Shown here: piece by piece, positions 1 to 56,825 of the stretch
How the letters are laid out: each line of letters starts with the position of its first letter
Position numbering within the stretch: position 1 is the stretch's first letter
Source: a virus
Taxonomy: Duplodnaviria > Caudoviricetes
IMG/VR virus record: IMGVR_UViG_3300032323_001295
Span: 1 to 56,825 of that record
Length of the DNA: 56,825 nucleotides
Reading direction: 5' to 3' (one strand)
The notes under the pieces: model-generated
What the model saw: only the letters and a program-made list of their open reading frames with translations
Told to the model about the DNA's origin: nothing
Databases searched by the model: none
Program-made: the position numbers and the translations under genes

Positions 1-23
1 CACAACTTACAAATTCATTTTGT

Positions 24-97
24 TGGGGGTTAGTTAAATGGTATAACCACGGATTTTGATTCCGTTATTAAAGGTTCGATTCCTTTACCCTCTGCCA
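24..97 (+). tRNA. tRNA-Gln(TTG)
   Basis: Cloverleaf; anticodon arm ACGGA-TTTTGAT-TCCGT; T-loop TTCGATT; encoded CCA. Confidence 0.93.
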
Positions 98-98
98 T

Positions 99-172
99 GC
101 TCTTGTAGTTAAATGGTATAACACATTCTTGGTAAGAATGAATTTCAAGTTCAATTCTTGGCTAGAGCACCA
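99..172 (+). tRNA. tRNA-Thr(GGT)
   Basis: Anticodon arm CATTC-TTGGTAA-GAATG; T-loop TTCAATT; CCA end. Confidence 0.9.
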
Positions 173-176
173 ATTT

Positions 177-251
177 CGGTCCGTAGCTCAGCGGAAGAGT
201 TCTGGTCTTCGAAACCAGCTGTCGGGAGTTCGAATCTCTCCGGACCGGCCA
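177..251 (+). tRNA. tRNA-Arg(TCG)
   Basis: Acceptor CGGTCCG/CGGACCG; anticodon arm CTGGT-CTTCGAA-ACCAG; TTCGAAT; CCA. Confidence 0.93.
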
Positions 252-253
252 TG

Positions 254-282
254 TTGACACAGACACATAATGGATATATAAT
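254..282 (+). promoter_or_regulatory. sigma70-type promoter (TTGACA-17-TATAAT); predicted start site coincides with ATG 289 (leaderless)
   Basis: TTGACA 254-259, TATAAT 277-282, 17-bp spacer. Confidence 0.85.
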
Positions 283-288
283 AGCAGT

Positions 289-507
289 ATGTATAAAGTT
301 GAATATAAAGACACAGCGGGTAGAGGTTGTGTGGAAGAAGTAAAGAATCTATCAGAGGCTATAACATTAGCCACTGGATTGGGAATACCTGTTACTATTA
401 ACGGTGACGGCATCGTATTAGTAGGAACTTTTGGTTCTGCAGGAATCGAGAATGGAAGATTGCCAAACGGCGATCCTTATACATGGTACAAAAGAAGAAA
501 ACCTTAG
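289..507 (+). CDS. hypothetical protein (72 aa)
   Basis: ORF directly downstream of a consensus promoter; abuts infA. Confidence 0.75.
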   Translation: MYKVEYKDTAGRGCVEEVKNLSEAITLATGLGIPVTINGDGIVLVGTFGSAGIENGRLPNGDPYTWYKRRKP

Positions 508-508
508 T

Positions 509-727
509 ATGTCAAAAAACGATTTAATTGAACTTACCGGAACTGTTGACGAAGTTTTACCAGGTAGTATGTACAGAGTAAAACTAGACAACATGGCGAG
601 TACAATTACCTGCTATACCGGCGGTAAACTCAAACAGCATAAAATCAAAATTATCTTAGGTGATAAAGTCAAAGTCGAAGTCAGTGCCTACGATCTTACC
701 AAAGGTCGTGTCACATATCGTTTGTAA
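509..727 (+). CDS. infA: translation initiation factor IF-1
   Basis: MSKNDLIELTGTVDEVLPGSMYRVKLDN...GKLKQHKIKIILGDKVKVEVSAYDLTKGRVTYRL matches the bacterial IF-1 pattern; start reassigned to ATG 509. Confidence 0.95.
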   Translation: MSKNDLIELTGTVDEVLPGSMYRVKLDNMASTITCYTGGKLKQHKIKIILGDKVKVEVSAYDLTKGRVTYRL

Positions 728-736
728 GGAATAATC

Positions 737-1300
737 ATGAATCCGTGGATCCAAAACGTATCGCTCAGCGATGTACGTAAAGGGCATCATATTGATGCCG
801 GAATCAACTCGATGTTGATCCAGATAGTAGATCCCGCCATGGAGTTTCCTACACCTAGTTACAAGTTCAAGGAAATTCATCAGTTTGAGTTTCTTGACCT
901 TGAAAAGAACGATCACAGCATTGACGAAGATTGGAAGATCAGTGATGCACAGGCACAGCAACTTGTTGCCTTGTTACAGCGAGCATTTGACAATCGTATG
1001 AATGTTGTTGTTCATTGTGTAGCAGGTGTCTGTCGTTCAGGTGCTGTCTGCGAAGTTGGTGTAATGATGGGCTTTCGTGATACTGAAGCTTTTCGCTCAC
1101 CTAATTTGCTAGTCAAGCATAAAATGATGAAGTGCCTAGGATGGACCTACGATGAAAATGAGCCTCACACTATCAACGGTGTGACTCTACCCTCGGGCAT
1201 CGTAGTTCCACCTAAGTCTGTAGACTGGAATAACGACAACGAAAAAGTTTTTACACTTGCGGCAGAGCGTCGCGAACGTAGGCAGCAAACAGGAGAATAA
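737..1300 (+). CDS. protein-tyrosine/dual-specificity phosphatase-like protein
   Basis: P-loop HCVAGVCRS (HCxxGxxRS); RBS AAGGA. Confidence 0.8.
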   Translation: MNPWIQNVSLSDVRKGHHIDAGINSMLIQIVDPAMEFPTPSYKFKEIHQFEFLDLEKNDHSIDEDWKISDAQAQQLVALLQRAFDNRMNVVVHCVAGVCRSGAVCEVGVMMGFRDTEAFRSPNLLVKHKMMKCLGWTYDENEPHTINGVTLPSGIVVPPKSVDWNNDNEKVFTLAAERRERRQQTGE

Positions 1301-1301
1301 T

Positions 1302-1505
1302 ATGAAACCAATGACTTTTAAAAATCGTATGAATGGAGAGCGTTTTATCTGTGACGACGTCCGTACGGTCGAAGTCATTGATGGAGTAGAATATCTCATA
1401 GTTCATCGTCCTAATGAACATCGCGTGTTTAAGATGCGTAAAGATGTACTAGAAAAAGATACCGCGATAGTGAAAGGGAAATCACGAGACTTTGCGAAAG
1501 TCTAA
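1302..1505 (+). CDS. hypothetical protein (67 aa); 3' end overlaps tRNA-Arg(GCG)
   Basis: RBS AGGAG before ATG 1302. Confidence 0.65.
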   Translation: MKPMTFKNRMNGERFICDDVRTVEVIDGVEYLIVHRPNEHRVFKMRKDVLEKDTAIVKGKSRDFAKV

Positions 1506-1535
1506 GTTCACGTTCGACTCGTGATCGCGGTGCCA
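1461..1535 (+). tRNA. tRNA-Arg(GCG)
   Basis: Acceptor ACCGCGA/TCGCGGT; anticodon arm AGACT-TTGCGAA-AGTCT; T arm TCACG-TTCGACT-CGTGA; GCCA end. Confidence 0.85.
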
Positions 1536-1540
1536 ACTAT

Positions 1541-1616
1541 GGTGTTCTTAGTGTAGTGGCCTGCACACTAGTCTGTGAAACTGGAAGTACGAGATCGATA
1601 CTCGTAGAACACCCCA
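1541..1616 (+). tRNA. tRNA-His(GTG) with encoded G-1
   Basis: G-1:C73 pair; anticodon arm CTAGT-CTGTGAA-ACTGG; atypical T-loop ATCGATA; CCA. Confidence 0.88.
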
Positions 1617-1619
1617 AAT

Positions 1620-1695
1620 GCCGCTTTAGCTGATGTGGTCATAGCACCGGTTTGAAGCACCGAGGAATGAGGTTCGATCCCTCAAGGCGGCACCA
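1620..1695 (+). tRNA. tRNA-Phe(GAA)
   Basis: Anticodon loop TTGAAGC; T arm TGAGG-TTCGATC-CCTCA; ACCA. Confidence 0.88.
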
Positions 1696-1700
1696 AATAT

Positions 1701-1785
1701 GCCCGGGTGGTGGAATGGTAGACACAGGAGACTTAAAATCTCCCGCCGAATAGGCGTGCCGGTTCGAGTCCGGCCCCGGGTACCA
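1701..1785 (+). tRNA. tRNA-Leu(TAA)
   Basis: Anticodon arm GGAGA-CTTAAAA-TCTCC; long variable arm; ACCA. Confidence 0.95.
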
Positions 1786-1788
1786 TTT

Positions 1789-1864
1789 CCGGCCGTAGTC
1801 TAAAGGATAGGCAACACTCTTCTAAAGTGTTATAATGTAGGTTCGAGTCCTACCGGCCGGGCCA
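1789..1864 (+). tRNA. tRNA-Arg(TCT)
   Basis: Acceptor CCGGCCG/CGGCCGG; ACACT-CTTCTAA-AGTGT; GCCA. Confidence 0.93.
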
Positions 1865-1866
1865 AT

Positions 1867-1943
1867 GCCTATGTGGCGCAATTGGTAGACGCACTATCTT
1901 GAGGGGATAGAAAGTGTGAGTTCAAATCTCACCATAGGTACCA
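1867..1943 (+). tRNA. tRNA-Leu(GAG), short variable loop
   Basis: CTATC-TTGAGGG-GATAG; Leu-type D loop TGGTAGAC; variable region only AAAGT; ACCA. Confidence 0.83.
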
Positions 1944-1964
1944 AATTAAAAAGTAAATATCTTC

Positions 1965-2633
1965 ATGCTAAATGTAACCTACGGATCACAGTTAAAAAGT
2001 CGAGAACAGATATTGTCATTTGTTCTAAACCAAAAAAGTGTCAACCCGAATTATCGAGTAATCGACATCGGCGGAAGTGCATTTTCCTGGACTGGTGAAA
2101 TCGCAGATGTTATCGTCGATATAAATTCTTCCAGACCTCAGGATTTTAAGTTTAATATCTCCAACGATTGGGAATGGAAAGATTTGCTAGAATATGTTGA
2201 ACAGAATGGCAAATTTGATTATGCTATCTGTACACACACTTTAGAAGATATAATCCATCCTACAACAGCATTAAGAAATTTATCAAAAGTTTCTAAGGCA
2301 GGCATAATCACTATGCCAACCGTTAATGCTGAATTATCTAGGATAGAAAACAAACAATGGTTAGGTTACATACATCATAGACACTTATTCGATTATGATA
2401 ACGATACAATAGTTTACGCATCAAAATTATCATTTATGGAATCTATGCTGCCAGAAGGTTTTCAAGAGCAAGATATGTACAGAGAAATTAGATTTCAATG
2501 GCAAGATGATATAAAATTTAAATCATTCATGGATGATTATCTAGGTCCTGATGCCACAACTTTGATGAATAATTATCGTGATTTTGTTTTCGAATCTATC
2601 CGTAAATCACAAAATACTGTTGACACAGTATAA
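1965..2633 (+). CDS. class I SAM-dependent methyltransferase
   Basis: Motif I VIDIGGS; KFDYAICTHTLED (motif IV-like); TAAATA 5 nt upstream of ATG. Confidence 0.75.
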   Translation: MLNVTYGSQLKSREQILSFVLNQKSVNPNYRVIDIGGSAFSWTGEIADVIVDINSSRPQDFKFNISNDWEWKDLLEYVEQNGKFDYAICTHTLEDIIHPTTALRNLSKVSKAGIITMPTVNAELSRIENKQWLGYIHHRHLFDYDNDTIVYASKLSFMESMLPEGFQEQDMYREIRFQWQDDIKFKSFMDDYLGPDATTLMNNYRDFVFESIRKSQNTVDTV

Positions 2634-2648
2634 AAAACTAAGTAAAAT
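2620..2648 (+). promoter_or_regulatory. sigma70-type promoter for tRNA-Leu/Ser
   Basis: TTGACA 2620-2625, TAAAAT 2643-2648, 17-bp spacer. Confidence 0.75.
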
Positions 2649-2656
2649 AGAATTAT

Positions 2657-2740
2657 GCCCCGATGGTGGAATGGTAGACACGCTGGTCTTAGAAGCCAGT
2701 GCCGAAAGGCGTGAGAGTTCGAGTCTCTCTTGGGGCACCA
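2657..2740 (+). tRNA. tRNA-Leu(TAG)
   Basis: CTGGT-CTTAGAA-GCCAG; variable arm GCC-GAAA-GGC; ACCA. Confidence 0.95.
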
Positions 2741-2747
2741 AAAATTT

Positions 2748-2842
2748 GGTGAGCTGGCCGAGTTGGTCGAAGGCACTTTCCTGCTAAGAAAGCATACGGG
2801 CCAAAACCTGTATCAAGAGTTCGAATCTCTTGCTCACCGCCA
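2748..2842 (+). tRNA. tRNA-Ser(GCT)
   Basis: CTTTC-CTGCTAA-GAAAG; long variable arm; G73-CCA. Confidence 0.95.
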
Positions 2843-2866
2843 ATGACAACTTAGGAGATTACTAGC

Positions 2867-3055
2867 ATGGCAAAAGGTGCCGGTGGTAAAGTAGTTAAAA
2901 CAGCAAATCCGATGCTGACAAAAAACGGTAAGGCAAGATTAGGTCCTTTGAACCTAGCACAGTTAACAGACATGTTAGAAAAAACCAGTCGTGCTAAAGA
3001 CAAGGGCAAAATTAGAAATCGTATTAAAGAATTAGAATCTAGAGTAAAAGGATAA
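2867..3055 (+). CDS. small basic hypothetical protein
   Basis: RBS AGGAG; K/R-rich 62 aa. Confidence 0.75.
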   Translation: MAKGAGGKVVKTANPMLTKNGKARLGPLNLAQLTDMLEKTSRAKDKGKIRNRIKELESRVKG

Positions 3056-3058
3056 TAA

Positions 3059-3241
3059 ATGTTAAAACCCACAGCAAACTACAGAATGAGCAAAACAACC
3101 AAAGCCAGTCTTGCTCTTGGAAAGTTTCGTGATGTACACGATCGTGCCGCATGGAAGCGCAGTATGATACAAGCAGAATTATCTGCCGCTATTCAACCTA
3201 AGCGCGAAAAGGTTCGTAGGGAACCAACGGAAAATAATTAA
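3059..3241 (+). CDS. hypothetical protein (60 aa)
   Basis: RBS AAGGA; operon spacing. Confidence 0.7.
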   Translation: MLKPTANYRMSKTTKASLALGKFRDVHDRAAWKRSMIQAELSAAIQPKREKVRREPTENN

Positions 3242-3252
3242 AGGAAAATAAC

Positions 3253-3522
3253 ATGCAGGTCAGAGCAAGTCATATTTTAGTACAGAGTTTACAAGAAGCA
3301 CAGATCCTACAAAATCAACTTTCCGCAGGTGTGGGATTTGATGAATTGGCGATCCAACACAGCAAATGCCCTAGCGGTAAGAATGGTGGGGATTTAGGTT
3401 TCTTCGGTCGCGGACAGATGGTTAAGCCATTTGAAGATGCTGCTTTTGGTTTAGAAGTTGGCTCATTGAGCGAACCTGTTCAAACACAGTTTGGTTATCA
3501 TCTTGTAAAAAGAACAGCCTAA
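3253..3522 (+). CDS. ppiC: parvulin-type peptidyl-prolyl isomerase
   Basis: RASHILV...FDELA...S.CPSG..GGDLGFFGRGQMVKPFE.AAF...PVQTQFGYHLV. Confidence 0.95.
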   Translation: MQVRASHILVQSLQEAQILQNQLSAGVGFDELAIQHSKCPSGKNGGDLGFFGRGQMVKPFEDAAFGLEVGSLSEPVQTQFGYHLVKRTA

Positions 3523-3526
3523 GTAG

Positions 3527-3554
3527 TTGACAAAAGAATTAAAGAGTATATAAT
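3527..3554 (+). promoter_or_regulatory. sigma70-type promoter
   Basis: TTGACA 3527-3532, TATAAT 3549-3554 (16-bp spacer). Confidence 0.7.
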
Positions 3555-3560
3555 TGTTTT

Positions 3561-3820
3561 GTTGCGGTAGAAATACTGCAACCGGCGATGTAAGGGGTAG
3601 ATGAGGATAGACGCCGTTATCGCTTCATGCGATGACAAACTTAATCTGGCAAGACGCTTGAAACGTCTCCGTGCTTGAGTGAACCGATTCCTATATACCT
3701 GTCAATTGCTGATCGGAAATATTCAGGCCTCTGTAGCCTGTCTATTGCACGTTGTCAAAGGGTGGATTTATGAAACCCTGCCTGTCAATTGTCCGGTCTA
3801 TTACTTGACCCTTTACGGAC
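3561..3820 (+). ncRNA. putative structured ncRNA/leader upstream of rpoZ (unidentified)
   Basis: 9-bp GAAA hairpin at the predicted start site, several hairpins, long-range pair 3590-3598/3808-3816, repeated CCTGTC(A/T)ATTG. Confidence 0.55.
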
Positions 3821-3842
3821 CCGTTATTATAAAGGATGCGAG

Positions 3843-4055
3843 ATGGCTAGAATTACTTCACAAAAAGCAGCAAACATGGTAGGCAATCAATTCGACCTAG
3901 TTCTAGTCGCTAGTCAAAGGGCAAGAGAAATTAAAAGAGGATCACTGTCGAAGGTTGGTAACGAAAACGGACCAATCGTATCGGCACTAAAAGAAATTGA
4001 AGAAGGTCTTTATACCAAGGAAGACTATCTTAAAACAGTAAAAGGCAAAAGATGA
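3843..4055 (+). CDS. rpoZ: RNA polymerase omega subunit homolog
   Basis: MARITSQKAANMVGNQFDLVLVASQRAREI...ALKEIEEG closely parallels proteobacterial RpoZ (MARVT...GNRFDLVLVAARRARQ...ALREIEEG); start reassigned to 3843. Confidence 0.9.
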   Translation: MARITSQKAANMVGNQFDLVLVASQRAREIKRGSLSKVGNENGPIVSALKEIEEGLYTKEDYLKTVKGKR

Positions 4056-4624
4056 ACATCACATTAAGAAAAGCAAACGCAGTACAAAATAGCATCAATG
4101 ATGCGATCCGTGGTATTAAGATTAATACATCGGTAGAACTTAACGAATTCCAAGATCCTGCTGTGGAATTGAAGAAAGCTAACGATGCTCTCTTTGCAGC
4201 AGATAGCCGTAGACAGAGACTGTTGTTGGCCTTGTATAATATCCGAGGTCTTGTAGGTACTGCCAACGCTAGCTCTGGCATTGATTTGAATCTAGCAAAG
4301 GCAGCGTTCTTAGATAAAAGAATCTCTCAATTAGAAGAGATCGCTTCTCTCAAAGAACACACTGAGCTACAGGTTATCTCTGGAAAACTAGAGAAGATTA
4401 AAAACCTCAAAGATGAAGCTCGCAGCCGCATCTATGGTTATGGTGATACTGTAAGCACCACAGTGGTTAGCAAAGAGCAAATTGAGCAGGCTAAATCAGA
4501 GATTTTGAATCTGCGTAAACAGAAACAAAAAATCAACGACGAAGTTCTCGAGTTGAACATCAAAACTGAGATTCCACTCAGTGACGACACAGTAGCACTT
4601 CTTCAATCAGAAGGACTGCTGTAA
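4052..4624 (+). CDS. hypothetical coiled-coil protein
   Basis: 190 aa ORF, ATGA overlap with rpoZ. Confidence 0.85.
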   Translation: MNITLRKANAVQNSINDAIRGIKINTSVELNEFQDPAVELKKANDALFAADSRRQRLLLALYNIRGLVGTANASSGIDLNLAKAAFLDKRISQLEEIASLKEHTELQVISGKLEKIKNLKDEARSRIYGYGDTVSTTVVSKEQIEQAKSEILNLRKQKQKINDEVLELNIKTEIPLSDDTVALLQSEGLL

Positions 4625-4626
4625 CA

Positions 4627-4830
4627 GACCCCGGGGTCCCTTCCTCGTTATTAAAGGGGGTAATTGGCTTCACCAGAATGCCAGGGTACAAACGGTAACG
4701 ACCCCAAGGCCCTCTTTAGGGGCGACTTGAGACACCGTGGCGGCAGAAGTAGAACTGACGACAAAGATGCAAATACTAACGGACAGGGTAACCACTCAGT
4801 CTAGGGCGGAACAGGGAACCGTAGCTAGAC
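4627..4830 (+). ncRNA. GC-rich structured intergenic RNA; 5' part has HDV-like pseudoknot topology
   Basis: GGGGTC/GACCCC, CCT-TCCTCG..-AGG, ACGGT/ACCGT, GTCTAG/CTAGAC stems. Confidence 0.45.
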
Positions 4831-4832
4831 AC

Positions 4833-4941
4833 TTTTAAAGAGTAGATTGACAAGATTTTAACACTCCGGCAAGAGTAACATTATCAAGTCGATTTGCCGA
4901 TCGAGGGGCCCTATAATTTCCCTTCAGTCTACTCCTTAAAA
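4833..4941 (+). ncRNA. putative kissing-loop structured RNA (unidentified)
   Basis: 18-bp closing stem 4833-4850/4924-4941 (one mismatch, one G-U); two inner hairpins with complementary loops CGGCAA and TTGCCG. Confidence 0.6.
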
Positions 4942-4947
4942 TTTTGA

Positions 4948-5024
4948 CGCGGTGTATGGAAGTGGTCTATCCGCTTGGTCTCATAAGCCAAGAATCGTTG
5001 GTTCGAATCCAACCTCCGCAACCA
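4948..5024 (+). tRNA. tRNA-Met(CAT), initiator-like
   Basis: C1:A72 mismatch; anticodon loop CTCATAA; ACCA. Confidence 0.88.
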
Positions 5025-5031
5025 AAACAAT

Positions 5032-5104
5032 GCGGGTATTCTCCTGGGAGAGGACTTAGCCTTCCAAGCTAATGAAGCCGGTTCGAATCCGACTACCCGC
5101 TCCA
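5032..5104 (+). tRNA. tRNA-Gly(TCC)
   Basis: Acceptor GCGGGTA/TACCCGC; TTAGC-CTTCCAA-GCTAA; U73-CCA. Confidence 0.92.
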
Positions 5105-5112
5105 AATTTCGC

Positions 5113-5141
5113 TTGACATTTTGAGCGTCCTGTAGTACAAT
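5113..5141 (+). promoter_or_regulatory. sigma70-type promoter
   Basis: TTGACA 5113-5118, TACAAT 5136-5141, 17-bp spacer. Confidence 0.8.
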
Positions 5142-5163
5142 ATAACAAATAAAGGAGAGCACT

Positions 5164-5766
5164 ATGCCTAGCGTATTTTTAGTCAGTGATACGCACTTCG
5201 GCCACGCAGGCGTGTGCCGATTTTTGCGTGAAGATGGTACCAAATTAAGACCCTGGACTGATCCAGCAGAAATGGATGAAGCTATGGTCAAAGCCTGGAA
5301 CGAGCGTGTTAAGCCCACGGACAAGGTCTATCATTTAGGCGATGTTGTAATCAACAGACGAGCGTTGGCAACATTAGGTCGCTTAAACGGTGACAAAGTA
5401 TTGATCCGTGGAAACCATGACATTTTTCCAGATACTGAGTATCGCCAATACTTCCGTGAGTTACGTGCATACCACGTTATGAACGGAATGATATTAAGCC
5501 ATATTCCGTTACATGAAGCTTCGTTGGGCCGTTTTGGAACAAACATTCACGGACATTTACATGCTAGTCGTGTAAAAAAAGCCCGTGGAGTTGATGCTAA
5601 GACTGGTGCTATATTATACAGCGATGAAATCGATACTAGATATCATTGCGTATGCGTAGAACAAACTCCAGACTTTGCGCCTATCTTATTTGAAGATGTT
5701 ATCAAAAACATTGAAGCAGAAGGTGGTGAAGTAGGGTTTAGGAACGGCAACGGACCTACAATGTGA
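5164..5766 (+). CDS. calcineurin-like metallophosphoesterase
   Basis: DTHFGH, HLGD, GNHD, SHIP, HGHLH motifs. Confidence 0.9.
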   Translation: MPSVFLVSDTHFGHAGVCRFLREDGTKLRPWTDPAEMDEAMVKAWNERVKPTDKVYHLGDVVINRRALATLGRLNGDKVLIRGNHDIFPDTEYRQYFRELRAYHVMNGMILSHIPLHEASLGRFGTNIHGHLHASRVKKARGVDAKTGAILYSDEIDTRYHCVCVEQTPDFAPILFEDVIKNIEAEGGEVGFRNGNGPTM

Positions 5767-5783
5767 CATTATCTACGTAGTTT

Positions 5784-5811
5784 ATAGGGCTCTTCGGAGC
5801 CCTATTTTTTT
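5784..5811 (+). terminator. Rho-independent terminator
   Basis: ATAGGGCTC-TTCG-GAGCCCTAT followed by a T run. Confidence 0.9.
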
Positions 5812-5879
5812 GATTCTACGTTCTGGAACTACTGGCATAAATACATTGAAATAGGATTTTTTGTCCAGGAGTTTAAAAC

Positions 5880-7505
5880 ATGCCTTTACAGATTCGCAGA
5901 GGTAATAACGCCGAAAGGCAACAGATAACACCGGCGGCCGGCGAGCTAATCTACGTCACTGATACCAAGGTCGTATTTATTGGTGATGGTACCACACAGG
6001 GTGGTGTTCCAGTAATTAACTACAGCTCAGGAACTATCAAAGACTTAGCTGCTGAAGTTTTTACACAAGGTGTTCATAACGGGATTTCATTTACATATGA
6101 TTCAGTAACCAACAGAATCAATGCTAATGTCGAACCAGACCTCACAAACTACGAAGGAACTATTGGTGCTTCTGCATTTAAAGGTTCTTTCTTTGCTGAT
6201 GATTCCACAAGATTATTAAACGGTATTGACGGTAGTATCAATTTAAATGGTACCGTAAAAACTAATGTAATACCAGGAACAGACGGAGATTACGACCTAG
6301 GTAATCCAACATTTAGATTCAATGAATTGTATCTAGCTGGCCCAGCTTTATATTTGGGTGCTGCACAAATAGTAGCTTCAGGTAGTGCAATAAATCTACC
6401 TGCTGGTTCAACTGTGGCGGGAGTGCCAATTGGTACTGGTACAGGCAGCGGAGACGGTGTTGTTGAAGGAAGTAATTATAGAATTAATATCTACGGTCCA
6501 GACAGTACATTGATCGTAGATGCCGATAACGGATTCTTACAAGGTGACCTGCGTGGTTCAATCCAGGGTAATGTATTTGGTCCTGGAGACAGTGCTTTAA
6601 TTTTAGATGCCGATACAGCTACACTGTATGGATCTTTAGAAAACTCTAGTTTAAGTATTACGCAGACAGGTGCGATAATTGGTAAACGAACCTTTAGTGG
6701 TATTGACAGTCCTGTAGATATCGGTACTAGTACTACACCTAGCACATTACAGATTTTTTCTACTCAAAGATTAATCCAAGGTTTTGCAACCACAGACGGA
6801 ACACGTACAGGTGATATTGAGGTTAGTGTATCTAGAGGAACTATGTCTTCGCCTGTTATTGTACAAGCTGGAGATACATTGGGTGGTCTAAGATACGAAG
6901 CTCATGACGGTGGGGATTATCAATTTGCTAGTCAAATTAACTTCCTAGTTGATCCAAGATCAACACCGAGTGCAGGCAATATCGAATCTATGGTAATGAT
7001 CGATTTTACCCAGAATACAGTTGCTGGTGATAGATCTTTTGTGTTTGATGGCAATGGAGATTTTCATGCTCCGTTTTCAGTTAAGACATCAGTTAATTCT
7101 TTAGGTGTTTATGATCTTGCAGATCCAACAACAAAAATATTCACAGTTTATCAGGATCGTACTGCTACTTCTGGCGACTACACACAAGTAGCCACCAATG
7201 CCACTGAAACTGAAATAGTTTTTTCTTATCCTAAAGCAGATTATATCGGCGGAAAGATTATGCTCATAGTAAAGAATGGAACCACTGGTGGAACCAGCAT
7301 TACTGAACATAAGATAGTTAATACCACTTCAGCAGTATCGGATTTGATCATCGGAGCGATGCTTACAACTGGAACTGCACCTATCGCTGGTATTGTAACT
7401 CAAGTTGGTGCAACTAATGTAGACATTGGATTTGACACTTCTGCTACTAACACCGCTGGCGATGTGTTATCGTATAAAGCTGTAATTGAATTATTTACTG
7501 CTTAA
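5880..7505 (+). CDS. virion tail-fibre-like structural protein
   Basis: N-terminal LQIRRG...GELIYVTDTK..IGDG (Mtd/hyaluronidase N-terminal-like); G/T/S-rich; DDS and YDLG..LPAGSTV modules shared with 53516; TAAATA at 5838. Confidence 0.75.
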   Translation: MPLQIRRGNNAERQQITPAAGELIYVTDTKVVFIGDGTTQGGVPVINYSSGTIKDLAAEVFTQGVHNGISFTYDSVTNRINANVEPDLTNYEGTIGASAFKGSFFADDSTRLLNGIDGSINLNGTVKTNVIPGTDGDYDLGNPTFRFNELYLAGPALYLGAAQIVASGSAINLPAGSTVAGVPIGTGTGSGDGVVEGSNYRINIYGPDSTLIVDADNGFLQGDLRGSIQGNVFGPGDSALILDADTATLYGSLENSSLSITQTGAIIGKRTFSGIDSPVDIGTSTTPSTLQIFSTQRLIQGFATTDGTRTGDIEVSVSRGTMSSPVIVQAGDTLGGLRYEAHDGGDYQFASQINFLVDPRSTPSAGNIESMVMIDFTQNTVAGDRSFVFDGNGDFHAPFSVKTSVNSLGVYDLADPTTKIFTVYQDRTATSGDYTQVATNATETEIVFSYPKADYIGGKIMLIVKNGTTGGTSITEHKIVNTTSAVSDLIIGAMLTTGTAPIAGIVTQVGATNVDIGFDTSATNTAGDVLSYKAVIELFTA

Positions 7506-9053
7506 TTTTTTAAGTAACGGTTGGAAATAGTCAGCAAAGACTGTATCACGAAATAACTGGGGGAAATCGATAGATTCCCTCAGTTTTTTTATCTCTGCTG
7601 CGGATAGGTCTAATAATAGTTCTCTATCTCGCAATCTATCATCATTGAAAGAACTAAGATAGAAGTCACCTCGACATTCTCTAGGCACTAATGTTGGATT
7701 GATATCGTCGACGATATTCTGCGCTTGATCAAAACTATTGATATCTGTGTCGTCATCTTTGCGCCACTTGAAATAATTTTCCTCTGGATTAGGAAAATAA
7801 TAACCGTACTTGCTGTAATTTCTATCAATCTCACTCATGTACATGTACTTGACTAAATCGTGATTACCAATTATGCTGAGTGGAAACATATTGGCTAGGT
7901 CAACTGGACAGTCTGCTCTTCTAAAGAATTCTGCAGCCTTATAGATCGTATCGGTGCTTTCATAGGGCAGTCCTACTATAATGCCGGCAGCGATATAACT
8001 TCGATCGCCCCAGATGTCTTTACATTGATAGATAGTATCTACTAATCTTTCGCTGGCCATACCCTTGCCAATAAACTTAGCAGTCTTAGGATTGAATGTT
8101 TCTAATCCAAAGTAAGTTTCAGCGATGCCTGCATCTTTTAGTAATTTGATCTGTTCAGGATGTGCCGCTAATAGATCAGCACGTAGGTAACACCAGAACT
8201 TTAATTCAAACGGAAGGCTCTGGCTAATATCAGCAAACATCTGCATCTTCTCTGTGCTGTCATTGAATGTATCATCTACAATAAAGTATTTGGTAGTACC
8301 CCACTGCTCGTAGTTTTCTATAAGTTCTCTACGGATAACATCGGGATGTTTGAGATAGTCTGCGGTCTTTTGTCCTATTAAAGGATAAGAACAATAGGCA
8401 CATTTAAATTTACAACCTCTGCTGATTTCTAAATTAAGAGTTTCTTGCGGTTGTATAAAATCCCAATCAGTATATGCTGTGGTGCTAGATCTAAAATCCC
8501 ATACCGGATTGTGTGCTTTACGATCGTGATCTACAATACGACCTAATATGCGTCTATTCTTTCCTGAGAGGTTGTCTAAGAGATCTATAGTTTCAGTTTC
8601 GCCTATACCTACTATAATATGATCTACTGGAGCATTGAGATAGAAATCTATTTTTGCTCCACCTATGAATGTTCGTGTTTTTGGATTACGCTGTTTGACA
8701 TAGGATAACCAAGGATCATATTGATCTTTAGCAAAGGCTCCTATGAGATTGCTTTCAGTCAATCTAATTTCATCAAGGCCTTCTCCACCTTCGCCTGGAT
8801 TACGTGTGCGAACTCCTACATCGGGAAACTTATAAGGCATCCATGTAGTAGAATAACCCACAGCTAGAGTATCTTTACCTATGGCTAGATCTAATATATT
8901 GGTATACAACGACCAATCTAAAAGAGAACTGAAGTCTATTACTAGACAAGAATAACCATTGGCGCGGATATGGCTAGCTAATCTATGTACTCCGTAGCCT
9001 CTAGTTTTAACATCAAATTGTACACTATCTGCGAATAGTACAACGTTAAACAT
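7491..9053 (-). CDS. cobalamin-binding-domain radical SAM enzyme (class B-like)
   Basis: EISRGCKFKCAYC (CxxxCxxC); DDTFN; FGLET; N-terminal IGGA..DHIIVGIGE B12-domain-like. Confidence 0.85.
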   Translation of the reverse strand: MFNVVLFADSVQFDVKTRGYGVHRLASHIRANGYSCLVIDFSSLLDWSLYTNILDLAIGKDTLAVGYSTTWMPYKFPDVGVRTRNPGEGGEGLDEIRLTESNLIGAFAKDQYDPWLSYVKQRNPKTRTFIGGAKIDFYLNAPVDHIIVGIGETETIDLLDNLSGKNRRILGRIVDHDRKAHNPVWDFRSSTTAYTDWDFIQPQETLNLEISRGCKFKCAYCSYPLIGQKTADYLKHPDVIRRELIENYEQWGTTKYFIVDDTFNDSTEKMQMFADISQSLPFELKFWCYLRADLLAAHPEQIKLLKDAGIAETYFGLETFNPKTAKFIGKGMASERLVDTIYQCKDIWGDRSYIAAGIIVGLPYESTDTIYKAAEFFRRADCPVDLANMFPLSIIGNHDLVKYMYMSEIDRNYSKYGYYFPNPEENYFKWRKDDDTDINSFDQAQNIVDDINPTLVPRECRGDFYLSSFNDDRLRDRELLLDLSAAEIKKLRESIDFPQLFRDTVFADYFQPLLKKLSSK

Positions 9054-10665
9054 TTTTATTTTTTCTTAGTTTTTCTAACAAAGGCTCGAAGTAGTCTTTA
9101 TTAACTGATTCTATGTATAGTTGTTCGAAATCTATAGACGCAACTAATTGTTCGTACTCTTGTTTGGTCATGTCTATAGTACGCTCTCGATCTTTTAATA
9201 TAGGATGATCAAAAGAGCTGGCATAGAAATCTCCTCGTCGAGTGTTTTGATAGGCCTGTAATTCTCGATAGCTTTCGTCAGCTATTTGTTGCGCTACGTC
9301 GAAGTTAGGAATATCAGTATCGTCATTCTTTTCCCAATACAACCAACCTTCTATACCATCTCTGGGAAAGTGATATCCGTATTGTTCGTAATTGTTGTCA
9401 AACCAACTGGTAGGAAACCATTGATTGCGTTCGCTTTTCTTAACAATGTTTAGTGGATATACTGTAGATATATCTAGAGGACAATCATCACGTTTAATCC
9501 AATCCACAGTTTCTTGCCAGCTGGCGCGAGTTTCGTGTGGCAGGCCTATCATAAATCCACCCTCAGTCCATACACGATCGCCCCAGACTTCTTTAGCTTT
9601 GTACAGTGTATCTTTACGACGGCTGCTGCTCATACCTTTACCAATGGTCTTAGAACTTTTATCATTGAAAGTTTCTAAGCCAAAAAATGTTTCTGCTACA
9701 CCTAGCTCTTTCATTAGTTCTATCTGTTCAGGATTCGTAGCTAATAGATCTACACGAGTATAGCACCAGAACTTGATCTTAAAAGGCAAGTCTCTTACTA
9801 CCTTTAACATCATTTCTAATTTTTCTGTGCTATCGTTAAACGTATCATCCACGATAAAGTATTTGGTAGTACCCCATCGTTCCCAATTCTCATAGAGTTC
9901 ATCTCGAATGATATTAGGAAACTTAAGATAGTCGTTTACATTCTTTTGACCGATGAGAGGGAAGTTACAGAACGCACATTTAAATCTACAGCCACGCCCT
10001 ACTTCAAGATTAAGTGTTTCTTGAGATTGTATAAAATCATATTCTGTATACTTTGTAGAGCTTTCTCGAAAGTCCCATGTAGATGCATGTGCCTTACGAT
10101 CGTGATCAATGTATTTTCCAAACAAGCGTTTCATACCGCGACCACTAAGGCTGTGCAATAAATCTATAGTCATAGTTTCAGCAATGCCAAATATAACATG
10201 ATCTACATTTTGCAGGTCCATGTAGAAGTCTGCCTTAGCACCACCTAACACTATTTTAAGTTTAGGGTTGATCTTTTTAGGATATAACAGCCATTCTTCT
10301 ATTTCATCTTTGGCGAACTTAACCACCATATTATCTTTACGCCAATCGTATTTTTCTTCTTTGCTATTACTGAGTTCGTGTTCAACTCCGATATGATGTC
10401 CCGGAATTTGATTGGTAAACTCCCCGGGTAATTCTGGCCAACGATAGGGAAACCAAGTAGTGGAAAAACCTATCATATAAGTTTCTGGACCTACAGCTAG
10501 ATCCATGATTTCTTTGTATCGGTCAAAAGTAAGACCAGAACTAAAATCAATAACTAGGCAGGTGTATCCGTTGGCACGAATATGGCTGGCAATCCGTTGT
10601 ACACCATAACCTCGTAATTTATGATGTGGATATGGTGCGTCGGTAAATAGTATCACGTTGAACAT
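9046..10665 (-). CDS. cobalamin-binding-domain radical SAM enzyme (class B-like), paralog of 7491-9053
   Basis: EVGRGCRFKCAFC; near-identical blocks WGTTKYFIVDDTFNDSTEK, KFWCY. Confidence 0.85.
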   Translation of the reverse strand: MFNVILFTDAPYPHHKLRGYGVQRIASHIRANGYTCLVIDFSSGLTFDRYKEIMDLAVGPETYMIGFSTTWFPYRWPELPGEFTNQIPGHHIGVEHELSNSKEEKYDWRKDNMVVKFAKDEIEEWLLYPKKINPKLKIVLGGAKADFYMDLQNVDHVIFGIAETMTIDLLHSLSGRGMKRLFGKYIDHDRKAHASTWDFRESSTKYTEYDFIQSQETLNLEVGRGCRFKCAFCNFPLIGQKNVNDYLKFPNIIRDELYENWERWGTTKYFIVDDTFNDSTEKLEMMLKVVRDLPFKIKFWCYTRVDLLATNPEQIELMKELGVAETFFGLETFNDKSSKTIGKGMSSSRRKDTLYKAKEVWGDRVWTEGGFMIGLPHETRASWQETVDWIKRDDCPLDISTVYPLNIVKKSERNQWFPTSWFDNNYEQYGYHFPRDGIEGWLYWEKNDDTDIPNFDVAQQIADESYRELQAYQNTRRGDFYASSFDHPILKDRERTIDMTKQEYEQLVASIDFEQLYIESVNKDYFEPLLEKLRKNKNV

Positions 10666-10691
10666 GCTATATTTAATGTATTGTTATCACC

Positions 10692-11381
10692 ATGAAAAAA
10701 TTTAATTCAGTACTGGCATTCGGAGACAGCCATGTGGCAGGCTGTGAATTATCGAATAAGTATTCTTTTGAAGATTATTCTTCCGGACGTATTACTATTG
10801 AGGAAGCAGACAGCCCTGGCAAAGATCTAGCGTTTCCTAAATTAGTTGCAGATCGGTTAGGTATTCCCTGCCACAACTATGGTATGACCGGTGGCAGTAA
10901 CGATCGTAGTCTGCGAATGTTGATTAAAGCTGTTCAAGAATATCCCAACAGTCTTGTGCTGTTTGGTTATACCTGCACAGATAGAACTGAGTTTTATTAT
11001 CCAGATAAAGGAAAATTCCTCGGTAGAGACCACGAAGATTTTATACAGGTTGGATTACAATGGGAAGGAAAGATCAAAGGACGAATGCAACATCCTATCA
11101 ATGATCTATATGTAGAAAAAATTCTTAGACCCTATAACAATCTCAAAGATCTAATGTTTGTAGTTGATAATATCTGTACAGGCTGGGCAGTCGACTTCCG
11201 ACACTTGCCGCTGTTTCCTGAAGAACTACCAGAAATTGACAATGTTTTTAATTTCGAAGAACATAAGAATTATCTAGATTGGTGTGCTGCTCGAGGTTTC
11301 AAACAATTACCGTTCTTGCACTACGATCAACAGGCACATCAAACTCTATCAGATCTGATTCTTAAGGATCTAGGCGCATAG
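10692..11381 (+). CDS. SGNH/GDSL hydrolase-like protein
   Basis: AFGDSH block I; NYGMTGGSN block II; late His (FLHY). Confidence 0.65.
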   Translation: MKKFNSVLAFGDSHVAGCELSNKYSFEDYSSGRITIEEADSPGKDLAFPKLVADRLGIPCHNYGMTGGSNDRSLRMLIKAVQEYPNSLVLFGYTCTDRTEFYYPDKGKFLGRDHEDFIQVGLQWEGKIKGRMQHPINDLYVEKILRPYNNLKDLMFVVDNICTGWAVDFRHLPLFPEELPEIDNVFNFEEHKNYLDWCAARGFKQLPFLHYDQQAHQTLSDLILKDLGA

Positions 11382-12444
11382 CCTCTCTGCTACGGAATCG
11401 ATAACGTTCCGGCACAGTATCCCATAACATCATTCCTTTGTTTATAGCTGCATCCCTTAGCATGATCTGATGCAATAAATTTGTAATAGGTTTATTAGGC
11501 ACATAGTCACACCATGGGCCGCAGCGAAGTTCTTCTAGGTCGATGGTCTTAGGATCACTCCATTGTATCAATCGGTGATTGATTCCATTAATTTTAACCA
11601 TATAATGATATAGGTTATCATCGCCAGGGATTTTTTCCCATGTCCATCCTTTGCTGTCGGCATAGGCTTTTACTGCTTTAACATGGTCGCTAAGGTACCA
11701 GCGAGGTTCGTCGGGATTGCGACCAATATCGCTACCAGCTCTGATACGATACTGCCAAGATTGATTTCCAATTCTTTGTATTTCTTCTAACACATCAGGA
11801 ATGTGACCAACGTCTTCTAATGTATATCCTGTATAGTAAACAAATATTCCTACTTCGTTACAATTTTTAATACCTTCTAATTGTTTACGATGTACAGTAT
11901 CACCTTGATAGGTATGATGATTGAGTCCTATCATCACAGCACGACATCCAGCATCTTTGACTGCCTGCGCCCAAGCCTTGTCGGCGAATCTAACACCGTT
12001 GGTTAAAATAGTAACATCCTGATGCATACGATCTAGTCGAACTTGTAGTTCAATTATTTTACTGATTAATTCTGGAAGATCTCTTCTCAGTGTTGGTTCT
12101 GCGCCAGCGAGAATAACCGAACCAGCCTCTGCTGGCCAAGATTCGATTTGAGCTAAAATTAAATCTATGGGTTTGTCTGTTGCCGCATTTTCCGGTTCAT
12201 GATAACAATGTGGACATGCGAGATTGCATCTATCAGTTACTTCGATCATAATACCGCTAGGTACATCGTATCCGTAGGGATCGAACTCTAAGGTATTGTA
12301 AAATTCAGCATCTCGCTCGATCATATATTCTGTATCGCCATGTACTGGACATGTTTTTTTCATCCATACACTGCCGTCACGTTCAAACTTTTCAGCAGGT
12401 ATGTGTCTGTAACATTCTTCGCATAATGATGTTGTCATTGCCAT
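11362..12444 (-). CDS. radical SAM enzyme with N-terminal CxxC...CPxHG metal domain (MJ0619/Tes-like architecture)
   Basis: TSLCEEC...KKTCPVHG; EVTDRCNLACPHC; GAEPT; TNG. Confidence 0.8.
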   Translation of the reverse strand: MAMTTSLCEECYRHIPAEKFERDGSVWMKKTCPVHGDTEYMIERDAEFYNTLEFDPYGYDVPSGIMIEVTDRCNLACPHCYHEPENAATDKPIDLILAQIESWPAEAGSVILAGAEPTLRRDLPELISKIIELQVRLDRMHQDVTILTNGVRFADKAWAQAVKDAGCRAVMIGLNHHTYQGDTVHRKQLEGIKNCNEVGIFVYYTGYTLEDVGHIPDVLEEIQRIGNQSWQYRIRAGSDIGRNPDEPRWYLSDHVKAVKAYADSKGWTWEKIPGDDNLYHYMVKINGINHRLIQWSDPKTIDLEELRCGPWCDYVPNKPITNLLHQIMLRDAAINKGMMLWDTVPERYRFRSREAMRLDP

Positions 12445-12989
12445 CTTGGGTATTTTCCTAGTTCTTCATAAAATCGATCCGGCAATAGTTGCCAAACCGT
12501 TTGAGTTGTGCCTCTATAAAATAGGTCTTTCACTCTTTTCATCTGTCCAGTCTTTTCCATGGCAGGACCAAAAATCCTATGTACTAATCTTTGTGTGCCT
12601 GCATCGTTTTCATTACTGGTAATATACAAATCGCTGCCCTTAGGTGCCCACTCTATACAAGTCGGAATTAAAAATTGACTGGTAACGTGTTGGTGAGTAA
12701 CTATTTGATTAGCGGTACGCAGTGTATTTAACGGTAACAGATCAGTGAACACACATGTACGAGCCGCTATACGATAACTGTTCGGACCCATTTCGTCAAA
12801 CGAGTGTGCAGCCACTGATCCTACTGGAATTTTATTATAGTACAATATCCATACCTGTTTTTCACGTTCGTTGTTGAAACAATCAACTAGCATTTTTTGA
12901 CTGGCGTTATTAACAAATCCTCTACTTGCTGCTGTGGCGTAGAAATCTACTAAATCTAGATCAGGGGACCAAGGAATCACTTTATACAT
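12435..12989 (-). CDS. putative GNAT-fold protein
   Basis: 184 aa; WILYYNKIPVGSVAAH beta-hairpin pattern; no firm motif. Confidence 0.4.
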   Translation of the reverse strand: MYKVIPWSPDLDLVDFYATAASRGFVNNASQKMLVDCFNNEREKQVWILYYNKIPVGSVAAHSFDEMGPNSYRIAARTCVFTDLLPLNTLRTANQIVTHQHVTSQFLIPTCIEWAPKGSDLYITSNENDAGTQRLVHRIFGPAMEKTGQMKRVKDLFYRGTTQTVWQLLPDRFYEELGKYPRWQ

Positions 12990-13663
12990 TTTGCTTTTTC
13001 TATAAAATCTGCTGGATAATTCTTTCTAAAACTTTCCCAACATAATGTCTGTAGTAGATCAAATGGTTGAGGATCAGTCCAACTGATTCCCATACTGTCT
13101 GTTACTCGTTTCATTTCAGCCTGTCTTGTGCTGTAAATGTGACTGGTATGTTCTTCTATACTGATGTTAGGTTCATCTCGATGGTAGGTGAAAAAATAGT
13201 TTATACTTTTGAGATTTCCATCTACTATAAAGTAGCTACTAGGATGCATTGAGTATTTGTATAATCCTAGATTCCTATGTGCTTGAACAATGCTTAACAT
13301 TTGCTCTTGCCAATCAGGAAGTACGCTATCAAAATTTTCCTGTGTACATCCAGCACATTCCCAAAAGTCCGGACCTTGAACCTTTAGATATATTTTGCGT
13401 TCGGCGAAATTGATATCTAAGATTTCAGGAACTAAATTTGGATTGGTTTCAGACATCAATTTAAGATACTTTACTTCTCGATCAAACTTTTGTTCCATGA
13501 GAGCAGGATCAACGACTTCGTTTTGTCCTTTATGATATTCACCGTCATTGAAATACCATTGAACAAAAACTTTTTTATCGTCACTGATAAGGCTGGTGTA
13601 AATAAGATTGTTACGACACAGCCCATTTCCGGGTACATTATTATAGTAGTAATTATAATTCAT
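12977..13663 (-). CDS. protein-kinase-like fold protein (likely catalytically atypical)
   Basis: FDREVKYL..PEILD..YKYSMHPSSYFI..LKSINYF; paralog of 24458-25156; start reassigned to ATG 13663. Confidence 0.55.
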   Translation of the reverse strand: MNYNYYYNNVPGNGLCRNNLIYTSLISDDKKVFVQWYFNDGEYHKGQNEVVDPALMEQKFDREVKYLKLMSETNPNLVPEILDINFAERKIYLKVQGPDFWECAGCTQENFDSVLPDWQEQMLSIVQAHRNLGLYKYSMHPSSYFIVDGNLKSINYFFTYHRDEPNISIEEHTSHIYSTRQAEMKRVTDSMGISWTDPQPFDLLQTLCWESFRKNYPADFIEKAKCIK

Positions 13664-13702
13664 ATTGTAATTAGCTGAAAATTTAATTGAGAGAATCAAA
13701 TC

Positions 13703-14506
13703 GTGATTATAGGTATCAATAAACAACCGTATTTTGACATGGAATCATATCTGGATATGAATCAATTTGATCTTTTGCAACCAGAGATCATCCGTGGGTT
13801 TGCAGAAGCTAGAGAGTTCGCCAAAGAAGGAACATGGATGGCTCCGGGTTTTACGTTTAAAGATATGAGTTATCTAGTACATTGGAAACCTATATATCAG
13901 GCAATGCAAGAATTTCATAATTTACCCGACAGCGACCCGATTAAACAAGCAGGTATCGATCTGTATAGAGATTTTAAGAATTATAAAATTCGTAATAAAT
14001 TTACACGATATTTAAAAATGGCAATGGGTGCTTATGATCCTTACATTTATTATTTTCTGTGGGAGGAAGGTTCTTGGGATGATCGAACTGCTCCTCGCAA
14101 GCTCACCGAAGAAGCAGCACACTTTCCAGAAACTGTAAAGTGGGTTGAAAACTTAATCACGGAAGGTATCTTTGAACATATTGGTCGAGTGATATTCTTC
14201 CATTGCGAAGCAGACGGTATTCCTTTTGAGCATCGCGACTTAGATGCTAAGAACGGAATGGACCAAACTTTCCCGCATCGCAATGAGTTTATACACATAC
14301 GTCCTAACACCAAGAAAGCTATGTATCTATGGGATCCAGAAAACAAGAACAAAGTATACCTTAACACTCGAGCTGCTTGGTGGAATGATCAAGACTGGCA
14401 CGGTGGTGAGCGTATTATGGAGCCAAGCTATAGCCTACGTGTTGACGGAAAGTTTACCGAAGAGTTTCGAAAGAAACTAGGTATCGATCACATTGAAAAT
14501 TACTGA
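13703..14506 (+). CDS. 2OG-Fe(II) oxygenase-like (cupin) protein
   Basis: HRD...WHG...R facial-triad pattern. Confidence 0.65.
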   Translation: MIIGINKQPYFDMESYLDMNQFDLLQPEIIRGFAEAREFAKEGTWMAPGFTFKDMSYLVHWKPIYQAMQEFHNLPDSDPIKQAGIDLYRDFKNYKIRNKFTRYLKMAMGAYDPYIYYFLWEEGSWDDRTAPRKLTEEAAHFPETVKWVENLITEGIFEHIGRVIFFHCEADGIPFEHRDLDAKNGMDQTFPHRNEFIHIRPNTKKAMYLWDPENKNKVYLNTRAAWWNDQDWHGGERIMEPSYSLRVDGKFTEEFRKKLGIDHIENY

Positions 14507-16092
14507 TTTTTTAAAACAGAATTTTCCCACTGCGCCGGCGTTAGATTATTAAACACATTTTCCTTTAGCCATTGATGATTATTTTTAGTTGATCGACTAA
14601 TAATGCTGTGACGTTTTTCTGTATCTAAGAAATGTAGCTTTGCTAATTCGTAGGTATCGTCTTTGTTAAGATTGTACCATTTACTAGTGTCTACGCCCAT
14701 GTGTATTGCCCACTGAGCCCACATATACTGTGGAAACATAGTATATCCTTGCAGAGCAGACTGCATGGTATTGTTCACATGCTTGTATTTTTCATAAACT
14801 AAGTCAATGTGATTTTCTTTCTTGCCTAGTTCTCGCATTTCGTTCCACATGTCGCTGTCATTTCTTGAACTTAATGTGTAGTGTACTGAAATAAAATCTG
14901 CAATATCGTCAATAGAATATATCATTATTTCATTGAATTTTTTAAAATCAAAATTTTGTGTTTCTTGATATCCAACGATTACATCATACAATCTTCTAAT
15001 GCTATTAATAATAACAAACAGAGCATTTGCTTCTAGTGGTTCAACGAACCCGCCACTCAATCCTATTGCTACTAGATTGCTGTCGCCAATTTTTTCTAAT
15101 CTGCATGGGTTCCATTTAATCAATCTCGGTTCGCGTCTACGATTTTTAGTATATTCATAGTATTGATCTAATGCTTTGCTGTCATCAAGAAACTTAGAAC
15201 CATAAACTAGCCCGCATCCCATTCTATGGTATACACCAATTTTAAACATCCAGCCCGATTCTTTGGCAGTGCTCTGAGTATAGTTAACCATTTCGGTTTC
15301 CGGATCATCATAATCTAACTGACAAACCCAGGCACGATCGGCAACTGCATTTTTATAAGGCACTTCTTTCCAACCTAGTGCCGATGATAGTAGTCGTTTG
15401 AATCCTGTAGCATCTAAAAATAAATCAGCGATAAATTCCTCGCCGTTATCTGCTACTACAGATTTGATTTTGTCACCGTCTACTTTTACTTCGGTAACCA
15501 CAGCATCAACATGTCGTACACCGTTTGGTACAGCCACACGATCTCTTAGAAAATCTGCTGTTTTATCTGCGTTGATATGCTGTGTCCAACCAAATGGAGC
15601 ATTGAGAATGCACTCCTTGTCTATAAAGGGTGCTACATTTTTTTCCATGTAATAGTATTGACTATTAAAATACTTGTCAAACTTATCAACTTCTTTATTA
15701 TTGTATAAACTAAGAAAATAATCAGTGGTCAGCGAATTACTGCTGTGTGGTAGATCTAGAGGACTTAACGGTTTGTTGATATCCTTGTAAAGAAACTTTG
15801 CATCTGTCGGATAGTTAAAACTGAAATATTCGTATTCGTTTTTATTCTCTTTCCATCCACCGAACTTATTAGCTAATTTGTAGACTGCGCCAGTAGCATT
15901 CATCCATTCGTGGGTATCAAATCCTAGATCTTTAAAAAATTGTGCAACGTGCGGCGTTACTGATTCGCCCACACCGATGCGAGGTATTTTACTAGATTCA
16001 ATTACCGTAATTTTGCAATCTTTTACAAATTTAGAATAGTAAGATGCTGCCATCCAGCCCGCAGTACCGCCCCCAACTATGAGTATCTTCAT
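14500..16092 (-). CDS. flavin-dependent tryptophan-halogenase-family protein
   Basis: GGGTAG; IGVGES; YKLANKF (PrnA K79 equivalent); DATG; FVEPLEA. Confidence 0.9.
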   Translation of the reverse strand: MKILIVGGGTAGWMAASYYSKFVKDCKITVIESSKIPRIGVGESVTPHVAQFFKDLGFDTHEWMNATGAVYKLANKFGGWKENKNEYEYFSFNYPTDAKFLYKDINKPLSPLDLPHSSNSLTTDYFLSLYNNKEVDKFDKYFNSQYYYMEKNVAPFIDKECILNAPFGWTQHINADKTADFLRDRVAVPNGVRHVDAVVTEVKVDGDKIKSVVADNGEEFIADLFLDATGFKRLLSSALGWKEVPYKNAVADRAWVCQLDYDDPETEMVNYTQSTAKESGWMFKIGVYHRMGCGLVYGSKFLDDSKALDQYYEYTKNRRREPRLIKWNPCRLEKIGDSNLVAIGLSGGFVEPLEANALFVIINSIRRLYDVIVGYQETQNFDFKKFNEIMIYSIDDIADFISVHYTLSSRNDSDMWNEMRELGKKENHIDLVYEKYKHVNNTMQSALQGYTMFPQYMWAQWAIHMGVDTSKWYNLNKDDTYELAKLHFLDTEKRHSIISRSTKNNHQWLKENVFNNLTPAQWENSVLKNQ

Positions 16093-16146
16093 TTAAATTT
16101 CCTATAATTACCACATATTTACACAGGACAGTAACGGCGTAAAAAA

Positions 16147-16154
16147 TATAAATA
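16147..16154 (+). promoter_or_regulatory. T4-type late promoter TATAAATA (divergent partner TAAATA on minus strand at 16116-16121)
   Basis: Exact T4 gp55 consensus in the intergenic gap between divergent genes. Confidence 0.6.
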
Positions 16155-16186
16155 TACAGCAAGAGTAAAAATCTTAAGGAATAAAC

Positions 16187-16783
16187 ATGGACTTTTCATA
16201 CGTATCGCACCCAACTTTACCACCAGAGCTAAAAGCTCTGATTTTAGAAACTGTAGAAAAAGAATGGGATAATCTACAATCCACTAATATCCAAATGAAA
16301 GCCTCGGCTTCTGTTGTTAATGCAATTACTGAAGATGTAGATTTAACTAACAACTTGGGTTGGCATTACAGCGAAAGTAAATCGCACTTTCCTTTCATCT
16401 GCGATTATTACGTGTTTGATGTTCCTGCAGAGGTAGCTCTTTGGTTAAGAGATAATGTATCAACCCAACCTGCTAATATACAAGTAATGGCTGGCGGTAG
16501 CCATGTTCCACCGCACATCGATGAAATTAGAAAAGGTGCCCTTAATTACATTATAGATTTGGGAGGTGATGTTAGAACTGTATTCTATAATGTTAAAGCT
16601 GAAAGTTCTGGACAAAATGCCACACCATTCACTGTAATTCCTTATGAAAAATTAGATGTCTCTAACGACATTGAAATCCAAGCAGAAAGATGGCACACAC
16701 TAGATACTACAAGAATACACAGTGTCGAGGGAATTAATTCAGCTAAGAAAAGAATTGCGATTTCTATCAGTATTATTGAATAG
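16187..16783 (+). CDS. 2OG-Fe(II) oxygenase-like protein
   Basis: PPHID...IHSV...RIAISI. Confidence 0.7.
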   Translation: MDFSYVSHPTLPPELKALILETVEKEWDNLQSTNIQMKASASVVNAITEDVDLTNNLGWHYSESKSHFPFICDYYVFDVPAEVALWLRDNVSTQPANIQVMAGGSHVPPHIDEIRKGALNYIIDLGGDVRTVFYNVKAESSGQNATPFTVIPYEKLDVSNDIEIQAERWHTLDTTRIHSVEGINSAKKRIAISISIIE

Positions 16784-16833
16784 ATAAAAACTAGTTCATA
16801 AATAGTTTGAAAGATTTTCTTTCAAAATTATCT

Positions 16834-18036
16834 ATGACATCAAAATTAATTTTTCCTTACGCAGTTAACTCTGTACAACAAATAAGAAAGATAGAACGTT
16901 ATACAAAGTTTGGATTCTATTCCCAAGACAAAGAGCTGATAGATTTAAGCCTAGGCAACTGCGGTTGTTTCCCTTTAGGTTTTCAGAGGCACGATATTGT
17001 CGAAACAGTCAATCGACAAATGAAAGATATGCCTTTCTGTAGTGGAGAATTTTTTACCACTAACGATTCCGTTCTAGAACTCAGCGAAAGATTATTTGAA
17101 ATGAGCGGCGGGTTCCGAAGTGTGTTTGCACTCAGCGGCAGTGATGCTGTAGAAGGAGCAATAAGACTTGCTCAACTTTATCATCTACAGAAAGGTAATA
17201 ATAGAAATAAATTTTTAGGCTTTACCAAAAGCTATCACGGCAGTACCTATCTAAGTTCTAGTATCAGCGATGCAACTTATATGACCTCTTTCTTCGGCAA
17301 AGATGAAAGATGCATATTATCGGATTACAATCTCGATGACATTACCACTGATTTAACCGCAGTGGTTATAGAAACCAGCAGTTGGCAAAATGGTTTAAAA
17401 GATCCAGGAGAAGAATTCTGGAGACAATTAAGAATACGGTGTTCCGAATTAGATGTAGTGTTGATTGTAGATGATATTGCTATGTGCGGAGGTAAGACCG
17501 GAAGTTTCTTTGGATTCAAAGAAATAGTTCGACCTGATATATTCACCATGGGCAAAGCATTAACTTCGGGGTATTTTCCTTTGAGTGCTACAATGGTCGA
17601 ACATAAAATATTCGATGTCATCAAAGATCAAGTTTTTTGTCACGGATTCACTTATAGTTTTAGTCTCAGCGGAATATATTCAACCCTTGCATATCTTAAT
17701 GTAATTGAAAGAGAAGGTATCTTTGAAAATTATAAGACTATAGAAAAACAAACTAATGATTTATTTTCAAGATTAGAAACTGCTGAATTGATTAAAAGTT
17801 ACAATCATCACGGACTTGTTTATAACTTAAATTTACTAACAGAAAAACCCGTGGATACAACTTTTGAACAATTACTTTTTAGTTCCGGATTAAATGCAGG
17901 AATGTGGAACGAAGGCGGTAGTGGTTTACTAATAACTATACCTCTTAATGCCGACGCACAATATCTAGAACAACTAGAATCTAGATTAATTGAAGCCTTA
18001 ACTAATTATAGAACGCTTTTCGCCGGCTCTAACTAA
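16834..18036 (+). CDS. class III PLP aminotransferase (BioA/ArgD-like)
   Basis: SGSDAVE; SYHGST; LIVDDIAMCGGKTG; PDIFTMGKALTSGYFPLSA; HGFTY; start ATG 16834 (TTG 16807 alternative). Confidence 0.88.
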   Translation: MTSKLIFPYAVNSVQQIRKIERYTKFGFYSQDKELIDLSLGNCGCFPLGFQRHDIVETVNRQMKDMPFCSGEFFTTNDSVLELSERLFEMSGGFRSVFALSGSDAVEGAIRLAQLYHLQKGNNRNKFLGFTKSYHGSTYLSSSISDATYMTSFFGKDERCILSDYNLDDITTDLTAVVIETSSWQNGLKDPGEEFWRQLRIRCSELDVVLIVDDIAMCGGKTGSFFGFKEIVRPDIFTMGKALTSGYFPLSATMVEHKIFDVIKDQVFCHGFTYSFSLSGIYSTLAYLNVIEREGIFENYKTIEKQTNDLFSRLETAELIKSYNHHGLVYNLNLLTEKPVDTTFEQLLFSSGLNAGMWNEGGSGLLITIPLNADAQYLEQLESRLIEALTNYRTLFAGSN

Positions 18037-19068
18037 ATCAAGAGTTAGACAATGTATGCCCGATTCCCAGAATAGTCCATGTCTTTGATTGACCACATGA
18101 CAATTAATTCCTAGAGATTCCATTAGTTTAAAGATTCTAGGTTGAACATTTGAAAACAGTACGTTGTTCGAATCAAGAACTAGAACATTGCTATCAAAGA
18201 ATACTTCCTGAGCATAGCCTTTCCATTCCGTTAACCATTTATTCAGCCAACCATTTGAGTATTTGCCGCCTGTACTCTGATAATCTGTAATAAACTTTAC
18301 ATCATCAAATTTTTCAAACAGGCTTTCTAAAGCAAATATTCTTTTATTACGTAACGGTTCTGGTACCCAATCAAGATTTACACAGAATACTGTTTCGTCG
18401 TCAGTCATAAACCAACCGTGATCTATATGTCCCCACCCTTGTTGATGTGTATTACCTACATCAACGATAGTATTTCTTTCTACATTGCGTTGCATCCACA
18501 TAAGACCGGAAGCAGTTCCGGGACCTTGACAGTTGGTTATGAGTTTATCGCCGCACTTAAACATAGTAGCGGTATGCCATAGAAGCCTATCTTTCAATTG
18601 TCTGTGATAGACATCTTGACCATTAGCCCACCATTTTTCTACTAACGTTTCTAACACAGGTGGAGGTTGACTGATCCAGTTGTATCCTCTATCAAACAAT
18701 TCTTGGAATATATGATTATAATTAACACTGTCTAGATATCTATCAGGCATACTAGTATAAGTCTGATATATGGTATGCCCGTAGGCCAGGTATTGATCTC
18801 GTGGAACTAACGGTGCTGTTGGATTTGTAACTATGAAATTTTTCAAATCAACATCGTGGCCGTAATTTGTTACCTTAGGTCTATGAACTCTAATTCCTAA
18901 TTTACTAATATAGTCTGAAAGATTCTGTAAATCTTCTTTAGTTTCTTCTAGAATAATATTAAATTTATTCTGTGCTTCGGGATCTAAAGCCCAATCTAAG
19001 TCTCCAGGAGAATAACAATCTCCAACTATCACTTCTTTTAGGGGATCCCAGTTAGTCCAAATACTCAT
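17998..19068 (-). CDS. amidinotransferase family protein (AGAT/StrB1-like)
   Basis: WDPLKEVIVG; PRD; GHID; SGIHCLT catalytic Cys. Confidence 0.85.
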   Translation of the reverse strand: MSIWTNWDPLKEVIVGDCYSPGDLDWALDPEAQNKFNIILEETKEDLQNLSDYISKLGIRVHRPKVTNYGHDVDLKNFIVTNPTAPLVPRDQYLAYGHTIYQTYTSMPDRYLDSVNYNHIFQELFDRGYNWISQPPPVLETLVEKWWANGQDVYHRQLKDRLLWHTATMFKCGDKLITNCQGPGTASGLMWMQRNVERNTIVDVGNTHQQGWGHIDHGWFMTDDETVFCVNLDWVPEPLRNKRIFALESLFEKFDDVKFITDYQSTGGKYSNGWLNKWLTEWKGYAQEVFFDSNVLVLDSNNVLFSNVQPRIFKLMESLGINCHVVNQRHGLFWESGIHCLTLDLVRAGEKRSIIS

Positions 19069-19496
19069 GTGTTTAAAATCTCTTTCAAATAATCTTCGTC
19101 CCAGTAAGAGTAGTAATCCGTCTTGGCTAACTTTTCTCTAGCTGAATTGAGTTCATCTCTCCACTGACATAATAATAAATTATATTTGCCATTATTAGTC
19201 TGCACATCCTTGATCTCGGTGTTTCTATCTTTATGGTCTGGTAAAAAGACTAGATCCGGGTGTATCTTGTTATAGACATCTGCTAATTCATATAATTCTT
19301 CTTGGCTCCATGCATCTGGTAACACATAAATTATTAGATCAAATGCCCAAGGCGGTGGATCGATATCGCTGCCGTCAGTTTCGATTATTTCGTATTCTGC
19401 GTTTTTAGCGAAAGGGCAAATTGAAAATCCGCCAAGGACAATGTGTTTAGCAGATAAATCTTCTACCCAGCTTTTGATGTGTTGCTTAATATCCAT
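19065..19496 (-). CDS. hypothetical protein (DUF1415-like CPFA motif)
   Basis: W..LS...ICPFAK; PDH. Confidence 0.6.
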   Translation of the reverse strand: MDIKQHIKSWVEDLSAKHIVLGGFSICPFAKNAEYEIIETDGSDIDPPPWAFDLIIYVLPDAWSQEELYELADVYNKIHPDLVFLPDHKDRNTEIKDVQTNNGKYNLLLCQWRDELNSAREKLAKTDYYSYWDEDYLKEILNT

Positions 19497-20097
19497 TTAA
19501 TACTGTGATACTTGAAATAAAATTCCTACCATTAATCGATTGCAATATCAGGTCTACGGTTTTTGTTAAATCTTCTACGGTGATAATACTATTTGTTTCT
19601 ACAATTTTTTTATATAAATCTATGCCGTTTTGCTCTTCTGTATCGTAGGGATTATAAAAGTTTGTTTGACAAACGCCTGGCATAATAACAATGCTTTTAC
19701 ATTTACTGCCGCTGTGATTTATTTCCCAACTGAGTTTGTTGATAGCATATTTTTCATCGCCGTAAGGAGTGAGCCATGGAAACTCTTCAGGAATGTTTGC
19801 CAAAGGTTCTGCTGCTATAGAACTGGTATTAACAATAAAGTGTTGATCACTCCAATGCTGTTGCTGCCACAATCTTGCTATTTCAACTTGTTGATAGTGA
19901 TGATAGGCATTATTAAAAAACAGATCGCAATCTCTAGTAAGCTCTATGATACGATCTATATTTTCTTTTTTTGAAATGTCGAAACCATTGTCTAAACTAA
20001 AACCTTTTACTCGACAACCTAATTTTGTAAAATGATCAAACAACCCTTTGCCTATGCCTCTGGTGTGACCAGTAATAGCTACGTTTTTAAATTCCAT
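19486..20097 (-). CDS. short-chain dehydrogenase/reductase
   Basis: TGHTRGIG; FNNA; NTSS; YxxxK. Confidence 0.85.
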   Translation of the reverse strand: MEFKNVAITGHTRGIGKGLFDHFTKLGCRVKGFSLDNGFDISKKENIDRIIELTRDCDLFFNNAYHHYQQVEIARLWQQQHWSDQHFIVNTSSIAAEPLANIPEEFPWLTPYGDEKYAINKLSWEINHSGSKCKSIVIMPGVCQTNFYNPYDTEEQNGIDLYKKIVETNSIITVEDLTKTVDLILQSINGRNFISSITVLNGY

Positions 20098-21409
20098 TCC
20101 AGTCCCCGTTCATTCTCCATGTAGGAGTTAATAGTTCAAGATTGTCTATCATTATTAGTTTAGCGTCTGGAACATATTTCTTAATCTTGTCTAATAATAA
20201 ATTTCTCGAATAGATTCTATGCTTCAACGGCACAAAAGGAGCAGCAGGATCATAGTTGAATATGTGGCTAAGATGTATTATGGTTTTATCTGTTTTATCT
20301 AACCATCGTTCTACTGGCAGCATCTTGTTTAGTACCAGATCTTCGTGTCTAAATTCAAACTTAACAGTTTCTTGTATCAAGGTCCACTCGGGTATATCAG
20401 GATCGTATAGCTTGCCTTGTGCGGCTAACCATTCGGTTCCGTCCTTGCCTAAGAATTCAGCTCTTGATTTAATATAGTTCTTAACAAATGTAGCATAGTT
20501 AGAGCCATCCCATTTGTCTATTATTTCTTTCATACACTCTAGAGCAAATAAGTTGTAGTCAACAAACCTAACAACTGTGTCTTTAGTGTATCCGTATGTG
20601 ATTAGATAATCAATCCAATTCAAACCACTGGCCTGTGTTACAAATTGACGTATAGGACCTTGAAATTCTACATCAACTTTTACCTCTGTGTTATGAGGAT
20701 AGAATATAGTCTGAGCCGCTACCTGATTCTTTCCGTAGAGATAGTCACTGGCTGGTAAAAAACTAGGTTCGTAATTAGGATAATAAAACTTTTTATTTTT
20801 TCTAAATCTTTCTGGAAATGGTTTTACAAATTTTCGGTTAGCAAATGCAACACTTAATATATTCCAACCATGCCATTTATGTTTATACTGCTTTTCAGTA
20901 TCCCCAGATACTACCCAGATAGGAGTATAGTCATCGTGAATGTTTTCATCACTGCGTCTAGGTGCTATTTGTGTATGCGGAGAATAGAAAGCAAAGTTTC
21001 CAACCATTGGACAATCTAATTCTTTATACGTCTTTAGATTGATTATGTAGCATTGTTCATGTAATTCGTAATAACCGTCGTCTCTATCAGGTATATGACC
21101 TAATAAGAAAAAGTCTTTACCTGTATAAACTTCTTTTTCAACTTCATTAAAAAATTCATCACCGTTAATAAACTCTGTACCTGTGCTTAATACAACAGCG
21201 TGTGTATAGTCTTTAGCTGCTTCTTTCAATAATTGATCTTCATCTATTCCTTGCAGTACATCAAAACCACTAGACAATATTTTAGTAAGCACAAAGTCGC
21301 TGAGATTCTTCATCAGCTCGGCTGTCCATGCAGTTTGGCAAGTGGGTATTCTATCTAGAAAGATAAAAACTATATCTGGAGAAGGAGCAGGGCTATTAAA
21401 TTTGACCAT
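20087..21409 (-). CDS. hypothetical protein (440 aa)
   Basis: Long ORF coupled to neighbours by overlaps; no recognised motif. Confidence 0.8.
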   Translation of the reverse strand: MVKFNSPAPSPDIVFIFLDRIPTCQTAWTAELMKNLSDFVLTKILSSGFDVLQGIDEDQLLKEAAKDYTHAVVLSTGTEFINGDEFFNEVEKEVYTGKDFFLLGHIPDRDDGYYELHEQCYIINLKTYKELDCPMVGNFAFYSPHTQIAPRRSDENIHDDYTPIWVVSGDTEKQYKHKWHGWNILSVAFANRKFVKPFPERFRKNKKFYYPNYEPSFLPASDYLYGKNQVAAQTIFYPHNTEVKVDVEFQGPIRQFVTQASGLNWIDYLITYGYTKDTVVRFVDYNLFALECMKEIIDKWDGSNYATFVKNYIKSRAEFLGKDGTEWLAAQGKLYDPDIPEWTLIQETVKFEFRHEDLVLNKMLPVERWLDKTDKTIIHLSHIFNYDPAAPFVPLKHRIYSRNLLLDKIKKYVPDAKLIMIDNLELLTPTWRMNGDWNGI

Positions 21410-22049
21410 ATTGTTTATTATACGATCTTACTAGCAAATCGCAAAATTCTTCTGTTCTATTGCCTAAGATTAAATTAGCAATCATGTGTACTCTATCTTT
21501 ACTGCTGCGATTAAACACTGCGTGATTTTTGCTGATATTAACCAACATGACTTTACCTTCTTGCCAAGGAACTGCTCCGTGACCTTCTATTTCCATCGTA
21601 CAATTCGCAGGATGTGCAACAGCAACATTGATAGGAAGTATACATTGTAGAGGATCGATCTCTTTTGGTATTTCGCCATCATTGTGCCAATCTATATAAC
21701 CGCCGGCACTGACTTTCATAAATCTAATTCTTGTATATCTTTCTGAAGGGAATCTATTCCTCCAAAAATCTGTAATAATTGGAGTTCTATAGGCTAGGTC
21801 GGTGTATTGATACGGAGCTTTATATTCATCAAGGCCATAGTTATCGGCGGTGTAAGTTTTGTCTACGCCTAGTCCATGCAGACAACAACTATTCCACCCG
21901 GCACTGGAGGATTCTCTATATTCATTATAGTATGACTCTGCTTCTAGTGCCTGCTGTTTCCAAACATCTACATTAAAGTCAATGTCTAATTCTAACCAAG
22001 GAATGTCTTTTTTCCTTAGTATTTGTCTAGCTTGTTCTACAATATCCAT
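21396..22049 (-). CDS. Asp/Asn beta-hydroxylase-like 2OG-Fe(II) oxygenase
   Basis: RIRFM..AGGYIDWHND...HAVFN...RVHMI. Confidence 0.8.
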   Translation of the reverse strand: MDIVEQARQILRKKDIPWLELDIDFNVDVWKQQALEAESYYNEYRESSSAGWNSCCLHGLGVDKTYTADNYGLDEYKAPYQYTDLAYRTPIITDFWRNRFPSERYTRIRFMKVSAGGYIDWHNDGEIPKEIDPLQCILPINVAVAHPANCTMEIEGHGAVPWQEGKVMLVNISKNHAVFNRSSKDRVHMIANLILGNRTEEFCDLLVRSYNKQYGQI

Positions 22050-22603
22050 TTTTTAAATATTTCCGACGCTTCTGCCATTGTTAATCCTGCTTCAGGATTT
22101 TCCTTTTTGCTTATATCGCAACTAATACACCATCTATGCTCGTTGCCGTAATTGGTAACTTTGTGAGGAACTCCAGTTTGTACTATGCTAGGCCACTTAA
22201 CTGCCTGAGTATGTGCATGAACAACCTGTTCTTCAGTGTACCTTGTATAAGGTGTCCCGGCCTGTGTAGTTGTCATCTCGGTTATTTCAGCATCAGGTGC
22301 TAGATTATACCAGTGCATTAAACTTCCCTCTCCCCCAACTATCCAATTTATAACTGCTCTATCAGTGATAGCATTACCATCGATGTGAAATCCACATTCT
22401 CTATGAGGAGGAGTATAGAATATCAAAGGCGGGTAGGTCATAACTAGACCTTGACTATCTAACCACTGAGTAAATTTTTCACTAACATCGCTATGATCGA
22501 CGAAAAAAATATCCGGTTTATAATCTGACTGATTTAAAATTGTTGGATTTTCTAGTGGATGTTCGACTGGCAATTTAATATCAATGCAATAATTATTGAT
22601 CAT
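22037..22603 (-). CDS. 2OG-Fe(II) oxygenase-like protein
   Basis: FHID...PHKVTN...RWCIS. Confidence 0.7.
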   Translation of the reverse strand: MINNYCIDIKLPVEHPLENPTILNQSDYKPDIFFVDHSDVSEKFTQWLDSQGLVMTYPPLIFYTPPHRECGFHIDGNAITDRAVINWIVGGEGSLMHWYNLAPDAEITEMTTTQAGTPYTRYTEEQVVHAHTQAVKWPSIVQTGVPHKVTNYGNEHRWCISCDISKKENPEAGLTMAEASEIFKKWIL

Positions 22604-23132
22604 TTTTTATCCCTATGAAGTTAAACATGAATTTATCTCGGAATCCCGCATTCATTCCTGCATGCCAATCAAGATAATCGTCCCATTGCAGTACCGTTCC
22701 GGCCGGCTGTAAATGATAAACATCATCTTTCAATATAAACACTGCTCCAGGTGATGGCTCGCTGATAAAAATACTGAATCTAATCAACTGACCTTTTGAT
22801 AGATATTTTTCAATGTTGTCATCAATGTCTCGATGCATGGGTGCCATTTTTCCAGGTCTTATTCTACTGATCCAAGCACGAGCACACTGACTGTTTGACC
22901 AATTTTCAAAATGATTGATTACTTTTAAAGAGAAATGTGTTTCTGGATAGTAATTGATCCATTCAACACTGTCTCCTTTATCGTAACCAGCAGACATCCA
23001 CTTGTCGATGATTTCATTAAATCTACCATCTACATTAGCATAAAACTGTTTATGCGGAGTCTTTGGATCACCACGATCAAGATCTAATTCAGCAATAACA
23101 GACTTCCAATCAAAATCGTATAACATAGCCAT
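22593..23132 (-). CDS. 2OG-Fe(II) oxygenase-like protein
   Basis: PGKMAPMHRD...WHAGMN; start uncertain (23132 or 23153). Confidence 0.7.
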   Translation of the reverse strand: MAMLYDFDWKSVIAELDLDRGDPKTPHKQFYANVDGRFNEIIDKWMSAGYDKGDSVEWINYYPETHFSLKVINHFENWSNSQCARAWISRIRPGKMAPMHRDIDDNIEKYLSKGQLIRFSIFISEPSPGAVFILKDDVYHLQPAGTVLQWDDYLDWHAGMNAGFRDKFMFNFIGIKNDQ

Positions 23133-23751
23133 CTTCTTCAAATTTTTTAACACTCTTATTGATCAAAAACTCATGCTGCTCATTGTCAATGATTCCTGCA
23201 CACACTAGGATAATTCTTTGATCTAAAATTATATCAGCACCGTGCCAGATATCTTTATTATTAAAGGCATACACAGGAGCATTTTCTGGAATCAGCGGAT
23301 ATACCTTTTCTCCATTTTTCTCTTTTGAAATAAAGAAAGACCTTTTATTATAGTGAGGAGTTAACAGTACGTTATATCTCTCAGGACTCATCGGGCCAGT
23401 GATATCAACTTCGTCTCTATGATGCGGCAACACATCGGTGTGGAGGTTGAGTGCGGCTCCTATTAATTGTTTGTAAGGTAATAATTTTAAAACGTCGACT
23501 AGTTCAGGGAACTGTTCTTTAAAACCGGGTGCATAATAAACTTGATGATCTTCTCTTAAATCATAATTTTTATCTGCTTCGGGAAAAACTTCTCGAGCAT
23601 CAGTCCAATCATTTATAGGATTTCTTGATGCTACCATACACAGTGTTGAAGTATAATCTAGATTAGTAATAGCATTGTCTAATACGTAATCTGTTAACTT
23701 TCGTCTATCGGGTATTTTACAAGGAAGGTCTATAGGTGTAAATGCTATCAT
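23110..23751 (-). CDS. 2OG-Fe(II) oxygenase-like protein
   Basis: PHHRD...WHGA...RI. Confidence 0.65.
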   Translation of the reverse strand: MIAFTPIDLPCKIPDRRKLTDYVLDNAITNLDYTSTLCMVASRNPINDWTDAREVFPEADKNYDLREDHQVYYAPGFKEQFPELVDVLKLLPYKQLIGAALNLHTDVLPHHRDEVDITGPMSPERYNVLLTPHYNKRSFFISKEKNGEKVYPLIPENAPVYAFNNKDIWHGADIILDQRIILVCAGIIDNEQHEFLINKSVKKFEEDGYVIRF

Positions 23752-24422
23752 ACTTGTATTATCTCTATCGTGAATCCTTTAGATTCTAATTTTTTTACAA
23801 AAGGATTTAAAATTTCTAAGTCGGAACAATTTAATAAAACTTCTCGATCGTTTACTTTTTCAAATCCTGTTATGTTGCCCGACTTAATCGCTCTATTAAA
23901 GAATGTCATTATTTCGATATATGATTCTTGTTTCCAATCATAGTCACCGCCTGACAGTTTTAAAGAATAGCCAGGAGATGTAAAGCCCGGCAATGGTATA
24001 CGTATGTTAAGATGTATTCGATCCCTAGGACCAAAATTTGCAGCGATGTGAACCACACCGGCATCCATATACCATAAGGACCCGTCAGCAGGTAAATGAT
24101 AAAACTTTTCATTAGTAAAATCTAACAAATAGGCAAATGGATTCGTGATAATCGCTACATGGAATCTATCGTCCGGATCGGCGTGAGCACTGTAGGTTTC
24201 TGACGGAGTCAGTCTTAATAATCTAGCCTCACCGGGATTATCTATAGATGCTAGAACATCTCCCAACGGAGTATTTTGAAACTCTGGTTTAGTTTCATAG
24301 GGCCCGGATAATAATTTACCCTTACAATCATTTAGTAAAAGGCTCTTTCCAAAGTCTCCTAAACTGTTGACCTGTTCAATCAGAGGTTCGATAGGAAATT
24401 TTTTATTAAAATTAGTCAGCAT
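23748..24422 (-). CDS. Asp/Asn beta-hydroxylase-like 2OG-Fe(II) oxygenase with C-terminal extension
   Basis: ARLLRL..YSAHAD.DDRFH...HIAANFG..RIHL. Confidence 0.75.
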   Translation of the reverse strand: MLTNFNKKFPIEPLIEQVNSLGDFGKSLLLNDCKGKLLSGPYETKPEFQNTPLGDVLASIDNPGEARLLRLTPSETYSAHADPDDRFHVAIITNPFAYLLDFTNEKFYHLPADGSLWYMDAGVVHIAANFGPRDRIHLNIRIPLPGFTSPGYSLKLSGGDYDWKQESYIEIMTFFNRAIKSGNITGFEKVNDREVLLNCSDLEILNPFVKKLESKGFTIEIIQV

Positions 24423-24457
24423 CTAATACTTATCTGCAAAGATTTTGCTGAAAAAAA

Positions 24458-25156
24458 TTACTGGTCAAATAGTTCTGTATAGATTTTTGGCAATATATTA
24501 TCGGGCCAATATACGTAGGTAGTTAAAGATCTCTTGAACATAATTTCGATATTAAGTCGTTTACGTTCATCTAGTGCTTCTTCAAACCTATGAGCAGAAA
24601 CATTGATCAACCCTTTGACTTTTTCGAAATCAATGTACGGGTCTTGCTGTTCGATGCAGCCATAGAAATCCATAGTTTTTAAAATTCCGCCTTCGATAAA
24701 ATAGCAATGCGGGTAAAGAGTGATTTTATAATAACCGTCGTTATAGATATCTTTTATGATATCGGACATTTGATCTTTCCAATTTGGGCATTCCGAATCT
24801 AAGTCTCCGCCACCGAAACAACTTTGATTACAATTTTTACCAGGCCATTGTAGAAATATTTTTTGGTCAGCGAAATCAACATCTAAAATCGTCGGAGCCC
24901 AAATCTTATTTTTAAAAATTTCTAAGTATTTTACTTCCCTTTCGAAGAAAAATTTAACCATTTCTTCTGTATAGTAGGGACGACTTGGTAAATGTTCCTT
25001 GACTCCTTCGTTTTGATAAGGATGTGTGTGATCAAAATCCATACACAAAATGGTATTCTCCGGATTGATTAACGGAGTGTAAATTAAGTTTGATTCTATC
25101 AATCTACCGTTTTCGTGATTGATTTTGAAGTATGGATTCCAGTTATCAGTTTTCAT
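24458..25156 (-). CDS. protein-kinase-like fold protein
   Basis: FEREVKYL..APTILD..YKITLYPHCYFI..LKTMDFYG. Confidence 0.6.
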   Translation of the reverse strand: MKTDNWNPYFKINHENGRLIESNLIYTPLINPENTILCMDFDHTHPYQNEGVKEHLPSRPYYTEEMVKFFFEREVKYLEIFKNKIWAPTILDVDFADQKIFLQWPGKNCNQSCFGGGDLDSECPNWKDQMSDIIKDIYNDGYYKITLYPHCYFIEGGILKTMDFYGCIEQQDPYIDFEKVKGLINVSAHRFEEALDERKRLNIEIMFKRSLTTYVYWPDNILPKIYTELFDQ

Positions 25157-25198
25157 TGAAAAATATTTATCGGGTGTTGTTGATAGCGTAAATAGAAC

Positions 25199-25963
25199 GT
25201 GGAACAGCCAAATAAATTAATAATGGATTCATTTAATGTAGAAGGGATCGAAATCCCTTTTGATAATAATTGGAATAGCATAGCCATCAGCCTCAGCGGA
25301 GGTGCTGATAGTGCTTTGTTAGCCTATCTACTCTGCGAACACATTAGAAAAAATCATCTAGAACATATAACAGTCCATGTTATCAGTCATATCAGATGTT
25401 GGAAATCTAAACCTTGGCAGAAATACGACAGTCTTAAGATCTATAATTGGGTCATACAAGAATTTAAAAAAATAAACTTTGAGCGTCATACAAATTTTAT
25501 CGCTCCTGATCTCGAGTATGCTGTTACTGGTCCTAGCCTAACAGACGAATACGGCAAAAAGGTCAGCGGAGACAATATACAGATCAGAGGATTTTCAGAA
25601 TACATCTGTCAGATAAACAATATTGATGCTTATTACAATGCAGTTACTAGAAATCCTAGAGGTGTTGATTTTCAGGGAATGAAAGAAAGAGATATAGAGT
25701 CCAACGAAAGCAATCAACATCTGGTATTAATGAAACATATGGATCGTTGGGCTATTCATCCTTTTAGATTTATTGAAAAGTCTTGGATCGTAGAACAATA
25801 CTACAAATTAGAATTAGAAGAATTGCTGAACAGCACCAGAAGCTGCGAGGGAGTAGTTCCCGGTGTTGACTATAAAACATATAAACCATATCAGTACGTT
25901 CCTGTCTGCGGAGAATGTTTCTGGTGTAAAGAAAGAGAGTGGGCCATTGAACACGCAAAGTAA
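25199..25963 (+). CDS. PP-loop ATPase, QueC-like (adenine nucleotide alpha hydrolase)
   Basis: SLSGGADS PP-loop; TRSC...CGECFWCKER Zn motif. Confidence 0.75.
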   Translation: MEQPNKLIMDSFNVEGIEIPFDNNWNSIAISLSGGADSALLAYLLCEHIRKNHLEHITVHVISHIRCWKSKPWQKYDSLKIYNWVIQEFKKINFERHTNFIAPDLEYAVTGPSLTDEYGKKVSGDNIQIRGFSEYICQINNIDAYYNAVTRNPRGVDFQGMKERDIESNESNQHLVLMKHMDRWAIHPFRFIEKSWIVEQYYKLELEELLNSTRSCEGVVPGVDYKTYKPYQYVPVCGECFWCKEREWAIEHAK

Positions 25964-27215
25964 AACATTTTGTATGCACCCGTTTACAGGGTTAGCAACT
26001 AGAGAAGACGGTGCAGTTAAAGTCTGCTGCCGATCAGCTCCCATCGGGTTTATACAGGACAGTTCATTAGAAGAAATCTGGAACGGCTATGCTATGCGTG
26101 AAGTACGTAAACAGATCCTTTGCGGAGAACGTCCGGAAGTATGTAAGCCCTGTTTTGATCTAGAAGATCAAGGAGTTGAAAGTCTACGTCAGCGTCATAT
26201 CAACGGAGTTATTCCTGAAGCACGTATTAACTTATATCCTAACGCATTGGATACATTGAGAGAAGATTACACAATGCCTTTTGAATTTCCCACTATGGAG
26301 ATCAAACTTAACAATCTCTGTAATCTAAAATGTCGTATGTGCCATCCGATGGATTCGACATCGTGGAATGATTGGAATCAGGTCAAAGACTTTTATGTAA
26401 AAGAAAATAATTACTTGGTTCCAGTGATCAGCAATCTAGGTTTAGAAACTAGCAGATATCTATGTCCATTCGAAGACACAGATAATTGGTGGGCCAGCTT
26501 TGAAAAACTATTACCACACTTTAGACGAGTAGAGTTTGCTGGCGGTGAGCCATTAATGGATCCGCAGCATTACAAAATTTTAGATATGTTGAAGCCTTAT
26601 GGAAAAAATATTGAACTCAAATACGCAACTAACGGAACAACAACAGGCATCAAAGGCGGTAGAACTATACACGACTATTGGCCACATTTCCGTAGCATTG
26701 CGGTTAATGTTAGCATCGACGGTATTCACTCTGTGTATGACTATATTCGCTCTAATTCTTCGTTTGCTACCGTAGAGGAAAATGTCAAAGTATTCCAATC
26801 ATTTCCTAATGTCAGCAGAGTCGTGGGAGCATTTACAGCACAGGCGGGAAACATCCTTCAGGCAGCAGAGTGCATTGATTATTTTATTAACGAAATGAAC
26901 ATAGTTTTTTATAGCCACAGAGTCAGCTATCCTAACTGCCTATCAGCGCAGGTGTTACCCCAAGAGTTAAAAGAATTAGCCATCAGTAGATTAGAAGCAG
27001 TGTCTAAAAGAGTTCCGTTGTTTGCTAATGTAGGAAAATATCCAATATTAGAAAAAATCACACAACAGCAGATCAAAGACAACATAAACTATCTACGAGC
27101 CAAAGATCAAAATCATCTTTGGAACGACTTTGTAGAGTTCAATCGAAAGTTAGATGCTACTAGAAGTCAGGGACCTTTAGAAAATATCGTGACAGAATTT
27201 AAACCTTATGTATAA
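25947..27215 (+). CDS. radical SAM enzyme with N-terminal SPASM/twitch domain
   Basis: CMHPF..DG.VKVCC..CKPC; CNLKCRMC; AGGEP; TNG; start likely TTG 25947. Confidence 0.88.
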   Translation: MNTQSKTFCMHPFTGLATREDGAVKVCCRSAPIGFIQDSSLEEIWNGYAMREVRKQILCGERPEVCKPCFDLEDQGVESLRQRHINGVIPEARINLYPNALDTLREDYTMPFEFPTMEIKLNNLCNLKCRMCHPMDSTSWNDWNQVKDFYVKENNYLVPVISNLGLETSRYLCPFEDTDNWWASFEKLLPHFRRVEFAGGEPLMDPQHYKILDMLKPYGKNIELKYATNGTTTGIKGGRTIHDYWPHFRSIAVNVSIDGIHSVYDYIRSNSSFATVEENVKVFQSFPNVSRVVGAFTAQAGNILQAAECIDYFINEMNIVFYSHRVSYPNCLSAQVLPQELKELAISRLEAVSKRVPLFANVGKYPILEKITQQQIKDNINYLRAKDQNHLWNDFVEFNRKLDATRSQGPLENIVTEFKPYV

Positions 27216-28104
27216 AATAACCAGTGCTTGGCCCCATCAGGATCAAATTAAAGTAGAGTGGAATCTTGGCAAACGCTGCAACTATGATTGCAGTTATTGT
27301 CCTTCAGAGATTCATGATAATTTTAGTCCGCACACCGATATCAATCTTTTAGAAAAAACTGTAGATCAATTATGTGAGATCGGTAAACCATTGAGGTTAA
27401 GTTTTACAGGTGGAGAGCCCTCGGTACATCCAGACTTTGAAGATCTATTAGAGTACTGCAAAAGAAAAAGTATATTTTGGATTAACTTAACTACGAATGG
27501 TACTAGACCGTCTAGTTGGTATATTAATAATGAAATGTTTTTTAATCACATTGTATTCAGTTTACATTTTGAATATGATTGGCAGCGAGTAGTTCGTACC
27601 ATTAACGAATTCTACGATAGAACTGAAATAGATTTTTTCGTTAATGTCATGGCCCACCATGATCATATGGATAGTGTACGTAAAGTGGTCAAACAGTTTA
27701 AAGAAGTTGGTATAAAATTTGCTGTTCGTCGTATACGCTGGACTGAAGGAGATCATAATATATTCGATGATCTAAGATATCAAGGAAACGATCTTCAATG
27801 GATACTCGAACAAGATGCCACAGCCAAACCTAATGTTCGAATAGATGATAACGAAATACTACACGCCAACGATGTTATTAAACTACATAAAAATCAATTC
27901 AAAGACTGGAGTTGCAATGCTGGTTTAGAAAGCCTAATGATCAATTGGGACGGTGATGTACATCGTGCTACCTGTCGTGTAGGCGGCAGTCTAGGCAATA
28001 TCTATCAAGGAACCTTCCGTGTTCCCACAGAACCTATAACTTGTACTAGAGACTGGTGTACCTGTGCAGCGGATATTCCATTGTCAAAATGGCGTCCTGC
28101 TTAA
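27208..28104 (+). CDS. radical SAM enzyme with C-terminal SPASM/twitch-like domain
   Basis: CNYDCSYC; TGGEP; TTNG; CNAG..DG...C..CTRDWCTC. Confidence 0.88.
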   Translation: MYKITSAWPHQDQIKVEWNLGKRCNYDCSYCPSEIHDNFSPHTDINLLEKTVDQLCEIGKPLRLSFTGGEPSVHPDFEDLLEYCKRKSIFWINLTTNGTRPSSWYINNEMFFNHIVFSLHFEYDWQRVVRTINEFYDRTEIDFFVNVMAHHDHMDSVRKVVKQFKEVGIKFAVRRIRWTEGDHNIFDDLRYQGNDLQWILEQDATAKPNVRIDDNEILHANDVIKLHKNQFKDWSCNAGLESLMINWDGDVHRATCRVGGSLGNIYQGTFRVPTEPITCTRDWCTCAADIPLSKWRPA

Positions 28105-29068
28105 CAAACTTTGTAGCATTTATTTCTGGTTGACAGAAACAACCTTCCTGTCTACAGGTCGTTTCTTTAATCTCCGGAGCGAATGTTTCCTTGAACTTTT
28201 CATCAAATACATTATATTTGAAATCAAGATCATAAAGCGTTTCTCCGCAGGCTCCTTGTAGGTTGCCGTCTTTGTTGACATAAAGTGTTTCAATACCCAG
28301 ACTACAGCTCCATCCTTTGAAACGGTTTAGACCGTTCAATGATATCCAGTTCTTATCAACTTTCTTAGTAGTAAAATTTTCAAATGTCAGCTTAGGGTTT
28401 CTGCTGATCATCTTGTTATTTTTCAACCACCAAAACATATTAGGCATTCTTTTTACAGAATCGCTGATAAATTTTTTCTGATCTTCTGTATAGGAAATAG
28501 TAGAATGAGAAACTTCTAATGCTATAAGCGGCCACTTGTGTTTGCTATTCTTCAATCGTTCTATGATAGATAAACACTGATCCCATTGAGTAGGATCCAT
28601 TAATACCATTGCTGTTAGATCTACATTTTGTTTGTAAAGGCAATCAGCTACTTCGATAGTATGATCGGTATTGATAAATTGATGATGACAACTGATCATT
28701 ACATGATCAAAGTTCTTACCGTATTCTTGCCACCAACGCAGAGTACGTGATCCATTAGTGGATATACTAATAATACATCGATAATTGTCTTTGAAAAATC
28801 TAGTGAATCGTTCTATCTCGGGCCAGACGGTTGGTTCCCCGCCGATGATATGTATATGGAATCTTTTCTTACCTAGTTTTTCTTTATAATAATCAAATAA
28901 GAAACAGAGATTAGATGTTAATGGTTCTAGGTTAGGCCAGCGGTGTGTGCCTTCGTTGCTGCCTGGAAAACAATACCAACACTTGTAATTGCAGACATTG
29001 CTAAGAAATAATTCTATTCTCAGCAGATCCTGTGGTGCATTAGAATCTATCCGTACAATGTCTTTCAT
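28046..29068 (-). CDS. radical SAM enzyme with C-terminal SPASM/twitch-like domain
   Basis: CNYKCWYC; GGEPT; STNGSR; CSLG..DG..C..CRQEGCFC. Confidence 0.88.
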   Translation of the reverse strand: MKDIVRIDSNAPQDLLRIELFLSNVCNYKCWYCFPGSNEGTHRWPNLEPLTSNLCFLFDYYKEKLGKKRFHIHIIGGEPTVWPEIERFTRFFKDNYRCIISISTNGSRTLRWWQEYGKNFDHVMISCHHQFINTDHTIEVADCLYKQNVDLTAMVLMDPTQWDQCLSIIERLKNSKHKWPLIALEVSHSTISYTEDQKKFISDSVKRMPNMFWWLKNNKMISRNPKLTFENFTTKKVDKNWISLNGLNRFKGWSCSLGIETLYVNKDGNLQGACGETLYDLDFKYNVFDEKFKETFAPEIKETTCRQEGCFCQPEINATKFVKQDAILTMEYPLHRYTSL

Positions 29069-30477
29069 AGCAGATGTGCTAGTTCTGGAAATGTCTTTTT
29101 AAAGTCTGTTTTTCTCAGAGTATCTAATTTTTCTATATACTCTCGGAATGCAGGCAATAGATGTGTGTGATCTTCTGAATCCATAAAGTCTAACATAGCC
29201 TGCCAACGGCGCCAACCGTAGGGATTATATTTCCAAAAGTTATCATCTTGACGATAATTGTCCCACAACCATTGTTTGAACTCTGCAAACTTTTCTCTGA
29301 CTTCTTGTTTGTCCTGCTCGGGCAGCACACGTAGGCTAAGGAATGTTGGAATATACAGCAGATGCATATTAATAATACCACCGCCAGCATCTGCGCCTTC
29401 CATAACTTCAGCTAGATTTATTTTACGATAGTTTTTCTGTATCTTCCATTTGGCAAAGTCTGGAAGATGTTTGATGTTTAATATCTGTATGGCAGTGGCG
29501 ATGCTGACTTCTACATTGTCAGGAGTCTGATCTAGTATATCTAGATTCTTTTCTACTATGCTCCAATCCGTAGGGAATCTAATATAGTGATTACGATCAC
29601 CGTAGGCATCTTGGCTACAGGCAAATTTAACTTTCTTAAAGTTTTTCCATAGATCTATGATGTCTTGATCCAAAAGCAGTCCATTAGAATTGTATCTGAT
29701 CAGAATCTTGTCTGCATAACCTTGCCTTACGATTTCTTCTAAGAACAGTTTATGTTCTTTGATCATCAAGGGTTCACCGCCGGCGAAGTATACTTGCCTT
29801 AGGTTAGGAATCTGAGCATACATCTCTTTCCAGAAGTCTGGATTCTCATGCCAGAAGTTATTAAAATCTTCACGACCCCAGGCCATCTGCTCTTTTAGTT
29901 CTTTGGCTTGAAATAGAGGATACACTTTTTTGTGATCGGCTACCCATTGACTGCTGTCGTGTGGGCTACACATGATACATTTTAGATTACAGGTATGTCC
30001 TAGTCTGAGATCTAGATAAACTAAGTTTTCTGGTACGGTACCATCTTCTTCTGTCTGTTTAATTAATTCGGGTACGTCGATACCATCTTGTACCCATAGA
30101 CCAGTTTCCCACATGCGTTTGCTAGAAACACCTTTGGCTTCTTCATCGAAACATTTAGAACAGCTTTTGGGAATGTTACCTTCTAACATAGTGGTGCGCA
30201 CTGACCTCATGTATTCGTTGTTCCAGGCACTCATAGGGGTTTCTCTGCCAAAATTAGCAGGTCGACCAGTTTCGTTTTTCACAAGACCGATTTGATGATC
30301 TTCGCCGGCGCCACTGGAGTTAGCACCACAACAGAGTCTCATATCACCATTGGGTCTAGTAGCAAAGTGTATCCACGGCAGCACACAGAAAGTATGACTC
30401 CCGGAAAGATCAGCGACCTTACGCTGCCACTTACCTAGCAGGTTATCTTCGGGCTGTAACCAATAAATTTTATCCAT
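29065..30477 (-). CDS. radical SAM enzyme with N-terminal SPASM/twitch domain
   Basis: CVLPW..NG..RLCC..CSKC; CNLKCIMC; AGGEP. Confidence 0.88.
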   Translation of the reverse strand: MDKIYWLQPEDNLLGKWQRKVADLSGSHTFCVLPWIHFATRPNGDMRLCCGANSSGAGEDHQIGLVKNETGRPANFGRETPMSAWNNEYMRSVRTTMLEGNIPKSCSKCFDEEAKGVSSKRMWETGLWVQDGIDVPELIKQTEEDGTVPENLVYLDLRLGHTCNLKCIMCSPHDSSQWVADHKKVYPLFQAKELKEQMAWGREDFNNFWHENPDFWKEMYAQIPNLRQVYFAGGEPLMIKEHKLFLEEIVRQGYADKILIRYNSNGLLLDQDIIDLWKNFKKVKFACSQDAYGDRNHYIRFPTDWSIVEKNLDILDQTPDNVEVSIATAIQILNIKHLPDFAKWKIQKNYRKINLAEVMEGADAGGGIINMHLLYIPTFLSLRVLPEQDKQEVREKFAEFKQWLWDNYRQDDNFWKYNPYGWRRWQAMLDFMDSEDHTHLLPAFREYIEKLDTLRKTDFKKTFPELAHLL

Positions 30478-31561
30478 TAAATGTTTCTACTTTTACAAAT
30501 TGATCATCGTACTGTGTTAATATCTTTTCAGGAAATACTCCGCAGGTCTTAGCACAGGTAGCTAATTTTTTATCTTCCCAATATTTAGACCAAATATTTC
30601 TCCACTGCGAATCCGATAGTATTTCTTTTACGGATCTAGATTTTAGATCGATAGCGGTATAACCTCCTAGCGATTCTACCAGTTCGTTGATAACAGCAGT
30701 CTGTTCAGTCTGATATGTGTGAATAAGATCTGTAGACTTGCTGTAGATATAAGGCAGCGCACCTATCCAACAACAGGGCCATAGATTTTTAAAAGCATCT
30801 ATGTACAGAGATTTGTCCTGCATGACCTTGCAGCGTATTTCCGCTGTTTCAACTACTTTTTTATAACCTAAGATGATCTTAGGATCGATAAAAGTTATCT
30901 TATGTTCCTGTGGAGGCTCTATCTTATAAGCTAGGTTGCCATCTTGATCTAATACATCCAACCAGGGCTTTTCTAAAAATCTGCTAGTAGCTTTGTGATT
31001 AAACTTTTCAAAGCCCAGTGTTCTCGCTAATTCTTTTGCTTCATCGATCTGATGTTCGTTATGCTTGAAGCTGAGATAAACCCATTCTGCTTTGCCTCCA
31101 TTGCTGATAAACGTTTTAGCATTTTCAATAATCTTATTGAAGTCTGTGCCTATCCTATACAAATGATGCGTATCTGCTAATCCATCTAAGGCAAAATGCA
31201 CACAATGTTCTTCAGGCAATGCCTGTGCCAACTGCTGCCACCAATCTTTAGTTCTGGCACTGCCGTTAGTGTGGATACCTATGTTGATAGACGGCTTCAT
31301 GGTCTTGCAATATTCCACTATATCGATAAGGTCATTAGACATTATAGGATCGCCATAGTTTCCACAGAAATAGATATATCCAATCTGACCAAACACTTCA
31401 GCATCGACTATTTTTTTAAAATCTTCTAGAGATATTTCGTCTAAAGGAAGATTGGTATTTTTCTGACCGCCGTGATAGTTTCTTGCACACATAGGACAAC
31501 TGGCCTGACATCTCGAGGTCAATTCAATGTGCAGTGTTTTAAGTTCTGAAAAATCAAACAT
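30470..31561 (-). CDS. radical SAM enzyme with C-terminal twitch-like domain
   Basis: CQASCPMC; CGNYGDP; HTNG; PCCW..CAKTC. Confidence 0.85.
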   Translation of the reverse strand: MFDFSELKTLHIELTSRCQASCPMCARNYHGGQKNTNLPLDEISLEDFKKIVDAEVFGQIGYIYFCGNYGDPIMSNDLIDIVEYCKTMKPSINIGIHTNGSARTKDWWQQLAQALPEEHCVHFALDGLADTHHLYRIGTDFNKIIENAKTFISNGGKAEWVYLSFKHNEHQIDEAKELARTLGFEKFNHKATSRFLEKPWLDVLDQDGNLAYKIEPPQEHKITFIDPKIILGYKKVVETAEIRCKVMQDKSLYIDAFKNLWPCCWIGALPYIYSKSTDLIHTYQTEQTAVINELVESLGGYTAIDLKSRSVKEILSDSQWRNIWSKYWEDKKLATCAKTCGVFPEKILTQYDDQFVKVETFNG

Positions 31562-32150
31562 TCTTGTGTCCTATGAGCATGAATCTTTTATATAAAGGTA
31601 ATTCTAATTCCCCTGCCCACAATACTTTGATATTACATTGATCTTTAAATTCTTCTAAGCTGTCAGCTATCCTAACATGTTCTGGTATATTATAATTGTT
31701 GCTTTGAAGAACTAACAAACTGTTGTGAGAAACTTTGTCTAGCCAATTATTAAATTGTTCTTGTGTGATATGCTCACAGCTAGTGTTAATGATAACATCT
31801 GCACTGCTATCTACTGAACACATGTCGGCAGTGATAGCAGAAAACTTACCAACCATTTCTTCTATCTTATTCATGTTGATAGCGATTGGTTCACACAATG
31901 GATCAATATCTATACTGCGGATTTTTAATATAGGAACATCACTTTGAAATAACATACTGGCTAATACGCCTACCCAACCTCCGTGGATATCTACCGTGAC
32001 AAACTTGTGAATGTGTTTGCGTAGATTTGTAATCAGCCACTCTTTGCTTTTAAGTTGTCCCTGCCAGAAGGCATCCATAGTCCGCATAGGTTCTGGACTT
32101 TGTCTTATGGCCTGCATCCAATGATGTAGATGTTCTGTGTCTATTTGCAT
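31554..32150 (-). CDS. class I SAM-dependent methyltransferase-like protein
   Basis: VDIHGGWVG; SIDIDP; DVIINTSCEH. Confidence 0.65.
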   Translation of the reverse strand: MQIDTEHLHHWMQAIRQSPEPMRTMDAFWQGQLKSKEWLITNLRKHIHKFVTVDIHGGWVGVLASMLFQSDVPILKIRSIDIDPLCEPIAINMNKIEEMVGKFSAITADMCSVDSSADVIINTSCEHITQEQFNNWLDKVSHNSLLVLQSNNYNIPEHVRIADSLEEFKDQCNIKVLWAGELELPLYKRFMLIGHKNV

Positions 32151-33121
32151 TTTGGTATCTTCGAGTCTGCTGAACTAAAACAGCTAGGTGTTGTACATAT
32201 CGTAGGAGATTTAAAAAGTTGAAAACCTTTAGTTAGGGTTCCTAATCTCATGTCGTGGCAACTATAACTTCTTTTAACTTCATCGCTCCGTATAATCACA
32301 CTCTGGAATCCAGAATTACAATGCCAATCTTCAAATTTGTTAAAACCAAAAGCGTTGAATCTTTCTGCTTGATCAAATAGATATTCTTTGCCTTCAGCAT
32401 CATATAGGGCTATTTGATACAGTTCTTCTCCGTTGGCGTGTTGAGGAAATCCTGTCTGCATTTTTTCTATCATATCATCTGTGTAACCTTCTACGATAAA
32501 ACTAGCAGTAGGATCGCTCTGTGGTTTTAGTGTTACATTAATTCCCCGGTCATGCAATCTTTTCATACGTTCATAAAGGTCATAGAACTTTTCCGGAACC
32601 ATAACCTGATTAATAGTTACATAGACTTGCTCATACATCAGTTGTAGGCATTTGTCTCCAAACTCTTGTTCTTTGGCAAACTCATCATGGAAACTGGCTG
32701 TTATGCTCCTACGCTGTAATAGTGAAGTTGCTTCGCACCAACTTTTCCACCACTTGCTACCAGGACTTAAATTCGTTGTCATGTGGACACTTTGGTAGCC
32801 GCTTTCTTTTTCGTCTAGGTGTTTAATCAATTCGATCAAGTCTTTATAGGCCGTAGGCTCACCGCCACTGAAACTCCAATGGAATTCTGTGAATCCATTT
32901 TCGCGAGCCTGTCTTTTGATTTCGTCTACGGTTCTTTTATAAACTTCTAAAGTGTCATAATCTACTTTGTCCGATCTAGCATAAGGCCAGCAGTAGGAAC
33001 ATTTATAATTACAGAAGCGACCAAGTATCCAACTTACAGAAAACAAAGGTCTGTCTAGCATAGTACGTTGTCCAAAGCGTACTATATTTTGAAATGGTAT
33101 TGATTTGAAATCGGTTGTCAT
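32141..33121 (-). CDS. radical SAM enzyme with C-terminal twitch-like domain
   Basis: CNYKCSYC; SGGEPT; TTNLS; CNSG..C..CTTPSC. Confidence 0.88.
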   Translation of the reverse strand: MTTDFKSIPFQNIVRFGQRTMLDRPLFSVSWILGRFCNYKCSYCWPYARSDKVDYDTLEVYKRTVDEIKRQARENGFTEFHWSFSGGEPTAYKDLIELIKHLDEKESGYQSVHMTTNLSPGSKWWKSWCEATSLLQRRSITASFHDEFAKEQEFGDKCLQLMYEQVYVTINQVMVPEKFYDLYERMKRLHDRGINVTLKPQSDPTASFIVEGYTDDMIEKMQTGFPQHANGEELYQIALYDAEGKEYLFDQAERFNAFGFNKFEDWHCNSGFQSVIIRSDEVKRSYSCHDMRLGTLTKGFQLFKSPTICTTPSCFSSADSKIPKCK

Positions 33122-33149
33122 AATGTGCTAATATTTAATCATAAAAATG

Positions 33150-33178
33150 TTGACGTCGGTTAAACTAGGTTATATAAT
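33150..33178 (+). promoter_or_regulatory. sigma70-type promoter driving tRNA-like RNA
   Basis: TTGACG 33150-33155, TATAAT 33173-33178, 17-bp spacer; predicted start site about 33185. Confidence 0.8.
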
Positions 33179-33184
33179 AACAAT

Positions 33185-33296
33185 GTGGTCGTGAGTGGAA
33201 TATGGGAGACCTCCGGTCCGTTGAGAAACGCACTTGGGTTATGGGGCGCCGACTTAGTCACAGCCTTTGTAGGTTCGAATCCTACCGACCACACCA
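33185..33296 (+). ncRNA. tRNA-like RNA (112 nt) lacking a canonical anticodon arm
   Basis: Perfect acceptor GTGGTCG/CGACCAC+ACCA; T arm GTAGG-TTCGAAT-CCTAC; Leu-like D arm; ~55 nt central region with GAGA-capped hairpin. Confidence 0.8.
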
Positions 33297-33340
33297 TTTA
33301 CCTTTATAAGTAAATGACGCATAACTAAAAGGAAAAAATT

Positions 33341-33535
33341 ATGTCAAACACAGTAGAACAATTAAAAGCCGCAATGGATTCATTTCTTGCAGAAGATTCT
33401 AAATTTACCGCAGGCAATGGAGCAGCAGGAACTCGTGCTCGTAAAGCCCTTCAAGAAATGGCCAAGCTAGTCAAAGCCCGTCGTACTGAAATCACAGAGG
33501 AAAAGAACGCTCGTAAAGAAGCTAAGGCTGCTTAA
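33341..33535 (+). CDS. small basic protein, histone H1-like Hc1 N-terminal-domain family
   Basis: GNGAAGTRARKALQEM..RRTEI pattern. Confidence 0.6.
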   Translation: MSNTVEQLKAAMDSFLAEDSKFTAGNGAAGTRARKALQEMAKLVKARRTEITEEKNARKEAKAA

Positions 33536-33537
33536 AA

Positions 33538-34002
33538 ATGGACAGCAAAGATCTACCGTCATTTACGTTAGATGACATAACAATAGATCTAGGGGATTCT
33601 GGTGCTGCCGGGACTTATAATATAACAGGTGCCGGCGGCAACGATACCATTACTTTAGATCCTATTTGGTCAACTATGGGCAGTACAATAACTATACCAT
33701 CAACAACATTATCGACTGGTTCAGGTGGTTCAGGAATTAACTATACAACTTCTTATAATTGGGCACCCTCGCCGGCCACTGTCAACATTACCAGCGATGG
33801 TATTGACATGGCTGCTGGTACTGATATCAAAGTAGATGGTAAGAGTCTCAAAGAGTTCATGTCAAAGATGGAACAGAGATTGTCTATACTAGTTCCAGAT
33901 CCTGCTAAACTAGAAAAATTCGAAGCTCTTAAAAAGGCCTACGAACATTATAAAACTATGGAAAGCCTTTGTTTTGACGAACCCAAGGAAGAAGATAAGT
34001 GA
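33538..34002 (+). CDS. hypothetical protein
   Basis: 154 aa; T/G/S-rich N-half, helical C-terminus. Confidence 0.75.
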   Translation: MDSKDLPSFTLDDITIDLGDSGAAGTYNITGAGGNDTITLDPIWSTMGSTITIPSTTLSTGSGGSGINYTTSYNWAPSPATVNITSDGIDMAAGTDIKVDGKSLKEFMSKMEQRLSILVPDPAKLEKFEALKKAYEHYKTMESLCFDEPKEEDK

Positions 34003-34661
34003 CCACACGATTATACAATATCCTTAACAGAATGATCGACAACGGATTGGTTATTGATACAGTCTATGACATCGGCGCCTGTATCGGTTCTTGGAGTTCT
34101 GACATAAAGAAAAATTGTCTAACCGACTCGACATTTTTTCTGTTCGAACCTAATGAAAAATATATTCCCATACTTTCTCAGTCTGGGTTTTATTTCTTTA
34201 CTTCTCTATTAAGCAGTCCAGGGAAAGGTGTGGTAAAGTTTTATAATGGTACTAATACTGGAGATAGCTATTATAAAGAAACTACTAAATGGTATGACGA
34301 CCAAGAATCTATAGATGTACAATCGCATACACTTGATCAAGTTATCGAAGCTCACAAATTGCCGATTCCTGATTTCATTAAAATAGATACGCAGGGTTCC
34401 GAATTAGATATTCTTTTAGGTGCAGAATCTACTATTGATAAAGTCAGTGTTATACATATCGAATGTCCTATTATCGAATATAACACAGGAGCTCCTAACA
34501 TACAGAATTATTTAGATTATTTCAAATCTAAAAATTTCATTCCTGTAGAAGTGACCGAAATACACATCGGAGAAGATACACTTTTACAAATTGATATTTT
34601 ATTTGTTAGAAGAGATATCAAAGAAAAATACCTACAACCAAATGATTTTATAAGAGTATAA
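33999..34661 (+). CDS. FkbM family methyltransferase
   Basis: YDIGACIG; FEPN; TLD; IKIDTQGSELDIL.G. Confidence 0.88.
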   Translation: MTTRLYNILNRMIDNGLVIDTVYDIGACIGSWSSDIKKNCLTDSTFFLFEPNEKYIPILSQSGFYFFTSLLSSPGKGVVKFYNGTNTGDSYYKETTKWYDDQESIDVQSHTLDQVIEAHKLPIPDFIKIDTQGSELDILLGAESTIDKVSVIHIECPIIEYNTGAPNIQNYLDYFKSKNFIPVEVTEIHIGEDTLLQIDILFVRRDIKEKYLQPNDFIRV

Positions 34662-34664
34662 TTA

Positions 34665-35336
34665 ATGAATGTTAAACTGGTATCCTATTCACAACCAACA
34701 GCAGAATTTGCAGACATGGGCATCGCAGATGCGCAGGAACTCATTGCGTATTGCGCCCGTGTCAGCAATCCATCGAACCAATTCAATACAGAGACATCAG
34801 AGAAGCTTATACGATATCTTGTTAAACACGCACACTGGAGTCCCTTGGAAATGGTTTCAGCCTGTGTTGAAATCTCAACCACTAGAGATATCGCAAGACA
34901 GATACTCAGACATAGAAGTTTTAGTTTCCAAGAGTTCAGTCAACGATATGCTGACCCTACTAAAGACCTCTCGTTCATACTGCGAGAAGCACGACTTCAA
35001 GACCCAAAGAACAGACAGAACAGTGTCGAAACAGATGACGAACGCCTACAGAGAGATTGGGAACATCATCAACAGCAGGTCATCGACTATGCCCGAAGTG
35101 CCTACGAATGGGCTATCGCTAAAGGCATAGCCAAAGAACAGGCTCGTGCAGTTCTTCCAGAAGGCCTGATCGAAAGTAAACTTTATATGAACGGCACACT
35201 GCGTTCATGGGTACACTTTATCGAACTGCGTTCAGCCAATGGTACACAGAAAGAACATCAACTCGTAGCACTAGCCTGCGCCAAAGCGATCGCAGCGATC
35301 TTTCCAATGACCGAAAGTCTTGTAAACAATGGATGA
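34665..35336 (+). CDS. thyX: FAD-dependent thymidylate synthase
   Basis: HWSPLE; RHRSFSFQEFSQRY (RHRx7S); AKEQARAVLP. Confidence 0.96.
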   Translation: MNVKLVSYSQPTAEFADMGIADAQELIAYCARVSNPSNQFNTETSEKLIRYLVKHAHWSPLEMVSACVEISTTRDIARQILRHRSFSFQEFSQRYADPTKDLSFILREARLQDPKNRQNSVETDDERLQRDWEHHQQQVIDYARSAYEWAIAKGIAKEQARAVLPEGLIESKLYMNGTLRSWVHFIELRSANGTQKEHQLVALACAKAIAAIFPMTESLVNNG

Positions 35337-35712
35337 AGAAGTTAAACAATTTTGTGAAAACTACGAGGTTCGTGTCTTGAACGATACTAAGCGCAGGGCA
35401 CGGTACCATCCTCCTAAGTTCTTTACAGATCCTGAACGTGCTGATATCATCCGTAATGATATCGTAGAGTTCGAACACGAGAAAGTGATCACTATGGAAA
35501 TTCCAGAAGGTCGGCTTCGTGCATTAATAGAAATGGAACGCAGATTCTATAAATGGCAACGACACAGTAAATCAGAAGTTGATATGTTTGAAACTCTGAT
35601 GAACAAAGAACGTGAAGAAGCATTCTATCGAAACTCTAATCCTGCTGTGAAAAAAGCATACGAACAATATTCAATTATGCTAAACTTAGCAGGTTACCAG
35701 AGGAAATTTTAA
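35329..35712 (+). CDS. hypothetical protein
   Basis: 127 aa ORF overlapping thyX stop. Confidence 0.75.
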   Translation: MDEEVKQFCENYEVRVLNDTKRRARYHPPKFFTDPERADIIRNDIVEFEHEKVITMEIPEGRLRALIEMERRFYKWQRHSKSEVDMFETLMNKEREEAFYRNSNPAVKKAYEQYSIMLNLAGYQRKF

Positions 35713-35714
35713 AA

Positions 35715-36068
35715 ATGAATGAAATACAAATACTATCGGCATGTCTAGCATTTTTAGTCTTGTGTGGTATAACTTATCATCACACTGGCTGGAAGAATAT
35801 TAAAAATTGCTATGCTATGTGGTTTACAAAGGAATACTGGACTAACTATAACATAGTAGAATTTGCCAGTTGGGCGGCAAAAGCCATTATCATTATTCCC
35901 GGGCTGATTTTTGGCATACAAATTTGGTGGTTGTTTTTTTTAACACTTTTTACTAGTCTTACATTAATATGGGCTAGCAATAAAAAACTTCTACCAACTT
36001 TAGTAGGATTTAATACCATTTGGGTTTGGATCAGTTGTATGGTGCTAGCACAACATCTTGTAAAATAG
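35715..36068 (+). CDS. membrane protein (3-4 predicted TM segments)
   Basis: Hydrophobic stretches. Confidence 0.7.
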   Translation: MNEIQILSACLAFLVLCGITYHHTGWKNIKNCYAMWFTKEYWTNYNIVEFASWAAKAIIIIPGLIFGIQIWWLFFLTLFTSLTLIWASNKKLLPTLVGFNTIWVWISCMVLAQHLVK

Positions 36069-36090
36069 AATAGATCAAAAAAGAATCTTA

Positions 36091-36119
36091 TTGACGAGTT
36101 TTTTAAAAGATCATATAAT
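36091..36119 (+). promoter_or_regulatory. sigma70-type promoter
   Basis: TTGACG 36091-36096, TATAAT 36114-36119, 17 bp. Confidence 0.75.
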
Positions 36120-36146
36120 TAAGTTGTTCGACAGAAAGAAACACAT

Positions 36147-36977
36147 ATGAGAAATTATTGGACTTGCTCAAAATTCGCAGATTGGATTCGTGGCACTACT
36201 AAGATAAAGTGTGGCACCGGCAAAGAATGGTCGGAGTGGGAAAAGGCCGCTAAAGCTAAGTATCCAATCCGTTGGTGGATCGCTGAGGAAGGCTTGGACA
36301 AAATTCAAGATGTTTGGTGTTATATTCCAGAAAGGATAAACGATGCAAGGTATTATATCAATAATCGATTCGTTACTCGAACCCACTCACTCACTGCTCA
36401 CCCTCGTGATATTGCCCCTGGTGATTGGTGCGATGTTGGCAATCGTTTTCTCCCATGTCTTTTTAACGAACTTGTGGATTTTGTTGAAATAGAACAGGCA
36501 TGGCATCACGTTCTTTGGGACGAAGAAGCACGTAAGCGTTACGAAACTCCATGGTGGCGCAGTGGCTGGCTACGTTGGAGAACCTGGCGTTGCCCAGATG
36601 CCGGTATTGAACATTTAATTTGGGCCAGCGGACTTAAAGTAGACGAGGGCATGGGTGTAACTAAAGATTCAGAAAGTTACGGAAAACTCACTGGCCAAGC
36701 AGAAGCTGCCAAAGAAATTCTCGAACTTTATCGTTGGTGGAAAGAAATTTATCCAAAACGTCCAGATCCACACGATGCCAGCGGTTGGACTGCTTACTGC
36801 GAAATGCGTAGAGCCAAAGGTTATCATCTTTTGGATATGGAAGATAAGACTCCGGAAGAAGCAGAAATGTGCCGGACCGCTCTTGATAAGAGCCATGATT
36901 TAGAAGCACAGTACGAAAAAGAAGATGAAGAGATGATGATTCGTCTCATCAAGATTCGCCAATCACTTTGGACATAA
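36147..36977 (+). CDS. hypothetical Trp-rich phage protein
   Basis: 276 aa ORF after promoter. Confidence 0.8.
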   Translation: MRNYWTCSKFADWIRGTTKIKCGTGKEWSEWEKAAKAKYPIRWWIAEEGLDKIQDVWCYIPERINDARYYINNRFVTRTHSLTAHPRDIAPGDWCDVGNRFLPCLFNELVDFVEIEQAWHHVLWDEEARKRYETPWWRSGWLRWRTWRCPDAGIEHLIWASGLKVDEGMGVTKDSESYGKLTGQAEAAKEILELYRWWKEIYPKRPDPHDASGWTAYCEMRRAKGYHLLDMEDKTPEEAEMCRTALDKSHDLEAQYEKEDEEMMIRLIKIRQSLWT

Positions 36978-36978
36978 C

Positions 36979-37182
36979 ATGACATTTAATGAAACAGATG
37001 ATCTATATAAAAAATATATGGCTTTCAACGGCATCATGCTCGAAGACCATAAGCCCTTAGAAATAGCAGCCGTTATGGTTATACAGGGTCTAACTTTTTA
37101 TAGATCATTTTTAGATGAAGAAGACTATCAAAAAATGGTCAAAAGCATTTACCAAAACAAAGACGACGTTAAAACTTTTTAA
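36979..37182 (+). CDS. hypothetical protein
   Basis: Operon spacing. Confidence 0.7.
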   Translation: MTFNETDDLYKKYMAFNGIMLEDHKPLEIAAVMVIQGLTFYRSFLDEEDYQKMVKSIYQNKDDVKTF

Positions 37183-37184
37183 TC

Positions 37185-37598
37185 ATGAAGAAACAAGAAC
37201 CAGCAGAAGGTATCATGAAGACCAGCGACTTTGGTGATTCAAAGTTTTATAAGGTTGTCTGTGGCTGCGGCCAAGACGACCACAGCATTGACTTTGAAGT
37301 TGAAGCTGCTGAAACTGGTGTTAATGTCAATACCTTTGTCACTGTTAAAACTGACTATTGGTCAGAATCTATCAAGAAGCGTTATGATATCGATAATCCC
37401 TATCTACAAGAATTAGATTGGGCCTTAAAAGATATCTGGAATGGTTTGATTATACGATTAAAACTTACTTGGACAGTATGGACCAAGGGTTACGTCAAAA
37501 CCGAATCCATTATAGCCATGACTGAACAGCAGGCTCTCAACTACGCAGAAACTCTCAAATCCGCAATCCAAGATGTCAAAGATTTCAAAAAGCCCTGA
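37185..37598 (+). CDS. hypothetical protein
   Basis: 137 aa; CxC..H motif. Confidence 0.75.
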   Translation: MKKQEPAEGIMKTSDFGDSKFYKVVCGCGQDDHSIDFEVEAAETGVNVNTFVTVKTDYWSESIKKRYDIDNPYLQELDWALKDIWNGLIIRLKLTWTVWTKGYVKTESIIAMTEQQALNYAETLKSAIQDVKDFKKP

Positions 37599-38187
37599 CC
37601 GACACTCTTTCCAAAAGGAAGGTTATGTCAAGCGCCAGGCCGAAAAAGGCGAACCCGTCAACGATGATTATCTCGACTGGTTTGAAAAGATCATCGAAGA
37701 TCACAAAACTAAGTTTAATGATCCTGCGAGTCGTGTAAACAATATGGAATACGATCTCTTAACCACTGATTGGATTTTGGAGAAAGTTCGAGCCAGAGAT
37801 GACTATGCCCAAAATCTGTATGCGGCAATCTGCAACAACGAGTTTATCCCTCTTGATGTTGTTCCTATCCTTAGACAGGATCCAGAAAAAGACTATTGGG
37901 GTGCCTCTTGGCGCAGTGCTGGAGGCATAATCGCAGATATGCAACAAAAGGGTGATTACATCGATTGGTACTGTTCGGGTATTCGTGATATTGGTATCTA
38001 TGCACCTGCAGAAGAAAACGAAGAACTTACTGAAGAACAAGCAGCTCGGAAGGCAATAGTAGACAAATACGTGCCGGAAGGTATGATAACCGACGAGATC
38101 CGGAATGATCTCCAACGTCTTGGCTGGGCAATAGCGCCTGGCGGAGATTGGGAAAATTTTAACACCAAAGGAGAAAAGGTAAAATAA
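37573..38187 (+). CDS. hypothetical protein
   Basis: 204 aa; YAQNLYAAICNN..SWRSAGGIIA..YIDWYCSG. Confidence 0.8.
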   Translation: MSKISKSPDRHSFQKEGYVKRQAEKGEPVNDDYLDWFEKIIEDHKTKFNDPASRVNNMEYDLLTTDWILEKVRARDDYAQNLYAAICNNEFIPLDVVPILRQDPEKDYWGASWRSAGGIIADMQQKGDYIDWYCSGIRDIGIYAPAEENEELTEEQAARKAIVDKYVPEGMITDEIRNDLQRLGWAIAPGGDWENFNTKGEKVK

Positions 38188-38188
38188 A

Positions 38189-38380
38189 ATGACCTGGGAA
38201 CTGTACGAGGTCTGGACCGAGGACGATATCGGCCATCAAGAGTTAGTAGATACTACTAAAAGTTTAAAAGAAGCTAGGGTACTTGCCCAAAAAAGTCTGG
38301 AAGATTATCCAGTCGCTGTCATATACAAAGAAACAGAAGACGGCGATACCGAAGAAGTTGAGCGGTTGACATTTGGTTGA
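38189..38380 (+). CDS. hypothetical acidic protein
   Basis: 63 aa, operon spacing. Confidence 0.7.
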   Translation: MTWELYEVWTEDDIGHQELVDTTKSLKEARVLAQKSLEDYPVAVIYKETEDGDTEEVERLTFG

Positions 38381-38394
38381 AACCGTGCTATAAT
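38366..38394 (+). promoter_or_regulatory. sigma70-type promoter with extended -10
   Basis: TTGACA 38366-38371; TG-C-TATAAT 38386-38394; 17 bp. Confidence 0.85.
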
Positions 38395-38426
38395 AGTTGT
38401 ATTGTTAAATGATAGGAGCATTGAAA

Positions 38427-39614
38427 ATGGCAAAGGTTGCTACCAAAACTCGCGTTACTAAAAAGCAAGTTATCGAGCATCGTACTAAGGTACAAAAAGA
38501 TCTAAGCCCAAAATGGGATGGTCACGAAACTATGTCCGCTGACGAGTTTAGCCGACACTTCCGCCGTTCTATGGACTACTATCGTTTAGAATTCAGCGGC
38601 AAAGATCTTAAGCCCAAAGTTATCAATTGGATGAGTGCTAACGGCTATACTAAAGATCAGATCAAAGCATTTAAAGATACCAAAGATAATCGCAGCAATT
38701 TGACCATGGGTGCTATCGCTGCCAACCTGCTTCGTGGTATGCCTCCTATTCGAGCAGACTTCAACGAAGGTCGTAATACTGCTCAATGGCTTGGCTCTGC
38801 CATTACTAAAGTTATCGAAGAAGGCAAAAACGACGAGCGAGAAGAAGAAGGTGTCGAAGTTAAGCCAGCAGTTCCTCAAATCAGCATCCAAGAACGTGTG
38901 CGTGAAGCTACGTTTACAATGACTGAAGAGATTGAAGATGCTCTAGAATTGTTTGCCGCTGACCCAGAAGGATTTGATCCTAAGGCATTTAAACTGCTGA
39001 ATCTTTTGCGAGGCAAACAGGTCAAGGCAGCACATGCTCGAATCATTAAAGATTTTTATCAGCGTCAGCATGATGAATATATTGAGCTTCAAGAAGGCAA
39101 ATGCGAACAGCTCAAAGAAGCCTACAGTCATTTGAGCAAAGCACAGGTTAAGAAAATCGTTGTATTCTATCACGAAATTCTCAGTGCCTGCGATATGCTG
39201 ATGCAAGAAGCTAAGGTTAATCGCAAGCCACGTGCTAAAAAGTCTAAGCCCGCAGAAAAGATTGTAGAAAAACTCAAATATTTGAAGCAAGACGAAAAAC
39301 TCAAACTTGTTTCTATCAACCCTACGGACATTATCAAGGCTAAAGAGCTTTGGGTATTCAACGTTAAAACTCGTAAGTTGGGCAAATACGTGACCACAGA
39401 GTTCGGCGAATTGAATGTTAAGGGCACTACAATCACAGGCTTTGACGAGTTTAAGAGCGTTGCTAAGACTCTGCGTAAGCCCGAAGAGCAGCTCAAAGAA
39501 TTTAAGGCTGCGGGCAAAGTAGCTCTGCGCAAGTTCCTCGAGGACATTAAAGCAGTAGATATTAAGCTCAACGGACGTATCAACGAAGATACTATTTTGT
39601 TGAAAGTATCATGA
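38427..39614 (+). CDS. hypothetical phage protein (basic, ~395 aa)
   Basis: RBS AGGAG before ATG 38427; C-terminal KTLRKP..NGRIN motif. Confidence 0.8.
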   Translation: MAKVATKTRVTKKQVIEHRTKVQKDLSPKWDGHETMSADEFSRHFRRSMDYYRLEFSGKDLKPKVINWMSANGYTKDQIKAFKDTKDNRSNLTMGAIAANLLRGMPPIRADFNEGRNTAQWLGSAITKVIEEGKNDEREEEGVEVKPAVPQISIQERVREATFTMTEEIEDALELFAADPEGFDPKAFKLLNLLRGKQVKAAHARIIKDFYQRQHDEYIELQEGKCEQLKEAYSHLSKAQVKKIVVFYHEILSACDMLMQEAKVNRKPRAKKSKPAEKIVEKLKYLKQDEKLKLVSINPTDIIKAKELWVFNVKTRKLGKYVTTEFGELNVKGTTITGFDEFKSVAKTLRKPEEQLKEFKAAGKVALRKFLEDIKAVDIKLNGRINEDTILLKVS

Positions 39615-39646
39615 TGTAGTTTGGTAGCAGTTTGATAAATATCGTT

Positions 39647-40522
39647 ATGAACGATCAAACTGCTACCCAAATCGATGTTATTGCACAGGCTCTCAAAGAG
39701 CTAACTGAGAAACAATCATCTCAAGATATCGTTATTAACGATCTGAGATTTCTCGAATTTCGTGCTAAAAAAGCCGAGGACAACTACGGCAAAGGTCTTA
39801 TCTTTACAGGTAAGGGCTATACCAAACAGCTGGTTTTCAACGGAAACCCCGACAGATTTTTCAGCTCTGAAAATATTGATCTAGCAAGAAATAGACATAT
39901 TTCTATTGACAATGTTAAAGTATTATCAGAGAACGAACTAGGAGAATCAGTTACTAAAAGTAACCTGCAGGAGCTTGGTCGTTTAAGAGGATTGATCATT
40001 GACGGTTCGATGGTGATCAACGGTTACTTGCATTATAATGCTGCTTCTGATAGATTGGGTATCGGAACAGAAAGTCCAAATGCTGCTTTCAGCGTTATGG
40101 AAGATAGCATCGAAGTTATGCTAGGAACAACAGAATCAGGAAATGGTTTAATTGGAACATATTCTAGCATCGGATTAGACATTGTCACTGACAATACCGC
40201 AAGGATCAGTGTCAGCGGAAACGGTAATATCGATCTAGGAAATCCCAACAAACCTTCAATACAAACTCGTGTTCACGGCAAACTCAGTGTAGGAGTAGCT
40301 ACTCCGGATCCAGCAGTGGATCTACACGTTGCTGGTCCAGTTCGATTAAACAACCACATCCAGATGTACGCATCAGAACCGCCCATGTCAGGCACTTACA
40401 CCGTAGGCGATATTATTTGGAATTCTAATCCTACAGTAGGTCGCTACGTTGGTTGGGTATGTTTAAGAGCAGGTAGTCCCGGATCTTGGTATCCATTCGG
40501 AGAAATCAAAGAAAGAGGTTGA
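39647..40522 (+). CDS. putative virion structural (fibre-like) protein
   Basis: RLGIGT.SP, LHVAG beta-repeats; C-terminal GDIIWN..P..G..GWVC..G.PG.W; TAAATA 5 nt upstream of ATG 39647. Confidence 0.65.
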   Translation: MNDQTATQIDVIAQALKELTEKQSSQDIVINDLRFLEFRAKKAEDNYGKGLIFTGKGYTKQLVFNGNPDRFFSSENIDLARNRHISIDNVKVLSENELGESVTKSNLQELGRLRGLIIDGSMVINGYLHYNAASDRLGIGTESPNAAFSVMEDSIEVMLGTTESGNGLIGTYSSIGLDIVTDNTARISVSGNGNIDLGNPNKPSIQTRVHGKLSVGVATPDPAVDLHVAGPVRLNNHIQMYASEPPMSGTYTVGDIIWNSNPTVGRYVGWVCLRAGSPGSWYPFGEIKERG

Positions 40523-40523
40523 T

Positions 40524-41156
40524 GTGCCAGTATTGGTTATCGGCAACGGTGAAAGCCGTAAAGATTTAGATTTATCTCCGTATCTTAACAGTTTCATTAC
40601 AGTAGGTTGTAATGCTATCCATCGAGACTATACCACTGACCATTTGATCTGCTGCGATCAAAAAATGGTACACGAATCGATCAAAAATCCAAACACAGTC
40701 GGCAGTAAAGTATACACAAGACAGCGTTGGTTGAATACCAACTTAAGATATCTTGGAAACTTAAATCCCTTACCTGATCTTCCCGTCAATGGTGATTCTA
40801 AACCAGATGACGACTTCAATTGGGGTTCGGGGCCTTACGCAGTATTGTTAGGCTGTCATCTTTCGTCCGAAGTCATCCTGCTAGGTTTCGATCTATACAG
40901 CGAAAACGATTCAGTTAACAATGTTTACAAAGATACAGACAACTATCTAAAATCAAATCAATCATCTGTCGATCCAGCCTTTTGGATTTATCAAATTGAA
41001 AAACTGTTTGATCATTTTAAAGATCACAGTTTCATATGCCTAAATAAAGAATCATGGAATCCGCCTCCGTCTTGGAAAAAAGAAAACGTAAAGTTCCGAA
41101 ACCACAATTTCTTAGACAGGATGGTTGACATAGTAAATAACAGTATAGTACAATAG
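40524..41156 (+). CDS. Maf/MptE-like or sialyltransferase-fold glycosyltransferase-like protein
   Basis: VIGNGES; GCNA; D.LICCD; SGPYA; LLGFD. Confidence 0.55.
   Translation: MPVLVIGNGESRKDLDLSPYLNSFITVGCNAIHRDYTTDHLICCDQKMVHESIKNPNTVGSKVYTRQRWLNTNLRYLGNLNPLPDLPVNGDSKPDDDFNWGSGPYAVLLGCHLSSEVILLGFDLYSENDSVNNVYKDTDNYLKSNQSSVDPAFWIYQIEKLFDHFKDHSFICLNKESWNPPPSWKKENVKFRNHNFLDRMVDIVNNSIVQ
41125..41154 (+). promoter_or_regulatory. sigma70-type promoter for queD leader
   Basis: TTGACA 41125-41130, TACAAT 41149-41154 (18 bp). Confidence 0.6.
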
Positions 41157-41162
41157 TTCTAT

Positions 41163-41210
41163 AGAGGACTTCAATGACGCTCACCCCTCTCTAAATACTC
41201 TGCGTGTCAT
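41163..41210 (+). promoter_or_regulatory. preQ1-I-riboswitch-like H-type pseudoknot
   Basis: AGAGG/CCTCT P1; loop ending CAC; A-rich tail; ATGAC/GTCAT pseudoknot; upstream of queD. Confidence 0.5.
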
Positions 41211-41246
41211 CAAACTTACTCGCTTAATTTTTACAGGAGGCAAGAG

Positions 41247-41771
41247 ATGGCGAAATATCTTTCAACAAAAACATACGGCAATGACAGGGGTCTTAGTTGC
41301 TGCTTCAGACAATGGCGTTCGACACACAGTCATTGTTCACTGCTACATGGTTATTCCATTGGCATCAAATTAATCTTCGAATCAGAAACCTTAGATGATC
41401 GTAATTGGGTCATGGACTTTGGCGGACTCAAAGCATTTAAAGAATGGTCAGAATATATGTTTGATCACACTCTGGTAATTGCTGAAGACGATCCTCATAG
41501 AGCTATGTTTGAGAATATGGCTAAACTAGGATTACAAGACAAAGGCGGTGTCTGTGATATCAGAATCGTAGAAGGTGTAGGCTGTGAAAAGTTTGCAGAA
41601 CTTGTCTACAAAGAAATGGCCACGATACTTCATGTTTTTAAAACAGGCAATACCTACTATTGCCCCAACGGCGAAATCTTTAATGCCAGATATCCTGTAG
41701 GATCGGGTGTAAGATTAAAGTCGGCAGAAGTATTTGAACATCTAGGTAATTCCGCAGTATACGAAGGATGA
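41247..41771 (+). CDS. queD: 6-pyruvoyl-tetrahydropterin synthase / QueD family
   Basis: HCSLLHGY; WVMDFGGLK; FDH; CEKFA; EVFE. Confidence 0.85.
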   Translation: MAKYLSTKTYGNDRGLSCCFRQWRSTHSHCSLLHGYSIGIKLIFESETLDDRNWVMDFGGLKAFKEWSEYMFDHTLVIAEDDPHRAMFENMAKLGLQDKGGVCDIRIVEGVGCEKFAELVYKEMATILHVFKTGNTYYCPNGEIFNARYPVGSGVRLKSAEVFEHLGNSAVYEG

Positions 41772-41959
41772 ACTCGTTTGAAAAAATATGGGCCCGGGCA
41801 ACTGGGCACTTGATGGGACACACGGATGATGATCGTCCGGATGTTCCCATTCTCACAGTTCGTGAAGCAAGGATAGCATTATTCCTTAAAACGTTCTGGG
41901 TAGTTATACACGTGGTCACCTGTTGCTTTATTATTGCCAATGTCATTAGACACTGGTAA
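41768..41959 (+). CDS. small membrane protein
   Basis: ATGA overlap; C-terminal hydrophobic helix. Confidence 0.7.
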
Positions 41960-41967
41960 ATAATAAT

Positions 41968-42798
41968 ATGCGTACATTTAATATTAACACTCTTACGGCC
42001 AGCAATAAAAATAAAATTTTTTTAATTGCTGGCCCTTGTCAAATTGAAAGTCAAGATCATGCCGAACATATGGCCGGATCTATCAAAGAAATCTGTGATC
42101 AATTAAACATTGATCTCATCTATAAAAGCAGCTTTGACAAAGCTAATAGGTCTAGTGTCAATACCAAAAGAGGTATAGGTATCGACGAAGGTCTTAGCAT
42201 ATTAAACGCTGTTAAACACGAATTTGGTATTCCTATACTAACAGACATACACGAAAGTTATCAAGCTGAACTAGTAGCAGATGCAGGTGTAGATGTTATA
42301 CAAATACCTGCGTTCCTTTGTAGACAGACAGATTTGTTACTGGCAGCTGGCAGAACAGGTCGTGCGATTAATGTCAAGAAAGGACAGTTCCTTGCTCCCC
42401 AAGATATGAAAAATGTAGCAGATAAAATCGCATCAACAGGGAATGAGAGAATTATGTTATGTGAAAGAGGATATACTCATGGGTACAATAATCTTGTTGT
42501 GGATATGCGTAGCTTACCTATTATGGCACGTACTGGTTATCCCGTGGTCTTTGACGCTACACATTCTGTCCAGCAACCTGGAGGAATGGGAACGAGCTCA
42601 GGCGGAGACCGCGAAATGGCGCCCATCTTGGCCAGGGCTGCTGTAGCCACAGGCTCTGTTGCCGGAGTATTCATGGAAGTGCATGAAGATCCAGATAATG
42701 CTCCTAGCGATGGGCCAAATATGATCAAGATAGAAAATTTAAAATCAGTACTAGAAGACCTGGTGGCTATAGATGGAATTGTCAAAAGAAGAACGTAA
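41968..42798 (+). CDS. kdsA: 3-deoxy-D-manno-octulosonate 8-phosphate synthase
   Basis: IAGPCQIES; [11 protein letters not shown]; PAFLCRQTD; KKGQF; CERG; [10 protein letters not shown]; PSDG. Confidence 0.95.
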
Positions 42799-43561
42799 GC
42801 GAATCAAAGCTGAAGAAAAAGCTAGGAAAATGACACACCAGACCGTTGATACTTCTAACATCTCCGTTAGTTGCACTGTACTCTGTGTAAAGTTTGGCAA
42901 CAAATACAGCAGAGATTACGTAGAAAGATTAAGAAATATGGTCAGTAGACACTTGACTGTTCCTTATGAATTCGTTTGTCTAACTGATGATAAACATCCT
43001 ATAGACGGAGTACGCAGTATCGTTATACCAAACGCTGGGTATCAAAAAGGTTGGTGGCATAAAGTTCATATGTTTGATCCTGCATTGCCATTAAAAGGTC
43101 GTGTGCTATATATGGATCTTGATGTTATTGTCTGTAAAAACATCGACAAACTTTTCACTTACAATGATAAAAGTTTTTTAGGAATAAGAGATTTCAATAG
43201 GAAATTTCACGTAACTTTTAATTCTCTTAATAGTTCAGTGATGTGTTGGAACGCTGGTGAAAAGTCTTATATATTTGAACAATTTATCAGCAACATAAAC
43301 GGCGCCCAACGTATGCACGGTGATCAAGATTGGATCTGGCATGTAGCCAAACACGAAATTAAATTTTGGCCAGATGATTGGATACAGAGTTATAAATGGG
43401 AAATCCGTGATAAAAACGAAGTCGCATACAATCAAGGTGTTCGAACATTTAAAACTGTAAAGAACCCACACATCCCAGAAACCTGCAACATCGTGGTATT
43501 TCACGGTGATCCCAAACCCGAAAATATACAAGATCCTTTTGTTATTGACAACTGGCGTTGA
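42773..43561 (+). CDS. GT-A fold glycosyltransferase (GT8-like)
   Basis: CLTD; WW.K; YMDLD (DxD); NSSVM; GDQDW; FHG.PKP. Confidence 0.8.
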
Positions 43562-43573
43562 TGATGTTATACT
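43545..43573 (+). promoter_or_regulatory. sigma70-type promoter; leaderless uvsE
   Basis: TTGACA 43545-43550; TG-T-TATACT 43565-43573; ATG at 43580. Confidence 0.8.
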
Positions 43574-43579
43574 AACTGT

Positions 43580-44608
43580 ATGACTACAAAACGCATAGGC
43601 TTTGCCTGCAAATGGATTGACCATCCCGCACAGGTAGATGGTATCAAACCCAAAGACGACTGTAAAAAATACAACACAGGTTCTACTACAGTGGCCTGGT
43701 TAAATAGACAGACCAAGGATGTGGCCACCGAAAAGCTCTGGACGCTAATGGAGCAGAACATTGAATCGTGCCGCTTACTTGTTGAACGAGTAGGAGAATT
43801 AGATGAAGATCTTAGAATGGTACGACTCAGCAGCGATATCCTTCCTGTGTACACTGAGCCAACTTGGGGTTGGTTTTGGCGGACTCCCGATGTCCGAGCC
43901 TATTGCGAAAGAGCATTTCGAACCGTGGGCGATCTGGCTCGCGAGAGGAATGTTAGGCTTAGTTTTCATCCTGGTCAGTTTACTGTGCTGGCTAGCGATA
44001 ACCCAGACATTGTAAATCGCTCAATTGAGGAGTTTGAATATCATGTGGACATGGCTCGCTGGATGGGATATGGTCAAACGTTTCAAGACTTTAAGATCAA
44101 CGTTCACATCGCAGGCAGACAAGGCCCAATGGGAATTGTTGCTGCGTTGGCTCGGATGACTCCCGAAGCTCGTAATACATTGACCATAGAGAACGACGAA
44201 ATCAGTTGGGGTATTGATTCTAGCCTTGAGCTAGTTGATCATTGTGCCCTGGTTCTCGACATACATCACCACTGGATTAATACTGGAGAATATATTGAAG
44301 CGAATGATGACCGTGTTAAAAGGATTATCGATAGTTGGCGCGGTGCTCGTCGTCCTGTTATACATTATTCCGTATCACGGGAAGAGCATCTTATTGGCCA
44401 TCCCGGATACCAGCGCCCCGATCTTTTCACGCTATTAGAATCCGGACATAAAAAAGCAAAACTCAGAGCACATTCAAATTTCTACTGGAATACAGCAGCA
44501 AATGAATGGGCACTGAGTTTTAGGGATAACTTCGATATTATGTGCGAAAGCAAAGCAAAAAATCTTGCTTCGTTTGCACTCTACGAAGAAGCTAAGAAGA
44601 TTACTTAG
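43580..44608 (+). CDS. uvsE: UV damage endonuclease
   Basis: RIGFAC; RLSSD; RLSFHPGQFTVLAS; IENDE; DIHHHW; HYS; RAHS; ESKAK. Confidence 0.92.
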   Translation: MTTKRIGFACKWIDHPAQVDGIKPKDDCKKYNTGSTTVAWLNRQTKDVATEKLWTLMEQNIESCRLLVERVGELDEDLRMVRLSSDILPVYTEPTWGWFWRTPDVRAYCERAFRTVGDLARERNVRLSFHPGQFTVLASDNPDIVNRSIEEFEYHVDMARWMGYGQTFQDFKINVHIAGRQGPMGIVAALARMTPEARNTLTIENDEISWGIDSSLELVDHCALVLDIHHHWINTGEYIEANDDRVKRIIDSWRGARRPVIHYSVSREEHLIGHPGYQRPDLFTLLESGHKKAKLRAHSNFYWNTAANEWALSFRDNFDIMCESKAKNLASFALYEEAKKIT

Positions 44609-44903
44609 CTTTTGGCTTACGTGTAGTTGTTTTCTTAACAGTTTCTTTAGCCTTGGTAGCAGCTTTTTTAACTCCAGCTTTGGCTTTTTCCTGAACAACT
44701 TTTACATCAGCCGCATCAACTTTGCCGTCCTTGTTAACATCTGCAGTGGCTTTAACGCCTTCAACTGTGTTTTGGACTGCAACTTTGATATCCGTAGCAT
44801 CGACCTTGCCATCCTGATTTACGTCGAAGCTTTTAGAACTTCTATTGTAATACCAGATGCCGCCAAGGGCTACTGCTACTATTGCGATAATGATAATTTC
44901 CAT
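44601..44903 (-). CDS. membrane-anchored protein with two EF-hand/dockerin-like Ca loops and Lys-rich tail
   Basis: N-terminal TM; DVNQDGKVDATD and DVNKDGKVDAAD; RBS AGGAG; TAAATA at 44923-44928 (-). Confidence 0.8.
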   Translation of the reverse strand: MEIIIIAIVAVALGGIWYYNRSSKSFDVNQDGKVDATDIKVAVQNTVEGVKATADVNKDGKVDAADVKVVQEKAKAGVKKAATKAKETVKKTTTRKPKAK

Positions 44904-44966
44904 AGTGGATCTCCTTGTAGGGTATTTAGTAATAAATATTAGGTAGGTACAAAAAAGGAGCGCAAC

Positions 44967-45086
44967 ATGTTAGATACATTATTTTGGGTAGCAATAGGAG
45001 CATTTGTTGGTTGGAATTTTCCACAGCCGTTTTGGGCTAAGATGATTCAGGAAAAAATCCAATCTATGCTTGCTAAAAAATCCTAA
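44967..45086 (+). CDS. small membrane protein (39 aa, not in ORF track)
   Basis: RBS AAGGAG; MLDTLFWVAIGAFVGWNFPQPFWAKMIQEKIQSMLAKKS; TAAATA at 44933. Confidence 0.75.
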   Translation: MLDTLFWVAIGAFVGWNFPQPFWAKMIQEKIQSMLAKKS

Positions 45087-45095
45087 GGAACAAAA

Positions 45096-45497
45096 ATGGC
45101 ATATTCAGACAAAGTTATTGATCACTACGAGAACCCTCGAAATGTAGGTAGCTTTGACAAGAATGATCTCGACATTGGCACGGGTATGGTAGGAGCACCT
45201 GCCTGTGGCGATGTTATGAAATTGCAGATCAAAGTCAACGAAGAGGGAGTAATCACAGATGCAAGGTTTAAAACTTATGGCTGCGGTTCGGCGATCGCGT
45301 CGAGTTCACTGGCAACAGAATGGCTCAAAGGCAGAAGCTTACAGCAAGCTCAGGAAATCAAAAACTCAGATATCGCTACTGAGTTGGCTCTTCCTCCAGT
45401 TAAAATCCACTGTTCAATCCTTGCAGAAGACGCTATCAAAGCGGCCATAGAAGATTATAAAAATAAAAATGATTTCACTAACACCGCTAGCAGCTGA
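45096..45497 (+). CDS. iscU: Fe-S cluster scaffold IscU
   Basis: MAYSDKVIDHYENPRNVG; GAPACGDVM; KTYGCGSAIASSS; LPPVKIHCSILAEDAI. Confidence 0.97.
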   Translation: MAYSDKVIDHYENPRNVGSFDKNDLDIGTGMVGAPACGDVMKLQIKVNEEGVITDARFKTYGCGSAIASSSLATEWLKGRSLQQAQEIKNSDIATELALPPVKIHCSILAEDAIKAAIEDYKNKNDFTNTASS

Positions 45498-45795
45498 AAA
45501 AGTACAGCAACAACTAGCTCGTAGGGGCAAAGGCGTAGGCATCAGAATCGGTATAAAAACCACAGGATGCTCTGGCATGGCTTATGTATTAGAATATGTA
45601 GATGTTGCTCCCGTAACCAGAGATCAATTCGTCTACGAAACCAATGGTGTAAAGGTATGGATAGATGGACGTAGTAGCCCGTATGTTAACGGCTTAACCA
45701 TGGACTGGCAGCGTAAAGGGCTCAACGAAGGATTTGAGTTTATCAATCCAAACGAAAAAGATCGTTGTGGCTGCGGAGAAAGTTTTAGGGTTTAA
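45469..45795 (+). CDS. iscA: Fe-S assembly A-type carrier IscA
   Basis: TTGCSGMAY; F.NPN..CGCGESF. Confidence 0.95.
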   Translation: MISLTPLAAEKVQQQLARRGKGVGIRIGIKTTGCSGMAYVLEYVDVAPVTRDQFVYETNGVKVWIDGRSSPYVNGLTMDWQRKGLNEGFEFINPNEKDRCGCGESFRV

Positions 45796-46079
45796 TATTT
45801 GCCCACGGGCAATGTAGTACTGGCTGGCATATCCCATATCTTTTTGCGTTCAACACCCTTTTTCTGACCAAATTTTTTGCCATCGCACTCACTACAACAA
45901 TGAAAATAATTGTTGCTCATTCGTCTGTAATTGGTCTTTTTTAAATCTCGTTTAAAGATACAATCACAGTTATCACATCTAAAGACCAATATGGTCTTTT
46001 TTCTTTTGTAGCTATGTACCTTACCTGTCTTGCTTCGACGCTCATACTCTAAGGTTTCTGTTATCTTTTCTAAAAACAT
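45792..46079 (-). CDS. small Zn-binding hypothetical protein
   Basis: CDNC...HCCSEC; TAAATA 4 nt upstream of ATG. Confidence 0.7.
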   Translation of the reverse strand: MFLEKITETLEYERRSKTGKVHSYKRKKTILVFRCDNCDCIFKRDLKKTNYRRMSNNYFHCCSECDGKKFGQKKGVERKKIWDMPASTTLPVGKY

Positions 46080-46148
46080 CTTGTATTTACATCCTGCTTA
46101 TAAAATTTTGGGCTAAATATCATATAAACCTAGTTTAGAGGAACCGCA

Positions 46149-49100
46149 ATGGCAAGAAAAATTATAGACATTGGTGCGATTGGCAACGATGGTACTGGCG
46201 ATAGTATTCGCGACTCTTTCCGAAAAGTTAACGACAATTTCAGAGAATTATACAGCTCACTAGGGCTTGGAGAGAAATTAACTTTTAGAAATCTAGAAGA
46301 TACTCCAAATTCATATGCAGGTCAGGAAAATGCTATTGTAGCGGTCAATCCTACAGAAACTGGACTGATGTTCAAACAGCTAGTCCCAGGTACAGGTATC
46401 CAATTTGACTTTACTTCAAATTCTAACGAAATTGGTATTTCGACGATTTTCTCGGAAATTTCCGGTGACGCTACACCGCAATTAGGTGGAGACCTTAGTG
46501 CTCGTTCGGGCGGTAGTCAGTGGAGGGTTTTAGATCTTACTACACCTATTTTCCAAGACGAAGCAGCAACCAAGGGCTACGCTGATACAAAAATCGGTCG
46601 TGGCGGTACTAATTCCATAGACCCGAGAACCAATGCTGTAAACCCAGACTTCGGTGTTATGACTGGCCCGTTGATCCTTTCTAGAGATCCGGAACCAGAC
46701 GATGACGAAACATACAACGGATTGATCGCTGCTACAAAACGATATGTTGACAGTTCAGCGTTCGGTAGTGCTGTTAACTTATATGTTGCCACATCGGGTA
46801 AAGATGAAAGACCTGGCGTAAGTGGTGCAGTACAGGGCCGTGCATTAGCCTATGCATATCGAACATTTGAAGCAGCATTAAAACGTGCTGAAGAATTAGT
46901 CAACGAATCAAGAGTTGAGATCGGACCTTATAAGAAAGTTTTAACCTACGGTAACGGAGCTGGTGAATGTTATCTTGCTAACATTGTAGAAGCACCCGGT
47001 GGCGGTGCTGGTTTCGCTGGTACTATTTTTATGAGTGTCAGCGGAGTACAAATTGACAGCGTCGGTAATAACTATAGACCTGGAGATATTTTAACCATTT
47101 CAGGCGGAACATTCACAGAAGCATGTAGAATTGAAATCCTAACTACTACTTCGCTACCAGGCGGTGTTTTAACTTTTAGAGTTATCTCAACTGGTGTGTA
47201 CAGTGTATTGCCAGGAAGTTCAGCTGTTGCTACAACTACAAATAGTGCATTCGGTAATGGCGCAAAATTTGATCTAACATATTCTGTTAACAATATCGTT
47301 ATTGACAGTCCTGGTTCAGGTTATGGATTGGTATCTGTGAGAATTACAGGTGGTGGCGGATCAGGAGCATTTGGATCAGCCGATGTGGTCAACGGATCTA
47401 TCGCAAGTATCACGATTACTGACAAAGGCACTGGATTCACAGCGTTGCCTAGTCTAGTAGTGAACCTTCCAAGATTTAAAATCTTTACCGACGGTGCTAG
47501 AACTGACTTCACTGGCGATGTTACAGATAACAGCGCACAGGCTATTAGAAGTAGAGATATCAGAGAAGGTCTGTATCTAAGAGGCGAAAGAAGTGGCGCA
47601 CTGGCGCAGATCCTTTCTCACTCTGGTCAACTAGATGGCGACGATGAGATTTTTGATGTTGACGTCCAATTCGGCGCATTTGAACTAACTGAACCTATCA
47701 GCTACGGTGATATTACCAAAAATATCCAGATCACGATTTTAGTCGAATCTGGAACCTACGAAGAAAACTTCCCTCTACGTGTTCCGCAGAACGTAGCTAT
47801 CGTCGGTGACGAGTTTAGACGCTGTATCGTTAAACCTAAGAAAGGAATAAGTTCTAGTCCCTGGGCTCTTTTATATTTTAGACGTGACGACGAGGTTGAC
47901 GGAAACGTCCGTGGACCTAATAATTTAAACTTATTAGCGCCGACTGATCGTCCGTTTGGATATCATTATCTACATGATCCTAGTCAACCATGTTATCCGT
48001 TGATTAATAATCCTGGTAATTACAGAGCAGCAGCAGACATATTAACTCTTAATAAGACATTTATTGCTGCCGAAGTTATTGGATTTATCAATGATAGAAA
48101 AATAAAAGGCATCGCACCATTTTCGCAGACTTTTGATTACGATCAAAATATCTGTCAGCGAGATGTAGGCCTATTGATAGATTCTATGGCCTTTGACCTA
48201 CGCTATGGCGGTCAGGATAGGACCATATCAGCTGCGCTAAAATACTACGGTAATGCCAGCGGATTGATCGCGATCACTACACAATTATCACAGACTCTAG
48301 CAGCCATTGATAGAATCAATGTTCTAGCACAAGATATTTTAGCAAATGAACCAATTGATGAAAGTCTACAAGGAACTTACTCGCAGATCATCGATCGTGC
48401 GTTTGTAACAGAAGTAGGTGCTGCTACAGTTTTCGAAGAATTAGTAGACGCAGTCAAAGATGTTATCGACGGCTCTGGTGCTGTAAACTATCCTGAAGAA
48501 AACGATAAGATGGACGCATTCTTGATGAATGATGCTGTTATCGTTAGAGCTGTTACTATACAAGGACACGGAGGATTCTCCATGGTACTTGATCCAACCG
48601 GTCAAGTTCTTGCTAAATCTCCGTATATCCAAGAAGCTGCATCTTTCAGTAGAAGTATCGGTAAGAAGAAATTTACCGGAGGTATGTTTGTTGACGGATT
48701 TGCAGGTAACCTAGAATTTAGAATTTATCAGAAACTTTCAAATACTAGATTGCTAGTAAACAGTCTAAAGAGAGAACCTAAACTTCCTGCATCATTCATT
48801 GTTGATGATCAAGTTTATAGAATCAACTATGTTAGAGATTACATATTCGATCCTGCAGGTTCGACAGCACAGTTCGTTCTAGACGAAACTACACCGTGGC
48901 CGTTTGACGTATTCACTTATAATTCATCAATATGTCGCAGAGACGTTGGATTAATCATTGACGGTCTAGGTTATGATATATTATTCGATACCAACTATCA
49001 TGCTAGAAAAGCTGGACTCTTATACAGAGAAGCCAATGCTGAAGTTGTTATCACTACTCAAAAAATCTTAACAGTTCAATCAATTGCCTATGCTCATGAA

Positions 49101-52100
49101 CTTGCAGGTGGATTAGTTTCATCGTCATCTGCTGCTCTTACAGTAGTCAATAGAAGTAGTAATGCCATTGTTAAAACTATCAATAATGGTATTTCATTTG
49201 CACCATCGGTAGCATTTACCAATCCTCCAGGTGTTGACGCAGATATAGCATCGGCCAAATTACAGATTTTAAATAACCTCTTATACATCAAAGAAGATTG
49301 TATGGGATGGATACTTGCTCAGATCGCAGATGGTAGTGTAACTTTATATCCGCCGAGTTATGTTTACAATTCAAATGCCTACAATAGAAAATTTGAAGCT
49401 ATCTTATTAGCTATTGTTCATGACGAATTGTATGGTGGTAACAAAGAAACTAGAGACATTGGCCTACAGTTTTACAACGGTGTTGGCGATTTAGTACAAT
49501 TCCAATTTAACGACTCTGAAAAAGACGAATTAGCAGCGGCTGTTGGCAGATTAAAAAGTGTAACTCTTTCAGTCTTACAAAATCTCGCTCCTGCAATATC
49601 GTATACCACTATCAGTAGAATTTCAGGTACAGTGGTAGGACTTACAACAAGAACTTCAATCTCTAGCAGATTTGATACGATCATATCTATCATTAACGAT
49701 GTTTCAACAGCTCCGGCGGAGGTATTGCCTAGCCCATCGACTTATGTTTACGATCCTGCAAGAGTAACAGCTAGAACAACATTATTGTCTGGCAAAACTT
49801 CGATACAAGACGATACTATAGATTTTATCACAGAAAATGCCAACAAGTTTGAAGTATTGATGCCCGGCAATAGATCTATGTTAAGCAACGACTTTACACA
49901 GGTCGCTGACATGGGTTATGGATTAGTTACCACCAACGGCGGTTTGACAGAAGCTGTGTCAATGTTTACCTACTACTGTCAGATTTCATACTACTCTATC
50001 AACGGTGGACAGATCCGTTCTATCGGCGGATCCAGTGCTCATGGTGTTTTTGGTTTAGTCGCAGAAGGTGCCGATCCGTTAGAAGTTCCTGTACCAGTTA
50101 CCTTATATCACGATTTCAGCCAAGGAGCCAGCGTATATTCTCCAACTATCGCATTTCCTGCATCTCAAGGAAATCTTTATATCTTCGTAGAATACGACGA
50201 TTATGTTCCTTTGAATAAGGGCGAATTAGAAGTCGACCATAGAGAATTTGCAACATTTACAGGAACCATAACAGGCACTTCGTTAGATGTTACCACAATG
50301 TCAACCGGCTTATTGCAAGTGGGCGATACAGTCTATGGTTCTGGAATTGAACCAGTTAAGATTACTGGCTTTGGTACAGGTTCTGGCGGAGCTGGTACCT
50401 ATACTTTAGCAGCATCTAGAACATTCCCGTCGGGGTCACTATGGGGTAGTGGACTAACTGGTTCTATCGTAAAATACCCAATAACATCAGTGACCACTGT
50501 TGATCTACCAGACGGGGTAGCAAAAATCAATCTCGGAACAGCATCTGCAGCATCCGGAGCGGCTGGAGTTGTAGAAGGTTTGTTTGCTTCATTACCGGAC
50601 AACTATAAAGTTACTATAAGAGCGTTAAGCCAGATAGTTCTAACAGGTGACGTTGTTACAGTAACCACAAGACCAAGTACTGGTCTTGTTTTAGACGAAG
50701 CTCCTCAGGTTTATCGTATTCTAGAATTTGAAAACTACGATGATATCAGGACCTGTACTATCAGCGTTGCCACAGAAACTGTGATCACTACCACTTTGAT
50801 ACACGAACAACAGCCTGGAAATCCTATTCGTTTCCGTGTGTCTGAGGGCGGCACGTTGCCGACAGGAATCATCGCTAACACAGTCTACTATATTTTAACA
50901 TCTGGATTTACTCCAAATTCGTTTAAGATATCTGCTGAGCGAGATGGAACACCAATTAATGTAACTGGCGCTGGCAGTGGAACTTTTAGTTTTAATACCT
51001 ACGGGTTGGCTAGAACTACCTTAAGAGAAAACTACGATTATGTAGATTTTACCACACTAGGTTATCAACCGTTTAGAGGAAGTCAAACAACATTTACCGT
51101 TGGTTTTCCTGCAAACCCAACATTTGTTACTTCAGTTGGTCATGGTCTAACCATAGGAACTGTTATTAGACTCATCACAACAGGCAATCTGCCTGGCGGT
51201 GTATCAGTGTTAAAACACTATTTCGTTCACAATATTCTTGACGCTGACCGATTTGAAATCAGTGCTACTATAGGTATCGGTAGTAATCCGGTAACGTTCA
51301 CTGGTGTGGGCACAGGAGTACATAGTTATGGTAGAGTGCTTGGCGAAGTAGGGGACACATCTTTTGCTGTCCAATCTCTATCTACACTAGATCGTAACAG
51401 AGTTCTTGACAGCATATTTACATGGAAGGGAACTGTACACCAGATCCTAAACTACACTCCTCCTACGAGTTTAACACCATACGGACTTATTGAAATAGAT
51501 CCTCCACTGGCTGATAACGTTACCAAATATACTGCTCAGATTTCCCATAAAGGATCAGTTAGAAAGAATGCAGGCGGTAACTTAACTATCCGTATCGCAT
51601 TAACTCGTGTTACATCTCATGATTTATTAGAAATTGGCACTGGATCTTATGCTGATACAAACTATCCAAATGAAATCTATGGACCTTCTGTAAATCCTGC
51701 CACTGACGCTAACGAAACACAGGAAAGGGGAGTAGGTCGTACATTCTATGTTACCACTGACCAATTCGGTAACTTCCGAGTAGGTCCATACTTCCGTGTT
51801 GACCAAGGTACTGGTAATGTTACATTCTCGGCAGCGATTACGCTGAGTAACTTGGACGGTTTTGGTTTCAAGAGAGGTGTTCCAGTTTCGGAATTCTCTA
51901 CTGACGATTCTATGTCAGACAATGCCACTGATACTGTACCAACTGAACAGGCAGTAAGAACTTACATAGAAAGACGTCTAGGCTTAACACATGCAGGTAA
52001 CATCGTTAGCCCTGGCGCTCTAATTCCTGAAGATGTTGGTGGATTTATGGCTCTTAACGGATTGCTCAGTATGAGAGGCGATTTGTTGATGGGTAACGGT

Positions 52101-53516
52101 ATCCAAAATTATAAGATACAGAATCTAGACAATCCTATAAATCCTACAGATGCTGTTAACCTAAGAAGCTTAACATTTAATAACTTCCAAGAAGTTAGTT
52201 TAAACAATATCAATGCAGGTGATGTATTAACATTTACTGGTGCTGGTAGACAGGCTATCAATGCTGCTATTGTAGGAGACATTGATTATAGTTTCGATTC
52301 TACAGCTAACACCATCACAGCTAATATAAATCCAGGTGTGATCAACAACGTTGAAATTGGCGTTGCGGCTAATATAGCACAGAGCAAATTAAATCTAAAC
52401 TCTGCAACTACCAGAGTCAGTGCTGCTGGAATCACACAAGCTGATCGAGGATTGTCTAGTTTTGACGATGCACAGTTTACCGTAACCAACGGTTGGGTAA
52501 CTATTAAAAATAACGGTATCACTCTTAACAAAGTTCAACAAATTGCATCAAGAACAGTAGTAGGTAATTCAAACATCGCCACAGCTGATGTATCTGCTGT
52601 TAGTTTTGCCACAGTTGTAGATCTAGGCGGTGCGATCAAGAAGAGCCAATATTCATCAACTGGTATATTGAGAAGAAGAGGCTTTGTACCAACTGGAGAT
52701 TCGGACTATGAAGTTTTAGAATCTACAGCACAGAGTGATCCTAGCACACTAGTGTTTAGAGATACACAGAGTAACTTCAGTGCTAACATCATTACTATTA
52801 ACAGTATTAAATCTGGTGCCAACATCGTATTAGATGTTGAAACATCAGCTACTGGTGGTTTCGTCCAGGTACACGGATTTAATGGAACTACTGGTTTGCT
52901 AATCGGTGACGGTACAACACCAGCTGATAGAACCACATACTATGACAACGACAGACATATTTTTAGAAGTCAGAATCGTCTGTCTCTAGCACCGATAACA
53001 GCTTCTCAGATCACTGTTCAAAGTATTACAACTGGCGGTGATACTACCATTGGTACCATCACAGGACAATGGGTATTAGCCAGCTCCCCTGGTGTTACTA
53101 ACAACCGAGGTAATTCAAGAATGCAGGCCACATACTCCGCTGACCTTGCAGAATTCTACGAAGGTGACAAAGAATATGATACTGGCACAGTATTGATATT
53201 TGGTGGAGACAAAGAAGTAACTATTTCAACACAGGCATTTGATCACAGAGTCGCTGGTGTTGTTTCCGACGATGCTGCTTTCTCCATGTATGGCGCATGT
53301 CCAGGATTTAAAAATCAAATAGCACTGCAAGGTCGTGTGCCTTGTAAAGTTGTAGGAAAGGTACAGAAGGGTGATTTGATAGTGACATCAAATGTTCCAG
53401 GGGTAGCGATGTCTGCAAAGAACAATGCTCCGTCAGGAACGATCATTGGTAAATCACTCGAAGACTACGATTCAGATCATATTGGAACTATCGAAGTAGC
53501 GGTAGGGAGAACATAA
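46149..53516 (+). CDS. very large virion structural protein (baseplate/tail-fibre associated, 2455 aa)
   Basis: N-terminal IDIG..GNDGTGDSIRDSF.KVN.NF.ELY (T4 gp9/gp10-like); G-rich beta repeats; C-terminal ADLAE..GRVPCKV..GDLIVTS domain; TAAATA at 46114. Confidence 0.85.
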   Translation: MARKIIDIGAIGNDGTGDSIRDSFRKVNDNFRELYSSLGLGEKLTFRNLEDTPNSYAGQENAIVAVNPTETGLMFKQLVPGTGIQFDFTSNSNEIGISTIFSEISGDATPQLGGDLSARSGGSQWRVLDLTTPIFQDEAATKGYADTKIGRGGTNSIDPRTNAVNPDFGVMTGPLILSRDPEPDDDETYNGLIAATKRYVDSSAFGSAVNLYVATSGKDERPGVSGAVQGRALAYAYRTFEAALKRAEELVNESRVEIGPYKKVLTYGNGAGECYLANIVEAPGGGAGFAGTIFMSVSGVQIDSVGNNYRPGDILTISGGTFTEACRIEILTTTSLPGGVLTFRVISTGVYSVLPGSSAVATTTNSAFGNGAKFDLTYSVNNIVIDSPGSGYGLVSVRITGGGGSGAFGSADVVNGSIASITITDKGTGFTALPSLVVNLPRFKIFTDGARTDFTGDVTDNSAQAIRSRDIREGLYLRGERSGALAQILSHSGQLDGDDEIFDVDVQFGAFELTEPISYGDITKNIQITILVESGTYEENFPLRVPQNVAIVGDEFRRCIVKPKKGISSSPWALLYFRRDDEVDGNVRGPNNLNLLAPTDRPFGYHYLHDPSQPCYPLINNPGNYRAAADILTLNKTFIAAEVIGFINDRKIKGIAPFSQTFDYDQNICQRDVGLLIDSMAFDLRYGGQDRTISAALKYYGNASGLIAITTQLSQTLAAIDRINVLAQDILANEPIDESLQGTYSQIIDRAFVTEVGAATVFEELVDAVKDVIDGSGAVNYPEENDKMDAFLMNDAVIVRAVTIQGHGGFSMVLDPTGQVLAKSPYIQEAASFSRSIGKKKFTGGMFVDGFAGNLEFRIYQKLSNTRLLVNSLKREPKLPASFIVDDQVYRINYVRDYIFDPAGSTAQFVLDETTPWPFDVFTYNSSICRRDVGLIIDGLGYDILFDTNYHARKAGLLYREANAEVVITTQKILTVQSIAYAHELAGGLVSSSSAALTVVNRSSNAIVKTINNGISFAPSVAFTNPPGVDADIASAKLQILNNLLYIKEDCMGWILAQIADGSVTLYPPSYVYNSNAYNRKFEAILLAIVHDELYGGNKETRDIGLQFYNGVGDLVQFQFNDSEKDELAAAVGRLKSVTLSVLQNLAPAISYTTISRISGTVVGLTTRTSISSRFDTIISIINDVSTAPAEVLPSPSTYVYDPARVTARTTLLSGKTSIQDDTIDFITENANKFEVLMPGNRSMLSNDFTQVADMGYGLVTTNGGLTEAVSMFTYYCQISYYSINGGQIRSIGGSSAHGVFGLVAEGADPLEVPVPVTLYHDFSQGASVYSPTIAFPASQGNLYIFVEYDDYVPLNKGELEVDHREFATFTGTITGTSLDVTTMSTGLLQVGDTVYGSGIEPVKITGFGTGSGGAGTYTLAASRTFPSGSLWGSGLTGSIVKYPITSVTTVDLPDGVAKINLGTASAASGAAGVVEGLFASLPDNYKVTIRALSQIVLTGDVVTVTTRPSTGLVLDEAPQVYRILEFENYDDIRTCTISVATETVITTTLIHEQQPGNPIRFRVSEGGTLPTGIIANTVYYILTSGFTPNSFKISAERDGTPINVTGAGSGTFSFNTYGLARTTLRENYDYVDFTTLGYQPFRGSQTTFTVGFPANPTFVTSVGHGLTIGTVIRLITTGNLPGGVSVLKHYFVHNILDADRFEISATIGIGSNPVTFTGVGTGVHSYGRVLGEVGDTSFAVQSLSTLDRNRVLDSIFTWKGTVHQILNYTPPTSLTPYGLIEIDPPLADNVTKYTAQISHKGSVRKNAGGNLTIRIALTRVTSHDLLEIGTGSYADTNYPNEIYGPSVNPATDANETQERGVGRTFYVTTDQFGNFRVGPYFRVDQGTGNVTFSAAITLSNLDGFGFKRGVPVSEFSTDDSMSDNATDTVPTEQAVRTYIERRLGLTHAGNIVSPGALIPEDVGGFMALNGLLSMRGDLLMGNGIQNYKIQNLDNPINPTDAVNLRSLTFNNFQEVSLNNINAGDVLTFTGAGRQAINAAIVGDIDYSFDSTANTITANINPGVINNVEIGVAANIAQSKLNLNSATTRVSAAGITQADRGLSSFDDAQFTVTNGWVTIKNNGITLNKVQQIASRTVVGNSNIATADVSAVSFATVVDLGGAIKKSQYSSTGILRRRGFVPTGDSDYEVLESTAQSDPSTLVFRDTQSNFSANIITINSIKSGANIVLDVETSATGGFVQVHGFNGTTGLLIGDGTTPADRTTYYDNDRHIFRSQNRLSLAPITASQITVQSITTGGDTTIGTITGQWVLASSPGVTNNRGNSRMQATYSADLAEFYEGDKEYDTGTVLIFGGDKEVTISTQAFDHRVAGVVSDDAAFSMYGACPGFKNQIALQGRVPCKVVGKVQKGDLIVTSNVPGVAMSAKNNAPSGTIIGKSLEDYDSDHIGTIEVAVGRT

Positions 53517-55855
53517 TGGCAAGAAAAATAATACAATCAGGAAGACCTCCCGTTTTATGGAGCAGCGTTGACGATGCTTTCAGAGATGTTAATGCAAACT
53601 TCCTAGAACTTTATGCAACGATATTAGGTTCCAGCGGAGAAGTCGTTGACTTTACTTCTATGGTCTCTGATGTAACACCTAGGACCACAGATACATATGA
53701 TCTTGGATCTCCATCAAGAAGATGGAGAGATCTTTATCTCAGTGGAAATTCATTATACCTAGGTGACGCCTTAGTAACTGCATCAGGGTCGTCTGTGAAT
53801 CTTCCTGCAGGTTCAACTGTAGGCGGAGCATTGATCAAAGATCCTGTTGAAGGAAGTTTTAAAAATATCTCTGTAACTGGTCAAACCAGTATCAGTGCTG
53901 ACAACGGAAGCGATACTCTAAACCTACAGGGAACCAGTATTGACTTTGCACTGAATCCTGCCACTGATACAATAACATTTATTAATACAGGTGTTGTAGG
54001 AATCAATGCAGGAAATGGTATTATTGTTAACCAAGGCACCGGAAATGTAAACATAACCAACGACGGTGTTAGAAACGTACAGGTTGGTGCTGGTCTTAGT
54101 GTTAGTTCACCGAAAGGAGAAATAACTCTTACTAACACAGGTACTACACGAGTAGTAGCAGGTGACGGTATTGCTGTTGATCCTGCAGGCGGTACTGGTG
54201 TGATTACCATTACCAATACTGCACGTTTTATTCCTCAAGAAATTTTTAAATCTATCGTAGTTCCGGGCCAGTTACCGCTGGTACCAGATAGTGCTATTGA
54301 TATTTTAACTCTGTTAGCTGGCAGTGGTATTTCTATCGTAACCAGCGAGGTTTCAGACTCTATACAATTTAACAACACAGGTGTTACTAATCTTTCTGGT
54401 TCCACTGGTATATCAGTAAGTTCAGCGACTGGAACAGTGACATTAACTAATACCGGTGTTACCTCTTTAACAGCTGGCAGCGGCATTTCTGTATCATCAG
54501 GTACTGGCGGTATAACAGTTTCAAACACTCGTCCAGGATTTACCAACATTGCTGTAGCAGGACAAAGTCCGCTGATTGCTGACAACGAAACTGATACTGC
54601 AACATTAGTAGCAGGAACAAATATAACATTAACCACTGATGCTAGTACAGACTCTATTACTATTTCGTTGAACAGACGAGTAGATATCATAGGTTCTGTA
54701 TTTGGTGACGATTCATCGATGTTAGTCGATGGCACTGGCGGTAGCATAGTAGGACCTGTGTCAACATCCAGTTTGAGAACCAGTGAAGAAAAGATAGCAC
54801 TAGGTAATAGTGCCGGAGCAACAAATCAAGGCGATGTGGCCGTAGCAATAGGAAAATATAGTGGTGAAATAAGTCAAGGACAACGTGCAGTAGCCGTTGG
54901 TTTTAATGCTGGAAATACTAATCAAGGACTGTATGGTGTTGCTATTGGCGAAGCTGGATTTAGCAATCAGGGTGCTAGAGCAATAGCTATTGGTTCGTTA
55001 GCAGGAGCAACAAATCAAGGTGCTAACGCTATTGCAATCGGATATAATGCCGGCAATATTAACCAAGCTGCAAATAGTATCGTATTAAATGCCAGCGGTG
55101 TTGTACTCAACGGTGCAGCAGCTGGTTTACATGTTGATCCCATAAGATCAGCTACTACAACAGGTAACATTTTACAATACAATACAACAACCAAAGAAAT
55201 AACTTACAGCAACACTATTAACGCAAACACCGTAGGTTATCATACCGGCGATGTCAAAGGCAGTGTTGTAGGTGATGATTCAACTATATTAATTGACGGT
55301 ACTAATTCTAGAGTCGTAGGAAGAATCCTATCTCCACAGATCACAGCTATCCAAACATTTACTCCGACGCCAACAACTAAGACATTTAATCTAGACGATA
55401 CTCCAGATCAAATGTTCCGATTGGTATCAAATATGTCTACCTATGATAGCACAATTACACCTAGGATAGAATTGTCTAGCTATAGAGCAGCACCAGCCAG
55501 CGGTGATGCAGGCCCGGGAATTTTATTTAGAGCCAGCACACAGAGCGTGATCAATGATGTTGTAGGCAGCATTGATACTTCGGTAACTGACTATGCTTCG
55601 GGATCAGTTGATTCGGTGATAAGATTCAATGTAAAACAAAATAATACTACTACTAATTCTGTTAACGTCACTGGTAGCGGTCTACAGGTAAACGGTTCAG
55701 TTATCGCCAGCACATTCTTCCAGTTACCAGTATTCACTAATGATTCAGCTAGAAATACTGCTATACCGTTTCCAGCTGCTGGACAGATTGTATTCAACCA
55801 AACCGGTGCTGTGTTCCAAGGATATAATGGAACAGCATGGGTTAACTTAAATTAA
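53516..55855 (+). CDS. virion fibre-like structural protein
   Basis: AF..VNANF.ELY N-terminus; repeated TNTGV..L.AG.GI.V units; YadA-like AIAIG..AG repeats; DDS modules. Confidence 0.8.
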   Translation: MARKIIQSGRPPVLWSSVDDAFRDVNANFLELYATILGSSGEVVDFTSMVSDVTPRTTDTYDLGSPSRRWRDLYLSGNSLYLGDALVTASGSSVNLPAGSTVGGALIKDPVEGSFKNISVTGQTSISADNGSDTLNLQGTSIDFALNPATDTITFINTGVVGINAGNGIIVNQGTGNVNITNDGVRNVQVGAGLSVSSPKGEITLTNTGTTRVVAGDGIAVDPAGGTGVITITNTARFIPQEIFKSIVVPGQLPLVPDSAIDILTLLAGSGISIVTSEVSDSIQFNNTGVTNLSGSTGISVSSATGTVTLTNTGVTSLTAGSGISVSSGTGGITVSNTRPGFTNIAVAGQSPLIADNETDTATLVAGTNITLTTDASTDSITISLNRRVDIIGSVFGDDSSMLVDGTGGSIVGPVSTSSLRTSEEKIALGNSAGATNQGDVAVAIGKYSGEISQGQRAVAVGFNAGNTNQGLYGVAIGEAGFSNQGARAIAIGSLAGATNQGANAIAIGYNAGNINQAANSIVLNASGVVLNGAAAGLHVDPIRSATTTGNILQYNTTTKEITYSNTINANTVGYHTGDVKGSVVGDDSTILIDGTNSRVVGRILSPQITAIQTFTPTPTTKTFNLDDTPDQMFRLVSNMSTYDSTITPRIELSSYRAAPASGDAGPGILFRASTQSVINDVVGSIDTSVTDYASGSVDSVIRFNVKQNNTTTNSVNVTGSGLQVNGSVIASTFFQLPVFTNDSARNTAIPFPAAGQIVFNQTGAVFQGYNGTAWVNLN

Positions 55856-55868
55856 TTGGAGCGAGTAA

Positions 55869-56825
55869 ATGGCAAAACAAACGATCAACGTAGGCACGAC
55901 AGCTAACGATAAAAAAGGCGATAGCCTACGTTCCGCGTTCCAAAAAGTCAATGCTAACTTTACAGAACTTTATAATTCGCTAGGCGGAAATATTGGCAAC
56001 ATTGATCTAAGTGCTGTAGATCAACATATTATTCCTGCCACAGACAGTACCTACGATCTAGGAACTCCAGAAAAACAATGGCGTAGTCTGTATGTAAGCA
56101 CTGACACTATCTATATTGATAACACACCGATTACCATCAGCAATAACACACTAGTAGTTGGTGATGTTAATAATCGAGTTACTCTAGCAACAATAGAAGA
56201 TGTTCAAACTATTCCCAAAGGCGACACTGGTGCTACAGGACCCGCTGGTCCTACGGGAGCCACAGGACCACAGGGACCAACAGGTGCTACAGGACCACAG
56301 GGAGCCACAGGCGCACAAGGCGCTACAGGATTACAAGGACCAAAAGGCGATACTGGCGATCAAGGCCCTGCTGGAGCAACGGGCCCACAAGGTGATATTG
56401 GACCGGCTGGCCCTACAGGACCTACAGGACCTAGTGGTGCTGACGGAAGCCCAGGAGCAACAGGACCACGAGGTGATACAGGCGCACAGGGAGCAACTGG
56501 ACCAACCGGCGCACAAGGCGCACCTGGAGCAAAAGGTGACAAAGGTGATACTGGAGCACAAGGTGTTTCAGTAACCTTACAAGGTACTAAGGCACTGATA
56601 GCAGACTTACCAACTCCTGGTGTCGGAGACGACTTTGCCGGACATGGTTGGATCGTTACAGAAGGCGGCGGCGACCTATGGTTCTGGAACTTGACAGATG
56701 CTGAATGGAATAATGTAGGGCCTATCGTTGGTCCACAAGGCGATCAAGGCCCACAGGGCGAAACAGGAAGTACTGGCGCACAAGGCCCACAGGGAGATCC
56801 TGGACCAGCAGGTGCTGATGGAGCA
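55869..56825 (+). CDS. collagen-like virion fibre protein (truncated at window end; not in ORF track)
   Basis: [35 protein letters not shown]; Gly-X-Y run from 56220; frame open to the window end. Confidence 0.85.
56220..56564 (+). repeat. Gly-X-Y collagen repeat (~38 triplets), resuming near 56720
   Basis: GGN every 9 nt: [21 protein letters not shown]... Confidence 0.9.

Follow-up and report, generated by a model that had tools for sequence, protein, structure and literature searches.

A conserved module of tailoring-enzyme genes in the tail-fibre region of large uncultivated myoviruses

The window, a 56,825-nucleotide stretch of a Caudoviricetes genome (IMG/VR record IMGVR_UViG_3300032323_001295), carries between positions 7491 and 33121 a block of 28 tightly packed ORFs, each of at least 140 aa, that tile both strands with a largest gap of 94 nt (16092-16187). 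The initial annotation had recognized this contiguous tiling, although it counted 26 ORFs, and had placed the block between a tail-fibre-like gene and a tRNA-like RNA. The features are as follows (w/o match: no match in Pfam, PHROGs or NCBIfam).

5880-7505, plus: tail-fibre-like gene abutting the block (Mtd_N, 43.5 bits)
7491-9053, minus: radical SAM, B12-type paralogue a (PF04055, 64.3 bits)
9046-10665, minus: radical SAM, B12-type paralogue b, first of its unit (PF04055, 66.1 bits)
10692-11381, plus: SGNH-like by motif only (N-terminal GDSH), 229 aa, w/o match
11362-12444, minus: radical SAM with N-terminal HMPTM zinc ribbon (PF04055, 65 bits; PF23545, 62.7 bits)
12435-12989, minus: 184-aa ORF, w/o match
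12977-13726, minus: protein-kinase-like paralogue a, 31% identical to 24458-25156, no family match
13703-14506, plus: 267 aa, invariant H177-x-D179...H233 in homologue alignment, w/o match
14500-16092, minus: flavin-dependent (Trp-)halogenase family protein (PF04820, 296.6 bits)
16116-16154, unstranded: divergent TAAATA pair before the halogenase and cup198 units, kept in 4 of 5 contigs per gene
16187-16783, plus: cupin-like, 198 aa (cup198), H110-x-D112...H170/H178 in alignment, w/o match
16807-18036, plus: class-III (omega) aminotransferase (PF00202, 152.6 bits)
17998-19068, minus: amidinotransferase (phmmer against PDB: StrB1, 9.4e-19; HsvA, 1e-18)
19065-19496, minus: 143-aa partner of the amidinotransferase (phrog_10325, 6e-24)
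19486-20097, minus: short SDR-like protein (adh_short, 23.8 bits, under 26.6)
20087-21409, minus: u440, about 440 aa, member of a mainly viral family, paired with the AspH-like oxygenase
21396-22049, minus: Asp/Asn beta-hydroxylase-family (AspH-like) 2OG oxygenase, invariant H122-x-D124...H176 (PF05118)
22037-22603, minus: cupin-like, 188 aa, H73-x-D75...H in alignment, w/o match
22593-23153, minus: cupin-like, 186 aa, H107-x-D109...H164 (9 homologues aligned), w/o match
23110-23751, minus: cupin-like, 213 aa, H111-x-D113...H170 (3 homologues aligned), w/o match
23748-24422, minus: cupin-like, 224 aa, H80-x-D82...H125 in alignment (PF05118 sub-threshold)
24458-25156, minus: protein-kinase-like paralogue b, first of its unit (language-model score, lead only)
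25164-25194, unstranded: divergent TAAATA pair before the 25156 and 25199 units
25199-25963, plus: PP-loop ATPase with C-terminal Cys cluster (PF01171, 20.6 bits, under 27)
25863-27215, plus: N-terminal-twitch radical SAM a (NF033640, 313 bits against 170)
27208-28104, plus: radical SAM, 298 aa, C-terminal Cys-rich (SPASM/twitch-like) tail (PF04055, 56.1 bits)
28046-29068, minus: radical SAM, 340 aa (PF04055, 41.5 bits)
29065-30477, minus: N-terminal-twitch radical SAM b (NF033640, 404 bits against 170)
30470-31561, minus: radical SAM, 363 aa (PF04055, 47 bits)
31554-32150, minus: u198, class-I methyltransferase-like (NF045844, 20.8 bits, under 65)
32141-33121, minus: radical SAM, 326 aa (rSAM326), first of its unit (PF04055, 55.4 bits)
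33185-33293, plus: tRNA-like RNA at the right border (Rfam tRNA, 24.8 bits, gathering score 29 not reached)

The block is a conserved and integral component of the phage genomes that carry it. Its gene order recurs with phage genes on both sides in four other, independent IMG/VR contigs, of which G001 and G003 hold all 28 families and G004 holds 27, while G002 stops within the block; a host island mis-joined to the phage sequence is thereby excluded. A fibre homologue adjoins the B12-type radical SAM end in all four contigs that reach it (G001, G003 and G004 among them). The RNA at the opposite border is a conserved element (80% identity in G001, 75% in G002), but its tRNA character is left at the sub-threshold Rfam score, as ARAGORN calls nothing there. 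NRPS, PKS, transporter, peptidase and precursor genes are absent from the family matches of the block ORFs, as had been annotated; this holds for the matches and is no proof of absence, because Pfam gives no match at E≤0.01 for 13 of the 28 ORFs. The ORFs without any family assignment likewise number 13 of 28.

All nine radical SAM enzymes proposed earlier exceed the PF04055 cut-off (33.8-66.1 bits against 29.5) and contain CxxxCxxC. The two B12-type paralogues share 52% identity; 9046-10665 scores 18.5 bits for B12-binding (cut-off 32.1), and 7491-9053 gives partial matches to B12/radical SAM NCBIfam models at scores far under their cut-offs. The NCBIfam models closest to the zinc-ribbon protein, TrsS and Tes, are also under cut-off. 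Only 25863-27215 (PF04055, 33.8 bits; SPASM, 33.9 bits) and 29065-30477 pass the N_Twi_rSAM model, and 27208-28104 is paralogous to the ORFs at 28046 and 32141. Bdellovibrionota contigs encode homologues of 29065-30477 (about 50% identity) and 32141-33121 (51-53%); of 79 bacterial loci, 29 have a homologue of 30470-31561, as does CP220.

Seven 2OG-Fe(II) oxygenases had also been proposed. An invariant HxD...H is indeed found in all seven ORFs (13703, 16187, 21396, 22037, 22593, 23110 and 23748; 3-9 homologues each), but a 2OG-oxygenase model is passed by 21396 only (PF05118, 44.8 bits against 22.6), 23748 reaching 18.1 bits; hhalign among the seven yielded nothing significant. The AspH-like protein has a recurrent partner in u440, a family of 889 representative clusters: of 16 long representatives examined, 10 join the two domains, with either one first, and locus L067 holds another fusion. 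None of 343 u440 homologues bears a functional name, and a PDB search returned no relatives.

The halogenase, aminotransferase and amidinotransferase assignments all held. The top PDB match of the halogenase-family protein is VirX1 (6e-54); GGGTAGW, K72 and E351/E354 are invariant, and the WxWxIP site reads WMFKIG. The 541-aa fibre contains no tryptophan, so Trp of this protein is not the enzyme's substrate. Omega-transaminases are the top PDB matches of the aminotransferase (1e-32). The amidinotransferase lacks Pfam matches at E≤0.01 but, besides its PDB matches, belongs with phrog_25854 and has homologues in CP220 and S-SCSM2R; the substrate of its best solved relative is inosamine phosphate. 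The 143-aa ORF adjoins its gene in all relatives. The SDR label, by contrast with these three, stays weak.

Several further labels were upheld in part. The SGNH-like ORF retains its motif and is kept in four relatives, without a family match; the adjacent 184-aa ORF shows 60-89% identity across four relatives. For the kinase-like proteins, a language-model feature score of 0.96 to RIO1/APH/Kdo-type clusters (24458-25156) provides a lead only. The PP-loop ATPase has an invariant SGGxDS together with C216, C237, C240 and C243, despite its sub-threshold Pfam score, and in the PDB its profile finds NAD synthetases, over the P-loop only. The methyltransferase call at 31554 stays a weak label.

The annotation of TAAATA motifs just before many units was confirmed. 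Although the hexamer is depleted overall, with 31 sites where 75 would be expected, 13 of these sites fall no more than 45 nt upstream of an ORF start on the same strand (expectation, 0.8). Both fibre genes have such a site, as do seven starts within the block: the first genes of six units and the gene for the aminotransferase. The site upstream of fibre gene 5880-7505 and that 4 nt before the ATG of 9046-10665 are each kept in four of four contigs; others lie 32 nt upstream of cup198, 7 nt upstream of 24458-25156 and 10 nt upstream of 32141-33121. Late promoters are reported for CBB-type jumbo phages, with ATAAATA in CBB, and for cyanomyoviruses, with NATAAATA; the block's motif fits both. 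At three well-supported start codons, however, TAAATA is only 4-10 nt away, too near for a T4-type leadered transcript.

Comparison with other genomes reveals that the block is composite. A widespread core (AspH-like oxygenase, u440, SPASM/twitch radical SAM enzymes, methyltransferase-like protein and PP-loop ATPase) is found in Bdellovibrionota chromosomes, in 60 viral loci that are more distantly related and, cut down, in the Ralstonia jumbo phage RsoM2USA, whereas the genes for the halogenase, the aminotransferase, the amidinotransferase and the B12-type radical SAM enzymes form a lineage-specific addition. All 60 distant loci contain a u198 homologue; that of RsoM2USA is 35% identical, and u440 is 35-38% identical in the distant clade. 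In all 27 distant loci whose sequence extends 5.8 kb or more upstream of the rSAM326 homologue, a match is present to the last 125 residues of the 2455-aa fibre of the window and to the CP220 tail fibre; these are not 27 independent events, because the adjacency is inherited along with the fibre gene. RsoM2USA ORF347-355 are collinear with the distant-clade arrangement and adjoin genes for the tail sheath, the baseplate and two structural proteins, one of them of 2541 aa. The fibre/structural region houses the block here, and its counterparts in these loci and in RsoM2USA, an isolated phage. Accessory genes tend to accumulate in such regions of T4-like genomes, and S-RIM44, HTVC008M and Syn10 carry halogenase and 2OG oxygenase genes amid fibre, neck and terminase genes. 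The core is not tied to virions as such, since Bdellovibrionota chromosomes make none. The S-SCSM2R virion proteome is reported to contain the amidinotransferase and a 2OG oxygenase, which the authors consider unlikely as structural proteins.

In the window, FkbM methyltransferase, KdsA-like synthase and glycosyltransferase genes flank the block, which itself contains no glycosyltransferase or other recognisable transferase (the closest is at 42773, 9.6 kb off); a PTPS/QueD-like gene (41247), 13 tRNA genes and an ordinary ThyX thymidylate synthase are in the neighbourhood. In CP220, genes for two nucleotide-diphospho-sugar transferases and a PAP2 phosphatase lie next to the module, with QueD close by, and the S-SCSM2R amidinotransferase adjoins KdsA and KdsB. 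Bacterial core homologues lie in chromosomal islands that also encode a GmhA-like SIS protein, GT2 glycosyltransferases, a carbamoyltransferase and an ABC ATPase; one or more of the latter three types occur within 10 kb in 21 of 79 bacterial N_Twi loci, GT2 genes being commonplace in bacteria. Sugar chemistry is thus hinted at by the CP220, S-SCSM2R, flanking and bacterial GT2 genes and by the likeness to StrB1.

Such neighbours would suit enzymes directed at the host, which would alter LPS, capsule, another envelope polymer or a metabolite pool and leave the virion unmodified; we regard this as possible but unlikely. A purpose could be, for example, a superinfection block or an aid to release. 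PF05118 also includes lipid A hydroxylases, and the bacterial islands, the nearby KdsA-like and glycosyltransferase genes, the cell-wall sugar genes around the S-SCSM2R amidinotransferase and the resemblance of the kinase-like proteins to Kdo/WaaP-type clusters (a lead only) point the same way. However, the block has its position and motif in common with fibre genes in every relative, and Pfam scans of the block detected no flippase, polymerase or lipid-carrier gene. A diffusible small molecule (guanidino, halogenated aminocyclitol-like or amino-acid-derived) would need no scaffold synthase because it would start from a host primary metabolite. Streptidine formation follows an SDR, aminotransferase, amidinotransferase and kinase logic that the block parallels (StrB1 match), and secondary metabolism is where halogenase and B12-type radical SAM genes typically occur; 'antibiotic synthesis genes' is the label that the S-SCSM2R authors give to their three genes. 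This product is nonetheless quite improbable: exporter, resistance and regulator genes were not found by Pfam scans, a lytic phage has little time to gain from a secreted product, and the core is fibre-linked in all relatives.

We consider it very improbable that nucleic acid is hypermodified, whether packaged DNA through a deazaguanine- or thymidine-type pathway or the phage's own tRNAs. The QueD-like genes here and near the CP220 module, the 13 tRNA genes and tRNA-like RNA, and weak QueE similarity in three radical SAM enzymes (E down to 6.5e-9, far under cut-off) would favour it, as would the CGxCxxC C-terminus of the PP-loop ATPase, an ending found in QueC. Yet that ATPase resembles NAD synthetases in the P-loop alone, the thymidylate synthase is ordinary, and QueC, QueE, TGT/DpdA, DNA kinase and hydroxymethylase models had no match in Pfam/NCBIfam scans, although absence from the window is weak evidence because the record is only 16% complete. 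Packaged DNA, among the targets named in the initial annotation, is the least supported, because genes of the transglycosylase, DNA kinase or hydroxymethylase type were not seen and ThyX is ordinary. The most improbable reading is a proteusin-like RiPP pathway with its precursor gene outside the block. The paired B12-type enzymes, the SPASM/twitch radical SAM enzymes, the Asp/Asn hydroxylase-family oxygenase and the halogenase evoke polytheonamide-type and related peptide pathways, and the aminotransferase matches the daptide aminotransferase model at 2e-32, under cut-off and no better than generic models. Against this, gaps of at most 94 nt leave no room for a precursor ORF, and Pfam scans found no PqqD-like recognition domain, protease or exporter and, in the window, no nitrile-hydratase-like leader gene.

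The interpretation first proposed, a late-expressed hypermodification system, is therefore partly supported. Given the gene content, conservation, position, shared motif and fusions, our tentative preference, held at somewhat under even confidence, is for a system expressed late in infection and decorating fibres or virions. The decoration could be a tailored sugar or amino-polyol coupled to the virion afterwards; although itself doubtful, this is more likely than direct modification of protein side chains, which is unlikely. In the core layer, the AspH-like oxygenase would act jointly with u440, as the fusions suggest, alongside five or six SPASM/twitch radical SAM enzymes, the methyltransferase-like, PP-loop ATPase and kinase-like proteins and further cupin oxygenases. 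The add-on cassette of SDR, 143-aa protein, amidinotransferase and class-III aminotransferase may turn a hydroxyl into a guanidine by oxidation, amination and transfer of an amidino group from arginine, a route resembling the streptidine branch; the halogenase-family flavoenzyme, the zinc-ribbon radical SAM enzyme and the pair of B12-type radical SAM enzymes accompany this cassette. The block would then represent an accessory module conserved in the tail-fibre/baseplate region across a lineage of large uncultivated myoviruses. It is probably transcribed together with the late structural genes and may assemble or tailor a non-genetic virion decoration, most likely on the fibre proteins.

The enzyme-gene block at positions 7491 to 33121 proved to be contiguous and somewhat richer than in the initial annotation, which had counted 26 ORFs: we find 28 of 140 aa or more, spread over both strands and separated by gaps of at most 94 nt. 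Its G+C content is 35-39% vs 40-43% for the right flank. The window is an entire IMG/VR record (56,825 bases) that is 16% complete according to CheckV, and is therefore a fragment of a large phage. Thirteen tRNA genes lie at its 5′ start, a conserved protein (38409-39614) is ~33% identical to those of PA5oct-type and other large myoviruses, and further fibre-like genes accompany those listed below. Isolated phages gave zero matches at the nucleotide level to the block or the right flank.

Features flanking the block (coordinates, strand where assigned, description)
5880-7505, fibre-like gene, 541 aa, with an Mtd_N domain
33185-33293, + strand, tRNA-like element of 109 nt ending in T-arm, acceptor strand and CCA
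33999-34661, FkbM-family methyltransferase, right flank
34665-35336, ThyX, right flank
41247-41771, PTPS/QueD-like protein, right flank
41968-42798, DAHP_synth_1 (KdsA-like) protein, right flank, 38% identical to KdsA of phage S-SCSM2R
42773-43561, putative glycosyltransferase, right flank
46149-53516, 2455-aa protein matching several tail-fibre PHROGs

Synteny indicates that the block is owned by the phage and is not a mis-joined host island, as its families recur in near-identical order in four other IMG/VR contigs recovered by a halogenase scan. All 28 families are present in G001 and G003 and 27 of 28 in G004, while G002 stops within the block; amino-acid identities range from about 30% to 92%, and the contigs have 9, 8, 11 and 16 radical SAM matches (16 in G004). 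A fibre gene adjoins the end with the B12-type radical SAM genes in all four contigs that extend there. At the opposite end, a 154-aa Gly/Ser/Thr-rich ORF (u154, 33538-34002, with zero family matches), ThyX and other phage genes occur in the window, G001 and G002, and FkbM in the window and G001 only. The tRNA-like RNA previously placed at this border has an Rfam tRNA match at a sub-threshold score (24.8 bits vs 29). The element is kept at the same position in G001 (80%) and in G002 (75%), where one acceptor-stem pair is altered on both sides; ARAGORN, with and without introns, called no tRNA at 33185-33293, and a single-sequence fold of that interval was no more stable than shuffles (z −0.22). 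Between this element and u154 we saw by eye a small basic Lys/Ala-rich ORF of ~64 codons (33342-33536, +) without a family match. At the 3′ end of the window, a gene at 55869-56825 (+) that runs off the sequence encodes a collagen-like protein with two uninterrupted series of G-X-Y triplets, 39 and 10 long; the fibre-like genes for the 2455-aa and 779-aa proteins lie upstream of it. G004 (82,510 bases; loci L012 and L013-L015) has an additional halogenase paralogue, and a 4692-aa ORF precedes its ~40-kb enzyme block. No RNA datasets containing 14000-23900 were listed; runs labelled lake water and plankton metagenome contained fractions of 0.29 and 0.24 of the sampled words, labels from which we draw no habitat.

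The composition of the block became clearer with u440, a 440-aa protein encoded at 20087-21409 (−). Homologues of u440 number 343 in a large protein collection, none of them functionally named, and 889 among representative clusters (E ≤ 1e-3); tblastn against isolated phages found none, and sequence and profile searches of the PDB returned nothing useful and no solved relative. An alignment-based scan of IMG/VR with u440 gave 108 relatives, from which 80 loci were kept, 20 in a near clade and 60 in a distant one where u440 is 34-48% identical (mostly 35-38%). Genes were counted in the distant clade when they lay within 10 kb of u440 and matched by tblastn at E ≤ 1e-6 over at least half of the query, short loci making the counts lower bounds. 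The family of rSAM298, rSAM340 and rSAM326 (block radical SAM proteins named by length) and the protein u198 (31554-32150, −) were each found in 60 of the 60 loci, rSAM363 in at least 56, the N-twitch radical SAM enzymes in at least 50-51, the AspH-like oxygenase in at least 50, the PP-loop protein in at least 28, the small HxD...H protein cup224 (23748-24422, −) in at least 23 and the kinase-like proteins in at least 19. Over the same 10 kb, the halogenase, aminotransferase, amidinotransferase, u143 (19065-19496, −), B12-type and zinc-ribbon radical SAM genes were found in 0 of 60. By these counts the block has two parts, a core that is widespread and an add-on specific to the lineage.

The AspH-like gene (21396-22049, −), which encodes an oxygenase of the Asp/Asn β-hydroxylase family, overlaps the start of u440. 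The two are fused in a single 808-aa ORF with PF05118 on a Pseudobdellovibrionaceae contig, and 10 of 16 long representatives examined among the best 150 matches are fusions, five AspH-u440 and five u440-AspH. Fusion in both orders argues that the AspH-like protein and u440 act together, and we take this recurrent fusion to be the centre of the core. A dedicated search found no fused u440 forms longer than 770 aa; the fusions of 643-741 aa came from the representative search only. Another library representative, P0258 (1167 aa), combines a u440-like N-terminal portion with one that resembles B12-type radical SAM proteins.

Proximity to fibre genes extends to the distant clade. All 27 loci with 5.8 kb or more of sequence upstream of the rSAM326 homologue match residues 2326-2452 of the 2455-aa fibre protein of the window at ~40% identity, and these 27 also match the CP220 tail fibre in its C-terminal portion; 29 shorter loci end before this position. 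As the adjacency is inherited with the fibre gene, these counts reflect long-term retention and not independent events. The ~5 kb between fibre match and core hold a fibre-like 288-aa ORF and four DxD-like ORFs, the latter spanning 2858-6668 in locus L149. Two of the L149 ORFs returned nothing useful from the PDB, and a tentative glycosyltransferase identity found little in BLASTP (E 0.25 to the window glycosyltransferase, E 1.1 to a CP220 sugar transferase). One DxD-type ORF matches a single isolated phage, the Ralstonia jumbo phage RsoM2USA, whose ORF347-355 are collinear with the distant-clade core: a fibre-like gene, four DxD-type ORFs (32-44%), an N-twitch radical SAM gene and u198. Against the window, the u198 homologue is 35% and the N-twitch enzyme 24% identical; unlike the window, RsoM2USA has one radical SAM gene vs nine, and u440, AspH-like and add-on genes were not detected at E ≤ 1e-4. 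ORF347-355 are all annotated as hypothetical, and the authors annotate their neighbours as a structural protein, tail sheath, a 2541-aa structural protein and baseplate. Near this mini-module, at 203000-211225 (L190), lie about eleven consecutive ORFs of 190-220 aa, also annotated as hypothetical, which gave zero matches to the cupin-like proteins of the window at E ≤ 1e-4.

All nine radical SAM assignments are firm: the ORFs score 33.8-66.1 bits against a Pfam cut-off of 29.5, and every translation contains CxxxCxxC. They comprise two B12-type paralogues (7491 and 9046), one protein with an HMPTM-type zinc ribbon, two N-twitch enzymes and four proteins with Cys-rich C-terminal tails. The N_Twi_rSAM model (NF033640, cut-off 170 bits) matched 25863 at 313 bits and 29065 at 404 bits, with the remaining seven under the cut-off; in both N-twitch proteins the SPASM match lies N-terminal of the radical SAM core. 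For the B12-type pair, PF02310 gave 18.5 bits for 9046 (cut-off 32.1) and no listing for 7491 at E ≤ 0.01, and NCBIfam B12/radical SAM models gave 70-86 bits against cut-offs of 360-600; tblastn of isolated phages with a B12-type query gave zero matches. Other labels fared less evenly. The HxD...H motif behind the proposal of seven 2OG-Fe(II) oxygenases is invariant in all seven families (3-9 homologues each), and PF05118 matches the protein at 21396 above its cut-off and one other candidate below it, leaving five without a match. Profile-profile comparison (hhalign) of these seven cupin-like families and three unassigned ones reached a best probability of 8%. Seven 2OG oxygenases are thus a reasonable reading of the motif and not a demonstrated one, given that one of the seven passes a model and the profile comparison is not significant. 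Support for the labels SDR, PP-loop, methyltransferase, kinase and SGNH is weak or comes from motifs only; PDB searches gave nothing useful for the kinase-like protein and a P-loop match only for the PP-loop protein.

The halogenase assignment, at 296.6 bits to PF04820, is secure as a family call. GGGTAGW, of the GxGxxG form, is invariant in its alignment, as are K72 and E351/E354 when both Syn10 halogenase genes are included. The nearest solved relative is VirX1 of cyanophage Syn10, reviewed as an iodinating enzyme with catalytic lysine K79 and a natural substrate that is not established. By our own manual count, which gives K75 in the ORF, the K72 column would correspond to K79 of VirX1. At the WxWxIP site, the window and three relatives have W-M/I/L-F-K-I-G and the cyanophage and pelagiphage enzymes WVW(N/K)(I/V)P; with WxFxIG in place of WxWxIP, halogenating activity of the window clade is not assured. 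Halogenase homologues occur in 60 phage records, nearly all Kyanoviridae. The copies in S-RIM44, Syn10 and HTVC008M are surrounded by fibre, neck and terminase genes and have several 2OG oxygenases as neighbours. These islands resemble the window in their PrnA-family halogenase (26-29% identical by alignment, 30-34% by tblastn), in the small 2OG oxygenases adjoining it in the structural region and in having no known natural substrate; unlike the window, they are without radical SAM genes.

Both transferases of the add-on are well supported, the class-III aminotransferase by 152.6 bits and the amidinotransferase by its solved relatives StrB1 (9.4e-19), HsvA (1e-18), AGAT (3.6e-11) and SxtG (7.8e-9), related over most of its length; the Pfam amidinotransferase model gave zero matches at E ≤ 0.01. 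Close to its C-terminus is GIHCLT, whose Cys is the candidate catalytic residue. From family membership, the SDR, u143, amidinotransferase and aminotransferase genes, which lie side by side, point to a possible three-step route in which a hydroxyl would be oxidized, transaminated and then amidinated with arginine as donor to yield a guanidino group. An intermediate may be a substrate for phosphorylation by the kinase-like proteins, as happens in streptidine formation and in keeping with the StrB1 match, and the B12-type and other radical SAM enzymes, methyltransferase-like proteins and oxygenases could introduce C-methyl, hydroxyl and other changes. The streptidine branch of streptomycin biosynthesis proceeds through dehydrogenase, aminotransferase, kinase and amidinotransferase steps, a logic that the window shares along with StrB1 as best solved relative. 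Unlike that branch, the window has a class-III and not a DegT-type aminotransferase, identity is low, and the block is without cyclitol synthase or glycosyltransferase genes.

Amidinotransferase homologues are found in Campylobacter phages CP220 and F379, Synechococcus phage S-SCSM2R and marine single-virus contigs; a single-sequence scan of genome contigs gave 14 pattern matches, none confirmed. The S-SCSM2R gene adjoins KdsA/KdsB and 2OG oxygenases, and its virion proteome contained the amidinotransferase and one oxygenase, for which the authors doubt a structural role. The CP220/CPt10 module is close in kind to the window, both being phage clusters in which several radical SAM genes accompany an amidinotransferase: it is phage-borne, combines five radical SAM genes with a glycine/inosamine-type amidinotransferase, lies some kilobases from a tail-fibre gene and has no assigned function. 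Its amidinotransferase is 28% identical to that of the window, and three of its radical SAM proteins are 21-32% identical to window ones. It differs in having 12 genes vs 28 and, in the stretch examined, no halogenase, aminotransferase, B12-type radical SAM, u440 or AspH-like genes, and it adjoins two sugar-nucleotide-type transferases and a PAP2 phosphatase. A marine T4-like environmental viral genome likewise has unusually many radical SAM genes, 12 in a context of Fe-S cluster metabolism, and was compared by count only (Nishimura et al. 2017, PMC5332604).

TAAATA had been noted before many units of the block, and its placement bears this out: 13 of 31 sites stand no more than 45 nt ahead of the start of an ORF on the same strand vs 0.8 expected from an even spread of sites, which ignores the A+T richness of intergenic DNA. 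The 31 sites compare with 75 expected from shuffles. The 13 well-placed sites precede both fibre genes (5880 and 46149) and block genes starting at 10665, 10692, 16092, 16187, 16807, 25156, 25199 and 33121. The motif is retained before the fibre gene and the leading B12-type radical SAM gene in 4/4 contigs each, and before the halogenase and the small HxD...H protein cup198 (16187-16783, +) in 4/5 each. It lies 4, 7 and 10 nt from the start codons at 10665, 25156 and 33121 (− strand), at least one of which is secure because both B12-type paralogues begin MFNV; as a promoter element there, TAAATA would imply leaderless mRNAs, or else it would have another role. T4-type late units have a TATAAATA-like element ~10 bp upstream of the transcript start and depend on a gp55-type factor. 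The T4 octamer TATAAATA was rejected as a signal (1 site vs 5.75 expected), and this fragment, 16% complete, contains no gp55 gene. Phage CBB, which is related to RsoM2USA, has ATAAATA ahead of structural genes at 35 positions, a motif taken as a late promoter, and the cyanomyovirus (Kyanoviridae) late promoter is given as NATAAATA.

A cellular counterpart of the core emerged when an alignment of eleven N-twitch enzymes was searched against one genome per prokaryote species; this alignment-based scan was required, a single N-twitch query retrieving only 2 short MAG contigs. It gave 137 relatives, the best 80 of which correspond to 79 loci (L031-L109). Judged by record title, Bdellovibrionota account for 65 of these 79 loci from the best 80 of 137, many on contigs of 0.15-3 Mb, and the 79 contain at least 180 N-twitch paralogues, several per Bdellovibrionota island. 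Within the same 79 loci (best 80 of 137), tblastn detected rSAM363 in 29, rSAM326 in 29 (up to 53% identical), u198 in 16, the AspH-like protein in 6, u440 in 4 and the amidinotransferase in 1. The Bdellovibrionota islands thus resemble the window in N-twitch enzymes (~50% identical), rSAM326 (51-53%), rSAM363 and u198, with AspH-u440 fusions in some loci and an amidinotransferase in one; they differ in being cellular, on contigs of up to 3 Mb, with no fibre homologue detected nearby. Annotated neighbours in these partly annotated islands include a NodU-type carbamoyltransferase and one GT2 family (7 loci each) as well as another GT2 family and an ABC ATPase (6 each), together in 21 of the 79 loci from the best 80 of 137, and a GmhA-like SIS protein in one locus. 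Since GT2 proteins are common, these neighbours hint at surface-glycan chemistry and no more. An 89-aa ORF of the window (3253-3522, +), which we presume to resemble a parvulin-type peptidyl-prolyl isomerase, has 35-45% matches in three Bdellovibrionota loci.

The reading that we tentatively favour, and hold to be slightly short of probable, is that the block produces a late-made decoration of virion or fibre proteins. That a tailored sugar or amine would be made and then attached is a possible form of it, if a doubtful one; direct side-chain chemistry is unlikely. Host-envelope remodelling or another auxiliary metabolism is rather unlikely. Published proposals for related clusters are a boost to host metabolism at low oxygen for CP220/CPt10 (Timms et al. 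2010, PMC2853527), and DNA repair or 2OG drawdown for the Kyanoviridae islands.

Products of other kinds appear less probable still. A diffusible small molecule is quite unlikely; consistent with what was first reported, the block has zero matches to NRPS, PKS, transporter, peptidase or precursor, and 13 of its 28 ORFs have no Pfam match. Nucleic-acid modification is improbable: PTPS and ThyX are the only deazaguanine/thymidine-type genes among the 28 block and 12 flanking ORFs, and QueC/QueE/DpdA, hydroxymethylase, DNA kinase and pyrophosphorylase have 0 Pfam matches among these 40 in a record that is 16% complete. A RiPP with a distant precursor is very improbable, for the arrangement departs from a proteusin-type cluster, with gaps of at most 94 nt and 0 matches to PqqD, peptidase or transporter; 13 ORFs are unassigned. 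Returning to virion decoration, a more speculative and somewhat improbable version is that tail fibres are chemically rebuilt after translation by a radical SAM-rich kit with the AspH-like protein and u440 at its heart. Receptor binding would then be tuned by adducts that are guanidinylated, methylated and perhaps halogenated, and the predatory Bdellovibrionota would apply this core to cell-surface or prey-recognition structures of their own. If true, it would be the first case of virion modification by a radical-SAM-dependent system and would give phages an enzymatic means of varying their host range.

Phage radical SAM clusters have been in print as annotations since 2010 (CP220) and 2017 (the marine T4-like genome), and cyanophage halogenase/2OG islands of the structural region since ~2009-2010. 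We found no function assigned in the literature to a phage radical SAM/amidinotransferase or halogenase/2OG cluster, and no description of the Bdellovibrionota multi-radical SAM islands. New here are the size of the block and its mix of genes, its division into core and add-on, the AspH-u440 fusion, the core kept beside fibre genes from the window lineage to RsoM2USA, and the Bdellovibrionota reservoir; apart from G004, with 16 radical SAM matches, the window has the largest such radical SAM set met in this analysis. The comparison ties the core to fibre genes across a wide evolutionary span and brings in a cultured phage with a cut-down core and, in predatory bacteria, a cellular reservoir. 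Should fibres be what the product decorates, the system would add a new chemical level to phage-host recognition and would be a place to look for new radical SAM reactions.

Follow-up and report, generated by a model that had tools for sequence, protein, structure and literature searches.

Known non-decoding tRNA-shaped RNAs include the tRNA-like domain of tmRNA, the tRNA-like 3′ ends of viral RNAs, and Y RNAs. The tmRNA domain, which can be charged by a synthetase that ignores the anticodon, has neither a D stem nor a long variable arm, and in the Y RNA YrlA the Ro-binding stem, at the position of the anticodon arm, is made by pairing of the two RNA ends. Dedicated tRNAs that work off the ribosome, such as the staphylococcal tRNA-Gly of cell-wall synthesis and the Bacillus cereus tRNA-Other, keep a normal anticodon arm. 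According to the respective sources, a laboratory "minimalist" tRNA-Leu without an anticodon arm can be leucylated (Larkin et al. 2002, summarised in PMC9976931), the small stable phage T4 RNAs rnaC and rnaD (species 1 and 2) are still of unknown function (PMC3014915), and some jumbo phages encode the Ro/TROVE partner of Y RNAs (PMC7824862).

Here we analyse a 56,825-nucleotide stretch of DNA from a Caudoviricetes virus (hereafter, the window), which carries on its + strand a 112-nt gene for a tRNA-shaped RNA (33185–33296). This element was scored at 113.9 bits (E ~1e-25) by R1, a covariance model whose structure was supplied by hand, whose alignment was redone with the model, and whose own alignment includes the window row. 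The hand-supplied structure was needed because, in a plain MAFFT alignment, the central hairpins were out of register, and RNAalifold then returned the acceptor and T arms and one spurious helix but nothing else. All of the features listed by a sequence-only reading that preceded this work (acceptor stem, A73-CCA, T arm, and two central arms) are present in the sequence. The acceptor stem consists of GTGGTCG (nt 1–7, 33185–33191) paired perfectly with CGACCAC (33286–33292), with G:C rather than G:U at pair 3-70, and its 3′ strand runs on into A73 (33293) and an encoded CCA (33294–33296). U8, G9, and the D arm follow the 5′ strand (33192–33212), and the D region of the window copy includes GGAATATGGGAGAC. 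The D arm has a leucine-type loop (GGAAUAUGGGAGA) with G18G19; as a correction to the earlier reading, its stem consists of only two Watson-Crick pairs (A10-U and G11-C) and a U.C mismatch. H1 (33213–33238), a capped stem at the anticodon-arm position, pairs CGTT with AACG around a GAGA tetraloop and is extended by GGT/ACT beyond a C.C mismatch; as the earlier reading had it, there is no 7-nt loop. Nucleotide 26 is absent, and a UUAU linker (33239–33242) leads from H1 to H2 (33243–33267; GGGGC..GAC-TTA-GTC..GCCTT), a long variable arm with helices of 5 and 3 bp on either side of an internal loop and a UUA loop at its tip. U48 (33268), the predicted partner of A15 in a Leu-type Levitt pair, is followed by the T arm GUAGG-UUCGAAU-CCUAC (33269–33285), which Rfam aligns to its tRNA model.

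The closest match in design is bacterial class-II tRNA-Leu, with which the element shares the 7-bp acceptor stem, A73-CCA, a GGAAUUGGUAGAC-type D loop, A15:U48, G18G19, the T loop, and a long variable arm. It departs from tRNA-Leu in lacking a 7-nt anticodon loop, in the mere two Watson-Crick pairs of its D stem, its leaderless start, and its sub-gathering Rfam tRNA score, and from the phage's own tRNA-Leu in its longer variable arm (23–27 nt). Unlike the minimalist tRNA-Leu, it is a natural gene. Given this likeness everywhere but in the anticodon arm, the RNA probably operates with the cell's tRNA enzymes yet is unable to read codons, and our best reading is a class-II (long variable arm) tRNA derivative of leucine type.

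Other described RNAs also resemble the element in part. With the tmRNA domain it has in common an acceptor/T-arm module and a long helix replacing the anticodon arm, but it differs in its D stem and long variable arm, carries G3:U70 in only 3/97 variants, and at 112 nt lacks an mRNA-like part or tag (Rfam tmRNA_permuted, 11.6 bits, E = 2.3). ARAGORN likewise found no tmRNA here, in agreement with the sequence-only reading, which had argued against tmRNA from the missing G3:U70. A genuine tmRNA is also encoded by one relative (G002). In T4 rnaC, the 3′ part, with its T arm and a helix resembling an acceptor stem, can be aligned to R1 but scores 20.0 bits, below the genuine T4 tRNAs for Leu (39.4), Ser (25.7), and Thr (25.3), so homology with the element is not demonstrated; rnaC also differs in its ~45-nt 5′ extension and its place at the end of a tRNA cluster. 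Like YrlA, the element is a non-decoding RNA with a tRNA-like domain, but its ends form an acceptor stem with A73-CCA. Like staphylococcal tRNA-Gly and tRNA-Other, it would be a dedicated tRNA species with a role other than ordinary decoding; unlike them, it has no anticodon arm, and a matching transferase family was not found in the phage records searched.

Standard tools pass over the element. ARAGORN left it uncalled while reporting 13 other tRNAs in the window, and the Rfam tRNA model (RF00005) scored the window copy at 24.8 bits against a gathering score of 29, aligning only the acceptor and T arms; the copies of five relatives also stayed below the threshold (0/5). Among variants of the family, ARAGORN made tRNA calls on 12/97, with anticodons that were either inconsistent (Pro, Arg, Gln, Ser) or four bases long. 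We did not find the family described in Rfam 15, nor such an RNA in the papers searched on phage-encoded, anticodon-lacking, or anti-defense tRNA-like RNAs. It may sit unnamed in the catalogue of PMC10690425, which reports 8,495 IMG/VR candidates for structured RNAs, tRNA-like ones included.

To describe its distribution, we collected IMG/VR loci and found an R1 match in 67/83 of those fetched via the neighbouring radical SAM gene and in 100/100 of those fetched by the D-arm pattern, with one copy per positive locus and ~100 distinct variants (19 loci, L187–L205, were left out of the R1 counts). Each of five phage records of 199–345 kb, one of them a 100%-complete genome of 322.5 kb, likewise holds a single strong R1 copy. 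The runs that contain the stretch carry freshwater or lake metagenome labels. Three syntenic relatives (L075, L076, and L078) lack the element while keeping the promoter and the downstream gene hc1, and the element is therefore dispensable in some phages. A cultured relative was not found, since searches of GenBank phages came back nearly empty: megablast with window positions 32000–35000 gave no match, the blastn matches of three family members were confined to the generic T arm and 3′ acceptor strand (at most 28% of the query), and the radical SAM neighbour had two remote tblastn matches, at 25.6% identity, and no others. In bacterial and archaeal genomes the D-arm pattern occurred in 35 stretches, about the number expected by chance in 596 Gb by a hand estimate, and R1 matched 0/35 of them; they yielded no clue to the host.

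Conservation, and not folding energy, places the element beyond chance. The fold energy of the window copy is ordinary (z = -0.06, with 94/200 shuffles as stable in a single-sequence fold), so that thermodynamics alone would not prove the element real. Changes on both sides of a pair, by contrast, occur in 29/31 modelled pairs, including 7/7 in the acceptor stem and 4/5 in the T stem (100% of cells paired in each), 7/8 in H1, and 8/8 in H2 (at least 98% of cells paired), while pair 12-23 is non-standard (U.C) in 77/79 rows. Overall, 93.7% of pair cells are paired versus 76.5% in shuffles, and the observed values were reached by 0/500 shuffles. These pair counts, made on an R1-fitted alignment, lean to the model, and were checked with per-sequence folds and with a slid-partner control, in which at most 46.2% of cells paired. 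The sequence-only reading had allowed that a lack of conserved homologues would mark a decayed pseudogene; homologues across phages proved abundant. On these comparative data, the element is a real, selected gene in a clade of large (about 200–345 kb) freshwater phages.

The variants also reveal which parts of the RNA are constrained and which are free. H1 ranges from 11 to 34 nt in length, with only 11–16 nt in 14/101 variants, and is capped by UUCG (13 variants), GNRA types (29), or CUUG among others; a 7-nt loop occurs in 1/101 variants, and some large-loop variants have a GUAC-like loop motif in common. Where the anticodon stem-loop would be there is thus a stably capped stem stub whose length is arbitrary, and the closing Gs of H1 are followed by a linker of 2–4 nt with variable sequence. 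H2 stays within 23–27 nt in 101/101 variants, with a loop that is mostly NUA (UUA in 49). Unpaired positions are nearly fixed: U8, U48, and A73 are each present in 97/97 variants and CCA in 96/97, A15 and the A after position 20 in 97/97 D-arm strings, and G18G19 in 96/97. The T loop reads UUCGAAU in 70/97 variants and starts with UUC in 96/97, with A58 in 95/97. An encoded CCA is also found in the phage's own tRNAs.

Many of these fixed positions are leucine identity bases. According to PMC9976931, the determinants of E. coli leucyl-tRNA synthetase (LeuRS) are A73, the A15:U48 Levitt pair, G18G19, A20a, and tertiary bases of the T loop, G73 is a determinant of E. coli tRNA-Ser, and E. coli LeuRS is independent of the variable arm; the same source and PMC2377443 report that tRNA-Leu stripped of both anticodon and variable arms is still active. 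The identity bases, a set that is E. coli's and may not be that of the phage's host, are present family-wide, in counts that score bases only and leave the tertiary pairs predicted. Determinants for serine are absent: G73 occurs in 0/97 variants, as does G2:C71, also a serine determinant, pair 2-71 being U-A in 84, C-G in 11, and U.G in 2. The alanine determinant G3:U70 is limited to the three variants noted above. Acceptor pairs 3-70 and 5-68 vary freely, which fits an identity read at A73 rather than in the stem.

Comparison with genuine tRNAs points in the same direction, with one exception. Among 88 genuine tRNAs of the clade, the closest D arm is that of tRNA-Leu, and tRNA-Leu is also the canonical tRNA best matched by R1 in T4 (39.4 bits versus at most 25.7 for others) and in the phage record G003 (34.4 bits). 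In the window itself, the best canonical match of R1 is a tRNA-Arg (31.6 bits), above tRNA-Leu (27.6 bits). Note additionally that the conserved bases are needed by any L-shaped tRNA and thus leave leucine identity unproven, and that the weak D stem, the missing nucleotide 26, and the long variable arm mean that a real LeuRS might reject the RNA.

The element appears to have a promoter of its own. A promoter scan identified a -35 hexamer TTGACG (33150–33155, + strand) and, after a 17-nt spacer, a -10 hexamer TATAAT (33173–33178, + strand), together matching 11/12 consensus positions and ending 6 nt before G33185, the predicted transcription start, much as the sequence-only reading had proposed. 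Across 100 distinct upstream sequences, a TAnnnT hexamer lies exactly at -12 to -7 in every one (100/100), and a -35-like hexamer at 16–18 nt spacing in 79/100. This fixed -10 box predicts that transcription begins at nucleotide 1 of the acceptor stem. No terminator-like site was found on the + strand between 32900 and 34100, and the 20 nt past the CCA are at least 60% A+T in 95/96 variants. In the window, a spacer rich in A/T (33297–33340, + strand) separates the element from, and holds the ribosome-binding site of, a co-oriented gene for an Hc1 histone H1-like protein (hc1; 33341–33535, + strand; Pfam PF07432, E = 2.1e-15), and a divergent radical SAM gene (32141–33121, - strand; Pfam PF04055), a neighbour for which we claim no partnership, lies upstream.

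These surroundings are not constant across the family. The first gene downstream is hc1 in 77/138 loci and codes for an unrelated protein of 127 aa in 54; in G002 it is yet another gene. The radical SAM gene is upstream and divergent in 135/152 loci but not at the G002 element, where the same promoter geometry is found between neighbours that both differ. In a complete relative, the element lies within a tRNA cluster, distant from the radical SAM gene. Pfam and PHROGs searches of ~45 open reading frames of the window identified radical SAM, halogenase, hydroxylase, methyltransferase, ThyX, and Hc1 families and no tRNA-related enzyme. The four sequencing runs that we examined, one of them from an RNA library, consist of contigs rather than reads and therefore give no starts, ends, or expression levels. 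In the RNA-library run, a 159-nt contig of a relative spans 33195–33312 and then diverges from the window, which could reflect DNA carry-over, and parts of the stretch are uncovered, including 33104–33171.

Taken with the reported properties of LeuRS, these observations lead us to a tentative model. The strong sigma-70-type promoter would start transcription at acceptor nucleotide 1, so that RNase P cleavage would be unneeded and a 5′ triphosphate would be expected, and the A/U-rich trailer would be trimmed back to the encoded ACCA. The RNA would then adopt the tRNA L shape, be handled by host tRNA enzymes, and be charged by the host LeuRS, a step we propose because LeuRS reads A73 and the elbow of D and T loops and not the anticodon. 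Once charged, it would work outside decoding. Its task might be to carry an aminoacyl group, or to be a competitor or pseudo-substrate of proteins whose binding site on tRNA is the acceptor end, the elbow, or the long variable arm. That the host LeuRS charges the RNA, which then acts off decoding, seems to us nearly, though not quite, an even bet. The sequence-only reading had likewise suggested an aminoacylatable, non-decoding mimic; the conserved identity set and the missing decoding loop agree with it, and charging itself is a prediction.

A more specific form of this model strikes us as doubtful, if worth serious attention: that the element is a purpose-built, anticodon-less tRNA loaded by LeuRS to serve as a private aminoacyl carrier or a charged pseudo-substrate. 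A private carrier would feed an off-ribosome reaction by a so far unrecognised enzyme, while a charged pseudo-substrate would jam those host proteins, immunity toxins included, whose substrates are aminoacyl-tRNAs or tRNA 3′ ends. LeuRS editing reportedly requires the anticodon arm (PMC9976931 and PMC2377443), so the RNA could escape proofreading and carry a non-cognate amino acid. Searches for partner enzymes, each covering five phage records (G001–G005 or G000–G004), found no class I aminoacyl-tRNA synthetase, CCA-adding enzyme, L/F-transferase, FemAB, CDPS, or ATE_C: PF00133 (class I synthetases), PF03588, PF02388, PF01743, PF16715, and PF04377 were all absent. PF04738 had no match in five records either, a result that says little, as its positive control also matched no genome.

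Several more specific proposals were set aside along the way. The sequence-only reading had offered an amino-acid donor for the adjacent modification cluster, which is disfavoured by the absence of FemAB, L/F-transferase, CDPS, and ATE_C from the records tested and by the distance between the complete relative's element and its radical SAM gene; the idea that the neighbouring radical SAM enzyme acts on the RNA was dropped because the G002 element occurs without that gene. It had also offered an effector of T-box or RelA sensing, which we dropped because both read the anticodon, and a decoy for anticodon nucleases, which an RNA without an anticodon loop would not make. The D stem and variable arm led us to drop a decoy of SmpB, and the absence of a leader led us to drop an RNase P substrate.

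Of the broader alternatives to a charged, non-decoding RNA, an uncharged one deserves the most weight, though we consider it unlikely: an early, abundant decoy or pseudo-substrate might occupy a host reader of the acceptor end, elbow, or variable arm. Candidates for this reader are nucleases, modification enzymes, and defence toxins whose targets for modification or cleavage are tRNA 3′ ends. The absent loop excludes anticodon-loop nucleases, however, and a decoy that acts stoichiometrically offers poor protection against a toxin that acts catalytically. The strong early-type promoter with its leaderless start, the invariant A73 and CCA end (CCA in all but one variant), the failure to find a phage-encoded aminoacyl-transferase family in the records searched, and the optional presence of the element among close relatives, as is often so with counter-defence genes, all fit such a decoy. 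So does H2, whose length is constrained even though E. coli LeuRS reportedly needs no variable arm, which suggests another reader of that arm. A simple decoy of end or elbow would, however, have no need of the full, conserved leucine identity set. Less probable again, and in our judgement improbable, is a cis-acting module in which the tRNA shape at the 5′ end of an mRNA gives a processing or stability signal to hc1 and the following genes, with no function in trans. The element does lie between promoter and hc1 without a terminator, the same promoter position drives hc1 directly in L075, L076, and L078, and the relative's RNA-library contig extends, as weak evidence, from the element into the hc1 leader. 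Yet element and promoter stay constant while the downstream gene varies (hc1 in little more than half of the loci), a start at nucleotide 1 leaves RNase P no 5′ leader, and, although an acceptor stem and T arm are required of a processing signal, A73-CCA, A15:U48, A20a, and a length-constrained variable arm are not.

Two further readings seem to us extremely improbable. One is a decoding tRNA, whether through an unusual loop or through splicing or rearrangement that restores the anticodon arm, an outcome that the sequence-only reading had named as contrary to its own. ARAGORN does force calls on some variants and a GUAC-like motif recurs in some large loops, but the forced anticodons contradict one another, the caps are UUCG, GNRA, and CUUG tetraloops in which the free position varies, and the shortest H1 variants, at 11–16 nt, fall below the 17 nt of a normal arm, so splicing cannot restore one. 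The known introns of bacterial tRNAs belong to group I and exceed 200 nt, and the relative's RNA contig shows, again as weak evidence, no joint inside the element. The other is a decaying, functionless tRNA pseudogene, a description that would suit a sequence unrecognised by tRNA finders, with ordinary fold energy, and missing from some relatives. Against it stand compensatory changes in nearly all modelled pairs over ~100 variants, invariant unpaired identity bases, a promoter at fixed spacing in every variant, and a single strong copy in each of five large records, one of them in a different genomic context; as far as comparative data allow, the pseudogene reading is already refuted.

Collectively, these findings describe a widespread class of tRNA-derived genes in phage metagenomes that both tRNA finders and Rfam have missed. 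In the papers searched we found no report of a natural, free-standing tRNA gene that keeps one amino acid's identity whole in the acceptor, elbow, and variable arm, has lost the anticodon loop alone, and has its own promoter placed to spare it an RNase P cut. The ~100 natural variants map the constrained parts of such an RNA (variable arm, elbow, and A73-CCA) against a free stub. If charged, the element would give the minimalist tRNA-Leu of the laboratory a natural counterpart, and would offer a handle on phage–host interplay at the level of aminoacyl-tRNA supply, immunity directed at tRNA ends, or non-ribosomal use of aminoacyl-tRNA.

The element is a tRNA-shaped RNA gene of 112 nt (window 33185-33296, plus strand) that reads GTGGTCG-TG-AGTGGAATATGGGAGACCT-[H1]-TTAT-[H2]-T-GTAGGTTCGAATCCTAC-CGACCAC-A-CCA, where H1 is a capped hairpin at the anticodon-arm position (33213-33238) and H2 a long variable arm (33243-33267). 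The parts described in the sequence-only reading are all visible in the sequence, namely the 7-bp acceptor stem, A73-CCA, T arm, Leu-like D loop, GAGA-capped first arm, second arm and a G3:C70 (not G3:U70) pair, and a promoter scan agrees on its dedicated TTGACG-17-TATAAT promoter (33150-33178, 11/12 matches). ARAGORN reported 13 ordinary tRNAs in the window (24-5104) and Rfam 12 at gathering thresholds, none at the element; under permissive settings the Rfam tRNA model scored 24.8 bits there (gathering score 29), with an alignment covering the acceptor and T arms only. Because the minimum-energy fold was no better than shuffles (z = -0.06), the reality of the element rests on comparison.

For the divergent radical SAM gene upstream (window 32141-33121, minus strand; 326 aa), IMG/VR contains at least 594 relatives, from which we kept 80 loci. 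The element matched 62 of these by blastn (39 distinct sequences, 71-92% identical), and a covariance model built from 37 aligned distinct sequences plus the supplied structure (R1) detected one element each in 67 of 83 loci and none in the remaining 16. A D-arm pattern matched at least 120 further stretches; R1 recovered the element in all 100 that it searched (5 cut by locus ends), with 19 pattern loci outside that search. Some contigs are represented by two loci, and merging these leaves about 100 distinct variants. The window, a 56.8-kb fragment estimated to be 16% complete, holds one copy, and large records of 345, 322.5, 282, 217 and 199 kb, one of them complete with terminal repeats, hold one strong R1 match each, other R1 matches there reaching at most 34.4 bits and being ordinary tRNAs where checked. 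Bacterial and archaeal genomes gave 35 D-arm-pattern matches, all chance, with R1 matching 0/35. No homologue was found in GenBank phages, and the sequencing runs that contain the window stretch carry freshwater or lake metagenome labels. The element is an optional gene, because three relatives (L075, L076, L078) lack it while keeping the radical SAM gene, the promoter and the downstream gene hc1. The promoter in these loci, compared upstream of the radical SAM match, is TATAAT, and L076 has a short AAGCATA/TATGCTT hairpin in place of the tRNA-shaped RNA.

The covariance-model search of phage genomes that had been suggested as a check thus returned abundant homologues, and 29 of 31 pairs covary, with changes on both sides (80 distinct rows of a second alignment). 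Standard pairs filled 93.7% of cells compared with 76.5% in shuffles, in an alignment that was fitted to R1 and hence biased towards it; none of 500 shuffles reached any of five measures, and slid 3' partners paired in at most 46.2%. By helix, covarying pairs numbered 7/7 in the acceptor stem, 4/5 in the T arm, 8/8 in the variable arm and 7/8 in the central stub. The D stem is the weakest helix: A10-U and G11-C are nearly invariant, and the third position is U.C in 77/79 rows and C-G in three variants with a different D arm (AGCAAAUAGGCAAAGCU). When the 37 sequences were folded singly under constraint, most formed the same two central hairpins.

H1 ranges across the family from 11 to 34 nt and from 4 to 13 base pairs, capped by UUCG (13), GNRA types (29 together, their free second position taken by any of the four bases), CUUG, UUUG, CAUA-type or 5-10-nt loops, and a 7-nt loop occurs in 1/101 variants. 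ARAGORN forced a tRNA call on 12/97 variants, and the anticodons it proposed conflict with one another or are four bases long. H2, by comparison, keeps to 23-27 nt and nearly always has an NUA loop, and U8, U48 and A73 (97/97 each), CCA and the D-loop GG (96/97 each) and a T loop of UUCGAAU or a close variant are essentially invariant. Because H1 varies in length and cap while H2 and the unpaired bases hardly do, the stub is only a cap, and selection keeps the acceptor end, elbow and variable arm.

The promoter is the best site in its region and ends 6 nt before G33185. All 100 distinct upstream sequences have a TAnnnT hexamer at exactly -12..-7 from nucleotide 1 (TATAAT in 65, TATACT in 28), and 79 have a -35-like hexamer with a 16-18-nt spacer; nucleotide 1 is G in 92/97 variants and A in 5/97. 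In sigma-70 promoters, the usual spacing from the -10 box sets the transcription start, which would here fall on the first acceptor nucleotide, so that neither a 5' leader nor an RNase P step would be involved. The scan found no plus-strand terminator after the element, and the 20 nt 3' of CCA are at least 60% A+T in 95/96 variants; this A+T-rich, terminator-free trailer suggests that the RNA would be cut out of a longer early transcript. In one metatranscriptome run (contigs only), a relative's 159-nt contig extends over 33195-33312 with no joint and on into the next gene's leader, compatible with an unspliced co-transcript, though DNA in the library could also account for it.

Upstream, the radical SAM gene is present in 135/152 loci. 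Of 138 loci, 77 have hc1 as the first downstream gene, 54 have an unrelated gene for a 127-aa protein, and the remaining 7 have other genes. In the complete 322.5-kb genome (G002) the element belongs to a tRNA cluster, where it follows tRNA-Cys by 59 nt and has a different gene downstream, and is preceded by TTGACG-17-TACACT-6-A1; the promoter thus belongs to the element, its geometry being kept despite changed neighbours. In the window, hc1 (33341-33535, plus strand) directly 3' of the element encodes an Hc1 histone-like protein (chlamydial histone H1-like; PF07432, E = 2.1e-15). The 127-aa protein (e.g., L047 925-1305, minus strand), for which no Pfam family was found, combines a hydrophobic N-terminal segment with an HETLH motif and may be a small secreted metallopeptidase. 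G002 also carries a genuine tmRNA (about 45271-45642; L252 5271-5642, minus strand), scoring 139.5 bits with Rfam beta_tmRNA RF01850 (gathering score 84) and reported by ARAGORN as permuted with tag AANDDAYLMAA, a hint that the host is betaproteobacterial and that ribosome rescue matters to the phage.

Regarding tRNA-Leu of E. coli, PMC9976931 describes A73 as crucial but the anticodon and long variable arm as not, A15:U48, G18G19 and A20a as essential, contacts G18:U55, G19-C56 and U54:A58 as important, and variants without anticodon and variable arms as active; PMC2377443 says the same for Aquifex. All positive E. coli elements are present and essentially invariant in our 97 variants. Free variation of acceptor pairs 3-70 and 5-68 is what reading of A73 alone would predict, and determinants of other identities are rare or absent (G3:U70 for Ala 3/97, G73 0/97, G2:C71 0/97). 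Among 88 genuine tRNAs of the loci, counted after excluding the element itself (13 ARAGORN calls), tRNA-Leu has the most similar D arm (score 11, next best 9). The best canonical R1 match is tRNA-Leu both in T4 (39.4 bits vs. Ser 25.7 and Thr 25.3) and in the large record G003 (34.4 bits). Against this likeness, the weak R1 matches in the window's own tRNAs favour tRNA-Arg (31.6 bits) over tRNA-Leu (27.6 bits), largely because its T arm is almost identical. CCA is likewise encoded in the phage's own tRNA genes, and as no class I synthetase, nor a CCA-adding enzyme, was found in five records, any charging would be by a host enzyme. Beside two normal long-arm tRNA-Leu genes, the window has a tRNA-Leu(GAG) of only 77 nt (1867-1943) whose short, type-I-like variable loop is unusual for the bacterial type. 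The 'tRNA-Ile (tat)' called by ARAGORN in L211 (1922-2013) and L213 (1756-1847) is, at 92 nt, much longer than a normal tRNA-Ile and may reflect an insert or miscall.

Window 5880-33121 is a very large accessory block with many ORFs without a family, and looks like a phage-carried peptide or small-molecule modification cluster. At least nine radical SAM genes belong to it, of which several have SPASM domains and one has an HMPTM zinc ribbon, together with genes for a tryptophan halogenase (14500-16092, minus strand), for a class-III aminotransferase (16807-18036) and for two Asp/Asn-hydroxylase-like proteins. The window also encodes a 541-aa protein whose N-terminal domain is Mtd_N (major tropism determinant; 5880-7505), and a 2455-aa ORF without assigned function lies at 46149-53516.

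Our preferred reading, held tentatively, is of an RNA that cannot decode but that host LeuRS may charge and that would then act off the ribosome. The earlier proposal of an amino-acid donor for the adjacent cluster found no support: no FemAB, L/F-transferase, CDPS or ATE_C family was found in the records searched, about 45 window ORFs include no tRNA-related enzyme, and the element stands away from the cluster in G002; a LanB search carries no information, its control matching in no genome. A decoy for anticodon nucleases, also proposed, is unlikely for an RNA without an anticodon loop.

The main rival, which we consider unlikely at about half the weight of host charging, is that the RNA stays uncharged and serves as a decoy or pseudo-substrate for a protein reading the CCA end, elbow or variable arm; it gains from the tightly held variable-arm length, which points to a second reader given that E. 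coli LeuRS reportedly needs no such arm. An exclusively cis function within the early mRNA is more doubtful still: the position before hc1 fits it, but the downstream gene changes among loci and the identity bases are conserved. A spliced decoding tRNA is scarcely credible, H1 being at most 16 nt in 14/101 variants and therefore no normal 17-nt arm even after excision, and a pseudogene, set beside the covarying helices, is just as improbable.

The closest known RNAs are class-II tRNA-Leu with its engineered minimalist forms, the tRNA-like domain of tmRNA, T4 rnaC and rnaD, and Y RNAs (PMC7824862). The element lacks a defining trait of canonical tRNA, of tmRNA and of Y RNAs: it has no 7-nt anticodon loop, it has G3:U70 in only 3/97 variants and no tag frame, and its ends do not lie in a Ro-binding stem. 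T4 rnaC and rnaD are phage RNAs of still unexplained role (PMC3014915, PMC12685909), and R1 matches rnaC at only 20 bits. In rnaC (species 1 RNA; L249 1407-1501, minus strand), the 3' two-thirds aligns to R1 (20.0 bits) through an acceptor-like helix ACGGAAC/GTTTCGT and a canonical T arm, a partial tRNA shape. Rfam 15 has no family for the element, and the literature searched held no description of such an RNA, though it may be among the thousands of unnamed IMG/VR RNA motifs listed in PMC10690425. We class the element among tRNA-derived non-decoding RNAs; its architecture is unusually clean and its set of natural variants large.
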